Shown here: positions 1 to 59,514 of the stretch, in pieces | Position numbering within the stretch: position 1 is the stretch's first letter | How the letters are laid out: each line of letters opens with the position of its first letter | The notes under the pieces: model-generated | The model's input: only the letters and a program-made list of their open reading frames with translations | Database searches by the model: none | Told to the model about the DNA's origin: nothing | Origin: a bacterium BMS3Abin01 | Lineage (GTDB): Bacteria > Actinomycetota > Thermoleophilia > BMS3ABIN01 | DNA length: 59,514 bases | Direction: 5' to 3' | Assembly (NCBI GenBank): GCA_002897715.1 | Contig: BDUA01000011.1 | Coordinates: 1 to 59,514 of the forward strand | Program-made: the position numbers and the translations under genes

Positions 1-2
1 CG

Positions 3-635
3 GTAAACCCCCTGGGTAACCTGGAAGGGGTGTCGGTGGGCGCCCTGGGCCAGGTAGATATAAGTGGCTGGGCCATAGATCCCGGTACCGCTGACCCCAT
101 AGAGGTCCACGTCTACGTGAACGGCCAGTGGGGCGGCGCCTTCACCGCCGGTGGCTACCGGCCCGACGTGGGCGGCGCCTACCCGGGCTATGGCGACAAC
201 CATGGCTTCAGCGGGTCTGTCCGCGCCAATGACGCCAGCAACACCGTCTGCGCCTACGGCATCAACACCGGCGCGGGAGACACCAACTCCCTGCTGGGGT
301 GCAAGGTGATCGATGTTCCCGTCGGTCCCATCGGCAATCTGGACGGGGTGTCGGCCGGCACTCCGGGCCGGCTCGATGTGGGTGGCTGGGCCATCGACCC
401 TGATACCACCGACCCCATAGAGGTCCATATCTACGTAAACGGCCGGTGGGGCGGTGCCTTCACCGCCGGCGGCAGCCGGACCGACGTGGGCGCCGTCTAT
501 CCGGGCTACGGCGACAACCACGGCTTCAGCGGCAGCGTGACCGCCGCCGTCTCGGAAAGCTACACGGTGTGCGCCTACGGCATCAACGTAGGACCGGGAG
601 ACACCAATCCCTTGCTGGGTTGCCGAACCACGTGA
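3..635 (+). CDS. 3' part of a surface protein ending in two GWAxDPD modules (5' end outside window)
   Basis: Frame is open from the window edge (gta aac ccc ctg ggt aac ctg). Contains two modules GWAIDP...HGFSG...VCAYGIN...LLGC. Confidence 0.85.
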   Translation, partial: VNPLGNLEGVSVGALGQVDISGWAIDPGTADPIEVHVYVNGQWGGAFTAGGYRPDVGGAYPGYGDNHGFSGSVRANDASNTVCAYGINTGAGDTNSLLGCKVIDVPVGPIGNLDGVSAGTPGRLDVGGWAIDPDTTDPIEVHIYVNGRWGGAFTAGGSRTDVGAVYPGYGDNHGFSGSVTAAVSESYTVCAYGINVGPGDTNPLLGCRTT

Positions 636-675
636 GGAATGAGTGTTAAGAACCTCCGGCAGCAGCTGAGGAAAC

Positions 676-2010
676 TCACGGCAGTCTCCTTTTTATTCTA
701 CCGGCAGCCCGTTTGAAACAACCAGCCAACCGCCGCCGGCTGCTCCAGTTCTTCCCAGGGCCGGGAATGCTGATAGCCAGCCTGCTGACGGTAGCATCGT
801 TCCGGTCCGCGTAGGCGATACTTTTGAGAAACCTTTTTATCGGTTGCGTGGTTTCCGACCAGTGGAATTCTGCGGCTACAGTCCGGAGGTTGCTGCTACA
901 ACGGCTACGGAGTTCATCATCATCCAGCAACCTCTCGATGGCATCAGCATAAGCCCGGGCATCACCGGGTCTGGTAACGAGCCCCAGCTTACGGTGCTGC
1001 ACCATGCTGCTGAGCGAGTCGCCATAGGTGGAGACGATCGGTAACGAAGACCAGATGCAGTCCAGGATTCTCGTGCGGAAGGAAAAACGGGTTTCGATGT
1101 GGTCGATATTGGCATTTACGCCCAGGTCGGACTCCAGCAGGAAGTTGACACGGTCCTTGTAAGCGACCCACCGGTCGTTAAAGAACACACTGCTGTTGAG
1201 GACACCCAGCTCACGGCTGAGCAGCAGCGCTTCGTCGTAGGCCCTCATCCTGGGAACGTTGGGGTCCGGATGCCCGGTACCCATGAAAAAAAGCTTTATG
1301 TCGCCACGTTTCTTAGCCAGGCTGGCTACCGCTCTGATGGGAGTGAATGGATCCAGCCAGTTATAAACGCCGCCACCCCAGAGCAGGATCTTATCGCCTG
1401 CACCGATTCCCGGATAAACTCCCTTCAGGACTTTTCCTGTAGCAACCGGTGGTTTGTCGGGAAGACCGAAAGGCACCACATCGATCAACTGATACAGGGA
1501 CTGGTCGTTATTGAAGCTCACCGGGTCCACCCGTCCGGCTGCGGACAGGAGACCCAGCCAGTAGTCCCTCTGCCGCTTTGAGGCACATATGAAAAAGTTA
1601 CCGAAGGCTAACTGTTCGATAATCGCAGACAGGACGTTTTCCTGCGTGGCGTTTTGCTCTGGGAGTCCGGCATGCTGGAACTGCGCCAGCGCCTCCAGGG
1701 CCATGGGGACGTAAAGATCGACGATAAGATACTTGCCAAGCTTCTTTATAGCGGGGAAATTATTGAGGATAAATCCCTGGCAGAGTATAGCGTCGCAGCT
1801 TGAAACCTGTTTGACCAGTGTCTTGTCTGAATAAGTAATCAGGTCGAAACCCTTGGGAGTAAGGTCGGACTCTTCCGGCGAGAATAACCTTACATCAGCT
1901 GTGTCGGCGAGCGCTCTGGCGAACTCCCAGCAGCGAATGCCCGGTCCCGCCATGGAGTCGGAGATCCGTTGATGGCTGATGATACCCAGGGTTATGTTGC
2001 CACCGGGCAA
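676..2010 (-). CDS. Glycosyltransferase, GT-B fold, family 4-like
   Basis: N-terminal MAGPGIRCWEFARAL; C-terminal ETRFSFRTRILDCIWSSLPIV nucleotide-sugar-binding region. Start moved to TTG 2010 (GAGGT upstream) to avoid overlapping the upstream stop at 2045. Confidence 0.8.
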   Translation of the reverse strand: MPGGNITLGIISHQRISDSMAGPGIRCWEFARALADTADVRLFSPEESDLTPKGFDLITYSDKTLVKQVSSCDAILCQGFILNNFPAIKKLGKYLIVDLYVPMALEALAQFQHAGLPEQNATQENVLSAIIEQLAFGNFFICASKRQRDYWLGLLSAAGRVDPVSFNNDQSLYQLIDVVPFGLPDKPPVATGKVLKGVYPGIGAGDKILLWGGGVYNWLDPFTPIRAVASLAKKRGDIKLFFMGTGHPDPNVPRMRAYDEALLLSRELGVLNSSVFFNDRWVAYKDRVNFLLESDLGVNANIDHIETRFSFRTRILDCIWSSLPIVSTYGDSLSSMVQHRKLGLVTRPGDARAYADAIERLLDDDELRSRCSSNLRTVAAEFHWSETTQPIKRFLKSIAYADRNDATVSRLAISIPGPGKNWSSRRRLAGCFKRAAGRIKRRLP

Positions 2011-2044
2011 TTTATCTACCTCTGGTTTCCGGTGAGCAACGGGA

Positions 2045-5000
2045 TCAGGACGTACTGTAGATGGCAACCCGGACATTCATATCGGTAGACAGGGGCTGGA
2101 TAACAGTGCCCTGATAATAGTAAGTGAGGATGTCGTTGAAACTGTCACCGCGCTCCGCCCGCATATAGGCTCCGTGGCCGCTCATGCCCACTCCGTGGCC
2201 GTTAAGAGCCATGCCGGCACAGTCCGGGTCGGGAACACTGGTCAGCCAGGGCCAGTAAGTGACTCCCCAGGCTTCCTGCGCCGAACGGGTCCTGCCATCC
2301 GAATTGGAGAAATAAGGCGTGATGGCCAAGGAACCATTATATGTCACCACCAGACCGTTGGTGGCGGTAACGGCGGCAGTCAGATCGGGGAAGCGTGCTT
2401 CCAGACCGTAGCCCTTGTATACCTGGTCATCGCCGTTGCCGTTACGGCTGTTCTTCAGGTGGAAGATATCCTGGCCGTTTTCGTAATACTTGCCGCCCCG
2501 GTTCACATGATAGAGAGCGTAATCACGGGCAGCGACGCTCATGGTTTTCAGGAATTCCTGCGGCGCCCCCGAGCTGCTTTCAGCGATCCCTCTCAGGTAG
2601 AGTTCCAGCGGCAGGTCATTGATGACCCAGACCTTTTGGGAAACGGGGGAATAACGGATTTCAACCGAGCCCCGGAAACGGTTATCGTCGAGGCTGGTAT
2701 CCCATGACGGGATATCGTGATAGGAGGTTACCTGCATTATCCCTTCAGCGTTTACCGGGTTCAGCCGGACATATGCCTGACTGGTCCTGCTGACGCCGGG
2801 TGCCTGGATGAAATATTCATCCGAGGAATAGCTCACAGTTACTGTCTCGCCGGCGTTAAAGGTAGCAAGCAGGGTCCCGTCGCCGTCGACGGCATTGAAA
2901 GCCGTGTCAGATGTCAAGGTGATCGGCACCCCGGGAGCTGGAACCGTGGTGCAGCCCAGGAAGGCGTTGTTCCCCAGCCCGGTATTTATGCTGTAGGCGC
3001 AGATATCATTACTGGCGGCGCTTACCGGCACAGTACCGCTGAAGCCGTGGGCAGCGCCGTAGCCGGGATAGGCGGCGCCCACATCGGTCCTGGTGGTATC
3101 GGCGGTAAAGGCGCCGCCCCACTGGCCGTTGACGTAGATGTGGATCTGGATGGGGTCGGTGGTGTCCGGGTCGATGGCCCAGCCGCTTACATCAACCTCG
3201 CCCGGGGCAGCCATCGACACCCCGTCCAGGTTGCCGAAGGGGTCTCCCGACAGCACGTCGACGACCTTGCATCCCAGCAGGGGGTTGGTGTCTCCCGCGC
3301 CCACGTTGATGCCGTAGGCGCACACCGTGTGCTGCCCGGGGGATACATTGTCCAGCTGGGCGCTGTAGCCGTGGTTGTCGCCGTAGCCCGGGTAGGCGGA
3401 GCCCACATCGGTCCGGGCGCTGTCGGCGGTAAAGGCGGTGACGTACTGATCGTCCACGTACAGGTGCACATCGATGGGGTCGGTGGTGTCCGGGTCGATG
3501 CCCCAGCCGTTCACATCAACCTGTCCCGGGTTTGCTACAGACGCACTGTCCAGGTTGCCGAAGGGGTCTCCCGACAGCACGTCGACGACCGTGCATCCCA
3601 GCAGGTTGTTGCCTCCGGGGCCGGTATTGATGCCGTAGGTACATACGGTGTGCGGCCCGGAGGATACATTGTCCAGCTGGGCGCTGTAGCCGTGGTTGTC
3701 GCCGTAGCCCGGGTAGGCGCCGCCCACGTCGGTCCGGGCGCCGTCGGCGGTAAAGGCGGTGACGTACTGATCGTCCACGTACAGGTGCACATCGATGGGG
3801 TCGGTGGTGTCCGGGTCGATGGCCCAGCCGCTCACATCAACCTGTCCCGGGTTTGCTACAGACGCACTGTCCAGGTTGCCGAAGGGGTCTCCCGACAGCA
3901 CGTCGACGACCGTGCATCCCAGCAGGGTGTTGGTGTCTCCCGCGCCCACGTTGATGCTGTAGGCGCACACCGTGTGCTGTCCGGGGGATACATCGTCCAG
4001 CTGGGCGCTGTAGCCGTGGTTGTCGCCGTAGCCCGGGTAGGCGCCGCCCACGTCGGTCCGGGCGCCGTCGGCGGTAAAGGCAGCGGCGAACCGGTCATCC
4101 ACATAGATATGCACGTCTATAGGGTCGGTAACGTCCGGGTCGATGGCCCAGCCGTTCACCTGGAAGCCAAAGGGGAGTCCCTGCCATGAGTCCAGGTTGC
4201 CGAAGGGATCACTGGGAATCGTCACGACCTCACATCCCAGCAGGGGGTTGGTGTCTCCCGCGCCTACGTTGATGCCATAGGTACACACGGTATGCGGGCC
4301 GGGGGATATGTTATTGATCTGGGCGCTGTAGCCGTGGTTATCGCCATGGCCCGGGAAGGCGGCGCCCACGTCGGTCCGGGCGCCGTCGGCGGTAAAGGCG
4401 GTGACGTACTGATCGTCCACGTACAGGTGCACATCGATGGGGTCGGTGGTATCGGGGTCGATGGCCCAGCCGTTCACCTGGAAGCCGAGGGTGATTCCCT
4501 GCAGGGAATCGATATTGCCGAAGGGATCACTGGAAATCGTCACGACCTCACATCCCAGCAGGGGGTTGGTGTCTCCCGCGCCTACGTTGATGCCATAGGT
4601 ACACACCATGTGTTGCCCGGGGGATACATTGTCGATCTGGGCGCTGTAGCCGTGGTTGTCGCCAAATCCCGGGTAGGCGGCGCCCACGTCGGGCCGGGCG
4701 CCGTCGGCGGTAAAGGTGGTGACGTACTGATCGTCCACGTACAGGTGCACATCGATGGGGTCGGTGGTATCGGGGTCGATGACCCAGCCGTTCATCTGGA
4801 AGCCGAGGGGGGCCGCCTGCAATGAGTCGACGTTGCCAAGGGGGTCGTTACCTAGGGAGTTGCCGGAAACGTCCACAGTGCTGCACCCCAGCAGGTTGTT
4901 GCCTCCGGCGCCGGTATTGATGCCGTAGGCACACACCGTATGCGGGCCGGGGGATATGTTATTGATCTGGGCGCTGAAGCCGTGGTTGTCGCCGTAGCCC

Positions 5001-5881
5001 GGGTAGGCGGCGCCCACGTCGGGCCGGGCGCCGTCGGCGGTAAAGGCGGTGACGTACTGATCGTCCACGTACAGGTGCACATCGATGGGATCGGTGGTAT
5101 CGGGGTCGATGGCCCAGCCGTTCACCTGGAAGCCGAGGGGGGTTCCCTGCAGGGAATCGATATTGCCGAGGGGGTAAAACAGCGGCACACTGAACCACCT
5201 CTCGGAAATAATGACGAAATTCTGATTGCCATGGAAGTGAGGCGTATATCTGTACAGGGATGCAGTCGCGCCGTTCTGTAAATAGACCGGTGTATCATCA
5301 ATTGTAATAGTGTCGCCGGTCAGGTATGGAGCGACCCGCGAATCACGGCTGTTGGCCAGGTCCATGTTCCAGCGGAGCTGCCAGGTGCCCCAGTCGACCT
5401 GCATGGCCAGGCCCGGATAGGACGAACAGGGGCTGGAGTCAGGGCAACCGTAACCCATGGCCCAGTCGATCGCCCAGGCCGGCGGCGCCGGGTTGGTGAT
5501 AAGGCTCTGTTCTTTCTGCAGGGTGGCCAGGATGACCTGAGGGTTTATTCCATACCAGTTTGCCACATTCCATATTATCTTTGAGGCACGCCAGCCCCTG
5601 GCGGCAATGTCGTTATTGGGGCCGATATAGGAATCCCTGGTTTCATAATAATCGGCGAGATAGCTGCCCTTGGATTCCAGAAAGGCCTGAACATCAGCTT
5701 CAGTCATGGTTGCCGTGTTGGTAAAGGCCGGGTCGGAAATTATATACGATGGGTTGAAGTCAGCCCTGGCGCTGCCATTGATATTCACCAGGATGACTAT
5801 CAGTAAAGCGAACAACGTAGAGACAGCCCACCTGGTGCAAGAAAAAAAAGCGGTCCGGTTTTCAACTTTATTATCCATCAT
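2045..5881 (-). CDS. Secreted multidomain peptidoglycan enzyme: N-terminal putative lysozyme-like domain, 7 GWAxDPD modules, C-terminal SpoIID/LytB domain
   Basis: Signal peptide. N-domain GINPQVILATLQKEQSLI...LYRYTPH. SpoIID motifs LELYLRGIAE, AARDYALY, DDQVYKG, YFSNSDGRT, GHGVGMS...ILTYYYQG. Confidence 0.85.
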   Translation of the reverse strand: MMDNKVENRTAFFSCTRWAVSTLFALLIVILVNINGSARADFNPSYIISDPAFTNTATMTEADVQAFLESKGSYLADYYETRDSYIGPNNDIAARGWRASKIIWNVANWYGINPQVILATLQKEQSLITNPAPPAWAIDWAMGYGCPDSSPCSSYPGLAMQVDWGTWQLRWNMDLANSRDSRVAPYLTGDTITIDDTPVYLQNGATASLYRYTPHFHGNQNFVIISERWFSVPLFYPLGNIDSLQGTPLGFQVNGWAIDPDTTDPIDVHLYVDDQYVTAFTADGARPDVGAAYPGYGDNHGFSAQINNISPGPHTVCAYGINTGAGGNNLLGCSTVDVSGNSLGNDPLGNVDSLQAAPLGFQMNGWVIDPDTTDPIDVHLYVDDQYVTTFTADGARPDVGAAYPGFGDNHGYSAQIDNVSPGQHMVCTYGINVGAGDTNPLLGCEVVTISSDPFGNIDSLQGITLGFQVNGWAIDPDTTDPIDVHLYVDDQYVTAFTADGARTDVGAAFPGHGDNHGYSAQINNISPGPHTVCTYGINVGAGDTNPLLGCEVVTIPSDPFGNLDSWQGLPFGFQVNGWAIDPDVTDPIDVHIYVDDRFAAAFTADGARTDVGGAYPGYGDNHGYSAQLDDVSPGQHTVCAYSINVGAGDTNTLLGCTVVDVLSGDPFGNLDSASVANPGQVDVSGWAIDPDTTDPIDVHLYVDDQYVTAFTADGARTDVGGAYPGYGDNHGYSAQLDNVSSGPHTVCTYGINTGPGGNNLLGCTVVDVLSGDPFGNLDSASVANPGQVDVNGWGIDPDTTDPIDVHLYVDDQYVTAFTADSARTDVGSAYPGYGDNHGYSAQLDNVSPGQHTVCAYGINVGAGDTNPLLGCKVVDVLSGDPFGNLDGVSMAAPGEVDVSGWAIDPDTTDPIQIHIYVNGQWGGAFTADTTRTDVGAAYPGYGAAHGFSGTVPVSAASNDICAYSINTGLGNNAFLGCTTVPAPGVPITLTSDTAFNAVDGDGTLLATFNAGETVTVSYSSDEYFIQAPGVSRTSQAYVRLNPVNAEGIMQVTSYHDIPSWDTSLDDNRFRGSVEIRYSPVSQKVWVINDLPLELYLRGIAESSSGAPQEFLKTMSVAARDYALYHVNRGGKYYENGQDIFHLKNSRNGNGDDQVYKGYGLEARFPDLTAAVTATNGLVVTYNGSLAITPYFSNSDGRTRSAQEAWGVTYWPWLTSVPDPDCAGMALNGHGVGMSGHGAYMRAERGDSFNDILTYYYQGTVIQPLSTDMNVRVAIYSTS
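2945..5175 (-). repeat. Seven tandem ~320 bp intragenic repeats (GWAxDPD module)
   Basis: caggttgccgaaggggtctcccgacagcacgtcgacgacc recurs at 3227, 3551 and 3872 (324 and 321 bp spacing). Boundaries approximate. Confidence 0.95.
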
Positions 5882-5909
5882 TGAATAATCGGCTCTCTGA
5901 TAAAAACTA

Positions 5910-6521
5910 TTACTGCGAACCGGTATAGGTTTTTATGCCCCCGGCGGAGTCTACATCTGACCTTGAGATTGTGAACTCTTCGGTAACAGCCACATATTTC
6001 CCGTCCTCAACCTTTAGGGCTCGAACGGTTTTTGTCTCCTGTTCAGCTGATATCTCACCGGCATCGAGGCCGCCGGCACCCGAGTACATGACGTTCTCGA
6101 ACGTTGTATGCCATTGACCTGATTCTTTCTCCTGTATAGTGAAACTGCCGGGCCCGTCAAGATAAAAGAATATGGAGATGTTCTTCTCGTTGATCCCCTT
6201 CTGGGCGGTGACGGTAGCGCTTAGCTTCGCCAGCGGCGGATGGTCAATAGTGGGTGCTGTGACGCCAGTCGTATCTTCTGGAACCGGCGGTAGATCATAA
6301 TTCCCGCTATTATCGGTTTTTACAGCTGCCCCTGACGAGATGGTATCTATCAAGGCACCTGTCTTTGTGGTCTCGTCCGGCTTGTCCGTGACCGTACCCG
6401 CCCGCTTCTCTGCATTCTGTGTTCCATCACAGGCCATCACAGGGAATACAAAGATTCCAACGGCGGTGATAATAAGTAAACTGATTATGATTGCTTTAAT
6501 CTTTTTATCCATGATCATCAT
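5910..6521 (-). CDS. Secreted or membrane-anchored hypothetical protein
   Basis: N-terminal KKIK plus hydrophobic helix, T/D/P-rich linker, beta-rich C-terminus. Co-oriented with neighbours. Confidence 0.7.
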   Translation of the reverse strand: MMIMDKKIKAIIISLLIITAVGIFVFPVMACDGTQNAEKRAGTVTDKPDETTKTGALIDTISSGAAVKTDNSGNYDLPPVPEDTTGVTAPTIDHPPLAKLSATVTAQKGINEKNISIFFYLDGPGSFTIQEKESGQWHTTFENVMYSGAGGLDAGEISAEQETKTVRALKVEDGKYVAVTEEFTISRSDVDSAGGIKTYTGSQ

Positions 6522-6732
6522 AGTTCGCGACTACCGCCCAGGGCTTTCTGACAATGATAATTAAAAGGGGGAATAGTATTCATTTTTCTAAAGGATCTCA
6601 ATATCCTTTTAATTCATACCCCGGAGATGCTTCCGGTTACACCTCTGGGCTGGTTAAGGGCTCGCGGCAAATTGTTATCTGGGGGTAAAATCAGCATGCA
6701 GCGGTCGCAAAAAGTGCGTCCCGGCGCCGCCC

Positions 6733-9540
6733 CTATATCTGACGGCACCCCAGCAGGGGGTTGGTGTCTCCCGCCCCCAGGTTGATGCCGTAGGCGCAGA
6801 CGGTGTAGCTTCCCGAGACGGCGGCGGTCACGCTGCCGCTGAAGCCGTGGCTGTCGCCGTAGCCCGGGTAGGCCGAACCCACGTCGGTCCGGGTACCGTC
6901 GGCGGTGAAGGCGCCGCCCCACTGGCCGTTCACGTAGATATGTACCTGGATGGGGCCGGTGGTGCCGGGGTCGATAGCCCAGCCGCCCATGTCTATCTGG
7001 ACATGGTCGGGGTCGGAGGGGTCGGGGCTGCCCAGGGAGAGCGAGTTCAGGTCACCGAAGGGGTTTACCGGCACATCGATCACCTTGCACCCCAGCAGGG
7101 GGTTGGTGTCTCCCGCCCCCTGGTTGATGCCGTAGGCGCAGACGGTGTTGACAGCGGAGCGAACCGCTACGCTGCCGCTGAAGCCGTGGCTGTCGCCGTA
7201 GCCCGGGAAGGCGGAACCCACGTCGGTCCGGGTGGCGTCGGCGGTGAAGGCGCCGCCCCACTGGCCGTTCACGTAGATGTGTACTGCTATGGGTTCAGCG
7301 GTGCCGGGGTCCAGGGCCCAGCCGCTCACATCGAGCTGGCCCGGAGCACCTGCCGATACTCCTTCCAGGTTACCGAAGGGGTTTACCGGCACATCGATCA
7401 CTCTGCATCCCAGCAGGGAATTACCTCCCGGCCCGGTGTTGATGCCGTAGGCGCAGACCGTGTTGCGGGCGGCGCTAACCGGGATGGTGCCGCTGAAGCC
7501 GTGGTCAGGCGCGTAATCCGGGTAGCTGTTATCCACGTCTGCCCGCGGGTCGTTTGCCGTCAGCACCCCGCCCCACTGGCCGTTCACGTAGATGTGTACC
7601 TGGATGGGTTCGATGCTGTCCGGGTCGATGGCCCAGCCGCCCAGGCTGAGCTGGTTGGGGCCGGCCAGGGAAAGGGAATTCAGGTCACCGAAGGGGTCCA
7701 CCGGCACATCGATCACCTTGCACCCCAGCAGGGGGTTGGTGTCTCGCACCCCGGCGTTGATGGCGTAAGTACACACCGTATGTGGACCGGAAGATACATT
7801 ATCGATCCGCGCGCTGTAGCCGTGGTCATCCCCATATCCCGGGTAGACGGCGCCCACATCGGTCCTGGTGTTATCGGCGGTAAAGGCAGAGACGTACCGG
7901 CCGTCCATATAAAGATGCACATCGATGGGCTCGGTAACATCCGGATCGATGGCCCAGCCATCCACATTGATCTGGTTGGGGCCGGTCAGGGAAAGTGAGT
8001 TCAGGTCACCGAAGGGATCCACCGGCACATCGATCACCTTGCACCCCAGCAGGGGGTTGCTGTCTCCCGCCCCCACATTGATACCGTAGGTACACACCGT
8101 GTGAGGACCGGAGGATACATTATCTATCTGCGCGCTGTAGCCGTGGCTGTCCCCGTAGCCCGGATAGGCGGCGCCCACGTCGGGCCGGCTGCCGTCGGCG
8201 CTAAAGGCAGTGATGTACCGGTCGTCCATATAAATGTGTACCTCGACAGGGCCGGTGGTGTCAAAGTCGATGGCCCAGCCGCTAGAGATAATTTGCCCAG
8301 GACCAGTTATGGCTACAGAGTCCAACGTTCCGTGCGGCCTGACAAAATCAACGTAGGCATCATTGCGCAGTGAAGGCAGATACTGATAAAGATTATCGCC
8401 CGGGCATGTTGTTGAAATCACATCCCTGTGTCCCAGGTAGTTGGGAAGGTAAGTTCCATTGAGATAATCGTTTCCGAGGGGATTGATCTGATTGACGATG
8501 GATTTCCAGGTCATCAGTTCCACCAGGGCCTTGTATGTCTGGGACGATACTTCCCCGCTTCTGTAATCGCCCAGAACGGCGATTCCGATCGAGCCGTAAT
8601 TCCAGCTCAGAGCGTGTCCGCCTATTACACCGTTCCCGCCATAGCGGCCTTCATATATATTTCCGTTACGGTCAACCAGGAAGTTGTAACCGATATCACC
8701 CCAACCCAGACTTACAGCATGATAATAATATATTGACCTTACCGTAGCTGCCGGATTCGAGTCGAAGTTGTTTGTAACAGTATGGTGGATTATCTGTTTC
8801 CTGGGTGTCTGGTACTCCGGCTCCCAGGTCATGTAATCCTCATCGGCGCCCCATTGGGCTCTGGAGATGATAGCCGGCTGGGCGCTGGCGGGCGGAGGCT
8901 GGGCAAAGGCGCCAACCTTTCTCCAGATAGCAGCCGGAGACAGCGGTGATTCATGGTAGCCCATAGCGTCGATATAACTGGCGGTCAGCCTGCTTACCGT
9001 CGGTGACTCACCAGCCTGGTTGCTGGTTAGATTAAGCCTGTACTGGAAAAAACGCGCTTCATCATAAAAGACAAGCTGACCTATTGTCTCCCCGGCCGAT
9101 TTCGTTTCATTGACATGATCCGGTACTGCATCATCGGCAACCGGGACCTTCAGCCAGTCACCCCAGTTCGTACCATCCCGGCTGAATCTTACTTCCGCCT
9201 CTACGCCACCGCCATCCGGCACATCTTCGACCCAATGGAGCCCCAGGGCGTTAAAAGCGTAGTCCGCCTGCAGCCGGCCGGAAGTATAGGTGCCGGCTGA
9301 TTCCGCCTCTGAAAGCATGATTACTTGTTGTCCAGTTCCGGTTATAGATGTTACGGAAGCGCCCTCCGTCGCTCCTTCGAGGAAATCAGAGCCTGACAGG
9401 ACAATATCGTCACCGATGGTCTCCGGCGGGGCCTGGTTACCACCGAACCCTCCGCTCGCCAGGGTAAAGACGACCAGGGCCAGAATGACTCCGGCGGTAA
9501 AGAATAAGCTACGATTCTTGATATTCAAAACCATTTCCAC
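6733..9540 (-). CDS. Secreted N-acetylmuramoyl-L-alanine amidase (Amidase_2/PGRP-like) with 5 GWAxDPD modules
   Basis: ISRAQWGAD, IIHHTVT, GWGDIGYNFLVD, GGHA, GHRDVISTTCPG (His/His/Cys zinc ligands). N-terminal signal/TM helix. Confidence 0.9.
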   Translation of the reverse strand: MEMVLNIKNRSLFFTAGVILALVVFTLASGGFGGNQAPPETIGDDIVLSGSDFLEGATEGASVTSITGTGQQVIMLSEAESAGTYTSGRLQADYAFNALGLHWVEDVPDGGGVEAEVRFSRDGTNWGDWLKVPVADDAVPDHVNETKSAGETIGQLVFYDEARFFQYRLNLTSNQAGESPTVSRLTASYIDAMGYHESPLSPAAIWRKVGAFAQPPPASAQPAIISRAQWGADEDYMTWEPEYQTPRKQIIHHTVTNNFDSNPAATVRSIYYYHAVSLGWGDIGYNFLVDRNGNIYEGRYGGNGVIGGHALSWNYGSIGIAVLGDYRSGEVSSQTYKALVELMTWKSIVNQINPLGNDYLNGTYLPNYLGHRDVISTTCPGDNLYQYLPSLRNDAYVDFVRPHGTLDSVAITGPGQIISSGWAIDFDTTGPVEVHIYMDDRYITAFSADGSRPDVGAAYPGYGDSHGYSAQIDNVSSGPHTVCTYGINVGAGDSNPLLGCKVIDVPVDPFGDLNSLSLTGPNQINVDGWAIDPDVTEPIDVHLYMDGRYVSAFTADNTRTDVGAVYPGYGDDHGYSARIDNVSSGPHTVCTYAINAGVRDTNPLLGCKVIDVPVDPFGDLNSLSLAGPNQLSLGGWAIDPDSIEPIQVHIYVNGQWGGVLTANDPRADVDNSYPDYAPDHGFSGTIPVSAARNTVCAYGINTGPGGNSLLGCRVIDVPVNPFGNLEGVSAGAPGQLDVSGWALDPGTAEPIAVHIYVNGQWGGAFTADATRTDVGSAFPGYGDSHGFSGSVAVRSAVNTVCAYGINQGAGDTNPLLGCKVIDVPVNPFGDLNSLSLGSPDPSDPDHVQIDMGGWAIDPGTTGPIQVHIYVNGQWGGAFTADGTRTDVGSAYPGYGDSHGFSGSVTAAVSGSYTVCAYGINLGAGDTNPLLGCRQI
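6745..8337 (-). repeat. Five tandem GWAxDPD modules
   Basis: Five GWA(I/L)D(P/F) ... LLGC units in the translation. Boundaries approximate. Confidence 0.95.
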
Positions 9541-9664
9541 TTTAGTTATTTACCACTCTCATTCATGACGTTCTTCCAAACATTTATATAATATTTACGC
9601 AGTTTTATCTGCACATCGGAACATATATCCTTTACTGACTATAATACTCGGTCAAAAAAATCTT

Positions 9665-11272
9665 TTGCCCAAAGAAAAAATAAGAAAAAACATTATCAGG
9701 ATAATGCTCCCGCTGACGGTGCTTACTTTATTTTGCTTGTCAGCAAGCGAAGGTGCTGCGGGTATTACTGCTGATGAGCCGATCGCAGGTATCTCGTCAG
9801 TCACGCCTGAGCAGCTGGAAGAAGCGCTCACCTCTAAAAACCCGGATCATATCCATCCCGAAATCGCTCAACTGTACGTTAAATGGGGAAAACTATTCGG
9901 CATCAAAGCCGACCTCGCATTCGCCCAGATGCTTCACGAGACAAATTATCTCCGTTACACGGGTGATGTAAGGCCCTGGCAGAATAATTTCGCCGGAATC
10001 GGCGCGACCGGTGGTGGTAATCCTGGGAATTCTTTTCCCAGCGCCGAAGCCGGTGTTATCGCTCACTATGCACACCTTGCATGGTATTTGTTCCCAAACC
10101 ATGTTAATCAGTATTGCAATGACAGCTGGGATCCGAGACACTTTGGCGCCAACCACATCAATAATGTCCGTACATTAAGAAACCTGGGCGGCAAGTGGGC
10201 GGTCCCCGGACTCACTTACGGCCAGTCTATAGCTCATATTGCATCAGTTTATTCCAATTCCTCTTTCTATCCTCCCATCATCGGCAACCTTGATGGAATA
10301 TCTATTTACGCGCCCAGCCAAATAAGCTTGTTTGGCTGGGCGTTTGATACCGATACTTCTGATCCGGTTGATGTATCTATCTATTTGGATGGGAACTTTT
10401 TCCATACAGTCTCAGCCGACGATATCAGGTTTGATGTTTATGCCTGGTACTTGCGTTTTGGCGCTAACCACGGCTACAGTGCGCAGATAGATAATGTATC
10501 CCCCGGTTTACACACAGTGTGTACCTATGGCATCAACACCGGCGCGGGAGACACCAACTCCCTGCTGGGGTGCAAGGTGATAGACGTGCCGGTGGATCCC
10601 TTCGGTGATCTGAACTCCCTTTCCCTGACCGGCCCCAGCCAGATCGATGTGGGCGGCTGGACTATCGACCCCGATACCGCCGCCCCCATAGAGGTCCATG
10701 TGTACGTGAACGGCCGCTGGGGCGGCGCCTTCACCGCCGACGGCACCCGGACCGACGTGGGCGGTGTCTTCCCCGGCTTTGGCTCTGATCACGGCTACAG
10801 CGGCAGTGTAGCCGCCGCCCCGGGTAGCAACACAGTGTGTACCTATGGCATCAACACCGGCGCGGGAGACACCAACTCCCTGCTGGGGTGCAAGGTGATA
10901 GACGTGCCGGTAAACCCCCTGGGTAACCTGGAAGATATTTCAGCAGTGGTGGATGAATACGGCAACAGTACCGGCGATATAGACATAAGCGGCTGGGCTC
11001 TGGACCCCGATACCGCCGAACCCATAGCAGTACACATCTACGTGAACGGTCAGTGGGGCGGCGCCTTTACCGCCGACGGCACCCGGACCGACGTGGGTTC
11101 GGCCTACCCGGGCTACGGTGACAGCCACGGCTTCAGCGGCAGCGTAGCCGCCGCCGTCTCGGGAAGCTACGCGGTGTGCGCCTACGGCATCAACGTAGGC
11201 GCGGGAGACACCAACCCCCTGCTGGGGTGCCGGGTGATAGATGTGCCGGGCATGCAGGCGAAAATTTATTGA
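9665..11272 (+). CDS. Secreted glucosaminidase-like (GH73-type) peptidoglycan hydrolase with 3 GWAxDPD modules
   Basis: LAFAQMLHETNYL, QNNFAGIGATG, GNSFPSAEAGVIAH, LGGKWA. Signal peptide; TATAAT at 9640-9645 upstream. Confidence 0.85.
   Translation: MPKEKIRKNIIRIMLPLTVLTLFCLSASEGAAGITADEPIAGISSVTPEQLEEALTSKNPDHIHPEIAQLYVKWGKLFGIKADLAFAQMLHETNYLRYTGDVRPWQNNFAGIGATGGGNPGNSFPSAEAGVIAHYAHLAWYLFPNHVNQYCNDSWDPRHFGANHINNVRTLRNLGGKWAVPGLTYGQSIAHIASVYSNSSFYPPIIGNLDGISIYAPSQISLFGWAFDTDTSDPVDVSIYLDGNFFHTVSADDIRFDVYAWYLRFGANHGYSAQIDNVSPGLHTVCTYGINTGAGDTNSLLGCKVIDVPVDPFGDLNSLSLTGPSQIDVGGWTIDPDTAAPIEVHVYVNGRWGGAFTADGTRTDVGGVFPGFGSDHGYSGSVAAAPGSNTVCTYGINTGAGDTNSLLGCKVIDVPVNPLGNLEDISAVVDEYGNSTGDIDISGWALDPDTAEPIAVHIYVNGQWGGAFTADGTRTDVGSAYPGYGDSHGFSGSVAAAVSGSYAVCAYGINVGAGDTNPLLGCRVIDVPGMQAKIY
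10275..11245 (+). repeat. Three tandem GWAxDPD modules
   Basis: The block acacagtgtgtacctatggcatcaacaccggcgcgggagacaccaactccctgctggggtgcaaggtgatagacgtgccggt occurs twice (~10512 and ~10830). Confidence 0.95.
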
Positions 11273-11284
11273 CCGAAGCTGAAC

Positions 11285-12583
11285 TCAGGTTCCTGCACTA
11301 TTTTTATCAGTGATGAATTCCGTTGTCCCTTTAAGGTTTTCATCCCAGTCCCTTTGCTCCAGGAAGAGCTCAGCGTTCCTTCTGATTGTTTCCTGGTCCT
11401 CAAGCCGGTCAATAGCCCTTTTTATGGCCTCCGCCATGTCTTCGATACTGGAGTCTGAAGATATGAAGTTGTCGTTGACCTTTGCCAGGTCCTTGTTGTA
11501 TATGCGATTGGTAACCACCAGCATGCCCGCGGCGGCCATTTCCAGGGGAGGATAACTGGGGTGCGGTGAACACATTACCGAAATGCCTATATCACTCTCC
11601 CGTGCCAGGCGGGCCCATTCAGTCATGGACAGTTTACCCAGGGATTTTATCGTAAATCCGCCGACTACCAGGCTATCGTGCTTCTCACCGACAGATATTA
11701 TCTCGCCGATCTTTTCCTTGTACGCGGGATTGGCTTTGAAAAAATGTTCCAGGCTTAATATCACCAGCTCAAAAAGGTTTCGGGTTACCGCCGGCCGGCC
11801 GTAAAGCAAGATAGTAGCCTTGCCTGTATCTTTATACCTGGTTTTCTCGTCAGGATAAAACAGTGACTTGGTAATGCCCGGCTCAAAGAATATCTCGCGT
11901 TCACCGGATAACAGGTCCTGTTCTTTAAAGAACTCGTACAGGATCGAGGTGTTGAATATCTTGGCGTATTTGAACTTATATGACTCCAGAGCCAGGATGT
12001 ATCGATATGACCAGGAATAAAACCCTGGCTCAAAGTCCTGAATCAGGTAAAATACCTGGTTGGTGGTTTCCAGTTCCTTGATCACATAAGCGGTCCACCA
12101 GGCGGTTACTATGAACAGTTCGTCGTGCTCTATTTCACAGGGAACATTATCCTCTCTTTGCCAGGACTCGATGTTCAGTACCTCTCCCGGTCCGATAAAA
12201 TCCAGCTTTTCCAGCCCTTCGGAACTATAGGGGCTGGTGGCTGAGATTACCCTGACGCGATAATCGTTTTCCTGGGCGGTGTTCCAGAATATTTTCAGGG
12301 CGGTCCAGGCACCGGCATAAAGGTGTTCCTGGTTGACTGTTGGTAAGATCAGGGTCAGGCGCCGCTGCTTGCCGGTATTCCTGACCCTCCTGATCGGTAT
12401 CGGCTGTGCCTCGGGGGGGAAGTAATCTGAGATATCAACCGGTCCGGGCGAGGACCTGGGACTGGTATCTTCATTACTCTTAACCACAGTTGCCAGTTTG
12501 TTCAGGCCTCTGGCGACTGTGTTCCTCGCGCCTTCAGTACGAAAATAATATATGACTTTTTTAACTGGAGACGACATCATCAA
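11285..12583 (-). CDS. WsaF-like glycosyltransferase (probable rhamnosyltransferase, GT4-related)
   Basis: TAWWTAY, YLIQDFEPGFY, YGRPAVTRNLFEL, SPHPSYPPLEMAAAG resemble the WsaF family. Confidence 0.8.
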   Translation of the reverse strand: MMMSSPVKKVIYYFRTEGARNTVARGLNKLATVVKSNEDTSPRSSPGPVDISDYFPPEAQPIPIRRVRNTGKQRRLTLILPTVNQEHLYAGAWTALKIFWNTAQENDYRVRVISATSPYSSEGLEKLDFIGPGEVLNIESWQREDNVPCEIEHDELFIVTAWWTAYVIKELETTNQVFYLIQDFEPGFYSWSYRYILALESYKFKYAKIFNTSILYEFFKEQDLLSGEREIFFEPGITKSLFYPDEKTRYKDTGKATILLYGRPAVTRNLFELVILSLEHFFKANPAYKEKIGEIISVGEKHDSLVVGGFTIKSLGKLSMTEWARLARESDIGISVMCSPHPSYPPLEMAAAGMLVVTNRIYNKDLAKVNDNFISSDSSIEDMAEAIKRAIDRLEDQETIRRNAELFLEQRDWDENLKGTTEFITDKNSAGT

Positions 12584-14361
12584 TTCTCCCTCAAACCCCG
12601 GAGAGTATTCCCGTCCGTACCTGCCAGCGAAAGATTTTCATTGTAATAGGGATCTCCTCTTTGCAGGAAAGGCGCGTAGTGCCTTATCGAACATTCGATA
12701 TCCTTTTGATCAACCCAGGCCCTGCGCGTCTGCGCCTCATAATGATAAAGCCTGACGAAAGCGAGATAAACATTCCGGTAGCCGGCTGCATATAAACGCA
12801 GACACAGCTCCACGTCACTGCCACAAACCACGAATTCTTCATCGAAGCCGCCTACAGCTTCAAATTTTTTCCTGTCCACCATCAGGCAGGCGGCGGTAAC
12901 GGCCAGATAATTGCGGGTCCAGGTGTCCCGGCCAAAAGCGGTACTGCTGTTTTCCCTGGCGCCGGCGTAGATATGATCCGCGAAGCCGCCGATCCCCAGG
13001 ACTACGCCGCCATGCTGAATGGTCCCATCCTCGAAAAGCAGCTTGGCGCCCACGGCTCCTATTTCCGGACGCTGAGCGTACCCCAGCATTTCCTCGATCC
13101 AGGAGGGAGAAATCACCTCTGTGTCATTATTCAGGAATAAAAGATACTCTCCGGTCGCCTGTGCTGCTCCCCAGTTGTTTATTTTTGAGTAGTTAAAAGG
13201 GATGTCATAAGTAAATAATCTGACCCGGGGATGGTTCAGGCTTTCCAGATATTCCCGGGTTTCGCCTTCCCGGCTGTTGTTGGAGATCAGGATAACTTCA
13301 TAATCGGGGTAGCTGCTTTTTTCCAGGAGCCGGTCAATACAGTTCTTCAACAGCTCCACTTTGTCCTTAAAGGGAACGATGATGGAAACCTTCGGGCTTC
13401 CCCGTACCTTATATCTGACAATATATTCTGTGGATATGGCGCCGGCCGCAGCTGTCGCCTGCTCGCCCCTGGCGTCGAGAAAATCGGTTACAGCCTTAAG
13501 GCCGTCATCAGAGGAGTTGTCCTTTTCCGCCACAGTTGACCTTGCCGGCCGCGATGCCGTTCCGGAATGATACAGTATCCGGGGAATATGGAAGAACTTG
13601 TCGCTGACCAGGTAAATCCTTAATAACAGATCGTAGTCCTGTGCCCCGTCATACCCCGGCCTGTACCATCCCACACGATCCCCGATCTCCCGGCGAACCA
13701 CATAGAAGCGGTTGATGTAATTGACAGACATCAAAAGTTCCGGCGACCAGTCAGGCTTGAACCAGGGATCGAACCTGTTGCCGGCGGCATCGATCCTGTC
13801 TTCGTCGCTGTATATGAGATCAGCCCCAGGACGCTCATTGATGAGTCCAACGACCTCGGACAAGGCAAAAGGCGAAAGTTCATCGTTGTCGCCAAGGATG
13901 CCGATGTACTCGCCGCCGGCCATCCTGACGGCTTCGTTCGACCTTATGGATTTATCTTCGTTCTGTTCTCCCAAGGCAACAATTATCCGTGGGTCGTCCT
14001 GCCGCCCCCACCGGTCGAGACAGTCGATCGTTTCTTGTCTGCTGGACGCATTATCATGCAGACAGAGTTCCCAGTTATCGTAAACCTGCCGCCTCACCGA
14101 CTCTATGCACCGGTTCAGGGAGCCGGGGTCGGTGTTGAAAACCGTCACGATGAGCGAGATCTTCGGTTTGAGTTCATACCCTTGGATATCTTTTGTTACC
14201 TGTGATGATTCGCGGTTTTCGTTTTCCGCCAGCCACTTTTGGTAAACCCTGTCCTGATTGCCACCATGGCTGAAGCGACCTCGAATCCTTTCCAGCACTC
14301 CCCCATTGCCAGCTTTCTTGCATATTCGTTTTATACAGGCAGGCATCGGAATCTGGATCAC
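12580..14361 (-). CDS. Two-domain GT2 glycosyltransferase (RfbC/WsaE-like polymerase)
   Basis: Two GT-A domains: ISLIVTVFNT...IYSDED...FKPDWSPE...GAQDYDL and VSIIVPFKD...FLNNDTE...AVTAACL...SDVELCL. Confidence 0.88.
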   Translation of the reverse strand: MIQIPMPACIKRICKKAGNGGVLERIRGRFSHGGNQDRVYQKWLAENENRESSQVTKDIQGYELKPKISLIVTVFNTDPGSLNRCIESVRRQVYDNWELCLHDNASSRQETIDCLDRWGRQDDPRIIVALGEQNEDKSIRSNEAVRMAGGEYIGILGDNDELSPFALSEVVGLINERPGADLIYSDEDRIDAAGNRFDPWFKPDWSPELLMSVNYINRFYVVRREIGDRVGWYRPGYDGAQDYDLLLRIYLVSDKFFHIPRILYHSGTASRPARSTVAEKDNSSDDGLKAVTDFLDARGEQATAAAGAISTEYIVRYKVRGSPKVSIIVPFKDKVELLKNCIDRLLEKSSYPDYEVILISNNSREGETREYLESLNHPRVRLFTYDIPFNYSKINNWGAAQATGEYLLFLNNDTEVISPSWIEEMLGYAQRPEIGAVGAKLLFEDGTIQHGGVVLGIGGFADHIYAGARENSSTAFGRDTWTRNYLAVTAACLMVDRKKFEAVGGFDEEFVVCGSDVELCLRLYAAGYRNVYLAFVRLYHYEAQTRRAWVDQKDIECSIRHYAPFLQRGDPYYNENLSLAGTDGNTLRGLREN

Positions 14362-14375
14362 AGGTTACTCATGGA

Positions 14376-15455
14376 CTAAGACGCTCCGGGCGTCCTGGTC
14401 CGATTCGCCAACTCCACCAATCTGCGGACGGTCATGCCTGCCGCTCGTAACGGCCTGGTGATCTGCCAGCTGCGGGACGAGTGTATCCTTTGAATCTCTT
14501 CCCTTGACGTCCGCAGCTCTTTTTTCAGATGTTCCAGATGTTGCTGCTTCGCCTCTATTTCTTCGTTCTTCTTGATGACCAGGATCTCTTTTTCCTGATA
14601 ATCTTTCCTTAACTGCTCGTATTTCTCCTTGTCTTCCAGATATACCTGAGACAAAAGATTGAAATTGTTCTTAATGGCTTCGAGATGAAGGCTGGTACTG
14701 ACGCCGTCTTTTTCAAATGACAGGTTTTTCAGATCTTTTTCTTTTTTTATAAAGTAAATTGTCCGGTAAGAGCCCTCATCGTGGTCATAGGGATACAGCT
14801 GCTCGTTATAGAATTGGTTAAATTCCTTGGCTTTATCCAGTTTGTCCGCGGCAAGTAATATGAAGCTGGAGCAGAGCATCTGCTCCCACAGGCAGAGGTT
14901 GTTTATGGGAATCTTTTGAAAGTCGTATCCGTTGGCCCTTAGCGGGTCCTCGACCTCTTCGTTGCGGGGCAAGCCGTTTTCAATATGCTCTTTCAGCCAG
15001 AAATGATCATCCCCCCGGGAGATGAGCCTGTAACTGTCATTGGCGTTTTTCTCAGCCAGCTCCACCTCTTCGGAATAGAACGGCGCTCCCAGGATGACCC
15101 CCAGCCTGGCAACTCTCAGGTTTTCCATCAAGAATAGCTTTCTCCTTGACGGTTCGATATGTTCAAACACATCCGAGGAAACAACGAAGTCGAAACTGCC
15201 GTCTTCCAGGGGTATGTCGCAGCCATCGCCTTCTATATAGTTATGGTCATCGGAGTCAATGAGTGGATCGAGGTAGAACACGTCATCTTCGGGCATGAAG
15301 TTCTGCAACAGGTTGCCCCGCCCGCCGACATCCAGTATCCGGTATCTCTCCTGGTCATTCCTATTGATATTAATGATATCTCTGGTAGTCGCAAAGCGAC
15401 AATACTGGTCAAAGGCGAGCGTTCTTCTGAGTTGCTCTTCACCTATATCTTCCAT
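14376..15455 (-). CDS. Class I SAM methyltransferase with C-terminal coiled coil (glycan chain terminator-like)
   Basis: ILDVGGRG motif I, FDFVVSSDVFEH, an E/K/Q-rich heptad stretch, then SSRSWQITRPLR. Confidence 0.8.
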   Translation of the reverse strand: MEDIGEEQLRRTLAFDQYCRFATTRDIININRNDQERYRILDVGGRGNLLQNFMPEDDVFYLDPLIDSDDHNYIEGDGCDIPLEDGSFDFVVSSDVFEHIEPSRRKLFLMENLRVARLGVILGAPFYSEEVELAEKNANDSYRLISRGDDHFWLKEHIENGLPRNEEVEDPLRANGYDFQKIPINNLCLWEQMLCSSFILLAADKLDKAKEFNQFYNEQLYPYDHDEGSYRTIYFIKKEKDLKNLSFEKDGVSTSLHLEAIKNNFNLLSQVYLEDKEKYEQLRKDYQEKEILVIKKNEEIEAKQQHLEHLKKELRTSREEIQRIHSSRSWQITRPLRAAGMTVRRLVELANRTRTPGAS

Positions 15456-16660
15456 GAGGTCTCCAGTTTTACCACTCCGTACTGATTTTCCTCGGCGGAT
15501 TTGATCTTAAATGTATACTTTTTTTTCTGGTATGCGTAGGGTATTGACAGGTTCCAGTTAAATAATGCAACCGTCAGCTTATAGGCGCCGGTAAACAGGG
15601 GCGCTTCCTTGATAATGAAATCCAGATACCCCTCTCCCTGTATTTCCGGAATCATAAATCCGGAAGTCCTGGTATTGGGACCGGAGATATGGATGCCATC
15701 CTGAGTATGAATAGCCACGCCGAATACAGGTTTTTCAATGGTGTCCTCTGAAAAATAATGGATCCTGGCAACAATGTCATCTCCTGTTCCAAAGACATTT
15801 CTTTCCTGCCCCCGGCTATCCAGGAATTCCACATTGGTTATGCCGACATCCCCTTCCCTGAAAGTGCTTTCCTCATCATTCTCCTTCTGTTCTTCCTGAA
15901 TTCTCTTTTCTTCATCCTCCATGTTCTGGAGTATATATTCATTGCCGATATCCTCGGGTTTGCCGATTTTTACGATATCCCCGTTCCTCAATAACATGGC
16001 CCTGTCGCAATATCTTTGAACCACGGCGATGTCGTGAGTCACCAGCACAACGGTTTTGCCTTCTTCCCGGTATTTATTGAACTCCTCCAGGCACTTGTTC
16101 TGAAAATTGCTGTCGCCCACGGCCAGGACCTCATCCATCAAAAGAATCTCCGCGTGAGCGTAAATTGCCAGGGCAAACGCCAACCTGACCTGCATGCCGG
16201 ATGAGAAGTTTTTGAATTTCATGTCAATAAAATCCTGCAGCTCGGAGAACTCCACTATTTTATTGAATCTTTTCTTTATTTCTTTCTTGGTAAGTCCGAG
16301 TATTGAACCCCCGAGAAATATATTCTCCCTGGCGGTCAACTCCGGATTAAAACCGACCCCCAGTTCCAGGAAAGGTGAAATTCTTCCATTGATTTTGATT
16401 TTTCCCCTGGAAGGAACGTAAATTCCGGCGATAATTTTTAACAACGTGCTTTTGCCGCTTCCGTTTCTGCCGATAATCCCGAAAAACTCCCCCTTTTTCA
16501 CTTCAAAGCTGACATCCTCCAGCGCCTGAAACTCCGTGTAACTTTTTTTATTGAAGATATTCAACACCGCTGCTTTAAGGGTGGAATGCTTTTCGTGGGG
16601 AATCTTGAACCTTTTGGAAACAGCATCCACTTTAATAGCTATCTCAGTATTTTTCGCCAT
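15443..16660 (-). CDS. wzt: Polysaccharide ABC transporter ATP-binding subunit with C-terminal carbohydrate-binding domain
   Basis: GRNGSGKST, FSSGMQVRLAF, LLMDEVLAVGD and a Wzt_C-like C-terminal domain. Confidence 0.92.
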   Translation of the reverse strand: MAKNTEIAIKVDAVSKRFKIPHEKHSTLKAAVLNIFNKKSYTEFQALEDVSFEVKKGEFFGIIGRNGSGKSTLLKIIAGIYVPSRGKIKINGRISPFLELGVGFNPELTARENIFLGGSILGLTKKEIKKRFNKIVEFSELQDFIDMKFKNFSSGMQVRLAFALAIYAHAEILLMDEVLAVGDSNFQNKCLEEFNKYREEGKTVVLVTHDIAVVQRYCDRAMLLRNGDIVKIGKPEDIGNEYILQNMEDEEKRIQEEQKENDEESTFREGDVGITNVEFLDSRGQERNVFGTGDDIVARIHYFSEDTIEKPVFGVAIHTQDGIHISGPNTRTSGFMIPEIQGEGYLDFIIKEAPLFTGAYKLTVALFNWNLSIPYAYQKKKYTFKIKSAEENQYGVVKLETSWKI

Positions 16661-17454
16661 TAAATATCCTCAGCAAACCTGGAGGCTTCCCTCTCAAAAA
16701 ACCAATACCCGCTGATAAAAATGACAACAGGTAAAAGGTAGGGAATCAAGGAAAACGGGAAAGACAGAACATCAAAGGCGGTACTCGTCTCATTGGAAAT
16801 CAGGAGATAGCGGCTGTCCTGAATTATTTGAGAGAGGGGACTCAACATGATGACACTTTGATATCTATCGGGTACAAAGCTTAGCGGGTAAAGGATCGGG
16901 GTGGCATAGAACAAGACCTGAATCGTTACCTCCCAGATATGAGCGATATCCCGGAAGCGAACGAAGAATGATGCAAGATAAAGTGAAACCCCGATTGTGA
17001 AAATGATGAATTCAATCAGAATCAGGATAAACAGAGGTGAAGCTGCCGTAAGAGAGACTTTTGAGAAAGCCATGAAAATGAAAAAAACCACCAGATTCAA
17101 AAGCAGGGTTATCAGTGCTGTCAGTGAGGCGGTGACCGTCAGGATGATCCTTGGAAAATACACTTTCCTGATTAGGTCTCCTTTGCCGACGATGGACGTC
17201 AGTGAAGTGATAGTCGCTTCAGTAAAAAAAGTCCACAGCACGATTCCCAAAAGGAGGTATACGGGATAGTTGGGAATTGAACCGCCGATTTTAAAGAATT
17301 TGGTAAAAACAACCAGCAGTACACCAAAAAACATCAACGGTTTGCCCAAAGACCACAAATACCCAAAGAAAGAAGCTTTATATTTCAATTTGAAATCAGT
17401 AAGTATCAGTTCCCTTACTAATCCAAAATAATTATATGAGATTGTTTTTTTCAT
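16660..17454 (-). CDS. wzm: Polysaccharide ABC transporter permease
   Basis: DFKLKYKASFFGYLWSL, LIRKVYFPR, FRDIAHIW, FYATPILYP; multiple TM helices. Confidence 0.92.
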   Translation of the reverse strand: MKKTISYNYFGLVRELILTDFKLKYKASFFGYLWSLGKPLMFFGVLLVVFTKFFKIGGSIPNYPVYLLLGIVLWTFFTEATITSLTSIVGKGDLIRKVYFPRIILTVTASLTALITLLLNLVVFFIFMAFSKVSLTAASPLFILILIEFIIFTIGVSLYLASFFVRFRDIAHIWEVTIQVLFYATPILYPLSFVPDRYQSVIMLSPLSQIIQDSRYLLISNETSTAFDVLSFPFSLIPYLLPVVIFISGYWFFEREASRFAEDI

Positions 17455-17746
17455 ATATTTTTCTAAGAAGCAGCCCTTGACCTGGTGATAGCGCTCCTGA
17501 AATTTCCAGCTAAAGAAGTAAATTCCTAGAGTAGAACCCTCGAAGGGATCCCAAAATCAATCATGGGCGACTAAGCAGGAATAGAGTTTATCACATTCAA
17601 TGGTACAGATTGGAAGCCGGGCCGGGGCTTTTGCAGGAAACATCGAGTTCAATCAGAACGGCTGTCAGCCGCGAGGACGAACACCGGTATGAGAGGCGCC
17701 AAGCGGTAAAACAGCCGGCTCTGTCGATGGCCGGCAGGCCTGGTCT

Positions 17747-20700
17747 TTATTCAGTCCTGCATCCCAGCAGCGCGTTGCCGCCCGGGCCCTGGTTGATGCC
17801 GTAAGCACACACGGTGTTGCTGCCGGCCTGGGCCCCGACGATTCCGCTGAAGCCGTGACTGTCTCCGTAATCCGGATAAGCGATACCCACGTCCGGGCGG
17901 TCACCGTCGGCGGCAAGCACGCCGCCCCAGCGGCCGTTCACATAGACATGGACGTCTATGGGGTCGCCGGTGTCCGGGTCGATGGCCCAGCCACCGACAT
18001 CGATCTGCCCCGATGAATCCACTGAAACCCCGTCGAGTGCTCCAAAAGGATTCACCTGAACGTTTACTGTCTTGCAACCCAACAGGACATTTTCCCCGGG
18101 GCCGTTGTTTATTCCATAGGCGCAAACCGTATTGCCGGCAGCATCGGTTGAGATGCTCCCGGAAAAACCGTGATTATCCCCGTAACCCGGTATTGCGGAT
18201 CCTACATCGGGACGGCTCCCGTCAGCGGCTATGGCCGTGGCCCACCGGCCATTCACGTATATATGGACATCGATCGGGTCACTGGTATCCGGATCGATAG
18301 CCCAACCGTCGATATCCAGCCGCCCGGGATCTCCCGCCGAGACCGCGTCAACATTGCCGAACGCCGGCGCCGTAGTGTCCAGCACCGTAAAGGAACCGTC
18401 CAGGGGGGTGGCGTTTCCCGCCTTGTCGGCTATGGAACCGCCGACGGTATAGTCACCGTCTGCGAGACCGGTCACCTGGCAGGTGACGTCAGCGGCGGTT
18501 ACCTCGCATCCGGAAATGGGGTTGTCATCGATAGTGACTACCACAGCATCAGTGTCGATGCCTGAATCTTCATCGCTGTAGCCGGCATTGATCGACAGGT
18601 TGCCGGTATGTACGATCCCGGTGGGATCCACGCCGGTCACTGAAGGCGTGGTCGGATCGACCACAAAGTTCCACTGGTAATCCGCGGTGAGATGGTTGCC
18701 GGCCTGGTCCGCTACACCGCTGGTTATGATCGCCTTGTAATCCCGCACCTCGCCCAGATCGTTAACCGGGTCGAGTGTGGCTGTTCGCGTTCCGCTGTCA
18801 TAAGAGACTACGGCGGGAACCTGTTGTCCATAGGGATCTGCCTGCCTGACCAGTCTGAAGCTGGAGCCATCGATGGTGTTGGCATCGATATCCTCCGAAA
18901 ATGTCACTTTAATGCTGGAATTCATGGCGACCGCCGTGTCGCCATCGACGGGCACGGTAGAGATCAACGCCGGCGGGACTACGTCGGTCGTCGGCACATA
19001 AGCGTAGGATGTCTGATAGTCGTCTATCGCCACCGGGACTTCGACCGAGTCATACGTGCTCCCGTGGTCGGTTATGCTGAACCTGGTAATCCGGCCGGTG
19101 TCCGACCCGGCGGCATCATAGACCTTGAGATACCACCGGTCTCCCCAGCTGGGCGGCAGATGGGACACGGCATCATCAATATCGACCGTTACATTCAGTC
19201 CGTTGGCCGAACCCCCCTGCCGGTTGGAGACAACCGTGGACCAGTCGGGGGACGAAGGATCGCCCACACCCAACGTCACCACCAGATCGCCCCGGTAAGA
19301 ATGATCGATCTCTATCCGGGCTGTGGTCTGGGAGGGCATACCGCTGCCGGTGATGCCGACCGCGGCGAAGCCGCTATCCACAGCGAGGACTTCGACGCTG
19401 GTGGCGCCGTAAAGGTCAGCCGCCGCCTGCACGCTGGCGTCCCTGGCGTCCGAGAACTGGGAGCTGGAGGTAAGGTAGTCGGTCAGTGCCCGGTACCATA
19501 TCTGTTCCATCTTGTCCTTACCGATCGCCGCCGCTACGTTATAGGCGGCCTTGTTGGGGATACCGCTATTGGCATGAACGCCGCCGTTGTCGCTGCTGGT
19601 GTTGACGTAACTGTTCATATGGGCGGGCTGGCCGAACCGGGACGGGTCCGACAAGCTCCGCAACGCGTCCCCGGGAGTCTGGGGAGAATAGACATCCTCG
19701 CCCATCAGCCAGTCGTCGCGGTCCACCATGGCGCCCATCACGTCGGAGTAGGATTCGTTCAAGGCGCCGGACTGGTAGGAATAGACCAGGCCGGCCGTGT
19801 ACTGGGTGACGCCATGAGTCATCTCATGAGCGACCACATCTAGCGCGTTACCTAGCGGTGAGAAAACATATCCGTCGCCGTCGCCGAAGGTTATCTGTGA
19901 ACCGTTCCAGAATGCGTTGTTATAGCCACTGCGGTAATGCACCGTGCTCTTGATGTCCATCCCCGACCCGTTGATGCTGTCACGGCCGAATGTGTTGTAG
20001 TAATAATCGTAAGTACGTCCGGTGTTGTAGTAGGCGGCGTTGACCACCGAATCGCCGGTCCAGGCGCTGCCTTCATTCATCATCAGGGTGCCGGGAATAC
20101 TTGTACCGTAATTGGCTGTATAGGTCTGGCGGTTCACCACATCCTGCAGGGCGTTATACGCCGCCGCCAACTCACCGCTGTGGGCGTCGATGAAATACAC
20201 CATGCGGAGCGGCGGGTCCTCTGATACCAGGGTTACCTTCCAGGTCAGCGCCACGGAAGTCCCTTCCTGCGGCAGTATCACCAGTTCGGGAGGCTCCCGG
20301 TCCGATAAAACCGCGCCCTGTCCCAGCTTCGCCTGAGCTGTTTCCACAGCCGCGGCCTTACCGACCTCAGGCTCCACGGAAAGATCGATGCCGGGAAGGT
20401 AGTAACCGTTTATAGCCGAGATCTTCCCGTCAGCCGTGTAATGAAAGGACAACTCGGAGCCGAAGACCGGGACCCCCTTGTAAACCTGCGCCATGCGCAG
20501 ATGGGTCATGCCCAGACCATCCCGCTCCATCCGCTGCAGAACCAGTTCTTCCGCCGGCCGGGAGATCTGATAAATATCGCTATTCTCATCCAGGAATGCA
20601 TAGGTGGCCTCGGGGAGGCCGGCTGCCGCTGGAGGCGTTACGGGTCCGGTAAGGAAAGCCGGAACCCCCGTGTCCTTATCCCACCTTATGGTCGCCTGCT

Positions 20701-21007
20701 GTCCATCTTCCAGCGCCGTAACCGTGGTTACGTCCCCGGCGCCGGACCTGGAGTGAAGCGCAACCATATCATCTTCGAAGAAAGCGGTTATGGTGCTGAC
20801 GGGAGAAGAAACCGCCGTCTTGGCGGCAGGTGAGGACTGGATCTGAGCCGGTTGCGCTGAAGGCCGGCCGGCGGACAACTCCTCCAGGGCCAGGCCGGCA
20901 AGTCCTTTGTTTGAAAAACCGGGAACCGCCAGGATAACCGCCATAACCGACAAGGCCGCCAGCATGAACCAGACTATCCCTTTATGCCCTTTGTCTTGCC
21001 TGCCCAT
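17747..21007 (-). CDS. Secreted thermolysin-family (M4) metalloprotease with propeptide, P-domain-like, Ig-like (Big_5) domains and 2 GWAxDPD modules
   Basis: NNAFWNG, VVAHEMTHGVT (HExxH), GALNESYSD, DNGGVHANSGIPN; IDHSYRGDL...DTGRI; VTFSEDID...DQAGN. Confidence 0.92.
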   Translation of the reverse strand: MGRQDKGHKGIVWFMLAALSVMAVILAVPGFSNKGLAGLALEELSAGRPSAQPAQIQSSPAAKTAVSSPVSTITAFFEDDMVALHSRSGAGDVTTVTALEDGQQATIRWDKDTGVPAFLTGPVTPPAAAGLPEATYAFLDENSDIYQISRPAEELVLQRMERDGLGMTHLRMAQVYKGVPVFGSELSFHYTADGKISAINGYYLPGIDLSVEPEVGKAAAVETAQAKLGQGAVLSDREPPELVILPQEGTSVALTWKVTLVSEDPPLRMVYFIDAHSGELAAAYNALQDVVNRQTYTANYGTSIPGTLMMNEGSAWTGDSVVNAAYYNTGRTYDYYYNTFGRDSINGSGMDIKSTVHYRSGYNNAFWNGSQITFGDGDGYVFSPLGNALDVVAHEMTHGVTQYTAGLVYSYQSGALNESYSDVMGAMVDRDDWLMGEDVYSPQTPGDALRSLSDPSRFGQPAHMNSYVNTSSDNGGVHANSGIPNKAAYNVAAAIGKDKMEQIWYRALTDYLTSSSQFSDARDASVQAAADLYGATSVEVLAVDSGFAAVGITGSGMPSQTTARIEIDHSYRGDLVVTLGVGDPSSPDWSTVVSNRQGGSANGLNVTVDIDDAVSHLPPSWGDRWYLKVYDAAGSDTGRITRFSITDHGSTYDSVEVPVAIDDYQTSYAYVPTTDVVPPALISTVPVDGDTAVAMNSSIKVTFSEDIDANTIDGSSFRLVRQADPYGQQVPAVVSYDSGTRTATLDPVNDLGEVRDYKAIITSGVADQAGNHLTADYQWNFVVDPTTPSVTGVDPTGIVHTGNLSINAGYSDEDSGIDTDAVVVTIDDNPISGCEVTAADVTCQVTGLADGDYTVGGSIADKAGNATPLDGSFTVLDTTAPAFGNVDAVSAGDPGRLDIDGWAIDPDTSDPIDVHIYVNGRWATAIAADGSRPDVGSAIPGYGDNHGFSGSISTDAAGNTVCAYGINNGPGENVLLGCKTVNVQVNPFGALDGVSVDSSGQIDVGGWAIDPDTGDPIDVHVYVNGRWGGVLAADGDRPDVGIAYPDYGDSHGFSGIVGAQAGSNTVCAYGINQGPGGNALLGCRTE

Positions 21008-21241
21008 CGTCTTATCCGCTCCATTTCAACTCATGGCAAGATTCAGCCTCTGATCTCACGCCGGAGTAAACAGCTGGAAACTTGGTCCATACGTCCGATA
21101 CCACCAGACTCCCTAATATTTGACTCGGTACGACCCGGGAAATAATGAGGGTTTTTCGTGAAACCGGGACAGACGAGCTTCCTGGCGGCCGGGCTTGCTG
21201 ATAAAGTGTTGAAGCTGGCGGGATGGGTTGTTGCCAGTGGT

Positions 21242-21269
21242 TTGACTTGCTGATCTAAACCAATAGGAT
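21242..21269 (+). promoter_or_regulatory. Sigma-70-type promoter, probably giving a leaderless mRNA
   Basis: TTGACT-16 nt-TAGGAT, ATG 7 nt downstream at 21277, no Shine-Dalgarno. Confidence 0.5.
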
Positions 21270-21276
21270 TCTAGCC

Positions 21277-22389
21277 ATGAGAATCGGAATCGAGGGTCTT
21301 CCCCTGTTCTTTCATCGGACCGGGACCTTCACATATACCCATGAGTTGGTCCAGAACCTGAGACGGCTGCCTCCGGGGGATACGGTGATGCTGTTCGGCA
21401 GGAATCAGAGGATGGCGGGGTCCTCTTACCACGATATCTCCTATCCCGAACGGTTCGCCAACTATTTCTACAAGAAATATCGGCTTCCCTGCGAGCTGTT
21501 GAACCGGCAGGTGGACATATATCATTCTCCCCGCGACATGGGTCTGCCCAAGCCCTCGTTGCTTCCCTGCCCCACGGTGATGACGCTGCACGATATCATC
21601 CTGGTAAGGATGGCCTCCGATTACTACACCCCCTCGCGGGCCAGGCTCTACGAGCGGCGGCTGCTTCAGAGGGTGCGGCAGGTGGACCATATTATCACCG
21701 CCTCCGAGTTCTCCCGGCGTGACGCTCTCGACTGGAGCGGTATCGACCCGGGCAAAGTCAGCGTTGTCTATAACGGTGTCTCCTCCATGTTCCAGCCGGT
21801 TACCGCTGTAGAGGAGTTGACGCGGGTCAGTTCGCGGTACGACCTGCCCAAACGCTTCATTCTCTGCGTCGGCGCCACCGAGCCGCGCAAGAACGTGCGC
21901 ATGGCTATCGAGGCTTTCCAGCGCCTGCGACAGGGCCGCTCGGATGTCAGGCTGGTGGTGACCGGCGGCGACTACTGCCGCCTGGACCCATCCACCGCCT
22001 TCGCCGGCCAGAGCCTGGACGATGTTCATTTCGCCGGCTATATCGCCGACTGCGACATGGCGGCGGTATACAGCCTGGCGGAAGTACTGTTGTTCCCGTC
22101 CCTCTACGAGGGCTTCGGCCTGCCGCCGCTGGAGGCCATGGCCTGCCGGACACCGGTGGTCGCCTCCAACCTTACCTCCATCCCCGAGGTCGTGAGCGAT
22201 GCCGCCATGCTGGTGAACCCGCTCAACACCGGTGAGATAGCCGCCGCCCTGGAGATGATCCTTTCATCCGGCGAGATACGCCGTGACCTCATCGACCGGG
22301 GGAGCGCCCGGGCGGCTCAGTTCAGCTGGTACCGCTCCGCGGAGCAGACCCGGGAGATATACGAGAAGGTCATCGCCGGCCATGCCTAG
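21277..22389 (+). CDS. Glycosyltransferase family 4 (MtfB/WbpY-like)
   Basis: TLHDII, EPRKN, FPSLYEGFGLPPLEAMAC. Confidence 0.9.
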   Translation: MRIGIEGLPLFFHRTGTFTYTHELVQNLRRLPPGDTVMLFGRNQRMAGSSYHDISYPERFANYFYKKYRLPCELLNRQVDIYHSPRDMGLPKPSLLPCPTVMTLHDIILVRMASDYYTPSRARLYERRLLQRVRQVDHIITASEFSRRDALDWSGIDPGKVSVVYNGVSSMFQPVTAVEELTRVSSRYDLPKRFILCVGATEPRKNVRMAIEAFQRLRQGRSDVRLVVTGGDYCRLDPSTAFAGQSLDDVHFAGYIADCDMAAVYSLAEVLLFPSLYEGFGLPPLEAMACRTPVVASNLTSIPEVVSDAAMLVNPLNTGEIAAALEMILSSGEIRRDLIDRGSARAAQFSWYRSAEQTREIYEKVIAGHA

Positions 22390-24112
22390 CAACCGGCAGA
22401 TCGCCGCCACCCTGGACCGGCTGGCGGACCTGATGGAGCTCGACGGCGCCAATATCTACAAGATCGTGGCGCATCGCAAGGCAGCGCACCGGATCGCCGA
22501 ATCGAATTTCTCCATCGAGGCACTGGCGGATGAAGGACGGCTGACCGAGCTCCCGGATATCGGCGAAAAGATAGCCGCCAAGGTAGAGGAGATGGTGACT
22601 ACCGGCAGGATTGCCGAGCTCGATGAATATTCGCGCAAATTCCCGCCCGACCTGGTAGACCTGCAGAGGGTCCAGGGCATAGGACCCAAGACCACACGCA
22701 AGGTCTGGGAGGAGCTGGGAGTCTCCTCGCTGGATGAACTGGAAGCCGCTGCGCGCGCCGGACAGGTCGCCGGTCTGCCCGGTATGGGCAAAAAGACCGA
22801 GGCTAATCTTATTAAGGCAATCGAGCGCCTGAGAGAGCGAAGCGGCCGCATGCCGCTGGGAGAAGTGCTGCCCGTTGCCGAAGAGGCGGCGGCGGCGTTA
22901 TCGCGTCTGCCCCAGTCACACCATGTCACCCTTGCCGGCAGTGTGCGCCGCATGAAGGAGACGGTGAAGGATGTGGATATCATCGCCACCGCCGCCGACC
23001 CCCGGGAGCTGACACGCGCTTTTGCTAACCTGCCCATGGTGGCGGAGGTTATCGCCGCCGGCCCCACCAAGTGCTCCATCCGCACCCACACGGACCTGCA
23101 GATGGACCTGCGGGTGGCTCCTGACCAGAATTATGGCAGCCTGTTGCAGCACTTTACCGGGTCAAGGGAGCATAATATCGCCCTGCGCGAAATGGCCATC
23201 GGCCAGGGCCTGAAGGTCAGCGAATACGGCATCGAGGAGACGGCGTCAGGCAACATACACGCCTGCGGCACCGAGGAAGAGGTTTACCGGCGCCTGGGAC
23301 TGGACTTCATTCCCCCCGAACTGAGAGAAAACGCCGGCGAGCTGGAAGCGGCAGCGACCGGCAGGCTGCCGGAGCTGATAACCGAGCCGGACATCAAGGG
23401 TGACCTGCATGTCCATTCGGACTGGAGCGACGGCCGCGGCACTATCCGTGACATGGCGGATTCCGCCCGCCGGAGAGGATGTGAGTATATCGCCATCTCG
23501 GATCACTCCCAGTCGCTGGCGGTGGCAGGGGGCCTGACGCCGGCGCGGCTGGAGCGGCAACTGAAGGAGATTGGGAAGATAAACGCCGGTGCGGACGGTT
23601 TTCACATATTCACCGGTATGGAGGTCGACATAAAGGCGGACGGATCCCTGGACCTCCCGGATGACTCGCTGGAGGCGCTGGACTTCGTCACCGTCTCCAT
23701 CCATTCAGGGTTCACCCAGGAGCGGCGACAGATCATGGCACGGCTGACAGCGGCCATGGAGAAACCCTTCGTACGCTCCATAGGCCACCCCACCGGCAGA
23801 TTGATAAGCCGCCGGGATGCTTATGAGGTGGATGTGGACGAACTCATCGCCACGGCGGCCCGCACCGGCACCGCCCTGGAGATAAACTCCCATTACTGGC
23901 GGCTGGACCTGTGCGACCTGCACGCGCGGGCGGCCCAGGAGGCCGGCGTACGCCTGGTGATCAACAGCGATGCTCATACGCCCGGGGACGCCGGCAACCT
24001 CAGATTAGGCGTGGCGACCGCCCGTCGCGGCTGGATAAGGCGGGAGACCGTGCTCAACACGCTGTCCGTCACAGAACTGTCCCGGGTTCTCGAGTCACCC
24101 AAGGGTACCTGA
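22382..24112 (+). CDS. polX: DNA polymerase X with C-terminal PHP domain
   Basis: HhH motifs (GIGPKT), AGSVRR, DVD, HFTGS; PHP motifs DLHVHSDWSDG, SDH, HPTGR, NSDAH. Start at ATG 22382, overlapping the upstream stop. Confidence 0.93.
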   Translation: MPSNRQIAATLDRLADLMELDGANIYKIVAHRKAAHRIAESNFSIEALADEGRLTELPDIGEKIAAKVEEMVTTGRIAELDEYSRKFPPDLVDLQRVQGIGPKTTRKVWEELGVSSLDELEAAARAGQVAGLPGMGKKTEANLIKAIERLRERSGRMPLGEVLPVAEEAAAALSRLPQSHHVTLAGSVRRMKETVKDVDIIATAADPRELTRAFANLPMVAEVIAAGPTKCSIRTHTDLQMDLRVAPDQNYGSLLQHFTGSREHNIALREMAIGQGLKVSEYGIEETASGNIHACGTEEEVYRRLGLDFIPPELRENAGELEAAATGRLPELITEPDIKGDLHVHSDWSDGRGTIRDMADSARRRGCEYIAISDHSQSLAVAGGLTPARLERQLKEIGKINAGADGFHIFTGMEVDIKADGSLDLPDDSLEALDFVTVSIHSGFTQERRQIMARLTAAMEKPFVRSIGHPTGRLISRRDAYEVDVDELIATAARTGTALEINSHYWRLDLCDLHARAAQEAGVRLVINSDAHTPGDAGNLRLGVATARRGWIRRETVLNTLSVTELSRVLESPKGT

Positions 24113-24115
24113 GCC

Positions 24116-25384
24116 GTGCGCCGGCCGGAAACCACACCCGGGATCCTGCTTCTTGCCATCGTCGCCATCATGGCGCTCTCGACCGCGGGCTGCCTGGGCG
24201 AAACACCGGTGGATATCGGCTGGGCCACACCGCCGGGTTCGGCCATATCGGGTACGGAGCAGGAGATCCAGCAGCTGTTCGACACCTACACTCAGGCTCT
24301 GGTAGCCAGAGACCGCGATGCGTTCCTCTCCCTGATCGATGCCGGCAACCCGGATTTCCTTGCCCGGCAACAACAGTTTTTCGACTATACGGAAAACATT
24401 CCCTTCGACCGCTACAGCATCACACTGGATTCACTCAGCGAGGCTGACGACGGGAGCATCACCGCCAAGACCTCCGAAGCTTTTACTCTAAAAGGCAGCT
24501 TCGCCGCGCTGCCCGACGCGGACCGCGCCGGATACAGGCTGGTCAGGCACGATGACGGCTGGAAACTGGCCGGTGACGCTACCCTCCAGGCCCTGGGCAA
24601 GGAGCGTGACGCCAGGCTGTGGGACCTGGGCAAAGTGGAAGTGGCTATCGGCGAACACGCCATCGTCCTCTACCATGCCGCCGGAGAGGCAGTGGCCGGT
24701 CAGGCCGGTGGGGATGTCGACCGTGCTTACGCGCAGCTGACAGAAGCCCTTCCCGGGGCGGAGATGCCCCTGGTCCCGGTATGGGTCTTTTCCGGCAAGG
24801 AACAGATCGACCAGGCCTATCCAGGACAATGGCAGGACTGGGTAGGCGGTGCTTCGCGTCAGCTGGGTTATGACGAGGAACAGGGCGGCGAGATCATCCT
24901 GGACGCGAGGCTGTTCAACGAGATCGGTTCCTATGACCCGGAGTACAATCGCAAGATGATCGCCCACGAGTTGACCCACGTGGCCCTCTTCTCCCGTACC
25001 GGTGATACTACCCCGTCTTTCCTGGTGGAGGGTCTGGCTGATTTCGTCGCCGGCCTGGAAGCGACGCCCTATCTGGCCGGCAAGCTCCGCAACGGCGAGA
25101 CCATCAGCCCCACTCTCAGGGACCTGTACTACCCTTCCGGCTTCAACGTGCTCATCAGCGACGAAGCGGCGACCCTGGCTTACGAGATCGCCGACACCGC
25201 CGTGGCCTATCTGGAGCGGGAATACGGTAACGAGAAGGTCGTGATGCTCCTGCGCGAGTTCAAGCGACGCGAGTTGGATACCCAACCCCAGGAGCAGCTG
25301 GTGGACGAGGTCTTCCGCTCCGTACTGGGCGTGGGAACGGACGAGTTCGAGAACGGCTGGCGCCTCTATGTACTGAAGGGGTGA
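24116..25384 (+). CDS. Lipoprotein, putative zinc metallopeptidase (MA clan/gluzincin-like)
   Basis: Lipobox TAGC; AHELTHVAL followed by EGLADF. Confidence 0.7.
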   Translation: MRRPETTPGILLLAIVAIMALSTAGCLGETPVDIGWATPPGSAISGTEQEIQQLFDTYTQALVARDRDAFLSLIDAGNPDFLARQQQFFDYTENIPFDRYSITLDSLSEADDGSITAKTSEAFTLKGSFAALPDADRAGYRLVRHDDGWKLAGDATLQALGKERDARLWDLGKVEVAIGEHAIVLYHAAGEAVAGQAGGDVDRAYAQLTEALPGAEMPLVPVWVFSGKEQIDQAYPGQWQDWVGGASRQLGYDEEQGGEIILDARLFNEIGSYDPEYNRKMIAHELTHVALFSRTGDTTPSFLVEGLADFVAGLEATPYLAGKLRNGETISPTLRDLYYPSGFNVLISDEAATLAYEIADTAVAYLEREYGNEKVVMLLREFKRRELDTQPQEQLVDEVFRSVLGVGTDEFENGWRLYVLKG

Positions 25385-25393
25385 ACCGTACCC

Positions 25394-26308
25394 GTGACCG
25401 CCATCCCCACCGGACATCGGTTGAGAGCCGCCACCCTTCTGGCAGGTACGGTCCTGGTGTTGCTGGCGGCCCTCACCTGGTTCACTCTCCCCTGGCTCCA
25501 GACGCGGCGGGCCGACTTGCTGCTTGCCGACGCCAACGGACATATCGAAAGCGCCAACCGGAGCCTGGCGGAAATCGACATCGACCTGCTCAGCCCGGAA
25601 GGCTTCACGTCCCTGGAGGAGATCGACAAAGCCCGCGAGGCGGTCGCCGCCGCCGGTCCCAGGCTGGAAGAAAGCACGGCCGAGGTGGACAAGGCGGAAG
25701 CGGCGGCGGAAAAAGGCTCCGGGCTGCTGCGTCTTCCGGACTGGTACGCGGACTACCTGCGCAAGAAACAGGAAGTGGCCAAACTTCGCGGCCGGCAACT
25801 GCGACTACTCGAGGATGCCGCCGGCAAGCTGGAGGAACTTTACCAGGCGGCGCCCCTGATGTTCCAGGCCATGGAGGAGATGGACCGGTTGCTGGGGCGC
25901 TTCGAGTCCGCCATGGACACCACTCAGGATGACCCCGTGGGTGCGGCAGCGGCGCTGGATGAGGTATCCCGGTCCATGCGGGCTATCCAGCAGCGGCTGG
26001 AGGACCTCTATGCCCGATCCGGTTTCATCCTGCTGCAACACATGGCCGACAATGTCCGGAGCAACGCCGAACTGGCGGAACAATCGAAGCTGCTGGCGGA
26101 CGCCGTCGCCGGCGGCGACCAGTCCCTGGTCCAGCAGACGGCCAGTGACCTGGAAAACCACCTGATGGAGACCGACATCGGCATCGATTATCTGCAACTC
26201 TGGCTCGACACCGAGATCAAGCCCCTCAAGAGTGAGTACGAAGTTTTGCGTTCACGCCAACAGCAGCTGGATCAGGAGGCTGCTGAGCTTTTTCACGAAC
26301 ATCGTTGA
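25394..26308 (+). CDS. Membrane-anchored alpha-helical hypothetical protein
   Basis: One N-terminal TM helix, then A/E/L/Q-rich helical sequence; follows the upstream gene after 9 nt. Confidence 0.7.
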   Translation: MTAIPTGHRLRAATLLAGTVLVLLAALTWFTLPWLQTRRADLLLADANGHIESANRSLAEIDIDLLSPEGFTSLEEIDKAREAVAAAGPRLEESTAEVDKAEAAAEKGSGLLRLPDWYADYLRKKQEVAKLRGRQLRLLEDAAGKLEELYQAAPLMFQAMEEMDRLLGRFESAMDTTQDDPVGAAAALDEVSRSMRAIQQRLEDLYARSGFILLQHMADNVRSNAELAEQSKLLADAVAGGDQSLVQQTASDLENHLMETDIGIDYLQLWLDTEIKPLKSEYEVLRSRQQQLDQEAAELFHEHR

Positions 26309-26310
26309 CT

Positions 26311-27300
26311 TCAGCTTACCGGGGAGATACCAGGCAGCCCGGATTCCATAAGACTCTCTGCTTCATCGTAACTCTGCGCCCGCCGGAGCTCCCCTGCCAG
26401 GTTTGAAGGTAGCCGGAACGGCTTCATATACCATCCATAGAACTTGCGCATGAACCTGACCGCCCGTTCGCGGCCCATCTCAACAACCAGGTCCTGGAAG
26501 AAACGGCGCATCTCCGCCATGACTTCTTCCGGGCGCCGGCGCCGGCGCTCCCGGCCCGCCAGCATGTCGGTAAACAGCCAGGGATCGCCCAGCATGGCCC
26601 TGCCCGGCATCACCGCCGCGGCGCCGGCGCCCTGAAGCAGGCGCTCCGCGTCCACCCTGCCGGCGATATCACCGCTGGCGATCACCGGCACCCGCAGACG
26701 TTCGACCAGTGCCGCCGTGACCGTATGGTCAGCCCGGCCCTTGCGACCCTGCACCCCCAGCCGCGGATGGATGCATACCCCCGCCAGTCCCGCATCCTCC
26801 AGCCTGGACGCCAGCGACAGCGCCGTCACCTCGCGCCCCGGACCGGAACGGATCTTGGCCGTTACCGGCACCCTTACCGCGTCCACTATGGCGGCCACTA
26901 CTGCCGCAGCCCGTTTTCCGTCTTCCATCAATGCCATGCCGGCACCGGTCTTGATGACCTTCCTTACGGGGCAGCCCATGTTGATGTCGATGATATCCGC
27001 GCCCGCGCCCTCGGCGGCCAGAGCCGCCTCGGCCATGACCTCCGGCCGGTTGCCGAACAGCTGCACGGAGACCGGATGTTCTTCCTCCGCCAGCTCCAGC
27101 ATTCGCAGGGTGCGCTGGTTACGGTAGTGTACAGCGTAGCTGCTGATCATCTCCGTGGCGACCATGCCGGCACCGTACCGTCTTGCCTGCAGGCGGAAGG
27201 AACGCACGCTGATTCCCGCCATGGGCGCCTGGACCAGGCGGTTGGGTAACCGTACCGTACCGATATCAACAGGGCTATCAGGCTGTGGCTTTCCGGGCAT
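26311..27300 (-). CDS. dusB: tRNA-dihydrouridine synthase
   Basis: QAPMAG, TEMIS, VQLFG, DINMGCP, IHPR, SGDI. Start taken at ATG 27300. Confidence 0.88.
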   Translation of the reverse strand: MPGKPQPDSPVDIGTVRLPNRLVQAPMAGISVRSFRLQARRYGAGMVATEMISSYAVHYRNQRTLRMLELAEEEHPVSVQLFGNRPEVMAEAALAAEGAGADIIDINMGCPVRKVIKTGAGMALMEDGKRAAAVVAAIVDAVRVPVTAKIRSGPGREVTALSLASRLEDAGLAGVCIHPRLGVQGRKGRADHTVTAALVERLRVPVIASGDIAGRVDAERLLQGAGAAAVMPGRAMLGDPWLFTDMLAGRERRRRRPEEVMAEMRRFFQDLVVEMGRERAVRFMRKFYGWYMKPFRLPSNLAGELRRAQSYDEAESLMESGLPGISPVS

Positions 27301-27320
27301 CGTGATACAATACACCACAC

Positions 27321-28106
27321 ATGTCAGAGACGGTTATCCAAACCAATAATCTCACCAAAGAGTTTACCAAGCTCAGGGGGATATCGTCCCCCCGGAATTT
27401 TTTTGACAAGGTCTCCTTCACCGCGGTTAGGGGTATCAACCTCACCGTATCCCGAGGGGAGATCTTCGGACTGTTGGGTCCCAACGGCGCCGGCAAAACA
27501 ACGCTTACCAAGATGCTGTGCACCCTCATCCTTCCCAGCGACGGCAACGCCACTATCTGCGGCTACGACCTGGCCCGCCAGCAGGCGCAGGTGAAGGCAT
27601 CCATCGCCCTCATTTCCAGCGAGGAACGCAGTTTCTACTGGCGCCTTTCCGGCCGTCGGAACCTGGAGTTCTTCGCCGCCCTTTACGGGCTTTCCCGCAG
27701 ACGGACCCGGCAGAGAATACCCGAGGTGCTTGAGATAGTCGGCATGAGCGATGCCGCCGAACGACGTTTCCAGGAATATTCCACGGGGATGAAGCAGCGC
27801 ATGGCCCTGGCACGTGGCCTGCTGGCCGAACCCGATGTCTTTTTCATGGATGAGCCCACCAAGGGACTGGACCCGGTGGCCGTGAGGAACCTGCATGACT
27901 TCATCCGCAGCCAGCTGACCTCCCGGGGCAAGACCGTGATCCTGGCCACACACGACCTGGTGGAGGCTGAAGAGGTCTGCGACCGCGTCGGCATCATGCA
28001 GGGAGGCCGGATGAAGGCGGAGGGCAAGGTATCGGAGCTGGCCGGGGACGCCTCCCTGTCCGATTTCTTCCACAACCTGATAGCCGACCCGGAGAAAAAG
28101 TCGTGA
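27321..28106 (+). CDS. ABC-2 exporter ATP-binding protein
   Basis: GPNGAGKTT, YSTGMKQR, MDEPT. Confidence 0.9.
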   Translation: MSETVIQTNNLTKEFTKLRGISSPRNFFDKVSFTAVRGINLTVSRGEIFGLLGPNGAGKTTLTKMLCTLILPSDGNATICGYDLARQQAQVKASIALISSEERSFYWRLSGRRNLEFFAALYGLSRRRTRQRIPEVLEIVGMSDAAERRFQEYSTGMKQRMALARGLLAEPDVFFMDEPTKGLDPVAVRNLHDFIRSQLTSRGKTVILATHDLVEAEEVCDRVGIMQGGRMKAEGKVSELAGDASLSDFFHNLIADPEKKS

Positions 28107-28924
28107 CCCTGAGAAAACCCCAGGCGTTCCTGAAGAAGGACTTCCTGATGGAGACCAGCTACCGCTTCTCCTTCTTCCTGCAGTTCGGCGGGATCTTCTT
28201 CTCCGTGGTGATGTTCTATTTCGTATCCGAACTCATCGGCAGCGCCCCCTCGGTACAGCAGAGCCTGAGCCGCTACGGTGGCAACTACTTCTCCTTCGTG
28301 CTCATCGGCATCGCCTTCTCCAACTTCCTCTCCGTAGGCCTGGGGAGCTTTTCCAGCAGCATCAGGGGAGAGCAGATGATGGGGACGCTGGAGGCCATGC
28401 TGGTAACGCCGACGCGTCTGTCCACGATCATTATCTCCTCGTCGCAGTGGAGTTTCGCCTTTACCTCGCTGCGGGTGGGAATCTATCTATTGCTGGGAGG
28501 ATTGCTGTTCGGCGTCGACTTCGGCGATGCCAACGTGATACCGGCGCTTGCGGCGCTGCTGCTGACCGTGATCGCCTTCAGCAGTCTGGGTATTATCTCC
28601 GCCAGCTTCATCATGATCTTCAAGCGTGGTGACCCCATCGCCTGGCTCATCAGTAGCACGTCCACGCTGGTGGGAGGAGTCTTCTACCCCATCTCCATCC
28701 TGCCCGATTGGCTGCAGAAGCTGTCGTACCTGTTCCCCATAACATATTCCCTGGACGCTATCCGCCTGTCGCTGTTACAGGGTTACGGTTTTGCCAACCA
28801 GGAGGTTACCCGCGATCTGGCGGCTCTGGTAGTCTTCTCCGTCATCACTCTTCCTGTCAGCCTGGTAATCTTCCGCTACGCGGTGCGCCGCGCCAAGAAA
28901 GACGGAAGCCTGGCATATTATTAA
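28103..28924 (+). CDS. ABC-2 exporter permease
   Basis: Six TM helices; EQMMGTLEAMLVTP, GVFYPISILPDWLQ; overlaps the ATPase stop. Confidence 0.88.
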   Translation: MTLRKPQAFLKKDFLMETSYRFSFFLQFGGIFFSVVMFYFVSELIGSAPSVQQSLSRYGGNYFSFVLIGIAFSNFLSVGLGSFSSSIRGEQMMGTLEAMLVTPTRLSTIIISSSQWSFAFTSLRVGIYLLLGGLLFGVDFGDANVIPALAALLLTVIAFSSLGIISASFIMIFKRGDPIAWLISSTSTLVGGVFYPISILPDWLQKLSYLFPITYSLDAIRLSLLQGYGFANQEVTRDLAALVVFSVITLPVSLVIFRYAVRRAKKDGSLAYY

Positions 28925-29013
28925 GAAACCGTAAAGTTTTCGTAACACCCGGTTAAGTATCTGTTAAACGGACACAATGACTGTTTAACAGCCCCCCGTT
29001 CTGGAGTTACAAT
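28921..29013 (+). promoter_or_regulatory. Probable rpoN promoter preceded by ~11-bp-periodic (G/T)TAA repeats
   Basis: TTAACA(28985)-17 nt-TACAAT(29008). (G/T)TAA starts at 28921, 28931, 28942, 28953, 28964 and 28985. Confidence 0.5.
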
Positions 29014-29079
29014 AGAGAAAGCATAACCGGGAGCCGGCCCCGTGTCCCCCACACGACAGGCTCGTTACACATCAGCTAT

Positions 29080-30456
29080 ATGCCAAAAGCCCATATCAAG
29101 CAGAGCCCCATGCTTACCGTCCGGCAGAGGACTGTCCTGGCGCCCCAGCTTTATCAGGGGCTCAAGGTGCTACGCATGGGCGCCGCAGAGCTGCAGCAGC
29201 TCATCCAGAGCGAGCTGAACGAGAACCCGGTACTCGAACTCCCCGAGCCCGTCGACACTGGCTTAACAGCGGAATCCCAGCCCTACCGGGAGCTTTGGAA
29301 TGAATATGCCGGGGCTAACCGCATCCATGGCTCCAACAGACAGGGTGAGACGACGCCCCACCCCAACCCGGTAGAGCTGACTGCCAGCCCCACCACCCTG
29401 GCGGAGCATCTGGGCGTTCAACTCGAGCTTCAGGATCTTGCCGAGGCTGAGAACCGCATCGGCAGAGCGATCATCGGCAGCCTCGATGACAACGGCTACC
29501 TGCGCGATTCCATAGCGTCCCTGTCGGAGACTACCAGCGAACCTCCCGGCGAGGTAGAGAAGGTGCTGGCGGTCATCCAGGGTTTCGACCCCCCGGGCAT
29601 CGCCGCCAGGAGCCTGGAGGAATGCCTGCTCAACCAGATGGACCCGGGTGATGCCCAGGGCCTGCCGGGAAGGATCGTCAGACATTGCCTGCCGCAGCTG
29701 GGACGCGGCTCCATCGGCAGTATCGTCCGCATGTTGTCCGAGAACCGTTACCGCGTTGAATACGCGATAGCGCTGATACGCCGTCTCTGCCCTTCGCCCG
29801 GATCGCAGTTCGACACCAGCCCGCCCGCCGGTGCCGCCATCCCTGATGTCTTCATCAGGAAGTCAGGCGATAGCTGGGCTATACTGACCAATCGCGAGAT
29901 CACGCCCTCGCTGAGCATAAGCCGTGATTGTGAACGGCTGGTGGAAAAGCTGGCGGACGCCGATGCCAGGGAGTACATCCAGGCCAAAAGTGAACGGGCA
30001 CGCCAGCTTATCAAGGATGTGAACCAGCGCCGTCTCACGCTCACCCGGGTAGCGCGCGCCATCGCCAACGCCCAGGAGGAATTCTTCGAGAAGGGAAGGG
30101 ACAGCCTCAAGCCGATGAACCTGGATGACATCGCCCGTGTCCTGGACGTCAACCCTTCTACCGTCAGCCGCGCCATCCAGGGTAAATACATGAGCACCCC
30201 CTTCGGCATCTTCGAGTTCAAATTCTTCTTCTCTACCGGTTACGCTGTCGCCTCCGGACCGGACCTCTCGGCCACGGCGCTGAAGGAGCGGCTGAAGAAG
30301 ATGATCGCCGCCGAGGACGGCAGGCGCCCCCTGTCCGACCAGAAGCTGGCCGACGCGTTAAAAAGGGAGAGTATCAGTATCTCGCGGCGGACAGTGACCA
30401 AGTATCGTGAGGAGCTGGGCCTGCCGGCCTCCTGGCAGAGGAAGAGTTCCGCATGA
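29080..30456 (+). CDS. rpoN: RNA polymerase sigma-54 factor
   Basis: Region I LAPQLYQGLKVL...ELNENPVLE, LDDNGYL, HTH STVSRA, RpoN box SRRTVTKYREEL. Confidence 0.96.
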   Translation: MPKAHIKQSPMLTVRQRTVLAPQLYQGLKVLRMGAAELQQLIQSELNENPVLELPEPVDTGLTAESQPYRELWNEYAGANRIHGSNRQGETTPHPNPVELTASPTTLAEHLGVQLELQDLAEAENRIGRAIIGSLDDNGYLRDSIASLSETTSEPPGEVEKVLAVIQGFDPPGIAARSLEECLLNQMDPGDAQGLPGRIVRHCLPQLGRGSIGSIVRMLSENRYRVEYAIALIRRLCPSPGSQFDTSPPAGAAIPDVFIRKSGDSWAILTNREITPSLSISRDCERLVEKLADADAREYIQAKSERARQLIKDVNQRRLTLTRVARAIANAQEEFFEKGRDSLKPMNLDDIARVLDVNPSTVSRAIQGKYMSTPFGIFEFKFFFSTGYAVASGPDLSATALKERLKKMIAAEDGRRPLSDQKLADALKRESISISRRTVTKYREELGLPASWQRKSSA

Positions 30457-31988
30457 GCGATTCCACGCGGGAGAATACTGATAACCGCTTCCGGCAACCG
30501 CTGGCGGCGGTGACCCGTGGCCAGATCCGCGACATTATACTGATAGTCACCGTCACCGCCCTGATCACCTACTTCCATAACTGGCCGCCGCATATTGGTA
30601 TCATCCCTTCGGAGTCGCTGCATATCCTGCTGCGACGCCTGTATTACATACCGATAATCTACGCCGCCTTCCGTTTCGGCATCAAGGGCGGTCTGCTGAC
30701 TTCACTCACCATCACCGCCCTGTTCGCACCGCACGCGGCCAGGTCCATGGGCGGGCTGTTCAAGGGGGCGGCCGTCGATAACTTCTTCGACCTGCTCATC
30801 TACAACGTGGTAGCCATCACCACGGGCATGGTGGTCGACGACAAGCGCCGTCAGGCGCAGCGATACCAGGAAACGCTTAAACTGAACCGGGAGATAGAGG
30901 AGCGGGAAACGGCCCTGCGGCAGATAAAGGCTTATACTGACAGCATCCTGAGCAGTATCAGCAGCGGCGTCATCTCTCTGGACCGCCGGGGTAATATCGT
31001 CACCGCCAACCCGGAGGCGATGCGGATACTGGGACGGAAGGAGAGCGAGCTGGTGGGCTTCCCGCTGGAAAAAATATTCAGAAACCAGGAACGGCTGGTA
31101 CTGGCGGCGCGGCGCATTCTCAACGGAGAACAACAGCGCGCCACCATGGAGGCCGAGCTGGCCGGTGAAGGACAGGTGCTTACGGTCGCCATCCGTATCA
31201 CGCCACATCTGAGCCGGGGTGAAACCGTAGGTATTGTGATCACCATCGAGGATCTTACCGAGGTCAAGAACCTGACGGAACAACTTATGCGGGCGGATAA
31301 ACTTTCAGGTCTGGGTGAACTGGTGGCCGGCGTCGCCCACGAGGTACGCAACCCCCTGGGCGTCATCAGGGCCAGCGTCCAGATGATGGAAAAGGAGATG
31401 GAGACCGGTTGCAAGTCCTCGGAGCTGACCCACGTCATGTTACAGGAGATCGACCGGCTGGACGCGGTAGTGAAGGCTCTGCTGGATTTCGGCCGGCCCT
31501 CGAAGTCCCAGTTCGAACGGATCGACGTGCAGCAGTCGCTGGAAGAGGTAATCCTGCTTACCCGCCAGTTCGCCCTCCAGCAGCAAGTGGGGGTGAGTCG
31601 TAATTTCGCCGAGGACCTGCCGGCACTGTGGGCTGATGACGATCAATTGAAGCAGGTCTTCGTCAATCTGATATCCAATGCCATACAGGCCATGCCCGAC
31701 GGGGGGAGACTGAGCATCTCCGTGTACACGGAAGGTGGCTTCATCAAGATCTCCTTCGCCGACAGCGGCACCGGCATTTCCACGGAAACAAGGGAACGTA
31801 TCTTCGATCCATTCTTCACCACGCGTGCCGGTGGCAGCGGTCTGGGACTTTCCATCGTCCATCGTATCGTCGATGCCCATAACGGTTATATGCAGGTCGG
31901 GAGCAGGGTCGGTACCGGTAGTACCTTTACCGTCAGCCTGCCGCTGATAAAGAGAGGAGAACGACCCGAGGTGGAGATCAATGCCTGA
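30453..31988 (+). CDS. Membrane PAS-domain sensor histidine kinase
   Basis: TM region (HILLRRLYYIPII), PAS domain, H-box AHEVRNPL, N/G1/F/G2 boxes. Confidence 0.93.
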   Translation: MSDSTRENTDNRFRQPLAAVTRGQIRDIILIVTVTALITYFHNWPPHIGIIPSESLHILLRRLYYIPIIYAAFRFGIKGGLLTSLTITALFAPHAARSMGGLFKGAAVDNFFDLLIYNVVAITTGMVVDDKRRQAQRYQETLKLNREIEERETALRQIKAYTDSILSSISSGVISLDRRGNIVTANPEAMRILGRKESELVGFPLEKIFRNQERLVLAARRILNGEQQRATMEAELAGEGQVLTVAIRITPHLSRGETVGIVITIEDLTEVKNLTEQLMRADKLSGLGELVAGVAHEVRNPLGVIRASVQMMEKEMETGCKSSELTHVMLQEIDRLDAVVKALLDFGRPSKSQFERIDVQQSLEEVILLTRQFALQQQVGVSRNFAEDLPALWADDDQLKQVFVNLISNAIQAMPDGGRLSISVYTEGGFIKISFADSGTGISTETRERIFDPFFTTRAGGSGLGLSIVHRIVDAHNGYMQVGSRVGTGSTFTVSLPLIKRGERPEVEINA

Positions 31989-33324
31989 TACTATTCTTCT
32001 GGTAGATGATGAGGAAAACATGCGTTTCGTGGTGGCGCGGGCCCTTTCAAGCGACGGGTACGGTATCCGCGAAGCATCGTCCGGAAAGGAAGCTCTCATC
32101 CAGGTTGAAGCGGAATCGCCGGACCTGGTGATCCTCGACCAGCGCATGCAGGGAATGGATGGTATCCAGACCCTGACGGAGATCAAGCAGGATAACCCGG
32201 ATCTGCCGGTGATCATGCTCACCGCCCACGGTAACGTGGAGAACGCGGTTCAGGCGATGAAGGCCGGGGCCGTTGAATACCTCACCAAGCCCTTTGATAT
32301 CGAGGAGCTCAAGCTTGTCGTACGGAAGGCACTGCGGGTCAGCCGTCTGGTACGGCAGGTGGATTACCTGCGTAGCGAGCTGGACCGCGACTACGATACC
32401 GGCGGCATCATCGGCAACAGTCCCCAGATGCACGACGTCCTGGACACCGTCTCCCGCGTCGCTCCCTCGGACGCCACAGTAATCATCTACGGCGAGAGCG
32501 GGACGGGCAAGGAACTGATCGCAAAGGCCATCCACGAGAACAGTTCACGCCGGGACCGGGCCTTCATCCAGTTGAGTTGCGCCGCCCTGCCGGAGACGCT
32601 GCTGGAGAGCGAACTGTTCGGCTACGAGAAGGGAGCGTTTACCGGAGCCACGGGAGCCAAACCGGGGCGGTTCGAGTTGGCCGACGGCGGCAGCCTGTTC
32701 CTCGATGAGATCGGTGACATCACTCTGGCGGTCCAGGTGAAACTGTTGCGTGTGCTGGAGCAAAAAACATTCGAGCGGCTGGGCGGCTCCAAGACCGTCG
32801 ATGTCGACGTGAGGCTGATCGGCGCCACCAACCGTGACCTGCCGACGATGGTACGCGATGGAGAATTCCGCGAAGACCTGTTTTACCGCCTGAATGTCAT
32901 CCCCATCAACATGCCACCGCTACGGAACCGAAAAGACGACATCCGGCTGCTGGTGAACCACTTCATGAAACGCTACGCGCCGGACAAGGAGCTTTCGGAC
33001 AAAGCGCTGCGCCTGCTGGCCGAATACTCCTGGCCGGGAAACGTACGCGAGTTGCAGAATACTATCGAACGGGCGTCGATACTCTGCCGCAACCGGGAGA
33101 TCCGGGTCGATGACCTGCCGGAAGAGATAAGCCACAGCCGTCCTCTTTCCTGTGGCTCCTTCAAGCTGCCCCCGGACGGCATCGCCCTCGAACAGGTGGA
33201 GCAGGAGCTGATATCACAGGCGCTGGAGCGTACCGGAGGGAACAAGACACGCGCAGCGGAACTACTGGGCATAAGCAGACATACGCTGCTTTACCGTCTC
33301 GACAAGTTCGGAATCGGCAATTGA
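31981..33324 (+). CDS. Sigma-54-dependent response regulator (NtrC/AtoC family bEBP)
   Basis: Receiver domain, GESGTGKE, intact GAFTGA, FLDEIG, WPGNVREL, Fis-type HTH. Confidence 0.96.
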   Translation: MPDTILLVDDEENMRFVVARALSSDGYGIREASSGKEALIQVEAESPDLVILDQRMQGMDGIQTLTEIKQDNPDLPVIMLTAHGNVENAVQAMKAGAVEYLTKPFDIEELKLVVRKALRVSRLVRQVDYLRSELDRDYDTGGIIGNSPQMHDVLDTVSRVAPSDATVIIYGESGTGKELIAKAIHENSSRRDRAFIQLSCAALPETLLESELFGYEKGAFTGATGAKPGRFELADGGSLFLDEIGDITLAVQVKLLRVLEQKTFERLGGSKTVDVDVRLIGATNRDLPTMVRDGEFREDLFYRLNVIPINMPPLRNRKDDIRLLVNHFMKRYAPDKELSDKALRLLAEYSWPGNVRELQNTIERASILCRNREIRVDDLPEEISHSRPLSCGSFKLPPDGIALEQVEQELISQALERTGGNKTRAAELLGISRHTLLYRLDKFGIGN

Positions 33325-33424
33325 ACTTCTTGCATCAACTGAATGACAGTTGTATCCTGACAAATAGTCTTATATATATCATGTATCGTTTATCTCCCTC
33401 CGCAAAGCGGTCGAAAGAGAACTT

Positions 33425-34627
33425 ATGAAACGGCTCGGACTCCTTTACCTGGCAGCACAGAACCTCAGACGCAAACCCTTCAGAAGCTTTGTGACCATTG
33501 CCATCGTGGCGATCGCCGCCGGCACCCTGTTCTCGGCCACACTGCTGATCAGTAGTGTCAACCGCAGCCTCGAGGTCGGCATGGAACGGCTGGGCGCCGA
33601 TATCCTGGTGGTGCCGGAGGGTTCACAGGAATCCGGCGAGGCGGCCCTGATTACCGGAGTCCCCACCAGCTTTTACATGGAACGGTCGGTGGCCGATCAG
33701 GTTGCCGCAGTACAGGGGGTGGACCAGGTCTCTCCCCAGCTGTTCATCGAATCCCTTATCTCCTCCGCCTGTTGCACGGGCCACGTGCAACTGGTGGGTT
33801 ATGACCCGGATACGGACTTCGTTATAACGCCCTGGCTCGAGCAGAACGTCGACAAGCCTCTGGATCGTGATGATGTGGTCATCGGCTCGCTGATACTCGC
33901 CAATAAGGGTGAGACGGTGAAGTTCTACGGGCATGACTTCAATGTAGTAGGCATACTGGACGCCACCGGCATGGGCGCCGACGAGAGCGTGTTCATGACC
34001 CTGGATGCCGCCTACGCCATGGCGGACGAGTCGGCCCAAGACGCGGCCACGGCCCTTGAGCTGCAGCCCGGCCAGATCTCGTCGGTGCTGGTAAGGGTAG
34101 CGCCGGGGACCACCATCGAGCAGGTGGCGCAACGCATCAAGACCAGCGTACCGGGCACCCTGGCCATTACCGCCAACGAACTGAGCCGTTCAGTTACCGA
34201 CCGGCTCTCGGGTTTCCTCAAAGGCTTTATCGTGCTCGATATCATCGTCTGGATTATGGCCCTGCTTACCATCGCCGCCATCTTTTCCATGATCGTCAAT
34301 GAACGCCAGCGGGAGATCGGCCTGTTGAGAGCCATGGGCGGCAAACGTGGGTATATCTTCCGCCTGATGACTACCGAAGCGATACTGCTTACCGCCGCCG
34401 GCGGCCTGACAGGCGTCCTCCTCGGCGGCGCGGGAATGTTCATCTTCCGCGCAGTGATCACCGCCAGCCTGGGTATCCCCTACCTCTGGCCACCACTGTG
34501 GTTCTTCGCGTTACTGGTACTGGGCACACTGTTTCTCTCAGTGGTAAGCGGCGTGGTGGCGTCCCTTTATCCGGCGATAAGCTCCAGTCGCCTCGAACCC
34601 TATGCCGCCATACGAAAGGGAGAGTGA
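33425..34627 (+). CDS. FtsX/MacB-type ABC transporter permease
   Basis: NLRRKPFRS, large extracellular domain containing SACCTGH, ERQREIGLLRAMG. Confidence 0.9.
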   Translation: MKRLGLLYLAAQNLRRKPFRSFVTIAIVAIAAGTLFSATLLISSVNRSLEVGMERLGADILVVPEGSQESGEAALITGVPTSFYMERSVADQVAAVQGVDQVSPQLFIESLISSACCTGHVQLVGYDPDTDFVITPWLEQNVDKPLDRDDVVIGSLILANKGETVKFYGHDFNVVGILDATGMGADESVFMTLDAAYAMADESAQDAATALELQPGQISSVLVRVAPGTTIEQVAQRIKTSVPGTLAITANELSRSVTDRLSGFLKGFIVLDIIVWIMALLTIAAIFSMIVNERQREIGLLRAMGGKRGYIFRLMTTEAILLTAAGGLTGVLLGGAGMFIFRAVITASLGIPYLWPPLWFFALLVLGTLFLSVVSGVVASLYPAISSSRLEPYAAIRKGE

Positions 34628-34637
34628 CGGCAATACC

Positions 34638-35324
34638 ATGTCAGACAAAATAATTTCGCTAAAGGGTGTGAGCAAGACCTATAAGGTAGGCCCCAGCACG
34701 GTACGAGCCGTTGACAACGCCGTCCTGGAGATCGAGCGGGGGCGCATGGTGGCCATAGTCGGTCATTCCGGCAGCGGCAAAACTACGCTGCTCAGCCTGA
34801 TCGGCGGTCTTACCAAACCAACATCGGGAAACGTACTGTTGAACGGCACCGACATCTGGGCCATCTCGGATAACGAGCTGTCGGTACTGAGGAACAAGAT
34901 GATCGGCTTCTCCTTCCAGTTCGCCAGCCTCATCCCCACACTCAACGTCTACGATAACGTGAGATTGCCCTCCACCTTCGACGGAGCGCCTCCGGTCAGG
35001 GAGGACCGGGCCCAGGATCTGCTGGAAATGGTGGGGTTGGGGGATCGGGGCAATTCTTTTCCGGCCCACCTCTCAGGCGGTGAACAGCGGCGGGTGGCGC
35101 TGGCCCGTACCCTGATGAACGAGCCGCAACTCATCCTCGCCGACGAGCCCACCGGTGACCTGGACGAGGATACAGAGGGCGAGATCCTGGATATCCTCAG
35201 GAAGATCAACGCCGGAGGTGCTACTATAATACTCGTAACCCACTCGCGAGCGGTCGCTTCACAGGCGGAATATGAGCTGCGGATGGACAAGGGTCACCTC
35301 TCTGAGAAACCTGCTGAATTCTGA
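34638..35324 (+). CDS. LolD/MacB-type ABC ATP-binding protein
   Basis: GHSGSGKTT, LSGGEQRR, ADEPTGDLD. Start at ATG 34638. Confidence 0.92.
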   Translation: MSDKIISLKGVSKTYKVGPSTVRAVDNAVLEIERGRMVAIVGHSGSGKTTLLSLIGGLTKPTSGNVLLNGTDIWAISDNELSVLRNKMIGFSFQFASLIPTLNVYDNVRLPSTFDGAPPVREDRAQDLLEMVGLGDRGNSFPAHLSGGEQRRVALARTLMNEPQLILADEPTGDLDEDTEGEILDILRKINAGGATIILVTHSRAVASQAEYELRMDKGHLSEKPAEF

Positions 35325-35335
35325 AAGGGGTAGGA

Positions 35336-35653
35336 ATGAGACGCAACCTCACCTTCATCATTCTGACTTTGATGCTGTCAGCCTGGCTGCTGACCGCCGT
35401 CGGCTGCGGCGACGAACAGGGCTCCATCAACAAGGAAGTCCACGGACAGATCACCAACGGCATGACTATGGACGAAGTGGACGCGGTCGCCGGTCAGCCG
35501 GAGCGTTCTCACAGCATCGGCTCCGCTCAGAACCCCCAGATATTCTGGTATTACAACAAATCCGAAGGCGAAGGTTTCGTCCGGGTTGTATTCGAGGATG
35601 GCAAGGTGACCACCGTCTCCCCTTACGACGAGAGCATCACCCCCGAATCCTGA
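35336..35653 (+). CDS. Small lipoprotein, SmpA/OmlA(BamE)-like fold
   Basis: Lipobox AVGC; ITNGMTMDEVDAVAGQP...WYY...VVFEDGKV. Confidence 0.75.
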   Translation: MRRNLTFIILTLMLSAWLLTAVGCGDEQGSINKEVHGQITNGMTMDEVDAVAGQPERSHSIGSAQNPQIFWYYNKSEGEGFVRVVFEDGKVTTVSPYDESITPES

Positions 35654-35746
35654 CCTAAATAAAACCACCCGGCGCTGATCCCTCCCGGATACCGAGGTGC
35701 GGACAATATTATCAACGCTAATTATGACGTCCCGGCTTGGTCAGAG

Positions 35747-35783
35747 TGTAGCATATGGTACATCAAGAGTAGGATACGGCTCA
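35747..35783. promoter_or_regulatory. Tandem upstream activator sequences for a bEBP
   Basis: TGTAGCATATGGTACA (TGT-N10-ACA) at 35747 and related AGTAGGATACGGCTCA at 35768, 21 bp apart, about 165-200 bp before the predicted sigma-54 start. Confidence 0.6.
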
Positions 35784-35919
35784 ATGACAGCGACCCACCA
35801 TTGCCCTCAGTGGTATATATTACTCAGCTTAAACCGTCATTTCCCCTGATTGCAGGCTTCATTCAGGACAAAGGGCCTACAACCCGTATCATTCAACCTT
35901 TTTTAGCTTTTTCCCGAAC

Positions 35920-35936
35920 TTGGCAAGTTCTTTGCT
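35920..35936 (+). promoter_or_regulatory. Sigma-54 (-24/-12) promoter
   Basis: TTGGCAAGTTCTTTGCT: GG at 35922-23, exactly 10 nt, GC at 35934-35. Matches YTGGCACG-N4-TTGCW at all but one position; predicted +1 near 35947. Confidence 0.85.
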
Positions 35937-36016
35937 GTATATATATATGAAAAGCCTTGATCCCATACTAAAACCCTCTTTCTAACGGTTTGGGAAAGCT
36001 GGCTTTCCACTTTTCC

Positions 36017-36046
36017 GGGGCCTGCCTGTGACGGCAGGCGGGCCCC
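36017..36046 (+). other. Strong hairpin in the 5' leader of the PqqD-like gene
   Basis: GGGGCCTGCCTG-TGACGG-CAGGCGGGCCCC: 12-bp stem with one G-U pair, no U tract. Confidence 0.6.
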
Positions 36047-36095
36047 CGAAACAACCGCGGGGGCAACGGAACAGCCGCAAAGGAGAGAGTGCGTA

Positions 36096-36359
36096 ATGGA
36101 ATTAAGCGAGGAAACTGCTACCGATTTGTCCGGCAGCGGGCAGATGACCAGTGAAGTACACGACCTCATCATGCATAGCGCCATTGCGGAAAAGGTTTGG
36201 GAGTTGCTGGACCACACGCTTACACTGCCCGATATCGCCGCTGTGATCTCGTCCGAGTTCGGGCTTCCACGTGAACGCGCCCTGTCCGACACCCGGGAAC
36301 TCGTTGATATCTTCAGCAGGGCGGACTTCGTAACCGTCTTGCGCGCACCGCAACACTAG
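36096..36359 (+). CDS. PqqD-like / RiPP recognition element (RRE) protein
   Basis: 87 aa; IAEKVWELLD...TLPDIAAVISSEFGLPRERALSDTRELVDIF three-helix pattern typical of PqqD. AAGGAG RBS. Confidence 0.75.
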   Translation: MELSEETATDLSGSGQMTSEVHDLIMHSAIAEKVWELLDHTLTLPDIAAVISSEFGLPRERALSDTRELVDIFSRADFVTVLRAPQH

Positions 36360-36391
36360 AACCACAATTTTTTTCCCACAGCGGTTAATCA

Positions 36392-37435
36392 CTACCGCTT
36401 GCCGGCCGCGGCGCTGGCTACCCATCGCCTGACTGTTTCCATATCGGATCCCAGCCGGCCTGCTATCTCATTGCAATCCATACCCTTTTCGCTGAGCTCC
36501 CTGGCGCGTGCCTGCCGGTCTCGGTATGCCTTGCTGCGACAGGCGTTGGAACAGAAATAGCGGTTCGTGCGAGCCGTGTAATGATCGATTTCAAACCAGG
36601 TATCACACTGCCGGCAGCGGCGGTAATCCTTCTCCTGTGTTATGGACTGGGAGAGTTGAAGCCAGAGGGCACCAATCAGGTTGTTGGGTACGAAATAGAG
36701 GCTCCAGCCGTTCAGGTGCCGGTCATCCCACAGTATCCTGGGAGAGATGCGCCTCTCCAGGCACCGGTTGGCGATGGCCTGCACCGCCAGCAAGGCGGTC
36801 CCGGCCAGGTTGCCCGCCCGGTACATATTCAGGCTCTCCGGATGGCTGCGATACCATCTTAGCTCACCCGGATCCACTTTTGGCAGCAGCCGCGAGGCGA
36901 CGCCATTGGCGGAGATCTCTCCCGCAGCCATGTCTGCTTCCACCCACCGCATCAGCGGTGAAAGAAATGCGTCCAGTCCCCTGCCGTCCTCATCCTGGAC
37001 CATATCCCATATCCGTAAGGCTTTACGCATGGCGCGTATCTCATTCCGCCATGACTCCAGGGGCTCCATCCGCAGGTAAACAGGAGAACTGCCCGCGTGT
37101 GCCGTCTCACGCCCGAACCCCATCAGCCCGTACTCATCGGCAAAACCGATGATGTCTTCAGGCTCCATGCCGGTCTCAGCGAATGCCCGAAACAGACATT
37201 TTTGCTCAAGAAGCGGGTTATACTGCTTCATGTCATAGGAGCCGGGGCCCTCGGAGAGCTTGGCGGCGATCAGTCTCCCCGGCGCAGACCCCTCACCGCG
37301 GTTTCCGCTGTTCCCATTGTCGTCGATGCCCCCTGATGAATCTCCGGCCAACGCCGCATCAACCAGCGTGTAGCCGGCCTTATTCACAAACCAAATAAAG
37401 TCAAATATCTCTCCTGGCACAAAAAACCCCTCCAT
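36392..37435 (-). CDS. CGNR-type zinc-finger protein with a C-terminal HTH-like tail
   Basis: CRQCDTWF...RYFCSNACRSKAYRDR, then GMDCNEIAGRLGSDMETVRRW. Start uncertain (37435 or 37501). Confidence 0.7.
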   Translation of the reverse strand: MEGFFVPGEIFDFIWFVNKAGYTLVDAALAGDSSGGIDDNGNSGNRGEGSAPGRLIAAKLSEGPGSYDMKQYNPLLEQKCLFRAFAETGMEPEDIIGFADEYGLMGFGRETAHAGSSPVYLRMEPLESWRNEIRAMRKALRIWDMVQDEDGRGLDAFLSPLMRWVEADMAAGEISANGVASRLLPKVDPGELRWYRSHPESLNMYRAGNLAGTALLAVQAIANRCLERRISPRILWDDRHLNGWSLYFVPNNLIGALWLQLSQSITQEKDYRRCRQCDTWFEIDHYTARTNRYFCSNACRSKAYRDRQARARELSEKGMDCNEIAGRLGSDMETVRRWVASAAAGKR

Positions 37436-37794
37436 ATTCGATATCGTTACGGGAATTATATCGGAATACGTATTGAATGTCCATCGAAGTAGCGGATACA
37501 ATTATAATCGGTTAACTTGCATTTGTCTTCACAGGCAGGGGATAGGGGAATTGACAGGGGAAAGCCGGTCCTGACTTAGGAATCACCCGGTTTTTGCGAT
37601 ATAAACAGGGTGTTCTGCTTTTAATAGTCAGCTTCCTCCACCGGCAACGTAATAAGCCTCCATTTCTTCTCTCGAACCTCTCCCCCCACTCTAGCGAAGA
37701 CGCATTATCAAATTACGGGAAACGGGAGGTGGTGGCACTAACGCAGGGTGCAAGTCTAACCCTTAAGATACATTACTATTAGGAGGATGAAGGG

Positions 37795-40251
37795 ATGAAA
37801 GTTGCATTGAGCAACACTAAATGGCAACTGCTGCTACTGGCAACGCCGCTGGTACTGATCCTGGCGATAGCTATCGCCACCAGCGGCATGTCAGGCGCAG
37901 CTGATGCCGCGTACGGCGGTTACGGTTGCGGCGCCTATACGCCCTGCGACCAGGCTCCGCCCGCCTCTTACGGCCTCGGCAACGAGTTGCTGTATGTGGC
38001 CAACGGTGACGCCAGCGACGTACTGGTGATCGATGCCAATACCATGCGCAAGGTGGACACCATACCCGTGCCCGATGCCGACCCGGGCGGAGATGCCTGG
38101 GAGATCCACGGCATGATCCCGTCCCCTGACAGGAGCTCCATGTTCGCCATAGGCGCCCTGTCCGGAACGGCGGCCGACGTTACCATGTACGAGATCGATA
38201 CGGCCACCAAGAACGTAGTGCGCACTATCGGCCCCATGTACAGCTCCAACGTCGGTTATTGCGGCTTCGAGTACGACCGCAACGACGAGAACTCCAACCT
38301 GGTCTACGCCACCAACATGGGGACACCGTTACTCGGCCCCACCGGCAGCGTGGGCGGTTGGCAGGAAGTGGATATCTCCACCGGCACCGTGGGCAGGTTC
38401 ATACCTACGGACGCCAACGGCAACGGCGAGTCCAGCACCTGTGGCGTCGCCTGGGATGCCAGCGGCACTCACGGCTACGCCGGACTGATGTTCGACGCCC
38501 CGTCATCGGAGACCGAGATGGACTGGCCGGGCGCTACCACGATGAATTACAACGCCTCGTCCGGTACATCGGGCATCTCCTACCACCAGAGCACGGTGGA
38601 CAAGGAACGCGGCCTGCTGTTCCAGTCGGGCGGCAACGGTCACGTCCTTGATGTCTTCGACATCAGCGGCGGCAATCCGGTGCTGATCGGCACCATCGAC
38701 CTGGCGGCGCTTACCGGCGTCCCCTCGGCCGAACCTCATGGCCCGGAGATCTCCGCGGCCAACAGCAACGTCCTGTACGTCAATACGCGCCAGGTACCCG
38801 ATCCCAACCCATCGGGCGGTACAGTGCTGGCTATTGACGTCAGCGATATCAACGCTCCTGTACTGATCGGCGGCTACAGCGGCACCAATAAATCATCTTG
38901 CGGTGTCTTCGCCGACGCGGACAAGAGCCTGTACTACAGTCACGCAGATCCCAGCGGTACCGGTAGCGAGACCCTGCTGGTAGCTAACGGCAGCGACAGC
39001 GATGTGCTGGTAGCTGACGTCGCTTCCATGTCCTGGGTGGACAGCATCAATATCCCGGACGCCGACCCGGCCGGAAACGCCTGGGAGATACACGGCATGA
39101 TCCCGTCTCCGGACAGGACATCCGTCTACGCCGTAGGCGCCCTGTCCGGCACCTCGGCTGACGTGACCATGTATCAGGTCAACTCGGCCAACGACTCTGT
39201 CGTCGGCACTATCGGACCCATGTACGGCTCCAACGTCGGTTACTGCGGCATCGAGTACGACCGCAACGACGAGAGCTCCAACCTGGTCTACGCCACCAAC
39301 ATGGGGACGCCGTTACTCGGCCCCACCGACAGCGTGGGCGGTTGGCAGGAAGTGGATATCTCCTCCGGCACCGTGGGCAGGTTCATCAACACCGATGCCA
39401 ACGGCAACGGCGAATCCAGCACCTGTGGTGTCGCCTGGGATGCCAGCGGCACTCACGGCTACGCCGGACTGATGTTCGACGCCCCATCATCGGAGACCGA
39501 GATGGACTGGCCGGGCGCTACCACGATGAACTACAACGCCTCGTCCGGCACTCCGGGCATCTCCTACCACCAGAACACGGTGGCCAAGGAACGCGGCCTG
39601 CTGTTCCAGTCCGGTGGTACCGGTGGAGTCCTTGATGTCTTCGACATCAGCGGCGGCAACCCGGTGCTGATCGGCACCATCGACCTCGTCGCTCTCACCG
39701 GTGCGCCTTCTACCGAGCCTCATGGTCCGGAGATCTCGTCCATCGACGAGAACATCCTGTACGTCAATGTTCGCCAGGTACCCAGCCCCAACCCCTCCGG
39801 GGGATCACTGCTGGTTATCGACGTCAGCGACGTTACAGCTCCGGTGCTGCTTGGGACGATACAGGGCACCAACGAATCGTCCTGCGGCGTCTTCGCCATG
39901 AGCACAGCTTCATGGAACCCCGGCCAGCCCGCCCTGAGTCTCACCAGGGGCACGGTCTACTGGGCCTCCGTGGCTGACTACAACAACCGCATCCTGTCCG
40001 TCGACTACAGCATCGGCAACGCCGGACCGGACGCCAAGGACGTCACCATCGCCGGCACGGTCAACACCGGCGGCGTGACCTCGGTGAACACGCCCAGCCT
40101 GGCCGGCGACATCGCCGGCGGCGGCAGCGGCGCCTACATCGTCGAGTACTATGTGCCCGTCGGCGTAGTGGCGTTCAGCACCACCGTATACGCAACCGCT
40201 CAGAGCGGCGCCACCATCTACGACTACCCCGGTCCGTACCCCGGACCTTAA
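37795..40251 (+). CDS. Secreted protein with two tandem beta-propeller-like domains and a C-terminal beta-sandwich-like domain
   Basis: AGGAGG upstream, signal peptide, YVAN...VLVID and LYVN blade motifs, internal 328-aa duplication. Confidence 0.85.
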   Translation: MKVALSNTKWQLLLLATPLVLILAIAIATSGMSGAADAAYGGYGCGAYTPCDQAPPASYGLGNELLYVANGDASDVLVIDANTMRKVDTIPVPDADPGGDAWEIHGMIPSPDRSSMFAIGALSGTAADVTMYEIDTATKNVVRTIGPMYSSNVGYCGFEYDRNDENSNLVYATNMGTPLLGPTGSVGGWQEVDISTGTVGRFIPTDANGNGESSTCGVAWDASGTHGYAGLMFDAPSSETEMDWPGATTMNYNASSGTSGISYHQSTVDKERGLLFQSGGNGHVLDVFDISGGNPVLIGTIDLAALTGVPSAEPHGPEISAANSNVLYVNTRQVPDPNPSGGTVLAIDVSDINAPVLIGGYSGTNKSSCGVFADADKSLYYSHADPSGTGSETLLVANGSDSDVLVADVASMSWVDSINIPDADPAGNAWEIHGMIPSPDRTSVYAVGALSGTSADVTMYQVNSANDSVVGTIGPMYGSNVGYCGIEYDRNDESSNLVYATNMGTPLLGPTDSVGGWQEVDISSGTVGRFINTDANGNGESSTCGVAWDASGTHGYAGLMFDAPSSETEMDWPGATTMNYNASSGTPGISYHQNTVAKERGLLFQSGGTGGVLDVFDISGGNPVLIGTIDLVALTGAPSTEPHGPEISSIDENILYVNVRQVPSPNPSGGSLLVIDVSDVTAPVLLGTIQGTNESSCGVFAMSTASWNPGQPALSLTRGTVYWASVADYNNRILSVDYSIGNAGPDAKDVTIAGTVNTGGVTSVNTPSLAGDIAGGGSGAYIVEYYVPVGVVAFSTTVYATAQSGATIYDYPGPYPGP
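37980..39900 (+). repeat. Intragenic direct duplication, 984 bp period
   Basis: aacgacgag at 38281 and 39265; cores near-identical in DNA. Boundaries approximate. Confidence 0.92.
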
Positions 40252-40298
40252 GGGCGAGTCGGAGATAACGCGGCGAACTGACGTGAAAGGAGAACCAG

Positions 40299-40433
40299 AT
40301 GGCCTCTAAACAGAGTGACCACCGGGAGCCTTACGCCAAGCCTGAGCTGGTGAAGCACGATAACTTGAAGGATGTAACCTTCGAGTGCCCCAACTGGCAG
40401 TGCAGCGTAACGGTTCCAGCGCCGCCGGCCTAG
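40299..40433 (+). CDS. 44-aa RiPP precursor-like peptide MASKQSDHREPYAKPELVKHDNLKDVTFECPNWQCSVTVPAPPA
   Basis: Not in the ORF track. AAAGGAGA RBS just upstream of ATG; YxxPxL...T leader pattern; followed by a terminator hairpin. Confidence 0.82.
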   Translation: MASKQSDHREPYAKPELVKHDNLKDVTFECPNWQCSVTVPAPPA

Positions 40434-40466
40434 ACACAGCCTGCGGCAAGCGGTAAGGCTAACAGC

Positions 40467-40504
40467 CGGAGGGCGGCCCCCACGGGGGCCGCCCTCCGTC
40501 ATTT
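40467..40504 (+). terminator. Intrinsic terminator-like hairpin
   Basis: CGGAGGGCGGCCCC-CACG-GGGGCCGCCCTCCG: perfect 14-bp stem followed by TCATTT. Confidence 0.8.
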
Positions 40505-40713
40505 ACGGTCGTTCAGACCATATCGCCACCATTCAAAACCGCTGTGACATATAGTAAAAAAGCTCCCCCGCCCCCTGAATAAAGAAAATTGACCCGTATG
40601 CCGATAACGCTAACGAAGGAAAGACAGCATGGACAAATCGGGCCAGTCCAGGGGGACCTTTTAGGGTGAGACGATGAGTCTCGGAAGGCTATGAAATCTA
40701 TTCGAACTGCTGA

Positions 40714-41157
40714 TTGTCTACAAAAAACAAAAAACAGGTTAACGAATATTTCATACAGAGAGTCGTCCTCTCACAAGGTCAGGTTATAGATCTGGTCTGC
40801 TTCGATGAAGATGAATGCGTCGAAAGCATAATTGAGGAAATCATGACTGAACTACAGAAGAAAAAGACAGAAATCCAGACCTGTCCCCTCTGTAAGTCAG
40901 AGCTGGTCTACCCCGTTGAACGGTGCCAGGTCAACGATATGGAGTGGAAAGTACTGTTGCTCTGTCCCAACTGTTCATGCAAGCGGGAAATGGTCGTCGA
41001 GCGCGAGACCGTTCGCGAACTTCTGAAGAGCGCCAGGGTGGGCCGTGAGTCCCTGATGAGAGAACTGGACAAAATGCAGAAGAGAAACATGGAAGAGGAA
41101 GTTGACAAGTTCATCTGCGCTCTCAACAAGGACCATATCCTTCCCATTGATTTCTAG
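40714..41157 (+). CDS. Zinc-ribbon hypothetical protein
   Basis: CPLC...ELVYPV...CPNC, C-terminal helix ending DHILPIDF. Confidence 0.75.
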   Translation: MSTKNKKQVNEYFIQRVVLSQGQVIDLVCFDEDECVESIIEEIMTELQKKKTEIQTCPLCKSELVYPVERCQVNDMEWKVLLLCPNCSCKREMVVERETVRELLKSARVGRESLMRELDKMQKRNMEEEVDKFICALNKDHILPIDF

Positions 41158-41230
41158 ACCTTCTTAACCGCACCCCGGCGACTGGGCAAATCGGGGAACA
41201 GGCAAAACGGGGGAGGCATCATCGTTTACT

Positions 41231-41485
41231 GTGAGCAAAAACATGATGCCGGATATTCCAGATACACGAAGCAAGCCGGGCTGCGAATGTCCCGTAGAGC
41301 AGCCCGCACCCCAGATGTGCGTCAATTGCATCGAGTCCAGCGGTGGCGCCCTCAGCAACATTCAGAGAGTGATGGCAGGCCCCAACGGAGTCGTAGTCGG
41401 GGTGAAGCTGCGTAGCGCCGCGGAAGTGCAGGGCTGGATGGAATCACTCGATACCGGCAGATGCCCCTGCCTGTCGTTCACCTGA
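41231..41485 (+). CDS. Small Cys-rich hypothetical protein
   Basis: CEC, CVNC, CPC motifs; fills the gap before the convergent rho. Start uncertain. Confidence 0.5.
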   Translation: MSKNMMPDIPDTRSKPGCECPVEQPAPQMCVNCIESSGGALSNIQRVMAGPNGVVVGVKLRSAAEVQGWMESLDTGRCPCLSFT

Positions 41486-41498
41486 GCGAAAGACCCCC

Positions 41499-42689
41499 TC
41501 ACTTGGCGGAGTTCTTCTGGATCTCCTTGAGAAAATGAGCGTTATCCTTGGTGTCGCGCAGTTTGGAGATAAGCAGTTCGATGGCGGCGCCGGGATCGAG
41601 AGCGTGAAGCACATTCCTCAGCTTCCACACCTGGATCGCCTCTTCTTCCTCCATCAACAGCTCCTCCTTGCGGGTACCGGAGCGCTCGATGTCGATAGCC
41701 GGGAAGATGCGCTTGTCGGCCAGCCTCCGGTCAAGATGCAGTTCCATGTTGCCGGTGCCCTTGAACTCCTCGAAGATCACCTCGTCCATACGGCTGCCCG
41801 TATCCACCAGAGCGGTGGCCAGTATGGTCAGCGAGCCGCCCTCCTCCACGTTCCGGGCTGCCCCGAAAAACTTCTTTGGCGGGTAGAGGGCGGTGGAATC
41901 CACGCCTCCCGAGAGGATCCGTCCGCTGGCCGGCGCGCTCAGGTTATAGGCTCGCGCCAGCCTGGTGATGCTGTCCAGAAGTACTACCACATCACGTCCT
42001 GATTCAACCAGACGCTTGACCCGGTCCAGCACCAGCTCGGCCACCTGGATATGATTCTCCGACGGCTGGTCGAAAGTAGAACTGACCACTTCACCGTTCA
42101 CCGAACGCTCCATGTCGGTAACCTCTTCCGGGCGCTCATCCACCAGCAGGACCAGCAGATAGACGTCCGGGTTGTTGGCCGTGATGCTATTGGCGATCTG
42201 CTTGAGGATGGTAGTCTTGCCCGCCTTGGGTGGTGACACGATCAAGCCCCGCTGGCCCTTGCCGATAGGCGTCGTCAGGTCGATAACCCGCGTGGCGATA
42301 TCGGTGGGCTCGGTCTCCAGGCGCAAGCGCTCCGTGGGAAACAGAGGCGTCAGCCGGTCGAAAGTGGGCCGGTCGCGCGCTTCCTCCGGGTCCAGCCCGT
42401 TGACCGCCACGATCTTCAGCAACGCGTTGTATTTCTCGCTGTCCTTGGGCTCCCTTACCTGCCCCGACACCTCATCGCCGCGCCGGAGACTGAAACGCCG
42501 TATCTGGGACATGGACACATAGATGTCATTGTCGCTCTGATTATAACCGCGGGTACGCAGGAAACCGAACCCGTCCGGTAACAGGTCCAGGGTCCCGGTG
42601 CGGATATCGACATCCTCCGCCGGGGCGTTACCCGAACCTTCGCTCTTCCTGGTTTTCTTATCCTGTTCCTGGTTTTCCTTGACTGCCAT
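41499..42689 (-). CDS. rho: Transcription termination factor Rho
   Basis: [49 protein letters not shown]. Confidence 0.97.
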
Positions 42690-43001
42690 GTTTTCTCTTT
42701 CTCGCTTGCCGGTCTTGCCGGTTTGAATGGATGGGAACTCTTTTCAGATATCGCTCAAGTGTTTTTGGACTGGAAGCTGTTTCGCGTCCTCCCCCTCGCA
42801 CTGCCACCACATATGGAATATCCCAAGGCTACCTTGGCATCAAGATGGATACCCGTATATCTTCCGGAAACATCGGGGGGAATTTCACAATGCCGCAACC
42901 GGGAAGCGTGTTAAAGGTTACGTGCAAAGGATGTCGGATGCTTGCCACAATTACTTTAATAAAAAAACCGCCGTTTGAAAAGACCTCCGTCCATATTTCT
43001 T

Positions 43002-43943
43002 TCAGCCCGTGTTTATCATCAGACCGCTGGACTGCTGGTAACGGTTAACCGAATCCAGCACGATATCCATGGCCGTGGCCACCGCATCGTCTATACTCTG
43101 GTTGTCGATGACCGGGACATCGACCTTCCTGGCCCTTTCTACCAGATACCTCTGTATCAGCCTTATCTTCTCGATGTTGTCCAGATACTTCTTCAGGGAA
43201 CGTACCCCGTCCGTTTCCTGATCGCGCACGAAGAAATGGCTCTTGTGGTGATCCTCGTCCTTTACGATGAGCACCATCTGGATAACGATGGCATCATGCC
43301 AATATTCCTCGTTCAGGTAGCCGGGGACTATATGGGCCCCCTCCAGCACCATCCTCGTTCCCTCACGGATAGCCCTCTCGATGATAGCGTTGATACCTAC
43401 GCTCACCTTTTCGACCTGTTCGATATATCCGGCCAGGTCGCGGTTCACTCCCCGGGCCATATCCGGTCTCACCGCCTTTGCCGCCTCAAAGGATGAATAA
43501 TGTATGGCCGGCATCAACTCCTCGGAGAAGAAGGCCCGCATCACCTGCCGTACCGAATCACTGGAGGTCAGCCGCGTCACGCCCAGCCGGTGGGCCACCT
43601 GTGTGGCCAGGGTGCTCTTGCCCACCCCGGTGGCGCCGCCAATGAGGATGACAATGGGTTTCTCCAGCTTCCCCAACATACGCCACCGCCGGTAGCGCTC
43701 GGTAAAACTCTGTCCTTCCTCCTCGCCCAGGACCTGCTGGGCGATCTCACGCAGCCGCTTAAGCGAGATGCTCGACTGGCCGCTATCGTGAAGGTGCTGC
43801 TCGATCTCACGGGCTACATGGTAAGCGCGTTCCGGCGGCAGGCCCGTAGCCATGATGGACTGGGCCATCAGGCCCTTGGAGTACGGCAGGCCGTATTCCT
43901 TGTCCACAATCTGCAGATCTGGATGTATATCCTTTTCCGCCAT
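43002..43943 (-). CDS. pgk2: 2-phosphoglycerate kinase (archaeal type, ATP-cone)
   Basis: LPYSKGLMAQS ATP-cone, IGGATGVGKST, DSVRQVMR, LEGAHIVPG; adjacent to cpgS. Confidence 0.88.
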   Translation of the reverse strand: MAEKDIHPDLQIVDKEYGLPYSKGLMAQSIMATGLPPERAYHVAREIEQHLHDSGQSSISLKRLREIAQQVLGEEEGQSFTERYRRWRMLGKLEKPIVILIGGATGVGKSTLATQVAHRLGVTRLTSSDSVRQVMRAFFSEELMPAIHYSSFEAAKAVRPDMARGVNRDLAGYIEQVEKVSVGINAIIERAIREGTRMVLEGAHIVPGYLNEEYWHDAIVIQMVLIVKDEDHHKSHFFVRDQETDGVRSLKKYLDNIEKIRLIQRYLVERARKVDVPVIDNQSIDDAVATAMDIVLDSVNRYQQSSGLMINTG

Positions 43944-43946
43944 AGG

Positions 43947-45314
43947 TCAACTGAAGTCGGCTATCGCCTGCTCGGCCAGGCCGATGACGAGACGCCCCAG
44001 ACGTTCATCTCCATCCACTTCCATCGGTACGTTGTCGCAGAAGACCACCTCGGTCCCCCGTCTTGCCGCCTCTTCCGCCACCACGTCCACTGCCGCAGCC
44101 TTGATCTCGGTAAGAAAAATATCCACCTCTCCCCCTCCAAGCTCCGAAAGAGCCTGGCGCAACTTTCTCCTGTCAGCCAGCTCCGTTGAGATAAAATCGA
44201 CGGTACAACCATATGTCGAAGAGATATACTCGGCGATACGGTCCACCACTTCCCCCTGGGCTGTCGTGAAATAGGCCACTCTCCTGCCGCGGATATCACC
44301 GTCCGGCTTCGGCCTCAACACCGTGGCCACTACTTCCGCCGACGGATTCAGCTCCCGGATATCCTTCTTAAGCTTTTCCACCTTCGCCGGGCTGGCGAGC
44401 GGCTCCTCACACATGGTCAGTACTACCAGATCCGATATCAGGATACGAAATGATCCCAGATACCCGAGAATATAATCATAGGGCTGGTCGGCGCCAGCGA
44501 CACAGATGGTCCTGTTGACCTTGATGGGCGGAAGGGCCGCGCCGCTCCCTTCAAACACCAGCAGGTCCGCCGGCAGCTTTTCCGCGATCCTGGCGCCCTC
44601 CACCACGTTGGAGATGAACGGTTCCCCTGCCAATCCGCCGCCGCAACGGCGGCAACCGATCGTCGTCACCGAGCTCAGGGCCGCGTCCTCCAGATAGTCC
44701 GAAGCCGCGTGCCGCCCCTGACGGCTGTACGCAAGCAGTTCATCCACACCGATATGGCGCTGCCGGCCCTCGATTACCTCCGGCTCCGGCGGCCCACCGC
44801 GTCCCATGGCCACCACGACTACGCCTTCGTCCCGGCCCGATGCGGAGAATGCCCTGGAAATTTCCCGGGCCATAAAACCGCTTACCGCGGTTTTGCCTAT
44901 CCTTTTGCCGGTACCGATAATGGAAACAGAGGGCTTCTGGGAAAGCTCATGAAAAGACGGTGGAAGTAAGGTAAAGTCTGCGCCCCGATATTCCGCCCCG
45001 GAAGCCAGTGTCAAACTGGCATACCGGAAACGCTCAACATATCCTAACACCGGCTCGTCGCTCAAGTCAATCACTACTTCGGGCTCATGTTCGCTGATGG
45101 CCAGCAACAGCGCTTCCGACGCGTCCTCGTGCAGAAACACGGGAACACCGTACTCATTCTGTTCCGCGTCGCCTACCAGCGAGGTGTCGATCTTCTCCGT
45201 GCCCCCGAGAAAGACCGCCGCGCGCAGGTCGAACCTGGCGGAGATCTCCTCCAGCGCCTCCCTGACTACCCCTGGATAATGCTCACCATCGATAAGGGCG
45301 ATAGCCCGCTTCAC
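43947..45314 (-). CDS. cpgS: Cyclic 2,3-diphosphoglycerate synthetase
   Basis: ALIDGEHYP, GGTEK, DLSDEPVL, GTGKRIGKTAVS, MGRGGPPEP, HAASDYLED, GCRRCGGGLAG, EGSGAA, TEIKAAAVD. Confidence 0.9.
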   Translation of the reverse strand: MKRAIALIDGEHYPGVVREALEEISARFDLRAAVFLGGTEKIDTSLVGDAEQNEYGVPVFLHEDASEALLLAISEHEPEVVIDLSDEPVLGYVERFRYASLTLASGAEYRGADFTLLPPSFHELSQKPSVSIIGTGKRIGKTAVSGFMAREISRAFSASGRDEGVVVVAMGRGGPPEPEVIEGRQRHIGVDELLAYSRQGRHAASDYLEDAALSSVTTIGCRRCGGGLAGEPFISNVVEGARIAEKLPADLLVFEGSGAALPPIKVNRTICVAGADQPYDYILGYLGSFRILISDLVVLTMCEEPLASPAKVEKLKKDIRELNPSAEVVATVLRPKPDGDIRGRRVAYFTTAQGEVVDRIAEYISSTYGCTVDFISTELADRRKLRQALSELGGGEVDIFLTEIKAAAVDVVAEEAARRGTEVVFCDNVPMEVDGDERLGRLVIGLAEQAIADFS

Positions 45315-46147
45315 CCGGAACTCTCCTTGTTTTGGTCTGCCGATTTCTCAAAAGCGAAGGTGGATGGATAGAACTTGATTATCTGGTCAGCGTCGTGGAA
45401 GGGGTATTTCCTCCAGACCGTTACCTGGTCGTCACTGATCTCGATAACATTGTAGCAGGGACGCACCTTGCCGCGAAGCCTGAGGGTGCAGACGGTACCG
45501 GCATTGACGGCGAACATATTCTCCAGGCGCCAGGCGTTGGGTACATGCTTGTGGCCGCTCAGCACCAGGTTGACGCCGCACTCCTGCAGCACCTGCAGGG
45601 TATCGCCGGCGTCATAGACCACATTGCGCTCACGACCCGTTCCGGGGACGGGCAACAGGTGATGGTGCAGCATGAAGACCCGGAAATTGGCAGGCGTCTC
45701 GAACTGCTCCTTCAGCCAATGGTAACGATGGCGGCCGATGGTTCCGTAATCGAGATCGGGCTCGGACGAGTCCACACCGATGATACTGATGCCGTCCCGG
45801 TGACGGCAGACCTGCCGGGAGCCGAACATGTCCTCAAAGTGCACATAGCCCACATTGCGGGCGTCGTGATTCCCCGGCACCACCAGCATATTCTCACACT
45901 GGATCTTGTCCAGATAGCTCTTGGCCAGCAGGTATTCCTGCTTGAACCCCTCATTGGTCAGGTCGCCGGTAACGACCACCACGTTAGGCTTGAGTTCGTT
46001 CAGTTCGATAACAGCGCGGTCCATGAGGTTGGGAACGAAATACTGCGAACCGGCATGCATATCAGATATATGGGCCACGACGAACGGCTTGTCTTTGGTG
46101 ATGCCCCCGGATTTTTCCGATGACGACACGGTTGCTTCAGGGTTCAT
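45311..46147 (-). CDS. Calcineurin-like metallophosphoesterase (Icc/CpdA-like)
   Basis: SDMH, TGDLT, PGNHD, HHH, SGHKH; stop overlaps the cpgS start. Confidence 0.9.
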   Translation of the reverse strand: MNPEATVSSSEKSGGITKDKPFVVAHISDMHAGSQYFVPNLMDRAVIELNELKPNVVVVTGDLTNEGFKQEYLLAKSYLDKIQCENMLVVPGNHDARNVGYVHFEDMFGSRQVCRHRDGISIIGVDSSEPDLDYGTIGRHRYHWLKEQFETPANFRVFMLHHHLLPVPGTGRERNVVYDAGDTLQVLQECGVNLVLSGHKHVPNAWRLENMFAVNAGTVCTLRLRGKVRPCYNVIEISDDQVTVWRKYPFHDADQIIKFYPSTFAFEKSADQNKESSG

Positions 46148-46222
46148 CGATATGTCTCCTGGTGATTGGGAAACGGCTTTTCAGCTTTCGGCTGGTGAAC
46201 GGCATTCCATGAGAGCGTGGGA

Positions 46223-47005
46223 CTATTCCTTTTGGTTCCTCGCATCAATGAGTTTCAAACCCTTCAGCGTCAGCAACGGGTCCACCCTGTCCAGCGAGTT
46301 CGTATGCGGAACTATCAACCCGGCATTACCGCCGGTGGCGATAGTCGCTATCGTACCGCTGCCGAGCTCCTCCCTTATACTTCCCACCATTCTATCTACC
46401 AAACCGGCGAAACCCAGCACTACGCCGGAGCAGAGAGAGGCGACCGTTGTCTTGCCGATGGCTGTCTCCGGCTCGCAGAGTTCTACCATGGACAGCCGGG
46501 CGGCTCTGGCGGCAAGAGCTTCCAGCGACACATCCACCCCCGGCGCGATGGCGCCGCCCAGGTATTCCCCTTCCGGGGAAATGGCGCAGAAGGTCGTGGC
46601 AGTTCCGAAATCAACCACTACGCAGGGACCCCCCAGCTGGTCAAGGGCCGCGACCGCATTGACGATCCTGTCGGCACCCACCTCGTGCGGATTGTTGATC
46701 AGAATCGGCAGCCCGGTGCGGGTCCCCGGCCCGACCACCACCACCTCCATGCCCCGGTAGCGCCCTGCCAGCAGTTCGTACTGGCCGGACAGGCTCGGCA
46801 CGACCGAGGATACGATTATCCGCCCGACCTCATCCAGGCGGGAACCGCTCAGCGCCAGCAAGGACGCGAAGGTCGCGGTCAGTTGATCGGCAGTCGCGTG
46901 CGGTTCGGTGGCTATGCGCCAATGCTCCTGGAGCCTGTCGCCGGAGAAAAGCCCGGCAACGGTTTGCGTATTGCCGATATCGATAGCAAGCAGCGAGGCT
47001 TCCAT
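46223..47005 (-). CDS. coaX: Type III pantothenate kinase
   Basis: AIDIGNTQT, SSVVP, VGADRIVN, VVDFGTATT, GGAIAPG, ATGG. Confidence 0.95.
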   Translation of the reverse strand: MEASLLAIDIGNTQTVAGLFSGDRLQEHWRIATEPHATADQLTATFASLLALSGSRLDEVGRIIVSSVVPSLSGQYELLAGRYRGMEVVVVGPGTRTGLPILINNPHEVGADRIVNAVAALDQLGGPCVVVDFGTATTFCAISPEGEYLGGAIAPGVDVSLEALAARAARLSMVELCEPETAIGKTTVASLCSGVVLGFAGLVDRMVGSIREELGSGTIATIATGGNAGLIVPHTNSLDRVDPLLTLKGLKLIDARNQKE

Positions 47006-47172
47006 AGCGAAAGAAGTGTAGCAGAGACCCGCGGGGAGCGCGAGCCTCAATCCTGCCGGCGCCAATCATCGCGAAATTCACACAGGTTATCCGCCTCCAG
47101 GCGATCACCCGGAACCCGGATCAGCGCCGGCCAGACTCCGGCGACCAGTCACACCGATAACCGGTATGAACA

Positions 47173-47763
47173 CTAGTCGTTCTCTGACTGCCGAGCCAGA
47201 TCCTTCGCCGCCGGTGTACTCCAGACATGTGAAGACTGCCCTACCAGACCGAGGCACAGGACCACTCCCATCAAGACCTTCAGCGCATCTCCCGGCAGGA
47301 AGGGATACATGCCGACCACCATGGCGGCGGTGAGGTTCATGCCGGTTACCAGTGCCAGCCAGGGGACCCCCACCGCGTAAATGACCATCGTTCCCGCTGT
47401 CAGGCCGACCGCGAACCTTACCGCCATCCGCCTCACAGGAAGGTATTCCACCAGCATCCCGGCTACAAACGCTCCGGCGATATATCCTGCCAGATAGCCG
47501 CCGGTAGGACCGGCCACGATTCCCGGACCGGCGGTGAACCTGGCGAAGACCGGTATGCCGGCCAGGCCCATGAGAACATATACGGACTGACTCAGCGCTC
47601 CCAGCCATTTTCCCAGTATGGCGCCGGAGAGCAGCGCAAACAGGCTGGCAAGAGCGATGGGGACGGGGCTGAACGGCAGAGGAACGGCAATCCAGGCGCC
47701 TACGGCCGTAAGCGCCGTAAAGAAAGCCACCCATACCATCTGCCTGATGGAAATACTGCTCAC
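47173..47763 (-). CDS. bioY: Biotin transporter BioY
   Basis: SPVPIAL, GLAGIPVFA, GPTGGYLAGY, PFLPGDALK. GTG start after GGAAGG chosen because upstream starts overlap the promoter. Confidence 0.92.
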   Translation of the reverse strand: MSSISIRQMVWVAFFTALTAVGAWIAVPLPFSPVPIALASLFALLSGAILGKWLGALSQSVYVLMGLAGIPVFARFTAGPGIVAGPTGGYLAGYIAGAFVAGMLVEYLPVRRMAVRFAVGLTAGTMVIYAVGVPWLALVTGMNLTAAMVVGMYPFLPGDALKVLMGVVLCLGLVGQSSHVWSTPAAKDLARQSEND

Positions 47764-47803
47764 AAGACCTTCCGCCGATGCCGGTATTAACTCTGCATCA
47801 GCC

Positions 47804-47858
47804 ATTCTATGGGGGCAAACATCCAACGTCAACCTGAAGATAACAATTAGTTTACATT
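47804..47858 (-). promoter_or_regulatory. bioY promoter overlapped by a BirA operator
   Basis: Minus strand AATGTAAAC-N16-GTTGACGTT (47858-47825); the right arm contains -35 TTGACG, then 17 nt, then -10 TAGAAT. Confidence 0.85.
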
Positions 47859-48841
47859 CATCCCGGCCTGCCGCTACCGTCTATGGTGACTTCACCGCTG
47901 AACAGGGAAATCTTCTCCCCGCCGGGCCTCTCCAGCAGCAGCCTTCCCTCGGCGTCGATACCGGCCGCCCTGCCATCTATAACCCCTTCCGGCGTCTTCA
48001 CCCTTATCTTCCTACCCTGCAGGATGTCCAGCCGGAGGAACTCCTCACGGTAAGGGTCCAGGCCGGCGGCGGGACGGACGGCAAGCCACAGGCGGTCCAG
48101 CTCGCCCAGCAGCGCCACGGCCAGGTCCTTACGCGACACCCGGGTGCCGGCCACTTCCGCCAGGGAGACAGCCGACCCCTCGAGTTCCGTTCCCCGGAAA
48201 CTGTTGTTGACGTTGACGCCTATGCTGTCGATGATCCATCTCACCCGGTCCAGTTCGGCGCCCATCTCCACCAGCACGCCGCCCAGCTTCAATCCTTCCA
48301 GATAGATATCATTGGGCCATTTGAGGCCGGGGCGAACATCCACCGTAGCGGCTATGGCCCGCGCCACGGCTACCGCCGTAGCCAGGCTGAACAGGGGGAC
48401 GCGGGTAGGAACGATGCCTGAATAGAAGATGACGGACATGGCGATCGCCTTTCCCCCGGGGGTCGACCAGCCACGCCCCATGCGGCCCCGTCCGGCTTTC
48501 TGGCTCTCAGCGATCACTACCGTGCCCTCAGGGGTGCCGCGGTCCACCAGCGCCCGCGCCTCATCGGCGGTGGAGCCGGTCTCCTCCAGGTGAACGATAC
48601 GGCTGCCCACGACCCTGGCCCTGAGCCGCGGGGCTATCTCCACCGGAAACAGTTTATCCGGCCGGCTCACCAGCCGGTATCCGTTCCTGGGCGACGCCTC
48701 TATCTCGTATCCGCTGTTACGCAGCTTGACGATGTGTTTCCAGACGGCGGAACGGGTGATATCAAGCTCATCGCTTATCTCTTCACCGGAACGATAGTTT
48801 CTGCCTGATATCTCACTGAGGATCTTCTCCTCTATGTTCAT
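47858..48841 (-). CDS. birA: Bifunctional biotin repressor / biotin-protein ligase
   Basis: HTH SGEEISDELDITRSAVWKHI, GRGRMGRGW, KWPNDI, KLGGVL. ATGA overlap with nadC. Confidence 0.95.
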   Translation of the reverse strand: MNIEEKILSEISGRNYRSGEEISDELDITRSAVWKHIVKLRNSGYEIEASPRNGYRLVSRPDKLFPVEIAPRLRARVVGSRIVHLEETGSTADEARALVDRGTPEGTVVIAESQKAGRGRMGRGWSTPGGKAIAMSVIFYSGIVPTRVPLFSLATAVAVARAIAATVDVRPGLKWPNDIYLEGLKLGGVLVEMGAELDRVRWIIDSIGVNVNNSFRGTELEGSAVSLAEVAGTRVSRKDLAVALLGELDRLWLAVRPAAGLDPYREEFLRLDILQGRKIRVKTPEGVIDGRAAGIDAEGRLLLERPGGEKISLFSGEVTIDGSGRPG

Positions 48842-49686
48842 GCCTCTACCTCCAGGCTGAAGTCCACGGCGACGGCGGCGTTGGTTATGGCCCCTACCGA
48901 AATGATATCGGCGCCCGCCTCGGCGTAAGCACGAACGTTCTCCAGCCCGATCCCCCCTGATGCCTCTATCACCACCCGGCCCGCTGCCATATCCACACAT
49001 CGGCGCACATCGTCCGGCTCCATGTTATCCAGCAGCACCGTATCCACCCCCGCCGGCAGCGCCTGTTCCAGCTGTTGTAACGTATCCACCTCGACCTCGA
49101 TGGCCGTCCCTTCACCCAGAGCCCCTCTCACGGTGGTCACAGCCTCGCTGACGCCCCCGGCTGCGGCGATGTGGTTATCCTTTATCAGAACCGCGTCGTA
49201 CAGGCCCATGCGGTGTGTCTCACCGCCGCCGTGAACAACGGCCCGCTTCTCCAGAAAGCGCATACCGGGAGATGTCTTGCGCGTAGCCGCGATTCGCGCC
49301 GGCAGACCCTGAAGAGCGTCGACAAAACGTCGGGTCAGGGTGGCTACGCCCGAGAGGCGCGCCATGAAATTCAAAACGGTGCGCTCGGCCGTGAGAATGG
49401 ATAAAAGCTTCCCTTCCAGCCGCGCCACCTCTGCTCCCGCGGGAACCGCCTGGCCCTCTTCGACCAGCGCCAGCCATGCCAGGTCGCCGTCCACCTGGCT
49501 ACAGACCTCGACGGCCGCCGCCAGCCCGGAAACGGTACAGGCCTCCCTGGTCAATACGCGGGCCGCGCCCGACTCCCCCCTGAAGAATACCGACTGTGAC
49601 GTGATATCGCCCGCCTCCCCCAGGTCCTCCGCCAGCGCCAACTCCACTATGCGTACCAGCTCCGTTCTGCTGTTATCCATCGCCAC
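48838..49686 (-). CDS. nadC: Quinolinate phosphoribosyltransferase
   Basis: ALAEDL..GDIT, TRKTSPG, HRMGLYDAVLIKDNH, EVEV, LLDNM, EASGG. Confidence 0.96.
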   Translation of the reverse strand: MAMDNSRTELVRIVELALAEDLGEAGDITSQSVFFRGESGAARVLTREACTVSGLAAAVEVCSQVDGDLAWLALVEEGQAVPAGAEVARLEGKLLSILTAERTVLNFMARLSGVATLTRRFVDALQGLPARIAATRKTSPGMRFLEKRAVVHGGGETHRMGLYDAVLIKDNHIAAAGGVSEAVTTVRGALGEGTAIEVEVDTLQQLEQALPAGVDTVLLDNMEPDDVRRCVDMAAGRVVIEASGGIGLENVRAYAEAGADIISVGAITNAAVAVDFSLEVEA

Positions 49687-51325
49687 CGGACACCTCTCCC
49701 TGTCTCCTGTCCCCTTTCAGGCGGAAGTTGATATGGTGCCTCCACCTGGCATCATCCCTTTGCGGATAATCTTCCCGCAGGTGGACGCCACGGCTCTCTT
49801 TTCTCAACAGCGCCGCCCGCGTTATATGGCCGGCCACGGTTATCAGGTTATAGAGTTCATACTCCTCCGGACTGGCTCCGGGCGGTTCCAGTTCCGCCAG
49901 CAGCGAACCTATCCGTCCCAGGGCCCGGGCCAGGCCGTGCTGGTCACGAACCATGCCCACGTCCACCGTCATCAGCTTCTGCAGCCGCCGGCGGATATCC
50001 GCCAGTCGCGCCGGTTCGTTCTTCCCCGTTGCCGGCGCCGGCAGCTCTATGGTCAGCCGCCGCGCCGAGCCTCCGGAGGCACCGGCGTAACGGTCGAGGT
50101 CGCGCACGATGCGGTCGCTGAACACCAGCCCCTCCAGCAGGGAGTTGCTGGCCAGACGGTTGGCCCCATGCACCCCGGTGTTGGAGACTTCACCGCTGGC
50201 ATACAGGCCGGGCAGAGTGGTCCGGCCCCAGAGGTCCGTGGTAACGCCGCCGATCATGTAATGGGCGACGGGGGCGACGGGCACCCGGTCGCGGCAGAGG
50301 TCGTAGCCACGGTCACGCAGGGTCTCGTAGACCGTGGGAAACCGCTGCCTGATCTTCCGGCAATCCAGATGGGTGGCATCCAGGTAGAGGAACTCGTGGC
50401 CCGATGCCGACATCTGCCTGACCATCTCCTTGACCACCACGTCCCTGGGGCCCAGCTCCGCCTGGGGATGCACGCCCACCATGAACCTCTCACCGTCGTG
50501 GTTGAGCAGGTAGGCGCCTTCGCCCCTGAGCGCTTCCGTGATGAGGAAAATGGGCGATTCGTCGGCGTACAGGCCCGTGGGGTGAAACTGGACGAACTCC
50601 ATGTCGCCGATGGCGGCGCCGGCACGCCAGGCCATGGCCATGCCATCGCCGGTGGCTACGGCGGGGTTGGTGGTGAACGAATATACCTGGCCGCTGCCGC
50701 CGGTGGCCAGGACCGTGGCCGAAGCGTAATCCAGCGTGAACTCGCCGGTCCTGAGATTGAGGGAGACGGCGCCCACGCAACGGCCGCCGCTGGTGAGCAG
50801 GTCCACCACGAACTCCTGTTCCAGAACCTGTACGCGGCTGCCCGAGCGCATCGCCTGGGCCAGAGAGCTGGCTACCTCGCTGCCGGTGGCGTCGCCGCCG
50901 GCGTGGGCTATGCGGGGTACGGAATGGGCGCCTTCGCTGGCCAGCACCAGATCCCCCCCGGAGCGATCAAACTTGGGGCATATCTCCATCAGTTCGCGTA
51001 CCCGGTCCGGCCCTTCGTTTACCAGGATCCTTACCGCTTCCTCTTTGCACAGGCCGGCGCCGGCGCGCATGGTGTCCTCCAGGTGCAACTGGGGTGAATC
51101 CTGTTCGCTGAGGGCGGCGGCGATACCCCCCTGGGCCAGGAAAGTGGTGGTGTCCCTGAGTACGCTCTTGCTGATAAGCGCCACCTTCCAGCGACGGGCG
51201 GCACCGACGGCGGCGGTGAGCCCGCCTATACCGCTGCCGATGACGATAACATCATGGAACCGTCTGGCCGGTTCGCCGTCCGTTGCCGCCAGCATGAATG
51301 GGTGCGTCGTCACTGGATACGGCAT
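49673..51325 (-). CDS. nadB: L-aspartate oxidase
   Basis: GSGIGG, AQGGIAA, EGAHS, QFHPT, HYMIGG, HGANRLASNSLLE. Confidence 0.95.
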   Translation of the reverse strand: MPYPVTTHPFMLAATDGEPARRFHDVIVIGSGIGGLTAAVGAARRWKVALISKSVLRDTTTFLAQGGIAAALSEQDSPQLHLEDTMRAGAGLCKEEAVRILVNEGPDRVRELMEICPKFDRSGGDLVLASEGAHSVPRIAHAGGDATGSEVASSLAQAMRSGSRVQVLEQEFVVDLLTSGGRCVGAVSLNLRTGEFTLDYASATVLATGGSGQVYSFTTNPAVATGDGMAMAWRAGAAIGDMEFVQFHPTGLYADESPIFLITEALRGEGAYLLNHDGERFMVGVHPQAELGPRDVVVKEMVRQMSASGHEFLYLDATHLDCRKIRQRFPTVYETLRDRGYDLCRDRVPVAPVAHYMIGGVTTDLWGRTTLPGLYASGEVSNTGVHGANRLASNSLLEGLVFSDRIVRDLDRYAGASGGSARRLTIELPAPATGKNEPARLADIRRRLQKLMTVDVGMVRDQHGLARALGRIGSLLAELEPPGASPEEYELYNLITVAGHITRAALLRKESRGVHLREDYPQRDDARWRHHINFRLKGDRRQGEVSGGDG

Positions 51326-51338
51326 GGGTGGCTTCCTC

Positions 51339-52259
51339 TCAGGTGTAGGAGACCATAGCCTCGACCGCTGCCAGGGCCCGCTTGCGTATATGCTCGTCCA
51401 GCCGGATCTGGTACCGTTCTTCGCGCAGGGTCTGGACAGCCTTGGCCAGTGTGGTCATCTTCATATTAGGGCATATGGCCCGGTTGGTGGGCGAGTAGAA
51501 ATGCTTATCCGGGTTCTCTTTTTTAAGGCGATGGATGAGACCCATCTCAGTGGCGATGATGAACTCCCCGGCGCTGGAGGCGGCGGCGTAGCGGATCATG
51601 CCTGAGGTGCTCTCCAGGCTGCCGGCTATCTCCTGCACCCCGGGAAGACACTCGGGGTGGGCCAGAACCACTGCTTGCGGATGCTCCTGTTTCGTCCTGA
51701 GAATATCCTCCAGGGTGATGTTGTCGTGCGTGGGACAGAAACCGTCCCATTTGATGAGCCGGCGGCCCGTCTGTTTTTCCACGTACATGGCCAGGTTGCG
51801 GTCGGGTATGAATATGACATCCCTGCCAGCGGGGATATTGGACACCACCTTGGCGGCGTTGGCGCTGGTGCAACAGATATCGGTCTCCGCCTTGACCGCT
51901 GCCGAGGTGTTGACATAAGCCACGACCAGGGCCTCCGGATGTTCCGCCTTCAGCTTGACCAGGTCTTCGGCGGTGATCATATCCGCCATGGGGCAGCCGG
52001 CGTTGATGTCCGACAGCAGGACCTTCTTGCCGGGCGACAGGATGTACGCCGTCTCCGCCATGAAATGAACACCGCAGAACAGGATAATACGGGCATCCGT
52101 CTCGGCCGCCAGACGCGAGAGTTCCAGCGAGTCACCGGTGAAATCCGCCACATCCTGTACCTCGGGACGCTGGTAATTGTGGGCGATTATCAGCGCGTTC
52201 TTTTCCCGCGCCAGCTCCCTCAGCTCTTCCTGCAACGGTCCGTAATCTACCTGGCTCAT
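51339..52259 (-). CDS. nadA: Quinolinate synthase
   Basis: AHNYQ, CGVHFMAE, AGCPMAD, YVNT, AHPEC, CPNMK. Confidence 0.96.
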   Translation of the reverse strand: MSQVDYGPLQEELRELAREKNALIIAHNYQRPEVQDVADFTGDSLELSRLAAETDARIILFCGVHFMAETAYILSPGKKVLLSDINAGCPMADMITAEDLVKLKAEHPEALVVAYVNTSAAVKAETDICCTSANAAKVVSNIPAGRDVIFIPDRNLAMYVEKQTGRRLIKWDGFCPTHDNITLEDILRTKQEHPQAVVLAHPECLPGVQEIAGSLESTSGMIRYAAASSAGEFIIATEMGLIHRLKKENPDKHFYSPTNRAICPNMKMTTLAKAVQTLREERYQIRLDEHIRKRALAAVEAMVSYT

Positions 52260-52765
52260 TGGTCTCCCGTCTCCTTCAGACTGCCTGACATCTCCACCCT
52301 GGCGCCGTCATCAAGGCCGGCCAGGGCCTCCCCGATGCTGCCGTCACCGGGGATCTCCACCGCCGCTGCGATCTCATGCAGGGGCACCAGCACGAACGCC
52401 CGCTCCCGCAGACGCGGATGGGGAATGGTCAGGTCACGGCCCGTGATTGTTTTCTTCCCATACAGAAGTATATCAATGTCCATGGTGCGTGGTCCCATGG
52501 GCACCCGTCCCTGGCGGCCTCCGAGCTCCTCCTCTATGGTCCGGCAGGCCCGGTGGAGCACATCCGGCGGCAGCTCCGTCTCCAGCCCGACGGCGATATT
52601 GAGGAAATCCGGCTGACGGACGCCGCCCACCGGTTCGGTCCGGTATACGGACGAAACGGCGATGATGCGAACGCCTTCCAGCTCCTCCAGCCGGCGGACC
52701 GCCCGGGCCAGGCCCTCCCGGCAGGCGCCCATATTGCACCCCAGCGACAGGTAGACGGCGTTCAC
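52256..52765 (-). CDS. folK: Hydroxymethyldihydropteridine pyrophosphokinase
   Basis: YLSLGCNMG, SSVYRTEP, FLN, GPRTMDIDIL, PHPR..ERAFVLVPL. Confidence 0.93.
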   Translation of the reverse strand: MNAVYLSLGCNMGACREGLARAVRRLEELEGVRIIAVSSVYRTEPVGGVRQPDFLNIAVGLETELPPDVLHRACRTIEEELGGRQGRVPMGPRTMDIDILLYGKKTITGRDLTIPHPRLRERAFVLVPLHEIAAAVEIPGDGSIGEALAGLDDGARVEMSGSLKETGDQ

Positions 52766-52769
52766 GCGC

Positions 52770-53168
52770 TTACAGCCCCCCGCCCCGCTGCCGGCGCCGC
52801 TCCAGCAGGACCGCCACCTCACTCACCCGGCAGGGCATGGGCGCCGCCGGCTTGGCCACGCGTACGCTCACCGCCTCCACCCGGGGAAAGTCCGCCAGCA
52901 CAGCCTCCGCCGTGACCGACGCCAGCCTCTCCAGAAGGTCGAAGCTGTGTGCCGTCGCCGCCCCGGTCACACAGGCAGCGACCTTCGCATAATCGACCGT
53001 ACCACCGATATCATCGCTGTCTACCGCCGGACAGTCTGCCAGGATCAGCCGCAGGTCGAAGCGGAACACCTGCCTCGACTCCTTCTCTCCCGGCAGCAAA
53101 CCGTGATGGGCGAAGACCTCCAGCCCCTCGATGACGACCTCTACGGATCTGTCTTTCCCGCCATTCAC
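52770..53168 (-). CDS. folB: Dihydroneopterin aldolase
   Basis: FAHHGLLPGEK, TVDYA, LLERLA, VAKP. Confidence 0.92.
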   Translation of the reverse strand: MNGGKDRSVEVVIEGLEVFAHHGLLPGEKESRQVFRFDLRLILADCPAVDSDDIGGTVDYAKVAACVTGAATAHSFDLLERLASVTAEAVLADFPRVEAVSVRVAKPAAPMPCRVSEVAVLLERRRQRGGGL

Positions 53169-53169
53169 T

Positions 53170-54405
53170 TCATGCTCCTTTGTCACCTGTGTCACCGGCG
53201 GCATCGCCGCCAATGAACCCGATGCCCGCCGCCACCTCCAGCGCCTGCCGGTTCTCCGCCACATCGTGGACGCGAAAGATACGGGCACCCCTCTCCAGAG
53301 CAAAGACATTGGCGGCGATGGTCCCCGGCAGCCGGTCCCCGGCCTGCTTGCCGGCGATCATGCCGATGAAGCTCTTGCGGGAGACGCCTACCAGCAACGG
53401 CCGCCCCAGACTGAGAAAGGAGTCCAGATGGTTCAGCAGTGTCAGATTGTGCTCCAGCCCCTTGCCGAAACCGATGCCCGGATCGATAATGATATTCCCG
53501 CGGGCGACCCCCCGCGCCGCCGCCCATTCTACCCTCTGGTGAAAGAATTCTATCAGCTCACTTACCACGTCCCGGTACCGGGGGCGCCGTTGCATGTTCC
53601 GCGGCGTACCCCGCATGTGCATCAGGCACAGGGGACATCCGTAATCAGCCGCCACCGACACCATCTTCCTGTCACCGGTCAGAGCTGTAACATCGTTGAT
53701 CATGGCGGCCCCCGCCTGAAGCGCTTCCCGGGCTACTTTCGCCTTGGAGGTATCTATCGACACCGGCACATCCAGTTCCGATGCTATCCTCTCAACCACC
53801 GGCAGCACCCGGGCAAGTTCCTCCTTTTCGCCTACGGCGTCAGCGCCCGGACGCGTCGATTCGCCGCCTACGTCTATGATGCCGGCGCCCGCCGCCGCCA
53901 TCCGGCCTGCCTGCGCCAGTGCCGCCCCGGTATCCAGATGCCTGCCGCCATCGTAGAACGAGTCCGGGGTGATGTTGAGGACGCCCATCACCTGCCATGG
54001 CTTCCCGCCGAGAGCGGACGGCAGGCCGTCGCTGGTGGATGCCTGTTGATAATTGCGTGAACACCACCGCAGCCGCTCTCCCAGATCCGCCAGGTCACCG
54101 CCATGGCGTGCCAGTTTATCCGCCAGCTCAGCCAGCAGGGCCGGCGAACCCATGACCAGCGCCCCACATTCACCATTTTCGAGACTGTAGGCTGCCGCCG
54201 GCAGGGCGGCATCACCTCCCAGCGACAGAGCTTCCTGCTTGAGGATGTTGGCAATGCGCGGCGACAGGCCGGAGACCCGGGCCATCTGTCCCGGAACCCT
54301 CGGCGCCATGAGTTCGATACCCGGTTCAGCCACCCCCAGACGCCGCATGAGCACGGCGGCTTCAGCCGGTGATGATACGCTGATGATGTATGGAGTCGGT
54401 TTCAC
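53170..54405 (-). CDS. folP: Dihydropteroate synthase with N-terminal extension
   Basis: MGVLNITPDSFYDGG, GGESTRPG, SIDT, DPGIGFGK, SRKSFIG, RVHDV. Confidence 0.95.
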   Translation of the reverse strand: MKPTPYIISVSSPAEAAVLMRRLGVAEPGIELMAPRVPGQMARVSGLSPRIANILKQEALSLGGDAALPAAAYSLENGECGALVMGSPALLAELADKLARHGGDLADLGERLRWCSRNYQQASTSDGLPSALGGKPWQVMGVLNITPDSFYDGGRHLDTGAALAQAGRMAAAGAGIIDVGGESTRPGADAVGEKEELARVLPVVERIASELDVPVSIDTSKAKVAREALQAGAAMINDVTALTGDRKMVSVAADYGCPLCLMHMRGTPRNMQRRPRYRDVVSELIEFFHQRVEWAAARGVARGNIIIDPGIGFGKGLEHNLTLLNHLDSFLSLGRPLLVGVSRKSFIGMIAGKQAGDRLPGTIAANVFALERGARIFRVHDVAENRQALEVAAGIGFIGGDAAGDTGDKGA

Positions 54406-54503
54406 GGGAACAGGCCGGTTTTCTGAAAATCATGTCCATTCTACCGGAAAATCGGAAAATGGGAGACGGATAGACCGTGACGGGCGAAACCCTGCTCCGG
54501 GAA

Positions 54504-55076
54504 CTAGATGTCGCTCCTGGCGTTGATTACCGACAGTACCTCCGCCCGGGTGGCGGCGTTGCTGCGGAAGATGCCGCGAACCGCCGAGGTAATCGTCTGC
54601 GTCCCCGGGCTGCGGATGCCGCGCATGGACATGCACAGGTGTTCGGCGGACACCAGCACCATCACCCCCAGGGGCTGAAGCGCCTCCACCATGGAGTCGG
54701 CGATGACCGAGGTCATACGCTCCTGCAGCTGCGGCCGGCGGGCAACGACCTGGACCAGCCGGCTCAGTTTCGATAGACCGGTGATCATACCACCCTCGCT
54801 GGGGATATAGGCTACGTGGGCCATGCCGAAGAAAGGCAACAGGTGGTGCTCACACATGGAGAAGAAAGAGATATCCTTAAGCAGCACCATCTCCTGGTGT
54901 CGGTCCGACGGCATGGGTTCCAGGATGGAGGCAGGCTCCACCTTGAGCCCGGACAGGACATCTTCATACATCGACGCCACTCTGGCGGGGGTGTTCTTCA
55001 GGCCATCCCTGTCGGCGTCCTCGCCGATACCCTCCAGGATGAGGCGGGTGCCGTTCCTTATTTTCTCCAGGTCCAT
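54504..55076 (-). CDS. folE: GTP cyclohydrolase I
   Basis: [34 protein letters not shown]. Confidence 0.96.
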
Positions 55077-55084
55077 GGAGGGAC

Positions 55085-57073
<1,989 letters not shown>

Positions 57074-57163
57074 CTCGATGATCCTTTCATTGACATGTCA
57101 ATCCATTCAATTATCGCATATTTGCCGCTGAGAGGCCCATTTATTAACCGTGTCAAACACAGG

Positions 57164-57700
57164 CTATCTAGAACCCCCCTCGGGCATGGAAGCGATAAAC
57201 CTTAGGTTGCGATAATCCTCGTTGAAATCAAGGCCATAGCCGACAACAAAGGTGTCCGGGACCTCAAAACCCACATATTTACAGGAAATATCCGCCTTGC
57301 GCCGCTCCGGTTTGGTCAACAGGGCGCAGACCTCGACGCTGGCGGGATTGCGGGCACGCAGGTTCTTGCTCAGATAGCTGAGGGTGAGCCCGGTGTCGAT
57401 GATATCCTCGATGATGATCACATGCCGTCCCTCGATGTTCGCATCCAGATCCTTGAGGATACGCACCACTCCCGAAGAATCGGTGGCTGACCCGTAGCTG
57501 GAGACCGCCATGAAATCCAGCTCACAGGGTACGTTGATCTCACGCACCAGGTCCGCCATGAAGAACACCGCCCCTTTCAATACGCAGACCAGCAGGGGAT
57601 CCATCCCCTGGTAATCGGTGGAGATCGCCTTGGCGAGTTCGGAAACGCGTGTGCGGATCTCCTTCTCCTCCAGCAAAACCTTATCAAACTGCGTTTTCAA
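57164..57700 (-). CDS. hpt: Hypoxanthine phosphoribosyltransferase
   Basis: VLKGA, SSYG, IEDIIDTGLTL, FVVGYGLD. Confidence 0.96.
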   Translation of the reverse strand: MKTQFDKVLLEEKEIRTRVSELAKAISTDYQGMDPLLVCVLKGAVFFMADLVREINVPCELDFMAVSSYGSATDSSGVVRILKDLDANIEGRHVIIIEDIIDTGLTLSYLSKNLRARNPASVEVCALLTKPERRKADISCKYVGFEVPDTFVVGYGLDFNEDYRNLRFIASMPEGGSR

Positions 57701-59135
57701 TCTCCCTCCTTACCGCCGCGAGCCTGATAATACGCTCGCTTTTTGAAGTAACCCTGAAATCCTCCGATACACGCATGCCACAGACCCAGACGATCTCGTC
57801 GCCAAGGGTGATGATGGGCAGATGCCGCCGCTGGTAACGGGGTACCTTCCCATCGGTAAACAGATCCTGCAGGCTCCTGGTCCCGTTCATGCCCAGCGGC
57901 CTGAACCTGTCACCCTCACGCCAGCACCTGACGGTCAGAGGGCCCGGCGAACAGCCGGCGTCTACGGCTGTCCGCAGGGGATCATCGCTGTGCATGTCAA
58001 CAGCCTTCCTCGTCCCCGCCGCGTCCACCTCCGCCACGATATCGAATTCCCCGAAAGCCACTTTACCCGGAACCGGCAACTCGACCGGCCCGAGGGACTC
58101 CTCCCGGCCGCCGGTCCCGGCCACCACCAGCGTCAACCTGTCGTAGCAGCGCTCGACTTCCCACCCTCCCGGCAGAGACAGGGAGCGTGTACCGCTGGAA
58201 TCGGAGCAGAGATCGATAATGGCATCCAGCAGCCGGCGCGTCATGCCTTCGCCGGCTCCGGCCCGGGCAAGCCAGCGCCGCACCACCAGCCGGGCCACGG
58301 CCCGGTCCAGCAGGGACAGGGAGGCGGCGGCCAGGACCTCCTGCTCCTCCCCGGACGCAACCTCGCCCCAGGCCTCATCCGTCAACGACGCCAGCACTTC
58401 CTGTTCGTCCTCCAGCAGGGAGATGGTATCCTCGACGCGCTGGCGAAAATCGGGCCGGATCTCCGCCAGCGCCGGCATGACCTTATGTCTGATACGGTTG
58501 CGGCGGTAATCCATGCCGCTGTTGGATTCGTCCTGGTGATAGGCGATGCCCGCCTGCCGGCAGAATTCCCTGATCTCAGCCGCCGTAAGGAACAGCAGCG
58601 GCCGGACTATCTTGCCCCGGCGCGGCGGCATCACTGCCAGCGAGCGGCGCCCTGAATAGGTGATGAGGCGGTAAATAAAAGTCTCCACGCGGTCATCGCG
58701 GTTATGGCCCACGGCGATGCGGGTGTAGCCCTGCCAGCGGCAGAGGTTTTCCGCTGCCAGATAGCGGAAGTCCCGGGCCCAGGCCTGGAAGTTGGAGCGG
58801 GGCGGCTCAGGGGCGCGGAGAGAGTGGACCTGGATCCGGTGCTGGTCGCCGAGGCTGCGCACCAACGCCTCATCGGCATCGCTGCCGTTGCCGCGGCAAC
58901 CATAATTCACGTGACATATCCCCAGCGAGAACCCGTTGGTCCCGATCCCTTCCACGCCACTCGACAGCATGTTCAGCAGGTGGAACATGGCGACAGAATC
59001 AGCGCCGCCCGAGACCATTAACAGCACACGGTCTCCCGACCCTATCAATCTGTTCTCCTGGATATAGTTCCCGGTCATCTCGATAACCTGGGAAACGGAG
59101 TGGCTGGTTGAAATTAAAGGATAGGGTTCAGGCAT
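57684..59135 (-). CDS. tilS: tRNA(Ile)-lysidine synthetase
   Basis: VSGGADS, HVNYG, GHNRDD, RPLL, DESN...RNRIRH. Start uncertain. Confidence 0.93.
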   Translation of the reverse strand: MPEPYPLISTSHSVSQVIEMTGNYIQENRLIGSGDRVLLMVSGGADSVAMFHLLNMLSSGVEGIGTNGFSLGICHVNYGCRGNGSDADEALVRSLGDQHRIQVHSLRAPEPPRSNFQAWARDFRYLAAENLCRWQGYTRIAVGHNRDDRVETFIYRLITYSGRRSLAVMPPRRGKIVRPLLFLTAAEIREFCRQAGIAYHQDESNSGMDYRRNRIRHKVMPALAEIRPDFRQRVEDTISLLEDEQEVLASLTDEAWGEVASGEEQEVLAAASLSLLDRAVARLVVRRWLARAGAGEGMTRRLLDAIIDLCSDSSGTRSLSLPGGWEVERCYDRLTLVVAGTGGREESLGPVELPVPGKVAFGEFDIVAEVDAAGTRKAVDMHSDDPLRTAVDAGCSPGPLTVRCWREGDRFRPLGMNGTRSLQDLFTDGKVPRYQRRHLPIITLGDEIVWVCGMRVSEDFRVTSKSERIIRLAAVRREIENAV

Positions 59136-59238
59136 TCGCCCGCAAGACACCCCCGATTGTTTATTGGGCCAACAGCGATTATAGCAGATGAGCCAGCCCT
59201 GCCTTCACTGCGCGGGCGTTAAGCGATAGAATGCCTCC

Positions 59239-59514
59239 ATGGAAGACGGCGGCAAGATCGATTACCTGGCGAAAACACCGATCTTTTCAGGGCTCAGCAG
59301 GACGGAGCTGGAAGAGTTGGCACCGCTGGTGATAAAAAGAAGCCTGAAGAAGGACACGGTGGTCTTCCATGAGCACGACCCCGCTTCCGCCTTCTACCTG
59401 GTGCGCAGCGGCAAGGTCAAGGTCTACAAGCTGTCGCGGGACGGCCGGGAGCAGATACTGGCCATCCTGGGCGAAGGCCAGATATTCGGCGACGTACCGG
59501 TCTTCGACGGCGGG
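59239..59514 (+). CDS. Crp/Fnr family regulator, 5' part (runs off window)
   Basis: MEDGGKIDYLAKTPIFSGL...FHEHDPASAFYLVRSGKVKVYKLSRDGREQIL...IFGD cNMP-binding domain. TTCACT-17-TAGAAT ends 6 nt before the ATG. Confidence 0.88.
   Translation, partial: MEDGGKIDYLAKTPIFSGLSRTELEELAPLVIKRSLKKDTVVFHEHDPASAFYLVRSGKVKVYKLSRDGREQILAILGEGQIFGDVPVFDGG

Follow-up and report, generated by a model that had tools for sequence, protein, structure and literature searches.

What does a cysteine-paired repeat do when it recurs on five genes interleaved with a glycan-export locus? To our knowledge, the retention of secreted enzymes on the walls of actinobacteria lacking mycolic acids is poorly described. The window analyzed here comprises positions 1–59,514 of contig BDUA01000011.1 of bacterium BMS3Abin01. 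An HMM built from the repeats finds 19 module copies of ~105 residues, split 2+7+5+3+2 over five genes, each scoring 153–185 bits and containing exactly two cysteines, the very count of the original prediction. The last copy ends near 18373, slightly beyond the predicted limit of 18365, and the HMM places all copies of the 1.5-Mb, 86%-complete assembly within positions 3–18373. The reading that we favor, with about even confidence, is that the module, with its predicted FNIII/Ig-like fold, belongs to the RDV-type group, is arranged in tandem on secreted wall hydrolases, and likely holds them non-covalently to the wall, most likely via a conserved part of the Wzm/Wzt-exported polysaccharide.

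The carriers begin with the 3′ end of a gene truncated by the contig edge (3..635, plus strand), which contains two modules (3–314 and 318–632) followed by a stop. A 1278-aa SpoIID carrier (2045..5881, minus strand) consists of a hydrophobic N-terminus, a lysozyme-fold domain (5186–5761) with an invariant Glu in LQKEQ, seven modules (2939–5185) and a C-terminal SpoIID/LytB domain. Five modules (6736–8346) form the C-terminal part of a 935-aa Amidase_2 protein (6733..9540, minus), three (10268–11242) belong to a 535-aa glucosaminidase (9665..11272, plus), and two (17750–18373) terminate a 1086-aa thermolysin-family M4 protease with FTP, M4, P-domain and Big_5 regions (17747..21007, minus). Pfam recovers the SpoIID, Amidase_2, Glucosaminidase and Peptidase_M4 domains named originally, the N-terminal lysozyme-fold domain of the SpoIID protein being an addition.

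Pfam also bears out the glycan-export neighbors, all on the minus strand: a GT4 glycosyltransferase (676..2076), a WsaF-like glycosyltransferase with WsaF_N and WsaF_C (11285..12583), a double GT2 glycosyltransferase (12580..14361), a methyltransferase with a charged helical tail (14376..15455), a Wzt ATPase with a Wzt_C domain (15443..16660) and the Wzm ABC-2 permease (16660..17454). The methyltransferase is presumably chain-terminating, by likeness to Wzt_C-type systems. Orthologues (61–65%) of the GT4 gene sit after wzt in genomes G001, G008, G010 and G023, and a further GT4 gene (21277..22389, plus; 66–80% orthologues) marks the left border of the locus, a position conserved across the family. 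Anchors of known type are lacking on the carriers, as first noticed for LPxTG, SLH and LysM: the C-terminal 60 residues contain no LPxTG in any of the four complete ones, and Pfam SLH, LysM, CWB2 and LGFP have no match on any of the five. SLH, CWB2 and LGFP have no match in the host assembly either, which contains one LysM, on another contig, and three LCP matches.

The window copies are 50–93% identical in DNA and are therefore diverged duplicates rather than a single collapsed repeat. An assembly artifact was rejected on this ground, on the homologous arrays in G001, and on coverage by contigs of four public runs (two studies; one may be the source), which gave depth on 28–30 of the 30 bins of 1–12000. 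Invariant columns include G6, G23, W24, D27, R54, D56, V57, H68, G69, C85, G101 and C102. Among 733 representatives, polar and aromatic residues are 95–100% conserved, in agreement with the W/D/R/H conservation first noticed, and the Cys pair is kept in 720. The predicted motif R(T/P)DV is present alongside RADV and RFDV, and RxDV is lost in three arrays elsewhere (L137, L145 and L153).

The fold predicted by AF2 (pLDDT 90.6) has seven strands and a helix and is FNIII/Ig-like, consistent with the Ig-like fold proposed at the outset. A structural search returns FNIII modules as top matches (Z 8–9), generic and with none standing out; CbhA 3pe9 is among the best (Z 9.2, rmsd 2.2, 81 aligned). 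Foldseek found no PDB match to the model at E ≤ 0.001, no solved homologue was found by sequence, and BFVD yielded four at E ≤ 0.001, each either unnamed or a generic Ig entry. No named family in Pfam, NCBIfam or PHROGs exceeds its cut-off, with 0/19 copies reaching a Pfam gathering threshold. Matches to NAD kinase, ribosomal S6e and PA-IIL were rejected as summed noise containing no significant stretch. A GBS Bsp-like repeat, with an Atlas score of 0.82, serves as a lead only. A phage domain was likewise rejected: 50,697 phage records and IMG/VR gave no match, in searches that both reach near relatives only.

The module has published relatives, being homologous to RDV-type FNIII repeats. These belong to GH70 glucansucrases of Lactobacillaceae, and a 2024 paper calls their role undetermined (PMC11299179). 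Both groups are FNIII-like sandwiches in tandem arrays on secreted enzymes, with R-x-D-V followed by G(F/Y) and an upstream acidic residue paired with GW 13–16 residues away; in the window, GW and the acidic residue 13–16 before it occur in 19/19 copies. With hhalign, the module matches ten GH70 repeats at 87% (E 3.7e-6) and 30 RDV repeats at 93%, over 70 columns, against 0.2% for a reversed control, although an RPDV pattern had been used to collect the targets, and part of the match is thus built in.

There are also differences from these repeats. The module unit is about 105 residues, whereas the RDV repeat is about 125, and GW lies 31 residues from the R, compared with 34–41 in 29 of the 30 fetched RDV repeats. 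The module reads RxDV-x10-HG(F/Y) in place of x11-12-(S/A)G(Y/F), and has C(A/T)Y(G/S/A) plus a second Cys where RDV repeats have R(Y/F)S. Accordingly, the first half of the published consensus, R(P/N/S/T/Q)DV-x11-12-(S/A)G(Y/F)-x17-22-R(Y/F)S, matches 0/19 copies, and a pattern relaxed to x10-H matches all 19. The module is C-terminal, in 1–8 copies and in Actinomycetota, whereas the GH70 enzymes of Lactobacillaceae have five N-terminal copies.

Among low-GC bacteria, RDV homologues are further carried by YkuD, GH25, M23, C39 and glucosaminidase proteins, and the repeats of one low-GC glucosaminidase with six Big_7 stretches match the module at 95% (E 3.8e-8). Pfam Big_7 (PF17957) itself, at its gathering cut-off of 24.1 bits, is passed by 0/19 copies (best E 0.041); two whole proteins score 15.0–15.5 bits, under the cut-off, and two G001 carriers exceed the whole-protein cut-off through summed weak stretches. 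Big_7, carried by 19–66% of members in the module's Atlas neighbors, is a generic bacterial Ig label, its description attaching no ligand. Judged by profile matches of 87–95%, the module is a Cys-paired actinobacterial branch of these RDV-type FNIII, or Big_7-annotated, repeats. In the open-access literature, searches turned up no paper that describes the module in actinobacteria.

The module is found on at least 1845 database proteins, of which the named ones are mostly ‘hypothetical’. It occurs in 29/101 Microbacteriaceae genomes and in 10/251 genomes of a phylum sample (with scoring limited to 19 candidates per genome). Most of its carriers act on the wall (GH25, M23, CHAP, Amidase_2, SpoIID and glucosaminidase), with RCC1, S8, CAP and propeller proteins besides. 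Of the 120 top hits, 118 have no more than 25 residues between the end of the array and the C-terminus, and none shows LPxTG.

Orthologous carriers reveal what can take the module's place. Of the amidase orthologues (56–65% identical), those of BMS3Abin01 and G001 bear the module, those of G008 and G023 bear LGFP, and those of G012 and G018 bear a third repeat. A glucosaminidase orthologue in G022 (75%) has eight LGFP stretches instead, and in propeller protein orthologues LGFP likewise directly replaces the module. Behind one lysozyme-fold domain, the best 30 Microbacteriaceae loci have the module in 15 cases, CWB2 and/or LGFP in six, LysM in one, DUF4214 in one, FG-GAP only in one, and no Pfam family over cut-off in six. 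CWB2 binds a wall polymer (PMC4973711), and LGFP is reported to bind peptidoglycan-arabinogalactan, its wall binding shown by pull-down (PMC11299179). Since known wall-binding domains are swapped for the module in other actinobacteria, it likely tethers wall-remodeling enzymes to the wall, and these substitutions by LGFP, CWB2 and LysM argue that it is likely a non-covalent wall anchor, an anchoring role having been proposed originally. Within the host genus, the three genomes show 19, 40 and 6 matches to the module but none to LGFP, which 12 of 23 family relatives possess. Genome-level exclusion of the two domains was dropped: Microbacteriaceae show 0/7 overlap (strict threshold, p 0.09), yet both occur together in four host-family genomes.

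The comparison with CWB2, which anchors to PSII in Clostridioides difficile (PMC4973711), is instructive. Each forms tandem arrays on a range of secreted wall proteins whose genes adjoin a polymer locus, and both occupy the same slot on the Microbacteriaceae enzyme; there is no sequence or fold match. CWB2 has exactly three non-interchangeable motifs and a proven ligand, whereas the module has 1–8 free copies and a putative ligand. LGFP of C. glutamicum MytA is, like the module, an actinobacterial tandem array on wall enzymes, but its unit of about 54 residues is helix-plus-sheet and unrelated in sequence (as summarized in PMC11299179). The module resembles CWB2 and SLH in being a tandem domain on diverse, presumably secreted wall proteins lacking LPxTG, and in clustering with wall-polymer synthesis genes, a clustering confounded by the carrier.

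Arrays lie within 10 kb of wzm in 25/29 genomes (26/36 arrays), compared with 0/150 NlpC/P60 control genes within 50 kb. Across 54 genomes, 35/72 module loci have wzm/wzt or rml genes; 37 have none, many of them incomplete, and some full-length loci carry RCC1, S8 or DMFA2 proteins distant from glycan genes. Wzm is present in 95/101 Microbacteriaceae genomes irrespective of the module, and a lysozyme-fold carrier protein in 98/101. Because 36/69 module-less genomes also have the carrier's lysozyme-fold domain no further than 10 kb from wzm, the clustering largely belongs to the carrier enzyme. An excess remains in module genomes (28/29; Fisher p 3e-4 to 7e-6, kin not being independent).

The expected co-occurrence with wzm/wzt and WsaF-like genes stood for wzm/wzt. 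WsaF overlaps the module in BMS3Abin01 only, among 61 genomes (1/10 module genomes), and a WsaF-specific ligand is not supported. Neither is a rhamnan-specific one: RgpF matches occur in 8/29 module genomes and 7/72 others (p 0.03; 0.06 without the center genome), leaving 21/29 without, and the 99%-complete G001 shows no more than a weak match to RmlC. Two relatives combine the window-type cassette with LGFP, and a different cassette is found in the same-genus relative that has 40 module matches, so that the proposed tie to the WsaF-type glycan is not supported. No co-variation of the module with one polymer chemistry was seen across WsaF, RgpF and cassette swaps. The independent variation of module and cassette excludes, as the ligand, any sugar unit peculiar to the WsaF cassette.

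In the mechanism that we envisage, carriers would be exported by Sec, and a C85–C102 disulfide would join the last two strands of the sandwich, for which seven strands and, at RxDV, a short helix are predicted. W24, D27, R54, D56 and H68 may form a surface patch; the GH70 RDV homologues have a modeled surface Asp-Arg-Asp patch (PMC11299179). Wzm/Wzt would export the wall polysaccharide, the genome's LCP proteins would attach it to peptidoglycan, and the module would bind a conserved part of this polymer, with 2–7 copies giving avidity.

An unlikely alternative is that the module does anchor to the wall, but through peptidoglycan or some other component that all walls share, its presence at the glycan locus being due only to the hydrolase genes there. 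Its exchange with LysM and LGFP, its indifference to cassette type, the low-GC hydrolases bearing RDV homologues and the proximity of module-less carriers to wzm would all fit; the tighter wzm linkage in module genomes would not. Generic peptidoglycan binders are common on endolysins, and the lack of phage relatives, within the near reach of those searches, also speaks against this alternative. It is rather improbable that the array serves simply to hold domains apart as a rigid spacer or stalk, like FNIII modules in many carbohydrate-active enzymes, with a purely structural conserved salt bridge and Cys pair. The FNIII fold matches such as CbhA, the loss of RxDV in some arrays and the seven copies between two catalytic domains in 2045–5881 suit a spacer, but the array replaces proven binding domains on orthologues, nothing follows it in those 118 top hits and so there is nothing to space, and the GH70 authors (PMC11299179) judge a linker role less likely for their repeats.

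Least probable, and by our estimate quite improbable, are protein–protein contacts (a surface lattice, enzyme complex or adhesion) or an acceptor role for an S-layer-type protein glycan from the WsaF cassette. WsaF with Wzm/Wzt makes S-layer glycoprotein glycans in Geobacillus, the module is common to five proteins at one locus, protease included, and the RCC1, S8, CAP and propeller carriers would accord with such roles. However, the module does not track WsaF, glycan binders replace it on orthologues, and no oligosaccharyltransferase-like gene was recognized within 1–24 kb.

Returning to an anchor for exported polysaccharide, a broader proposal, which we hold tentatively and at somewhat less than even confidence, is that the Cys-paired RDV module is an unrecognized non-covalent Actinomycetota anchor that binds wall polysaccharides exported by Wzm/Wzt through their conserved linker or backbone, an interchangeable anchor to be ranked with SLH, CWB2 and LGFP, and that with its low-GC homologues it would form a cross-phylum RDV wall-binding superfamily, giving the GH70 repeats their function. 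Wall binding, if real, would add the module to the known anchors SLH, CWB2 and LGFP, make it usable as a display tag or cell probe, and explain the RDV repeats left open in PMC11299179.

Promoter and terminator scans gave chance-level results only. The gene at 5910..6521 (minus) encodes an exported protein of 203 aa that fits no family, CarboxypepD_reg matching it weakly, and has an orthologue in G001 (39%) that precedes the same gene as in the window. The cassette region has a GC content of 47–52%, compared with 56–65% for the remaining window past 18 kb.

A profile search of the window recovers the 19 copies originally predicted, on the same five genes and in the same counts (2+7+5+3+2), and every copy contains the two claimed cysteines. 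The copies span 103–112 residues, score 153–185 bits against their own profile and share 50–93% DNA identity; the search finds no further copy elsewhere in the assembly (1.5 Mb, 86% complete). Pfam assigns the carriers to SpoIID, Amidase_2, Glucosaminidase and Peptidase_M4, and their neighbours to GT4, WsaF_N/C, GT2, methyltransferase, Wzt with Wzt_C, and Wzm. Each of the four complete carriers has a single hydrophobic stretch, which is N-terminal, and, as anticipated, none has an LPxTG motif near its C-terminal end. Orthologues in loci labelled Gaiellales are 72–79% identical, which points to a likely Gaiellales host. Run X2 has a contig of 2340 bases that departs from the window at 47 letters and 5 gaps in total, with dense differences and small indels inside the first amidase module (8049–8251) among the rows listed; this hints at either a mis-join or an exchange of repeats among strains.

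The suspicion that the module fits no named Pfam family proved correct: 0 of 19 copies passes the cut-off in a profile-versus-Pfam comparison, and the best match, Big_7 (E 0.041, 2 of 19 members), lies below it. Searches of NCBIfam and PHROGs gave nothing useful, and a sequence search found no related PDB entry. AlphaFold confidently predicts the proposed Ig-like fold (pLDDT 90.6): a sandwich of seven strands, with a short helix where RxDV lies. Structural matches to this model are generic FNIII/Ig modules, headed by CbhA (3pe9, Z 9.2), and none stands clear. The two cysteines are located on the last two strands of the model, where we infer that they would form a disulfide. Among 733 representatives below 70% identity, drawn from 120 database proteins and the fetched loci and biased towards the window module because they were picked with its profile, G6, G23, W24, D27, A50, R54, D56, G65, H68, G69, C85 and C102 (profile columns) are conserved at 95–100%, and both cysteines are kept in 720. 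Arrays at three loci (L137, L145 and L153) are divergent, retaining GW, HG(F/Y) and the fold pattern with a Trp-containing stretch in place of RxDV; these natural variants could be used for ligand tests.

The module is real, widespread and without a family model, and it is akin to a described repeat of undetermined role. In PMC11299179, the RDV repeats of lactobacillus glucansucrases are modelled as FNIII domains bearing a surface patch built from the RDV motif, a GW pair and a conserved D; that paper leaves the role of the repeats undetermined. A search with the published RDV pattern matches 0 of 19 window copies, and a relaxed pattern matches all 19. For a homology test, 21 metagenome loci were retrieved by an RPDV pattern and eight analysed; among their proteins are five-repeat GH70 enzymes as well as YkuD, GH25, M23, C39 and glucosaminidase proteins. 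Profile–profile scores against the window alignment are 87% for 10 GH70 repeats, 93% for 30 RDV repeats and 95% for 5 Big_7-annotated repeats, with 0.2% for reversed repeats. The RPDV part of this match is built in by the retrieving pattern, but the match also spans G-x-L-D and GW, both absent from that pattern. The profile match and the consensus mismatch together therefore make the module a shorter, Cys-paired branch of the RDV group rather than a member by printed consensus. A TPR protein on a marine contig, L172:2378-4648(-), has one RDV-like domain, so the group may not be confined to wall hydrolases. Searches of the open-access literature turned up no paper on the actinobacterial form.

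At least 1845 of 7997 scored database candidates fall under E 1e-5, and the named matches are Microbacteriaceae and Acidimicrobiia. The module occurs in 10 of 61 relatives, 10 of 251 genomes of a phylum sample and 29 of 101 genomes of the family to which a Microbacterium genome belongs; searches of phage records and IMG/VR, which reach near relatives, gave no match. Arrays end within 25 residues of the C-terminus in 118 of the best 120 database matches. Some Acidimicrobiia and other genomes have 26–31 copies scattered over many unlinked genes, including those for RCC1, S8 and DMFA2 proteins.

Orthologous proteins exchange the module for other repeats. In the host family, the orthologue of the amidase bears the module in the window's genome (G000) and its same-genus relative G001. 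LGFP replaces it in G008 and G023, and a third repeat, without a Pfam match, does so in G012 and G018. LGFP is also present on the G022 orthologue of the glucosaminidase (75% identical) and on a PSII_BNR propeller protein of G022 whose counterpart in G001 has the module. All three genomes of the host genus have the module and lack LGFP, which is present in 12 of 23 family relatives, four of them also with 2–4 module matches. In the 30 best Microbacteriaceae carrier matches, considering at most the first 500 residues behind the lysozyme-fold domain, the tail is the module in 15, CWB2 alone in 2, LGFP+CWB2 in 3, LGFP+FG-GAP, FG-GAP, LysM or DUF4214 in 1 each, and nothing over the Pfam cut-off in 6. 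The module profile has no match in the 15 other tails, and CWB2, LGFP and LysM are absent from the five module tails (of 15) scanned by Pfam. CWB2 domains bind the polymer PSII, whose locus lies next to the genes for CWB2 proteins (PMC4973711), and LGFP binds peptidoglycan-arabinogalactan (as reported in PMC11299179). C-terminal position and exchange with three wall binders most simply suggest that the module is a wall binder; that it binds the wall in some way seems probable, and that the array is a spacer, unlikely.

The third repeat (~105 aa, no Pfam match; YYWTWYD...NWVLVANP...GGPVEV...ASQRV...EEVPG) occupies the module's slot of the amidase-SpoIID gene in G018, G012 and G011, the gene lying beside wzm at L130:3776-7468(+), L131:13698-17405(-) and L133:3-2618(+). 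It is a candidate for another anchor. In six Microbacteriaceae carriers (L143, L147, L155, L158, L162 and L163) the anchor-slot tail is a further repeat below the Pfam cut-off.

The predicted pairing of the module with this WsaF-type glycan did not hold. Across 61 genomes, WsaF_C exceeds the cut-off in 8 and the module is present in 10, with G000 alone having both. The window's cassette (11285–17454, minus strand) recurs in the same gene order in G015 and G022 (Wzt 78–80%, Wzm 75% and WsaF 70% identical), with LGFP proteins alongside. G001, with 40 module matches, has a different cassette (Wzt 41%, Wzm 29%) with no WsaF over the cut-off. The window cassette is thus nearer that of another genus than that of its own and was probably exchanged, with which its low GC (47–52% at 12–18 kb) is consistent. 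Rhamnan was rejected as a required ligand: RgpF is found in 8 of 29 module genomes versus 7 of 72 others, and strong RmlC matches are limited to 2 of 23 family relatives, G001 not among them, with none in G000. With both specific pairings set aside, the remaining candidate ligand is either peptidoglycan or some element that many such polymers share; binding to a Wzm/Wzt-exported polymer we judge evenly balanced. Profile searches of the G000 assembly give three LCP matches and a sortase, and no match to SLH or CWB2. LCP proteins are reported to join wall polymers to peptidoglycan (PMC10100865).

The 'SpoIID' protein has a second, N-terminal domain (5186–5761, minus strand) that belongs to no Pfam family and is unrelated in sequence to any PDB entry. 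Its model (pLDDT 90) resembles lysozyme-fold hydrolases, the best match being S. pneumoniae LytB (Z 10.6, rmsd 3.1, 133 aligned). The domain has an invariant LxKE, often adjoins wzm in Microbacteriaceae and likely represents an undescribed peptidoglycan hydrolase family. Two UniRef matches of homologous architecture are labelled 'Hemagglutinin'.

The proposed co-occurrence with wzm/wzt/WsaF-like loci stands in part. Pfam-verified markers at 72 module loci from 54 genomes, many of which end early, comprise wzm/wzt at 25, rml genes at 20, either at 35 and RgpF at 7. In the Microbacteriaceae sample, among the matches listed, 26 of 36 arrays, in 25 of 29 genomes, have a wzm no more than 10 kb away, and 0 of 150 listed NlpC/P60 control genes have one within 50 kb, with 26 wzm and 29 NlpC matches left out of this comparison. 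A stricter control weakens the link: the lysozyme-fold domain, the module's usual carrier, is present in 98 of 101 genomes, and a wzm is found within 10 kb of it in 28 of 29 with the module versus 36 of 69 without it (p 7e-6; 3e-4 when restricted to genomes that have a listed wzm), related genomes not being independent and the wzm profile having been built mostly from module loci. Because so many module-less genomes share it, the linkage belongs largely to the carrier enzyme, with an excess for the module. At five loci (L070, L073, L074, L087 and L097) a CWB2 protein directly adjoins module genes and wzm/wzt or GT genes. In the window, the GT4, PolX-PHP and HExxH protein genes at 21277–26308 form a left border of the glycan locus that is conserved across the family.

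Follow-up and report, generated by a model that had tools for sequence, protein, structure and literature searches.

Two-component systems of the AtoSC, ZraSR and NtrBC kind consist of a kinase and a REC/AAA+/Fis activator that carries the GAFTGA motif. TGT-N10-ACA palindromes have the NifA-type spacing. In the Bce-type peptide-sensing modules of Bacillota, an intramembrane kinase is combined with an FtsX-family ABC transporter. Quinohemoprotein amine dehydrogenase joins a propeller beta subunit to a cross-linked gamma peptide, and the surface-layer YVTN beta-propeller of Methanosarcina (PDB 1L0Q) is a secreted surface protein in which an Ig-like domain comes after the propeller. The pathways for linear polyphosphorylated peptides (LPP) and lasso peptides comprise a B1 RRE, a B2 peptidase and an HprK-like kinase, and the LPP leader motif is YxxPxVLxHQxIxFET, as given in the part of Popov et al. 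(2026, PMC13381572) used here. Actinomycetota are said to lack sigma-54 in the excerpts of PMC3162934 and PMC12316311 used here.

We analysed a window of 59,514 nucleotides from the bacterium BMS3Abin01, whose genome of 1.5 Mb is 86% complete, and in particular the 11.4 kb from 29080 to 40504. The original prediction had read this stretch as one new system, and all of its parts were recovered where it had placed them with the ORF listing, Pfam and NCBIfam. The parts between 29080 and 40433 are three modules with different histories, and one new system is rejected. For the 11.4 kb as a whole, we lean towards a composite of three separately evolving modules.

The rpoN block

The first module extends from rpoN to a lipoprotein gene.

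29080–30456, plus strand: rpoN (sigma-54); AID, CBD and DBD (Pfam); TIGR02395 with 388 bits, cut-off 277
30453–31988, plus strand: membrane PAS histidine kinase; HisKA, HATPase_c and PAS (Pfam)
31981–33324, plus strand: NtrC-type enhancer-binding response regulator; REC, AAA+ and Fis HTH (Pfam)
33425–34627, plus strand: MacB_PCD/FtsX ABC permease; MacB_PCD and FtsX (Pfam)
34602–35324, plus strand: ABC ATPase; ABC_tran (Pfam)
35336–35653, plus strand: lipoprotein-like protein of 105 aa; signal peptide and lipobox Cys of ...LTAVGC

The overlapping stops and starts described earlier for the first three genes were confirmed, with 4 nt between rpoN and the kinase and 8 nt between the kinase and the activator. 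A search of the genome gave a single match for rpoN, which carries the RpoN box RRTVTKYR at residue 436. About four hydrophobic segments lie in residues 1–130 of the kinase, which lacks a large outside domain. The activator, with Walker A at 171 and GAFTGA at 218, is one of two strong PF00158 matches, and the genome has two true activators. AtoS (for the kinase) and AtoC were the best NCBIfam matches, yet all scores for AtoS, AtoC and ZraS/R stayed below cut-off. The ABC pair matched LolD, MacB and FtsE best, all below cut-off, and the lipoprotein-like protein gave weak matches to BamE/OsmE.

rpoN, the PAS kinase, the NtrC-type activator, the MacB-type ABC pair and the lipoprotein form a block that is conserved throughout the family. 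The block was contiguous in 11 of the 19 genomes examined, was compatible but interrupted by contig ends in four, and differed in another four, all of genus g4. The lipoprotein gene is kept 3' of the ABC genes in the relatives. The kinase lacking a large outside domain and standing beside an FtsX-family transporter is presumably a likeness to the Bce-type modules, whereas here the permease belongs to the 4-helix MacB type and its ATPase is a separate protein, the regulator is of the NtrC/sigma-54 and not of the OmpR type, and a lipoprotein gene belongs to the block. The ABC transporter and the lipoprotein may act as a co-sensor or as an output for the kinase.

The sigma-54 promoter and its second site

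A conserved -24/-12 promoter, with a palindrome upstream of it, closes the block.

35747–35762, plus strand: palindrome TGTAGCATATGGTACA (TGT-N10-ACA), a candidate enhancer that precedes the -24 element by 174 nt
35921–35936, plus strand: sigma-54 promoter TGGCAAGTTCTTTGCT (-24 TGGCA, -12 TTGC), from the motif and the 12-genome alignment A1
35975–36051 region, plus strand: conserved 5'-leader box ACCCTCTTTCTAACGGTTTGGGA, from alignment A1
36012–36051, plus strand: GC-rich hairpin 3' of the leader box (inverted repeat I1)

In the window the loose motif TGGC-N8-TGC occurs at chance level (12 found, 11.6 expected), and the strict -24/-12 motif has only nine occurrences in the 1.5-Mb genome. In alignment A1, TTGGCA and TTGC are nearly the sole invariant columns. 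Of 14 related loci, 12 have the motif 200–350 nt 3' of the lipoprotein gene. Of 12 orthologous intergenic regions, eight have the palindrome 155–250 nt upstream of the motif, and two more have related ones. The predicted sigma-54 circuit, including the promoter with upstream sites ahead of a PqqD-like gene, is thus real and conserved. No Rfam family matched the 5' leader (35975–36051), and a consensus fold for it was without support.

The GG-N10-GC promoter and the palindromic enhancer about 175 nt upstream resemble those of the NtrC family. The differences are that rpoN itself here shares translational coupling with the kinase and activator genes, and that the circuit acts on envelope and surface proteins. 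Unlike the phylum as described in the excerpts of PMC3162934 and PMC12316311, the host family, which is labelled Actinomycetota, carries sigma-54. From this anatomy and its conservation, the membrane kinase would phosphorylate the activator, which would bind TGT-N10-ACA and open the promoter at 35921.

The layout of palindrome plus sigma-54 motif was found at only two sites in the genome, at 35747/35921 in the present contig and at 19303/19495 in contig C28. The latter precedes the gene for a DUF4418 protein, which contains an insert rich in Met, Asp and Gly, and that for a TAT-signal C_GCAxxG_C_C protein of redox type that ends in CxxCH. A sigma-54 motif also lies upstream of 5 of 8 DUF4418 gene copies in related loci. 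The same architecture probably drives this envelope operon, judging from anatomy and conservation. The regulon had been expected to lead to radical SAM genes; the genome-wide scan for the layout returned the DUF4418 operon as the only other site, with no radical SAM gene. Since the genome is 86% complete, additional regulon sites, or a cyclase, may have escaped detection.

The truncated PqqD-like protein and p369

Downstream of the promoter two convergent genes form the second module.

36096–36359, plus strand: RRE2, a truncated PqqD-like protein of 87 aa; PqqD with 29.5 bits, cut-off 23.4
36392–37501, minus strand: p369, zinc-ribbon gene; N-terminal domain, CxxC...CxxxC zinc ribbon and HTH-like tail
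37483–37455, minus strand: sigma-70-like promoter of p369, from the motif

The PqqD match of RRE2 spans only profile positions 12–66 and lacks the first strands of the fold, so that binding of a leader is uncertain. Probably, p369 truly starts at Met28 (37420). No part of p369, including its N-terminal domain, had a Pfam match; it belongs to a widespread hypothetical family (Atlas) whose structure weakly resembles that of CGNR zinc-finger proteins (TM 0.49). RRE2 and p369 occur together in 7 genomes of 5 genera, and p369 is always paired with RRE2 in the relatives. In other genera the position after the promoter is taken by Ig-like surface proteins, in g7 by Ig-like proteins and DUF4418. The promoter at 35921 would switch on RRE2, which converges with the putative zinc-ribbon/HTH regulator p369.

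The propeller protein and pep44

The third module combines a secreted protein with a small peptide.

37795–40251, plus strand: secreted repeat protein of 818 aa; signal/anchor, two propellers and Ig-like tail
40299–40433, plus strand: pep44, a peptide of 44 aa; AAGGAG site; GC-rich hairpin 3' of the gene

An ORF of 84 aa on the minus strand (40248–40502) was considered spurious.

The 818-aa protein has two six-bladed propellers of about 330 aa, an internal repeat of 81% identity, and a C-terminal Ig-like tail domain at about residues 700–818. Its model (pLDDT 84.5; tail 85) matched propeller folds, with 1L0Q as the best Foldseek match (E 1e-13, TM 0.56) at 19% identity, and a YVTN-repeat HMM at residues 63–92 scored 25.4, below its cut-off of 27.85. 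As in 1L0Q, a secreted surface protein has a propeller and then an Ig-like domain. The difference lies in the ring of conserved residues (H61, C112, C172, H220, H271 and C325), which is present in each propeller and specific to a rare family with 21 matches among 1.84 billion representatives. In a secondary-structure reading, not from coordinates, each conserved Cys or His opens the inner strand of one of the six blades. With one Cys/His in every blade, the modelled ring could be a metal or redox site. One homologue carries PF11617, which we take to be the MopE-type copper motif. No separate sigma-54 motif accompanies the propeller gene.

The pep44 family has 4–12 copies in each of the 23 family genomes and 39 database homologues, none of them named. 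One leader of the lasso/LPP type (YAKPEL...T-F) is common to all copies; the C-terminal part ECPNWQCSVTVPPPP is invariant, with E29, C30, W33 and C35 nearly invariant in alignment A6. A predicted pairing of propeller and peptide genes was borne out, as the peptide gene came next in 22 of 31 propeller-containing matches. Whether or not a propeller is present, pep44 goes with the C-terminal tail domain: of 62 assessable metagenome loci, 51 have a tail domain at most 400 nt 5' of the peptide, against only 9 with a propeller, and the passengers of the tail domain are diverse. Five relatives together have 50 cases, and in 30 of them the peptide comes after a tail domain; in BMS3Abin01 itself this holds for 3 of 6 assessable copies. 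Overall, pep44 followed 30 of 150 tail proteins in the five relatives; its higher frequency after those of the propeller type (22 of 31) makes a propeller-specific role possible.

Contig C14 encodes an HprK-like kinase, a full-length PqqD protein (RRE1) and a lasso-type B2 peptidase, with B2 above cut-off. These are candidates for the maturase that the original prediction had placed elsewhere in the genome. The pep44 leader (Y-x-x-P-x-L-x3-(G/D)-x5-T-x) fits the lasso spacing, and it shares Y..P.[LV][VL].H with the LPP motif as given in the cited part of Popov et al. (2026); the kinase, RRE and B2 of C14 are a further likeness. In contrast to both peptide classes, the pep44 core is invariant, and its genes are scattered behind tail-domain genes, outside the enzyme cluster. 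The putative core lacks the Asp/Glu at positions 7–9 of lasso peptides, no lasso cyclase was found in the 86% complete genome, where both Asn-synthase genes are of the AsnB type, and the C14 peptidase is B2, whereas LPP clusters use the SpI type in that part of the source. The third module would be one of many dispersed cassettes of a secreted protein with Ig-like tail domain plus pep44, here with a double six-bladed propeller as passenger. pep44 is probably handled by the C14 kinase, RRE1 and B2 peptidase, and it probably partners the tail domain rather than serving as a propeller cofactor.

Discussion

The original prediction stands for the sigma-54 circuit, the propeller-peptide pair and candidate maturases encoded elsewhere, and is not supported for the single system, the radical SAM regulon and the analogy to amine dehydrogenase. 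That one signal-induced system exports a cross-linked Cys/Trp peptide as cofactor or small subunit of the propeller, with the ABC pair as exporter and the PqqD-like protein as maturase adaptor, is very improbable. The conserved gene pair, the near-invariance of the four peptide residues, the Cys/His ring and the PqqD-like gene under a sigma-54 promoter 1.4 kb upstream would fit it, and a propeller gene beside a small Cys/Trp peptide gene with non-adjacent maturases recalls the dehydrogenase. However, the peptide follows the tail whatever the passenger, and of eight pep44 copies per genome three lack an upstream tail gene. The ABC genes are of the MacB/FtsX type, and the kinase-activator-ABC-lipoprotein block is kept without the PqqD-like gene or the propeller in genera g5, g7 and g9, as is the pair of RRE2 and p369 without the propeller in g2 and g3. 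Since these parts occur independently in the relatives, and since the PqqD-like gene, the Cys/His propeller and the small peptide are separate modules that occupy this place in only some relatives, they are not one new system. No specific feature of quinohemoprotein amine dehydrogenase was found: pep44 is multi-copy and tracks the tail, the propeller model is six-bladed, and radical SAM, subtilisin and haem subunit genes are absent from 29080–40504 (Pfam) and from the second regulon site.

A coupling of the modules by regulation, in which sigma-54-induced RRE2 binds the YxxPxL leader shared by all pep44 copies and either keeps these away from the C14 enzymes or passes them on to those enzymes, is unlikely; if true, peptide maturation for all tail-domain proteins would be under the control of an envelope signal. 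Where RRE2 aligns with the C14 RRE (residues 28–86 only, 29% identity), strand and helices are retained, its sole detectable homologues in the genome are of PqqD type, every pep44 copy has the single leader, and paired RREs discriminate similar leaders in the cited part of Popov et al. (2026, PMC13381572). Against this, RRE2 occurs in only 5 of 9 genera and the peptide in all 9, RRE2 lacks the first part of the fold, and it is tied to p369 and not to the peptide gene. Quite unlikely, too, is a regulon for metal or envelope-redox stress, in which the kinase would sense a metal such as copper, the ABC pair, lipoprotein, Met-rich DUF4418, C_GCAxxG_C_C protein and Cys/His propeller would handle metal at the surface, and the peptide and RRE2 would be bystanders. 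The genes at the second site, the Cys3His3 ring and PF11617 on one homologue speak for it, but no known metal-sensing domain is present in the kinase, the gene directly downstream of the promoter varies between genera and is here not metal-related, the propeller lacks its own sigma-54 motif and the sole CopC match was not significant (E 0.025). The composite of three modules remains our preferred reading. Propeller-peptide pairs lie distant from rpoN in most genomes; cassettes of tail plus peptide near rpoN were also seen in G012, G014 and G017, and this recurrence could exceed chance proximity.

Gene content of the stretch 29080-40504

The genome G000 is a metagenome-assembled genome of 1.5 Mb and 86% completeness, and the window is one of its contigs (C11, 59.5 kb) in full length. 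The ORF list and the Pfam and NCBIfam scans confirmed the observation on which the original prediction was built: all the parts listed there for 29080-40504 are present.

Features of the stretch 29080-40504 and its flanks
Upstream flank, housekeeping: dus and an ABC-2 transporter
29080-30456 (+): rpoN; PF00309, PF04963 and PF04552 above cut-off, TIGR02395 388 bits against 277
Start overlapping the rpoN stop by 4 nt: PAS histidine kinase
Overlapping the kinase gene by 8 nt: NtrC-type activator; PF00072, PF00158 (241 bits), PF02954
Following: MacB_PCD/FtsX permease and a separate ABC ATPase; PF12704 57 bits, PF02687 50 bits, PF00005 119 bits
After the ABC ATPase gene, to 35653: 105-aa lipoprotein-like protein
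From the lipoprotein gene to the PqqD-like gene: intergenic region, 442 nt
36096-36359 (+): PqqD-like gene, 87 aa (RRE2)
36392-37501 (-): 369-aa gene (p369), convergent with RRE2; C-terminal zinc ribbon, no family
37795-40251 (+): 818-aa protein, no Pfam match
40299-40433 (+): 44-aa ORF (pep44); good ribosome-binding site in front, GC-rich hairpin 3'
Downstream flank, housekeeping: 147-aa zinc-ribbon protein (zn147) and rho

RpoN has the activator-interacting, core-binding and DNA-binding domains and an RpoN box (RRTVTKYR at residue 436). The activator has the receiver, AAA+ and C-terminal Fis-type HTH domains of an enhancer-binding protein, with GAFTGA at 218 and the Walker A motif GESGTGK at 171. 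The ABC pair is of the MacB/FtsX type, consisting of a four-helix permease with a MacB periplasmic core and an FtsX C-terminal domain and of the separate ATPase; no NCBIfam equivalog matched it at its cut-off. The genome has a single rpoN and two real enhancer-binding proteins. When contigs were searched with RpoN, one close relative was found (L054, 93% identity), and all other matches were distant (31-35%) and came from other phyla.

The neighbourhood in related genomes

For the comparison, 41 genomes were used: G000, 23 other genomes of its family and 17 from six other families of the class. Within the family, rpoN was found in 22 of the 23 other genomes, the propeller protein and the peptide in all 23 and a PqqD-like match in 22. 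Searches of the 17 genomes of the other families found neither rpoN nor the propeller nor the PqqD-like gene (each 0/17), and the peptide gave one weak match only (E 0.2). Because the sampled genomes are kin, this pattern shows lineage restriction and not functional linkage.

The family shares a backbone that runs from dus and ABC-2 through rpoN-kinase-activator-FtsX-ABC-lipoprotein and is resumed with zn147-rho. Among 19 genomes examined it was contiguous in 11, compatible but cut by contig ends in four and different in four, all of genus g4. The variable region lies between the lipoprotein gene and zn147. In seven genomes of five genera (g1, g2, g3, g6, g8) it is filled by the PqqD-like and zinc-ribbon genes, with the propeller next in five of the seven (g1, g6, g8). 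In g2 and g3 the pair is followed by other genes, one of which, for a C_GCAxxG_C_C-type protein, has a sigma-54 motif of its own. In g5, g7 and g9, the promoter precedes an exported protein of about 360 residues and then an Ig-like surface protein of about 820 residues, and a DUF4418 gene lies further on. RRE2 with p369, the propeller and the sigma-54 block thus occur independently in relatives, the very outcome that the original prediction had named as its refutation. Of the original prediction, the sigma-54 circuit with its promoter was upheld, but the joining of all parts into one system was not.

The sigma-54 promoter and its proposed regulon

A near-consensus -24/-12 element, TGGCAAGTTCTTTGCT, lies between genes at 35921. 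Judged by its sequence it is a good candidate for a promoter, with GG-N10-GC, the TGGCA/TTGC context, conservation and a possible enhancer site upstream. The loose -24/-12 pattern occurs in the window at chance frequency (12 observed against 11.6 expected), and the strict weighted match was found only nine times in the whole genome. Of the 14 related loci with a lipoprotein gene, 12 have a strict match 200-350 nt 3' of it; in the relative G010 the motif is 4.3 kb further on, and in G014 none was found. When 12 genomes of six genera were aligned, TTGGCA and TTGC were nearly the sole invariant columns.

Eight of these 12 loci have a TGT-N10-ACA palindrome 155-250 nt upstream of the -24 element, and two others have a related one. 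The copy in the window is TGTAGCATATGGTACA at 35747. A weight matrix of the palindrome found six sites in the genome. A sigma-54 motif follows 60-330 nt downstream at just two, C11:35747/35921 in the window and C28:19303/19495 on another contig. Two proteins are encoded behind the latter site (C28:19303-21100; locus L077, 4304-6102): a DUF4418 membrane protein whose insert is Met/Asp/Gly-rich, and a C_GCAxxG_C_C protein that has a TAT signal and ends in CxxCH. In related loci, five of eight DUF4418 copies have the sigma-54 motif upstream, four of them together with the palindrome. The genome-wide scan for the promoter with its upstream site, which had been proposed above all for finding radical SAM genes, led to envelope and redox proteins and not to radical SAM maturases.

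No sigma-54 motif was found upstream of rpoN in 28925-29079. A palindrome, CTGTTAAAC-N13-GTTTAACAG, is present at 28961-28991 inside the 155-nt gap 5' of rpoN. Two further promoter candidates were discarded. The sigma-54-like TGGCACGTGGCCTGCT at 27808-27823 is inside an ABC ATPase gene, recurs at that point of the gene in 10 related loci and is most simply conserved coding sequence. TGGCAC at 37733 has the wrong spacing.

The 5' leader at 35975-36051, 3' of the promoter, contains a box, CCCTCTTTCTAACGGTYTGGGA, that is conserved from g1 to g7. It is followed by a GC-rich hairpin whose sequence varies between genera. At gathering thresholds, Rfam matched nothing anywhere in the window, and 35600-36150 gave no credible match; RNAalifold with the leader of 10 loci returned no supported structure.

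A second pair of kinase and enhancer-binding protein was observed at C49:22000-30300 (L062), with a sigma-54 motif of its own at C49:26951. The genes that follow encode proteins of 151 aa and 309 aa, the latter a membrane protein, as well as a TIGR02186-like protein and a universal stress protein. At C49:30195, 2 kb from this set, lies a copy of pep44.

The PqqD-like protein and its convergent neighbour

RRE2 scores above the cut-off of the Pfam PqqD model, with a match limited to positions 12-66 of the 67 in the profile, and no NCBIfam PqqD model matches it. A PqqD-type RRE is a complete, leader-binding winged-helix fold of three strands and three helices; RRE2 retains the last strand and the helices and is without the first strands. 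A full-length PqqD is encoded on contig C14 of the same genome. Its gene is flanked by those of an HprK-related kinase and of a lasso-type B2 peptidase, after which come DUF2079 and a methyltransferase. With this PqqD, RRE2 could be aligned over residues 28-86 only, at 29% identity.

The convergent p369 belongs to a widespread, unnamed family in which HTH_23 is found on 14% of the nearest-cluster members, and it weakly resembles CGNR zinc-finger proteins in structure. Its start is probably Met28, since homologues align from there, the Atlas record begins there and a sigma-70-like promoter fits.

The 818-aa propeller protein

The 818-aa protein consists of a signal or anchor, two units of about 330 residues (81% identical) and a tail of about 120 residues. 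The unit is rare: seven relatives were found in an index of 5.8 billion proteins and a set of 1.84 billion representatives contained 21 at E <= 0.001, and a metagenome scan with a single unit gave no relative. By the strand pattern of its model, the unit is predicted to be a propeller of six blades. H61, C112, C172, H220, H271 and C325 are invariant or nearly so, and in the model each of them is placed at the start of an innermost strand, one per blade. Residues so placed line the central channel in propeller enzymes. From the modelled ring of Cys and His we infer a metal or redox site.

The protein was also compared with the YVTN beta-propeller repeat proteins, which are seven-bladed. TIGR02276 gave 25.4 bits on the 818-aa protein, below its cut-off of 27.85; 1L0Q was the best Foldseek match, and six blades are predicted here.

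In its model (pLDDT 85) the tail domain is an Ig-like sandwich of seven strands, and its matches were only generic. Elsewhere the tail is carried, among others, by proteins with NHL repeats (the name used in the source) and by PF00082, PF01522 and PF09459 proteins, which we take to be subtilase, polysaccharide deacetylase and EB_dh, respectively.

The peptide and its partner

The pep44 peptide occurs in 4-12 copies per genome, is conserved over its full length and has 39 database relatives, all unnamed. The leader agrees with the lasso spacing Y-x2-P-x-L-x3-(G->D)-x5-T-x and in part with the LPP leader motif YxxPxVLxHQxIxFET reported by Popov et al. (PMC13381572), with which it has Y..P.[LV][VL].H in common. 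LPP loci combine this leader motif with a stand-alone RRE, a kinase similar to HprK, a leader peptidase of the SpI type, an NTP transferase plus an exporter resembling MsbA. On C14, an RRE and an HprK-like kinase are present, both below the NCBIfam cut-offs; the peptidase there is B2, which scores above its cut-off, and not SpI.

A classical lasso peptide has a core with N-terminal Gly, Ala, Ser or Cys, an Asp or Glu at position 7-9 and an Asn-synthase-like cyclase in the genome. In pep44 the putative core would follow the conserved T27-F28 and read ECPNWQCSV...; as its positions 7-9 are free of acidic residues, this assignment was rejected. The search for a lasso cyclase in the 86%-complete genome was negative: PF00733 matched strongly only in genes that score as AsnB (399 and 535 bits against 267), and these reach 271 and 225 against the lasso cyclase cut-off of 525.

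The genes next to the peptide were compared. A peptide-alignment scan of metagenomes gave 62 loci with enough upstream sequence; the tail domain was encoded within 400 nt upstream on the same strand in 51 of them, and a propeller was also present in nine of the 62. In five near-complete relatives, 30 of 50 peptide matches were preceded by the tail domain and 30 of 150 tail-domain matches were followed by the peptide. Three copies in G000 follow a tail domain, three do not and two are at contig ends. Matches containing a propeller were followed by the peptide in 22 of 31 cases, and at least three of the nine misses were cut by contig ends. The proposed pairing of propeller and peptide genes is therefore real, but the constant partner of the peptide is the tail domain, not the propeller.

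Quinohemoprotein amine dehydrogenase, to which the pair had been likened, is encoded in one operon with the radical SAM protein QhpD, the subtilisin QhpE, a dihaem alpha subunit, a single gamma-peptide gene and a propeller. None of its partner domains was found at 24-46 kb of the window, the peptide is multi-copy and it is tied to the tail domain. The analogy was therefore abandoned.

A probable composite of separate parts

Taken together, the best-supported account is that the stretch is a composite. Rather than a single new system, it brings together a sigma-54 regulon, an orphan, truncated and putative RRE that the regulon would control, and a conserved tail-domain/peptide cassette with a rare Cys/His propeller. 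The kinase and activator of the sigma-54 unit would control the promoter at 35921 and the DUF4418 operon, and the ABC pair with the lipoprotein would perhaps serve as co-sensor or output. The cargo of the promoter varies by genus and is here a minimal PqqD-like protein. The unit of propeller, tail and peptide is one of many dispersed cassettes and has landed in the variable region in three genera.

Closer ties between the parts were also considered. RRE2 might link the sigma-54 signal to the maturation of the peptide; a co-fold of RRE2 with pep44 scored 0.00 against a mark of 0.32, which is uninformative either way. The regulon might have a metal theme, and the peptide might have a role specific to the propeller, with the frequent pairing of the two genes on one side and the prevalence of the tail domain on the other. 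In the most far-reaching version, which we regard as improbable, an envelope signal via sigma-54 would let the minimal RRE gate the maturation of the invariant peptide, and the exported peptide would dock on the Ig-like tail of dozens of secreted proteins, including the new Cys3His3 metal-site propeller. If this were true, the peptide would be a regulated, trans-acting key in a lineage-specific system for the display or activation of surface proteins.

The locus offers a compact, testable sigma-54 regulon with one sigma factor, two activators and two sites that have the palindrome and promoter arrangement of this activator. The change of the gene under the promoter from genus to genus is a natural experiment in regulon rewiring. 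Two features are undescribed: a rare propeller of six predicted blades with one conserved Cys or His per blade, and a tail domain consistently followed by an invariant peptide with a lasso/LPP leader, which points to a non-antibiotic use of RiPP-type peptides. A lesson for genome mining is that, from proximity alone, the 29080-40504 'system' looked more unified than it is.

Lineage and further observations

Actinobacteria/Actinomycetota are without sigma-54 according to two comparative studies (PMC3162934, PMC12316311). Public records of the homologues are labelled Actinomycetota or Thermoleophilia. WhiB (PF02467) was not found in the 86%-complete genome, and the Actinomycetota label of the family is therefore taken as probable, not as shown.

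In six related loci (L041, L043, L046, L047, L049, L052), the exported protein of about 360 residues belongs to no family and always has the C-terminus GPPPGWPxCCPWPPQ/R. In one of these loci, L043 of G010, the lipoprotein gene is separated from the sigma-54 promoter by an inserted 809-aa gene on the opposite strand (12060-14500). The Cys-rich N-terminus of its product, as read from the translation, looks like the metal-binding domain of a P-type ATPase. The 147-aa protein (40714-41157), which belongs to no family and has two CxxC pairs, shows 72-97% identity from genus to genus. Its gene is always next to rho and appears to be a conserved housekeeping one. The window at 8000-18000 has a GC content of 0.47-0.54, compared to 0.59-0.64 elsewhere in the contig, and may be an acquired island.

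What the first reader, a model, noticed from the sequence alone, without database searches (positions are those of the whole stretch)
40299..40433. Unannotated 44-aa RiPP-precursor-like peptide: lasso-type leader, non-lasso Cys/Trp core
Seen: strong RBS, ORF MASKQSDHREP-YAKPEL-VKHDNLKDV-T-F-ECPNWQCSVTVPAPPA, then a 14-bp terminator hairpin. Known: YxxPxL followed ten residues later by Thr(-2) is the RRE-binding leader signature of lasso peptides and some other RRE-dependent RiPPs. The implied core ECPNWQCSVTVPAPPA has no Asp/Glu at positions 7-9, so it cannot form a standard lasso macrolactam. Inference: precursor of another class, with C-P-N-W-Q-C as the modified motif (thioether, Trp crosslink or quinone). 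A PqqD/RRE-like gene lies 4 kb upstream, but no maturase is in the window.
Basis: partly seen in the sequence, partly recalled or inferred. Interest (0 to 1): 0.88.

Follow-up and report, generated by a model that had tools for sequence, protein, structure and literature searches.

The report
Lasso-leader peptide docking onto surface proteins
A real, many-copy 44-residue peptide gene of uncultured subsurface actinobacteria carries the leader of a lasso peptide but a core that cannot form a lasso, and that core is predicted to plug into a domain shared by many of the cell's secreted proteins.

Summary
The ORF, its ribosome-binding site and the 14-bp hairpin are all present as described. It is a real gene: relatives show pooled pS 0.56 against pN 0.13. 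It belongs to a family of 4-12 copies per genome, found in 23 of 23 genomes of one Thermoleophilia family and 0 of 37 other genomes of the class.

The leader matches lasso peptides exactly (Tyr-17, Pro-14, Leu-12, Thr-2). The core has Cys-Ser-Val/Ile/Leu at positions 7-9, so no lasso ring is possible, and no lasso cyclase was found.

The PqqD gene 4 kb upstream is not linked to the family. The linked genes are:
- a secreted protein ending in a CARDB-like domain, directly upstream of 55 of 72 copies;
- an HPr-kinase-like gene beside one copy per genome;
- an unlinked kinase-B1-B2-DUF2079 operon confined to the same lineage.

Co-folding docks peptide residues 26-43 onto the CARDB-like domain (ipSAE 0.87, best control 0.03).

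Best reading (confidence 0.45): a RiPP-like precursor processed by lasso-type B1/B2/kinase enzymes. Its exported 16-residue core acts as a ligand or small subunit for that domain. Processing, export and binding are all inferred, not shown.

The parts
40285..40293 (+). Ribosome-binding site GAAAGGAGA, 5 nt before the ATG
   Evidence: The same motif precedes most of the copies listed with their upstream bases.
40299..40433 (+). 44-codon peptide gene including the stop codon; one of 8 copies in this genome
   Evidence: Purifying selection in this frame only.
40299..40382 (+). Leader, residues 1-28, with Tyr12, Pro15, Leu17 and Thr27 at -17, -14, -12 and -2 relative to a cut after Phe28
   Evidence: These four residues plus Asn22 are invariant in alignment A3. 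Passages of PMC10368454 place these positions in lasso leaders. The cut site itself is inferred.
40383..40430 (+). Predicted core, residues 29-44: Cys30...Cys35 loop, invariant Cys35-Ser36, a short beta-strand (Ser-Val-Thr-Val) and a proline-rich tail
   Evidence: Residues 26-43 form the predicted interface with the partner domain.
40467..40498 (+). 14-bp G+C-rich hairpin with a 4-nt loop and no U-tract; likely end of the two-gene transcript
   Evidence: z -4.1. Termination itself is inferred.
37795..40251 (+). Partner gene, 818 aa: signal peptide, two about 80%-identical beta-propeller-like repeats (residues about 60-373 and 392-700), then a C-terminal domain. It ends 47 nt before the peptide gene.
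   Evidence: A protein of this cluster lies directly upstream of 55 of 72 peptide copies.
39907..40248 (+). C-terminal CARDB-like beta-sandwich domain of the partner (residues about 705-818); the predicted docking site of the peptide core
   Evidence: AlphaFold2 mean pLDDT 90.1. Weak CARDB/DUF11 matches in 12 and 8 of 48 members. Atlas structure matches at TM 0.67-0.76. Co-fold ipSAE 0.87 against best control 0.03.

Best explanation
The ORF is one copy of a lineage-specific, multi-copy precursor peptide built from two parts.

1. Residues 1-28 are a lasso-type leader. It is recognised in the cytoplasm by the genome's single lasso-type B1 (PqqD/RRE) protein. That recruits an HPr-kinase-like enzyme, with invariant Ser36 the likeliest target, and the B2 cysteine protease, which cuts after Phe28.

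2. There is no cyclase and no acceptor residue, so the product is not a lasso. It is a linear or disulfide-looped 16-residue peptide.

3. After export, this core binds by beta-strand addition to the CARDB-like C-terminal domain carried by the protein encoded just upstream and by about 17 secreted proteins of the genome (beta-propeller, multihaem and other types). It acts as a shared small subunit, cap or tether for them. A lipoprotein encoded beside the kinase ends in the same strand-plus-proline tail and would bind the same site.

Shown here: the gene is real and conserved; the leader motif; the gene linkages; the lineage co-occurrence.
Inferred: recognition by B1, cleavage, phosphorylation, export, and the binding itself, which is a model's prediction only.
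For: Gene reality:
- pS 0.56 against pN 0.13 in this frame only.
- Strong ribosome-binding sites before most of the copies listed.

Family:
- 8 copies in the own genome.
- 4-12 copies in 23 of 23 genomes of family f1, and 0 of 37 other genomes of the class at E below 0.1.
- 89 confirmed stretches. The listed record titles (76 loci) are mostly Thermoleophilia, Gaiellales, Actinomycetes or Actinomycetota MAGs, with one record labelled Dehalococcoidia and one uncultured-bacterium MAG.

Leader:
- Tyr12, Pro15, Leu17, Asn22 and Thr27 are invariant in 27 of 27 sequences.
- Passages of PMC10368454 state that YxxPxL spans -17 to -12 and Thr sits at -2 in lasso leaders. They also state that the kinase BsfK needs B1 and the leader.
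- The leader profile also matches small peptides with canonical-looking Gly1...Asp9 cores in 2 other actinobacterial genomes.

Enzymes:
- A kinase-B1-B2 trio lies on own contig C14. B2 scores 44.4 bits against a cut-off of 33.
- B1's best solved relatives are the lasso chaperones TbiB1 (E 4.8e-9) and TfuB1.
- B2 was found in 20 of 23 f1 genomes plus G000, and in 3 of 37 others.
- The kinase-B1-B2-DUF2079 order is kept in the f1 loci checked: all four genes in 6, and the three that fit the fetched piece in 2 more.
- A second kinase paralogue (63-96% identical among f1 genomes) lies about 0.9 kb downstream of one peptide copy per genome.

Partner:
- A cluster-0 protein ends 34-114 nt upstream on the same strand in 55 of 72 copies that have at least 600 nt of upstream sequence.
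- Co-fold ipSAE was 0.87, 0.87 and 0.84 against a best control of 0.03. The runs agree in at least 95% of their contacts and the partner's pLDDT is at least 61. The tool's calibration: the mark was reached by 58 of 80 solved complexes and 2 of 110 mismatched pairs, and the counts hold only roughly because my own alignments were used.
- The lipoprotein tail W-x(1-5)-[I/V/M]-x-[I/V]-x-V-P is present in 11 of 13 members.

Precedent: passages of PMC7876137 describe QhpC. It has a 28-residue leader, is modified and trimmed in the cytoplasm, is exported by an ABC transporter, and assembles with secreted subunits.
Against: - No experiment or expression data were available. No processing, export or binding was measured.
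- B1 and B2 are never within 6 kb of a peptide copy (0 of 70 loci). The link rests on the motif, kinase paralogy and co-occurrence among related genomes, which are not independent.
- B2 was not found in 3 f1 genomes that do have peptides (69, 92 and 78% complete).
- No dedicated exporter was identified, and the peptide has no signal peptide.
- The first core residue is Glu, which is unusual for a B2 product.
- Only 3 of the 17 proteins with this domain in the own genome are followed by a peptide gene. 17 of 72 copies lack the partner upstream. Adjacency is therefore frequent, not obligate.
- The peptide's pLDDT in the co-fold is only 62-63. Beta-strand additions are a pose that models favour.
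- The kinase-B1-B2 operon sits among glycosyltransferase genes and could serve another substrate.
Confidence: 0.45

Rival explanations
1. An unprocessed small protein. The 44-mer is not cut or modified. It binds the C-terminal domain of the upstream protein as it is, for instance as a cytoplasmic escort before secretion. On this reading the lasso-like N-terminus is a relic or binds something else.
For: The predicted interface (residues 26-43) does not need cleavage. The whole length is conserved, not only the leader. No maturase lies beside most copies. No exporter was identified.
Against: - The four lasso-leader positions are invariant in 27 of 27 sequences, including a sister subfamily with a different tail. 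That argues the leader is used as a leader.
- A kinase of the type that acts on lasso precursors lies beside one copy per genome.
- The partners carry Sec-type signal peptides and some carry CxxCH haem motifs, so they fold outside the cell.
- The lipoprotein with the same tail is extracytoplasmic.
Confidence: 0.2
2. A radical SAM-modified RiPP, with a thioether on Cys35 or a Trp crosslink. One of the genome's SPASM enzymes acts in trans, possibly together with B1/B2.
For: Cys35-Ser36 are invariant and Trp33 is nearly so. The genome has 11 SPASM-domain matches. One is in a PqqD / kinase-like / PqqD / radical SAM cluster on C18, which lies beside a 1079-aa protein carrying the partner domain. 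Another lies about 5 kb from the B1/B2 operon.
Against: - tblastn found no hit to the C18 radical SAM protein or its two PqqD proteins in any of the 70 peptide loci.
- Full-length orthologues of the C18 cluster's kinase-like gene occur in only 7 of 24 f1 genomes, whereas peptides occur in all 24.
- None of the SPASM matches lies on the window's contig.
Confidence: 0.12
3. One reading: the window's own PqqD-like protein (36096-36359) is the recognition partner of this peptide.
For: A Pfam PqqD match over the cut-off. It lies 4 kb upstream on the same strand, next to a MacB-type ABC transporter that could export a peptide.
Against: It is present at only 2 of 70 peptide loci (this one and its near twin) and has no other copy in the genome. 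It has no NCBIfam match at E up to 1. A 369-aa gene on the opposite strand separates it from the peptide.
Confidence: 0.05
4. A genuine lasso peptide made by an unrecognised cyclase.
For: Lasso-type leader, B1 and B2. Asparagine-synthase-like genes exist in the genome.
Against: - Core positions 7-9 are Cys-Ser-[Val/Ile/Leu] in 72 of 72 copies, so no Asp/Glu acceptor exists.
- The two asparagine-synthase homologues pass the true AsnB model (399 and 535 bits, cut-off 267) and fail the lasso cyclase model (271 and 225 bits, cut-off 525).
- 0 of 5 near-complete f1 genomes have a match over the cyclase cut-off, and none lies on the contig that holds B2.
Confidence: 0.03

Closest known systems
Phosphorylated lasso peptide systems with split B1/B2 and an HPr-kinase-like enzyme (paeninodin and BsfA type)
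   Same: Leader with YxxPxL at -17 to -12 and Thr at -2. A separate PqqD-like B1 and a transglutaminase-like B2. An HPr-kinase-like gene beside a precursor and beside B1/B2.
   Different: No cyclase was found and there is no Asp/Glu acceptor, so there is no lasso. Precursors are scattered at 4-12 copies per genome, away from B1/B2. The core is nearly identical in all copies. The core is predicted to bind a protein domain rather than act as a free antibiotic.
QhpC, the gamma subunit of quinohaemoprotein amine dehydrogenase
   Same: A small leader-bearing peptide without a signal peptide. Per passages of PMC7876137, it is trimmed in the cytoplasm, exported separately, and then assembles with Sec-exported subunits that include a beta-propeller and a haem protein.
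   Different: There is no sequence likeness. QhpC needs an adjacent radical SAM enzyme, a subtilisin-like protease and a flavoprotein, none of which lies beside these peptides. QhpC is single-copy and serves one enzyme. Here one peptide would serve many different proteins through a shared domain.
CARDB-type beta-sandwich domains of secreted and surface proteins
   Same: The partner's C-terminal domain has this fold: weak Pfam matches in 12 of 48 members and Atlas structure matches at TM 0.67-0.76.
   Different: No member reaches a curated cut-off. From memory, not from any call, no CARDB domain is known to take a separately encoded peptide as a ligand.
Donor-strand complementation in chaperone-usher pili
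   Same: A beta-sandwich completed or capped by a strand supplied in trans. This resemblance is recalled, not tested.
   Different: No homology, no usher or chaperone, and the donor here is a free 16-44-residue peptide. The AlphaFold2 model of the domain alone is already confident (pLDDT 90), so the fold may not be incomplete.

Membership tests
Lasso peptide precursor | Leader with Tyr-17, Pro-14, Leu-12 (YxxPxL) and Thr-2 | tested here: met
   Tyr12, Pro15, Leu17 and Thr27 are invariant in 27 of 27 sequences. The positions are as given in passages of PMC10368454.
Lasso peptide precursor | Asp or Glu at core position 7, 8 or 9 to close the macrolactam | tested here: not met
   Core positions 7-9 are Cys-Ser-[Val/Ile/Leu] in 72 of 72 copies.
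Lasso peptide precursor | Small first core residue (Gly, Ala, Ser or Cys; recalled from memory) | tested here: not met
   It is Glu in 21 of 23 sequences of A1, with Ala and Gly once each.
Lasso peptide biosynthetic system | Asparagine-synthase-like cyclase (C protein) | tested here: not met
   The own genome's two homologues score 271 and 225 bits against a cut-off of 525 and pass the AsnB model instead. 0 of 5 near-complete relatives are over the cut-off. The own genome is only 86% complete.
Lasso peptide biosynthetic system | B1 (PqqD-like RRE) and B2 (transglutaminase-like protease) | tested here: met
   B2 matches NF033537 at 44.4 bits (cut-off 33). B1 matches Pfam PqqD at 64.6 bits, and its best NCBIfam matches are lasso PqqD models, below their cut-offs. 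Its best solved relatives are TbiB1 and TfuB1. These genes are not adjacent to any peptide copy.
Kinase-modified lasso-type RiPPs | HPr-kinase-like gene linked to the precursor and to B1/B2 | tested here: met
   The kinase lies within 1.5 kb downstream of 9 of 65 copies that have enough downstream sequence, and in 13 loci by tblastn. A paralogue heads the B1-B2 operon. Kinase activity was not tested.
Sactipeptide / ranthipeptide or other radical SAM RiPP | Radical SAM/SPASM maturase linked to the precursor | tested here: not met
   No hit to the C18 radical SAM or PqqD proteins in 70 loci. The C18 cluster is full-length in 7 of 24 f1 genomes.
QhpC-like enzyme subunit | Adjacent radical SAM (QhpD), protease (QhpE) and exporter (QhpF), with Cys-Trp quinone chemistry | tested here: not met
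   No such neighbours appear among the 30 commonest gene clusters around 79 copies. The chemistry is not testable here.
CARDB domain (partner protein) | Match to Pfam PF07705 over its cut-off | tested here: inconclusive
   12 of 48 members match weakly (best E 0.0029) and none reaches the cut-off. The fold is consistent.

The most novel reading that the evidence does not exclude
A new use of RiPP machinery. A lasso-type leader with B1/B2 and kinase enzymes, having lost the cyclase, makes an abundant structural peptide encoded by 4-12 genes. This peptide is the common trans-acting strand or ligand of a CARDB-like C-terminal domain on about 17 secreted redox and beta-propeller proteins. A lipoprotein bears the same tail. 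Together these would form a peptide-based docking or anchoring system for the cell surface of an uncultured subsurface actinobacterial lineage.
Probability: 0.3. Interest if true: 0.85.

Novelty: new variant of a known kind. Interest (0 to 1): 0.74.

Why it matters
RiPP precursors are normally read as sources of antibiotics or cofactors. This case would show lasso-type leader-recognition enzymes kept after loss of the ring-forming step. Their product would be a peptide whose role is to bind the cell's own secreted proteins.

It also gives a testable handle on a previously unannotated protein domain. That domain is present on about 17 secreted proteins per genome, including multihaem cytochromes, in small-genome subsurface Thermoleophilia that have no cultured member.

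The profile of the leader plus the W-x-C-S core also finds 94 representative peptides at E up to 0.001 in public data. That hints at a wider class nobody has described. Two literature searches found nothing on it: Thermoleophilia with 'lasso peptide' and 'YxxPxL'. All 39 database relatives are unnamed or labelled hypothetical.

Tried and rejected
**Leads that went nowhere**

- Sigma-54 promoter upstream of the partner gene: the pattern scan gave 30 matches against 58 expected. The TGGCAC upstream of 37795 has the wrong spacing.
- Consensus terminator scan: 0 sites, because the hairpin has no U-tract.
- NCBIfam and Pfam on the peptide: no family.
- Foldseek of the partner domain against the PDB: only generic beta-sandwiches, best E 4.3e-3.
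- Solved relatives of B2: none at E up to 1.
- Sister-subfamily neighbours: only a Na+/H+ exchanger, what looks like a tRNA-like conserved stretch and a methyltransferase, none consistent between genomes.
- Expression: no RNA holder listed among the public runs.
- Genomic context of distant profile hits: one 1079-base contig, uninformative.
- I did not co-fold the peptide with B1, B2 or the window's PqqD protein. The single complex job went to the partner domain.
- Supplementary files of the two papers were not opened. The leader alignments in the supplements of PMC10368454 might show precursors closer to this family.

Full report
**1. Observation**

The ORF at 40299-40433 (+) reads exactly as reported. 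GAAAGGAGA lies 5 nt before the ATG. A perfect 14-bp G+C-rich hairpin lies at 40467-40498 (z -4.1, 0 of 200 shuffles as stable). The hairpin has no U-tract, so the consensus terminator scan missed it.

**2. It is a gene, and a family**

A tblastn-type search found 8 copies in the window's own 1.5-Mb, 86%-complete genome. In 60 related genomes, 23 of 23 of the same family (f1) have 4-12 copies each. None of 37 genomes from eight other families of the class has a match below E 0.2.

A scan of one genome per prokaryote species confirmed 89 stretches. The listed record titles (76 loci) name MAGs, mostly of Thermoleophilia, Gaiellales, Actinomycetes or Actinomycetota. One record is labelled Dehalococcoidia and one MAG is titled only as an uncultured bacterium. 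In the 5.8-billion-protein collection, 39 clusters match. All are unnamed or 'hypothetical' and none has a Pfam domain.

Across 72 copies, substitutions are synonymous in this frame only. Pooled pS is 0.56 and pN 0.13, with a median dN/dS of 0.15. The shifted frames give pS 0.15 and pN 0.23. Most of the copies listed with their upstream bases carry a close variant of the same ribosome-binding site. Many copies sit at contig ends, as expected of a repeated sequence.

**3. Anatomy of the peptide**

In 23 aligned members the invariant residues are Tyr12, Pro15, Leu17, Asn22, Thr27, Phe28, Cys30, Cys35, Ser36, Val39 and Pro40.

A sister subfamily has one copy in this genome, on contig C55, with relatives in other f1 genomes. 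It keeps the leader but carries a different core tail that is rich in acidic residues, His and Gly. Over both subfamilies the invariant residues are Tyr12, Pro15, Leu17, Asn22, Thr27, Cys35 and Ser36.

With a cut after Phe28, the first four fall at -17, -14, -12 and -2. Passages of PMC10368454 give these as the recognition positions of lasso leaders. The leader profile also hits small peptides with Gly1...Asp9-type cores in two other actinobacterial genomes.

The core cannot close a lasso ring. Positions 7-9 are Cys-Ser-[Val/Ile/Leu] in 72 of 72 copies.

A profile of both subfamilies finds 94 representatives at E up to 0.001, and 24 at E up to 1e-10, among 1.84 billion proteins. Many have the same leader, a W-x-C-S core and varied tails. 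Their origin could not be traced. A sample of 401 Actinomycetota genomes held matches only in f1 (4 of 4, including the own genome) and two leader-only matches in another family.

**4. What is not linked**

The window's PqqD-like ORF (36096-36359) is found only beside this copy and its near twin, and has no paralogue in the genome. No lasso B1, B2, radical SAM or PqqD gene lies within 6 kb of any of the 70 peptide loci.

The genome's PqqD-linked radical SAM/SPASM cluster is on contig C18. It has full-length orthologues in only 7 of 24 f1 genomes.

The two asparagine-synthase homologues are true AsnB-type enzymes, not lasso cyclases. Five near-complete relatives have no match over the cyclase cut-off.

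**5. What is linked**

(a) A secreted partner protein.
- Clustering all ORFs around 79 copies showed one dominant neighbour. It is a protein of 153-1064 aa that ends 34-114 nt upstream on the same strand. It is present at 55 of 72 copies with enough upstream sequence.
- These proteins have Sec-type signal peptides and varied N-terminal parts. Here that part is two beta-propeller-like repeats; elsewhere it is CxxCH multihaem or FN3-like.
- They share a C-terminal domain of about 110 residues. The minimal form is a signal peptide plus this domain.
- The domain models confidently as a beta-sandwich (pLDDT 90.1) and is distantly CARDB-like.
- The own genome has 17 proteins ending in this domain. 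Only 3 of them are followed by a peptide gene.

(b) A kinase and a lipoprotein.
- In 13 loci, roughly one per genome, a peptide copy is followed by a lipoprotein-like gene and an HPr-kinase-like gene.
- The lipoprotein ends in W-x(1-5)-[I/V/M]-x-[I/V]-x-V-P in 11 of 13 cases, the same pattern as the peptide's C-terminus.

(c) A lasso-type B1/B2 operon elsewhere in the genome.
- A paralogous kinase (35-41% identical) heads an operon with a lasso-type B1, a B2 and a DUF2079 membrane protein. The order is kept in the f1 loci checked: all four genes in 6, and the three that fit the fetched piece in 2 more.
- B2 was found in 20 of 23 f1 genomes plus the own genome, and in 3 of 37 others.
- B1's best solved relatives are TbiB1 and TfuB1.
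- These genomes are related to one another, so the co-occurrence is suggestive, not statistical proof.

**6. Co-fold**

I folded the partner domain (alignment of 48 sequences) with the peptide (alignment of 23). The result was ipSAE 0.87, 0.87 and 0.84 against a best control of 0.03. The runs agree in at least 95% of their contacts, and the partner's pLDDT is at least 61.

By the tool's calibration the mark was reached by 58 of 80 solved complexes and 2 of 110 mismatched pairs. These counts hold only roughly here, because my own alignments were used.

The interface is peptide residues 26-43 against domain residues 19-30, 38-43, 89-104 and 115-116. The closest contacts come from Trp33 and Ser36-Val39. 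The leader takes no part. This supports binding but does not show it.

**7. Reading**

The peptide is best read as a precursor handled by lasso-type leader machinery that no longer makes a lasso. Its conserved core would be the ligand of a domain shared by many secreted proteins.

The near-identical cores of the many copies fit a need for abundance rather than diversity. The two Cys of the main subfamily and the lipoprotein with the same tail fit an extracytoplasmic site of action.

A precedent for a leader-bearing peptide that is trimmed inside, exported separately and assembled with secreted subunits is QhpC (passages of PMC7876137). It is an analogy only.

Open points:
- the exporter;
- the chemistry at Cys35-Ser36 (phosphorylation by the kinase is my guess);
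- the role of DUF2079;
- why only some proteins with the domain have a peptide gene next to them.

**8. Limits**

- There are no expression or proteomic data.
- Only one complex job was allowed.
- The own genome is incomplete.
- Paper supplements were not seen.

Noticed in passing
window 37795-40251: The 818-aa partner protein contains an internal duplication. Residues about 60-373 and 392-700 are about 80% identical beta-propeller-like units, which suggests a recent tandem duplication.
   Followed up: partly
window 35921-36359: A near-consensus sigma-54 -24/-12 motif (TGGCAAGTTCTTTGC, 1 mismatch) lies about 160 nt before the orphan PqqD-like ORF. That ORF sits downstream of a sigma-54 activator and its kinase (30453-33324) and a MacB-type ABC transporter (33425-35324). 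This may be a separate small system. From memory, sigma-54 regulation is unusual in Actinomycetota.
   Followed up: no
own genome C55:15109-15255 (L121:6110-6256): A sister peptide with the same lasso-type leader. Its core keeps only P-x-[W/L]-x-C-S and then runs into a Gly/His/acidic tail. Relatives occur in other genomes of the family. It has no partner-domain gene beside it.
   Followed up: partly
own genome C18:15000-21528 (L029): A cluster resembling the SynChlorMet cassette: a PqqD-fusion protein, an HPr-kinase/ScmC-like protein, a PqqD protein and a radical SAM/SPASM enzyme. It lies next to a 1079-aa NosD-like parallel beta-helix protein that also ends in the partner domain. It is present in only some genomes of the family, and its own substrate was not identified.
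   Followed up: partly
own genome C47:1958-2509 (L120), and 12 homologues: A lipoprotein-like protein lies between a peptide copy and the kinase. It has a two-Cys domain, a Gly/Pro/Thr-rich linker and a C-terminal tail that mimics the peptide's tail.
   Followed up: partly
own genome, 17 places listed: 17 secreted proteins end in the same CARDB-like domain, including multihaem (CxxCH) proteins. On C9, one sits just upstream of a peptide copy and a Tat-signal molybdopterin oxidoreductase. This could be a lineage-specific C-terminal sorting or docking domain.
   Followed up: partly
own genome C14:9469-13172 (L028:6470-10173): The operon of HPr-kinase-like, B1, B2 and DUF2079 genes is embedded among glycosyltransferase and methyltransferase genes. 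A radical SAM/SPASM gene lies about 5 kb away. DUF2079 may be a GT-C-type membrane enzyme (recalled from memory, not tested).
   Followed up: partly
L145 (G393:C217) and L146 (G290:C39): Two genomes of another actinobacterial family encode small peptides with a homologous leader and short Gly-first cores. One has Asp at position 9. They look like ordinary lasso precursors.
   Followed up: no
window 36392-37501 (-): A 369-aa ORF with no family match and a Cys-rich, zinc-ribbon-like C-terminal part. It is conserved only in the near twin of this locus.
   Followed up: no
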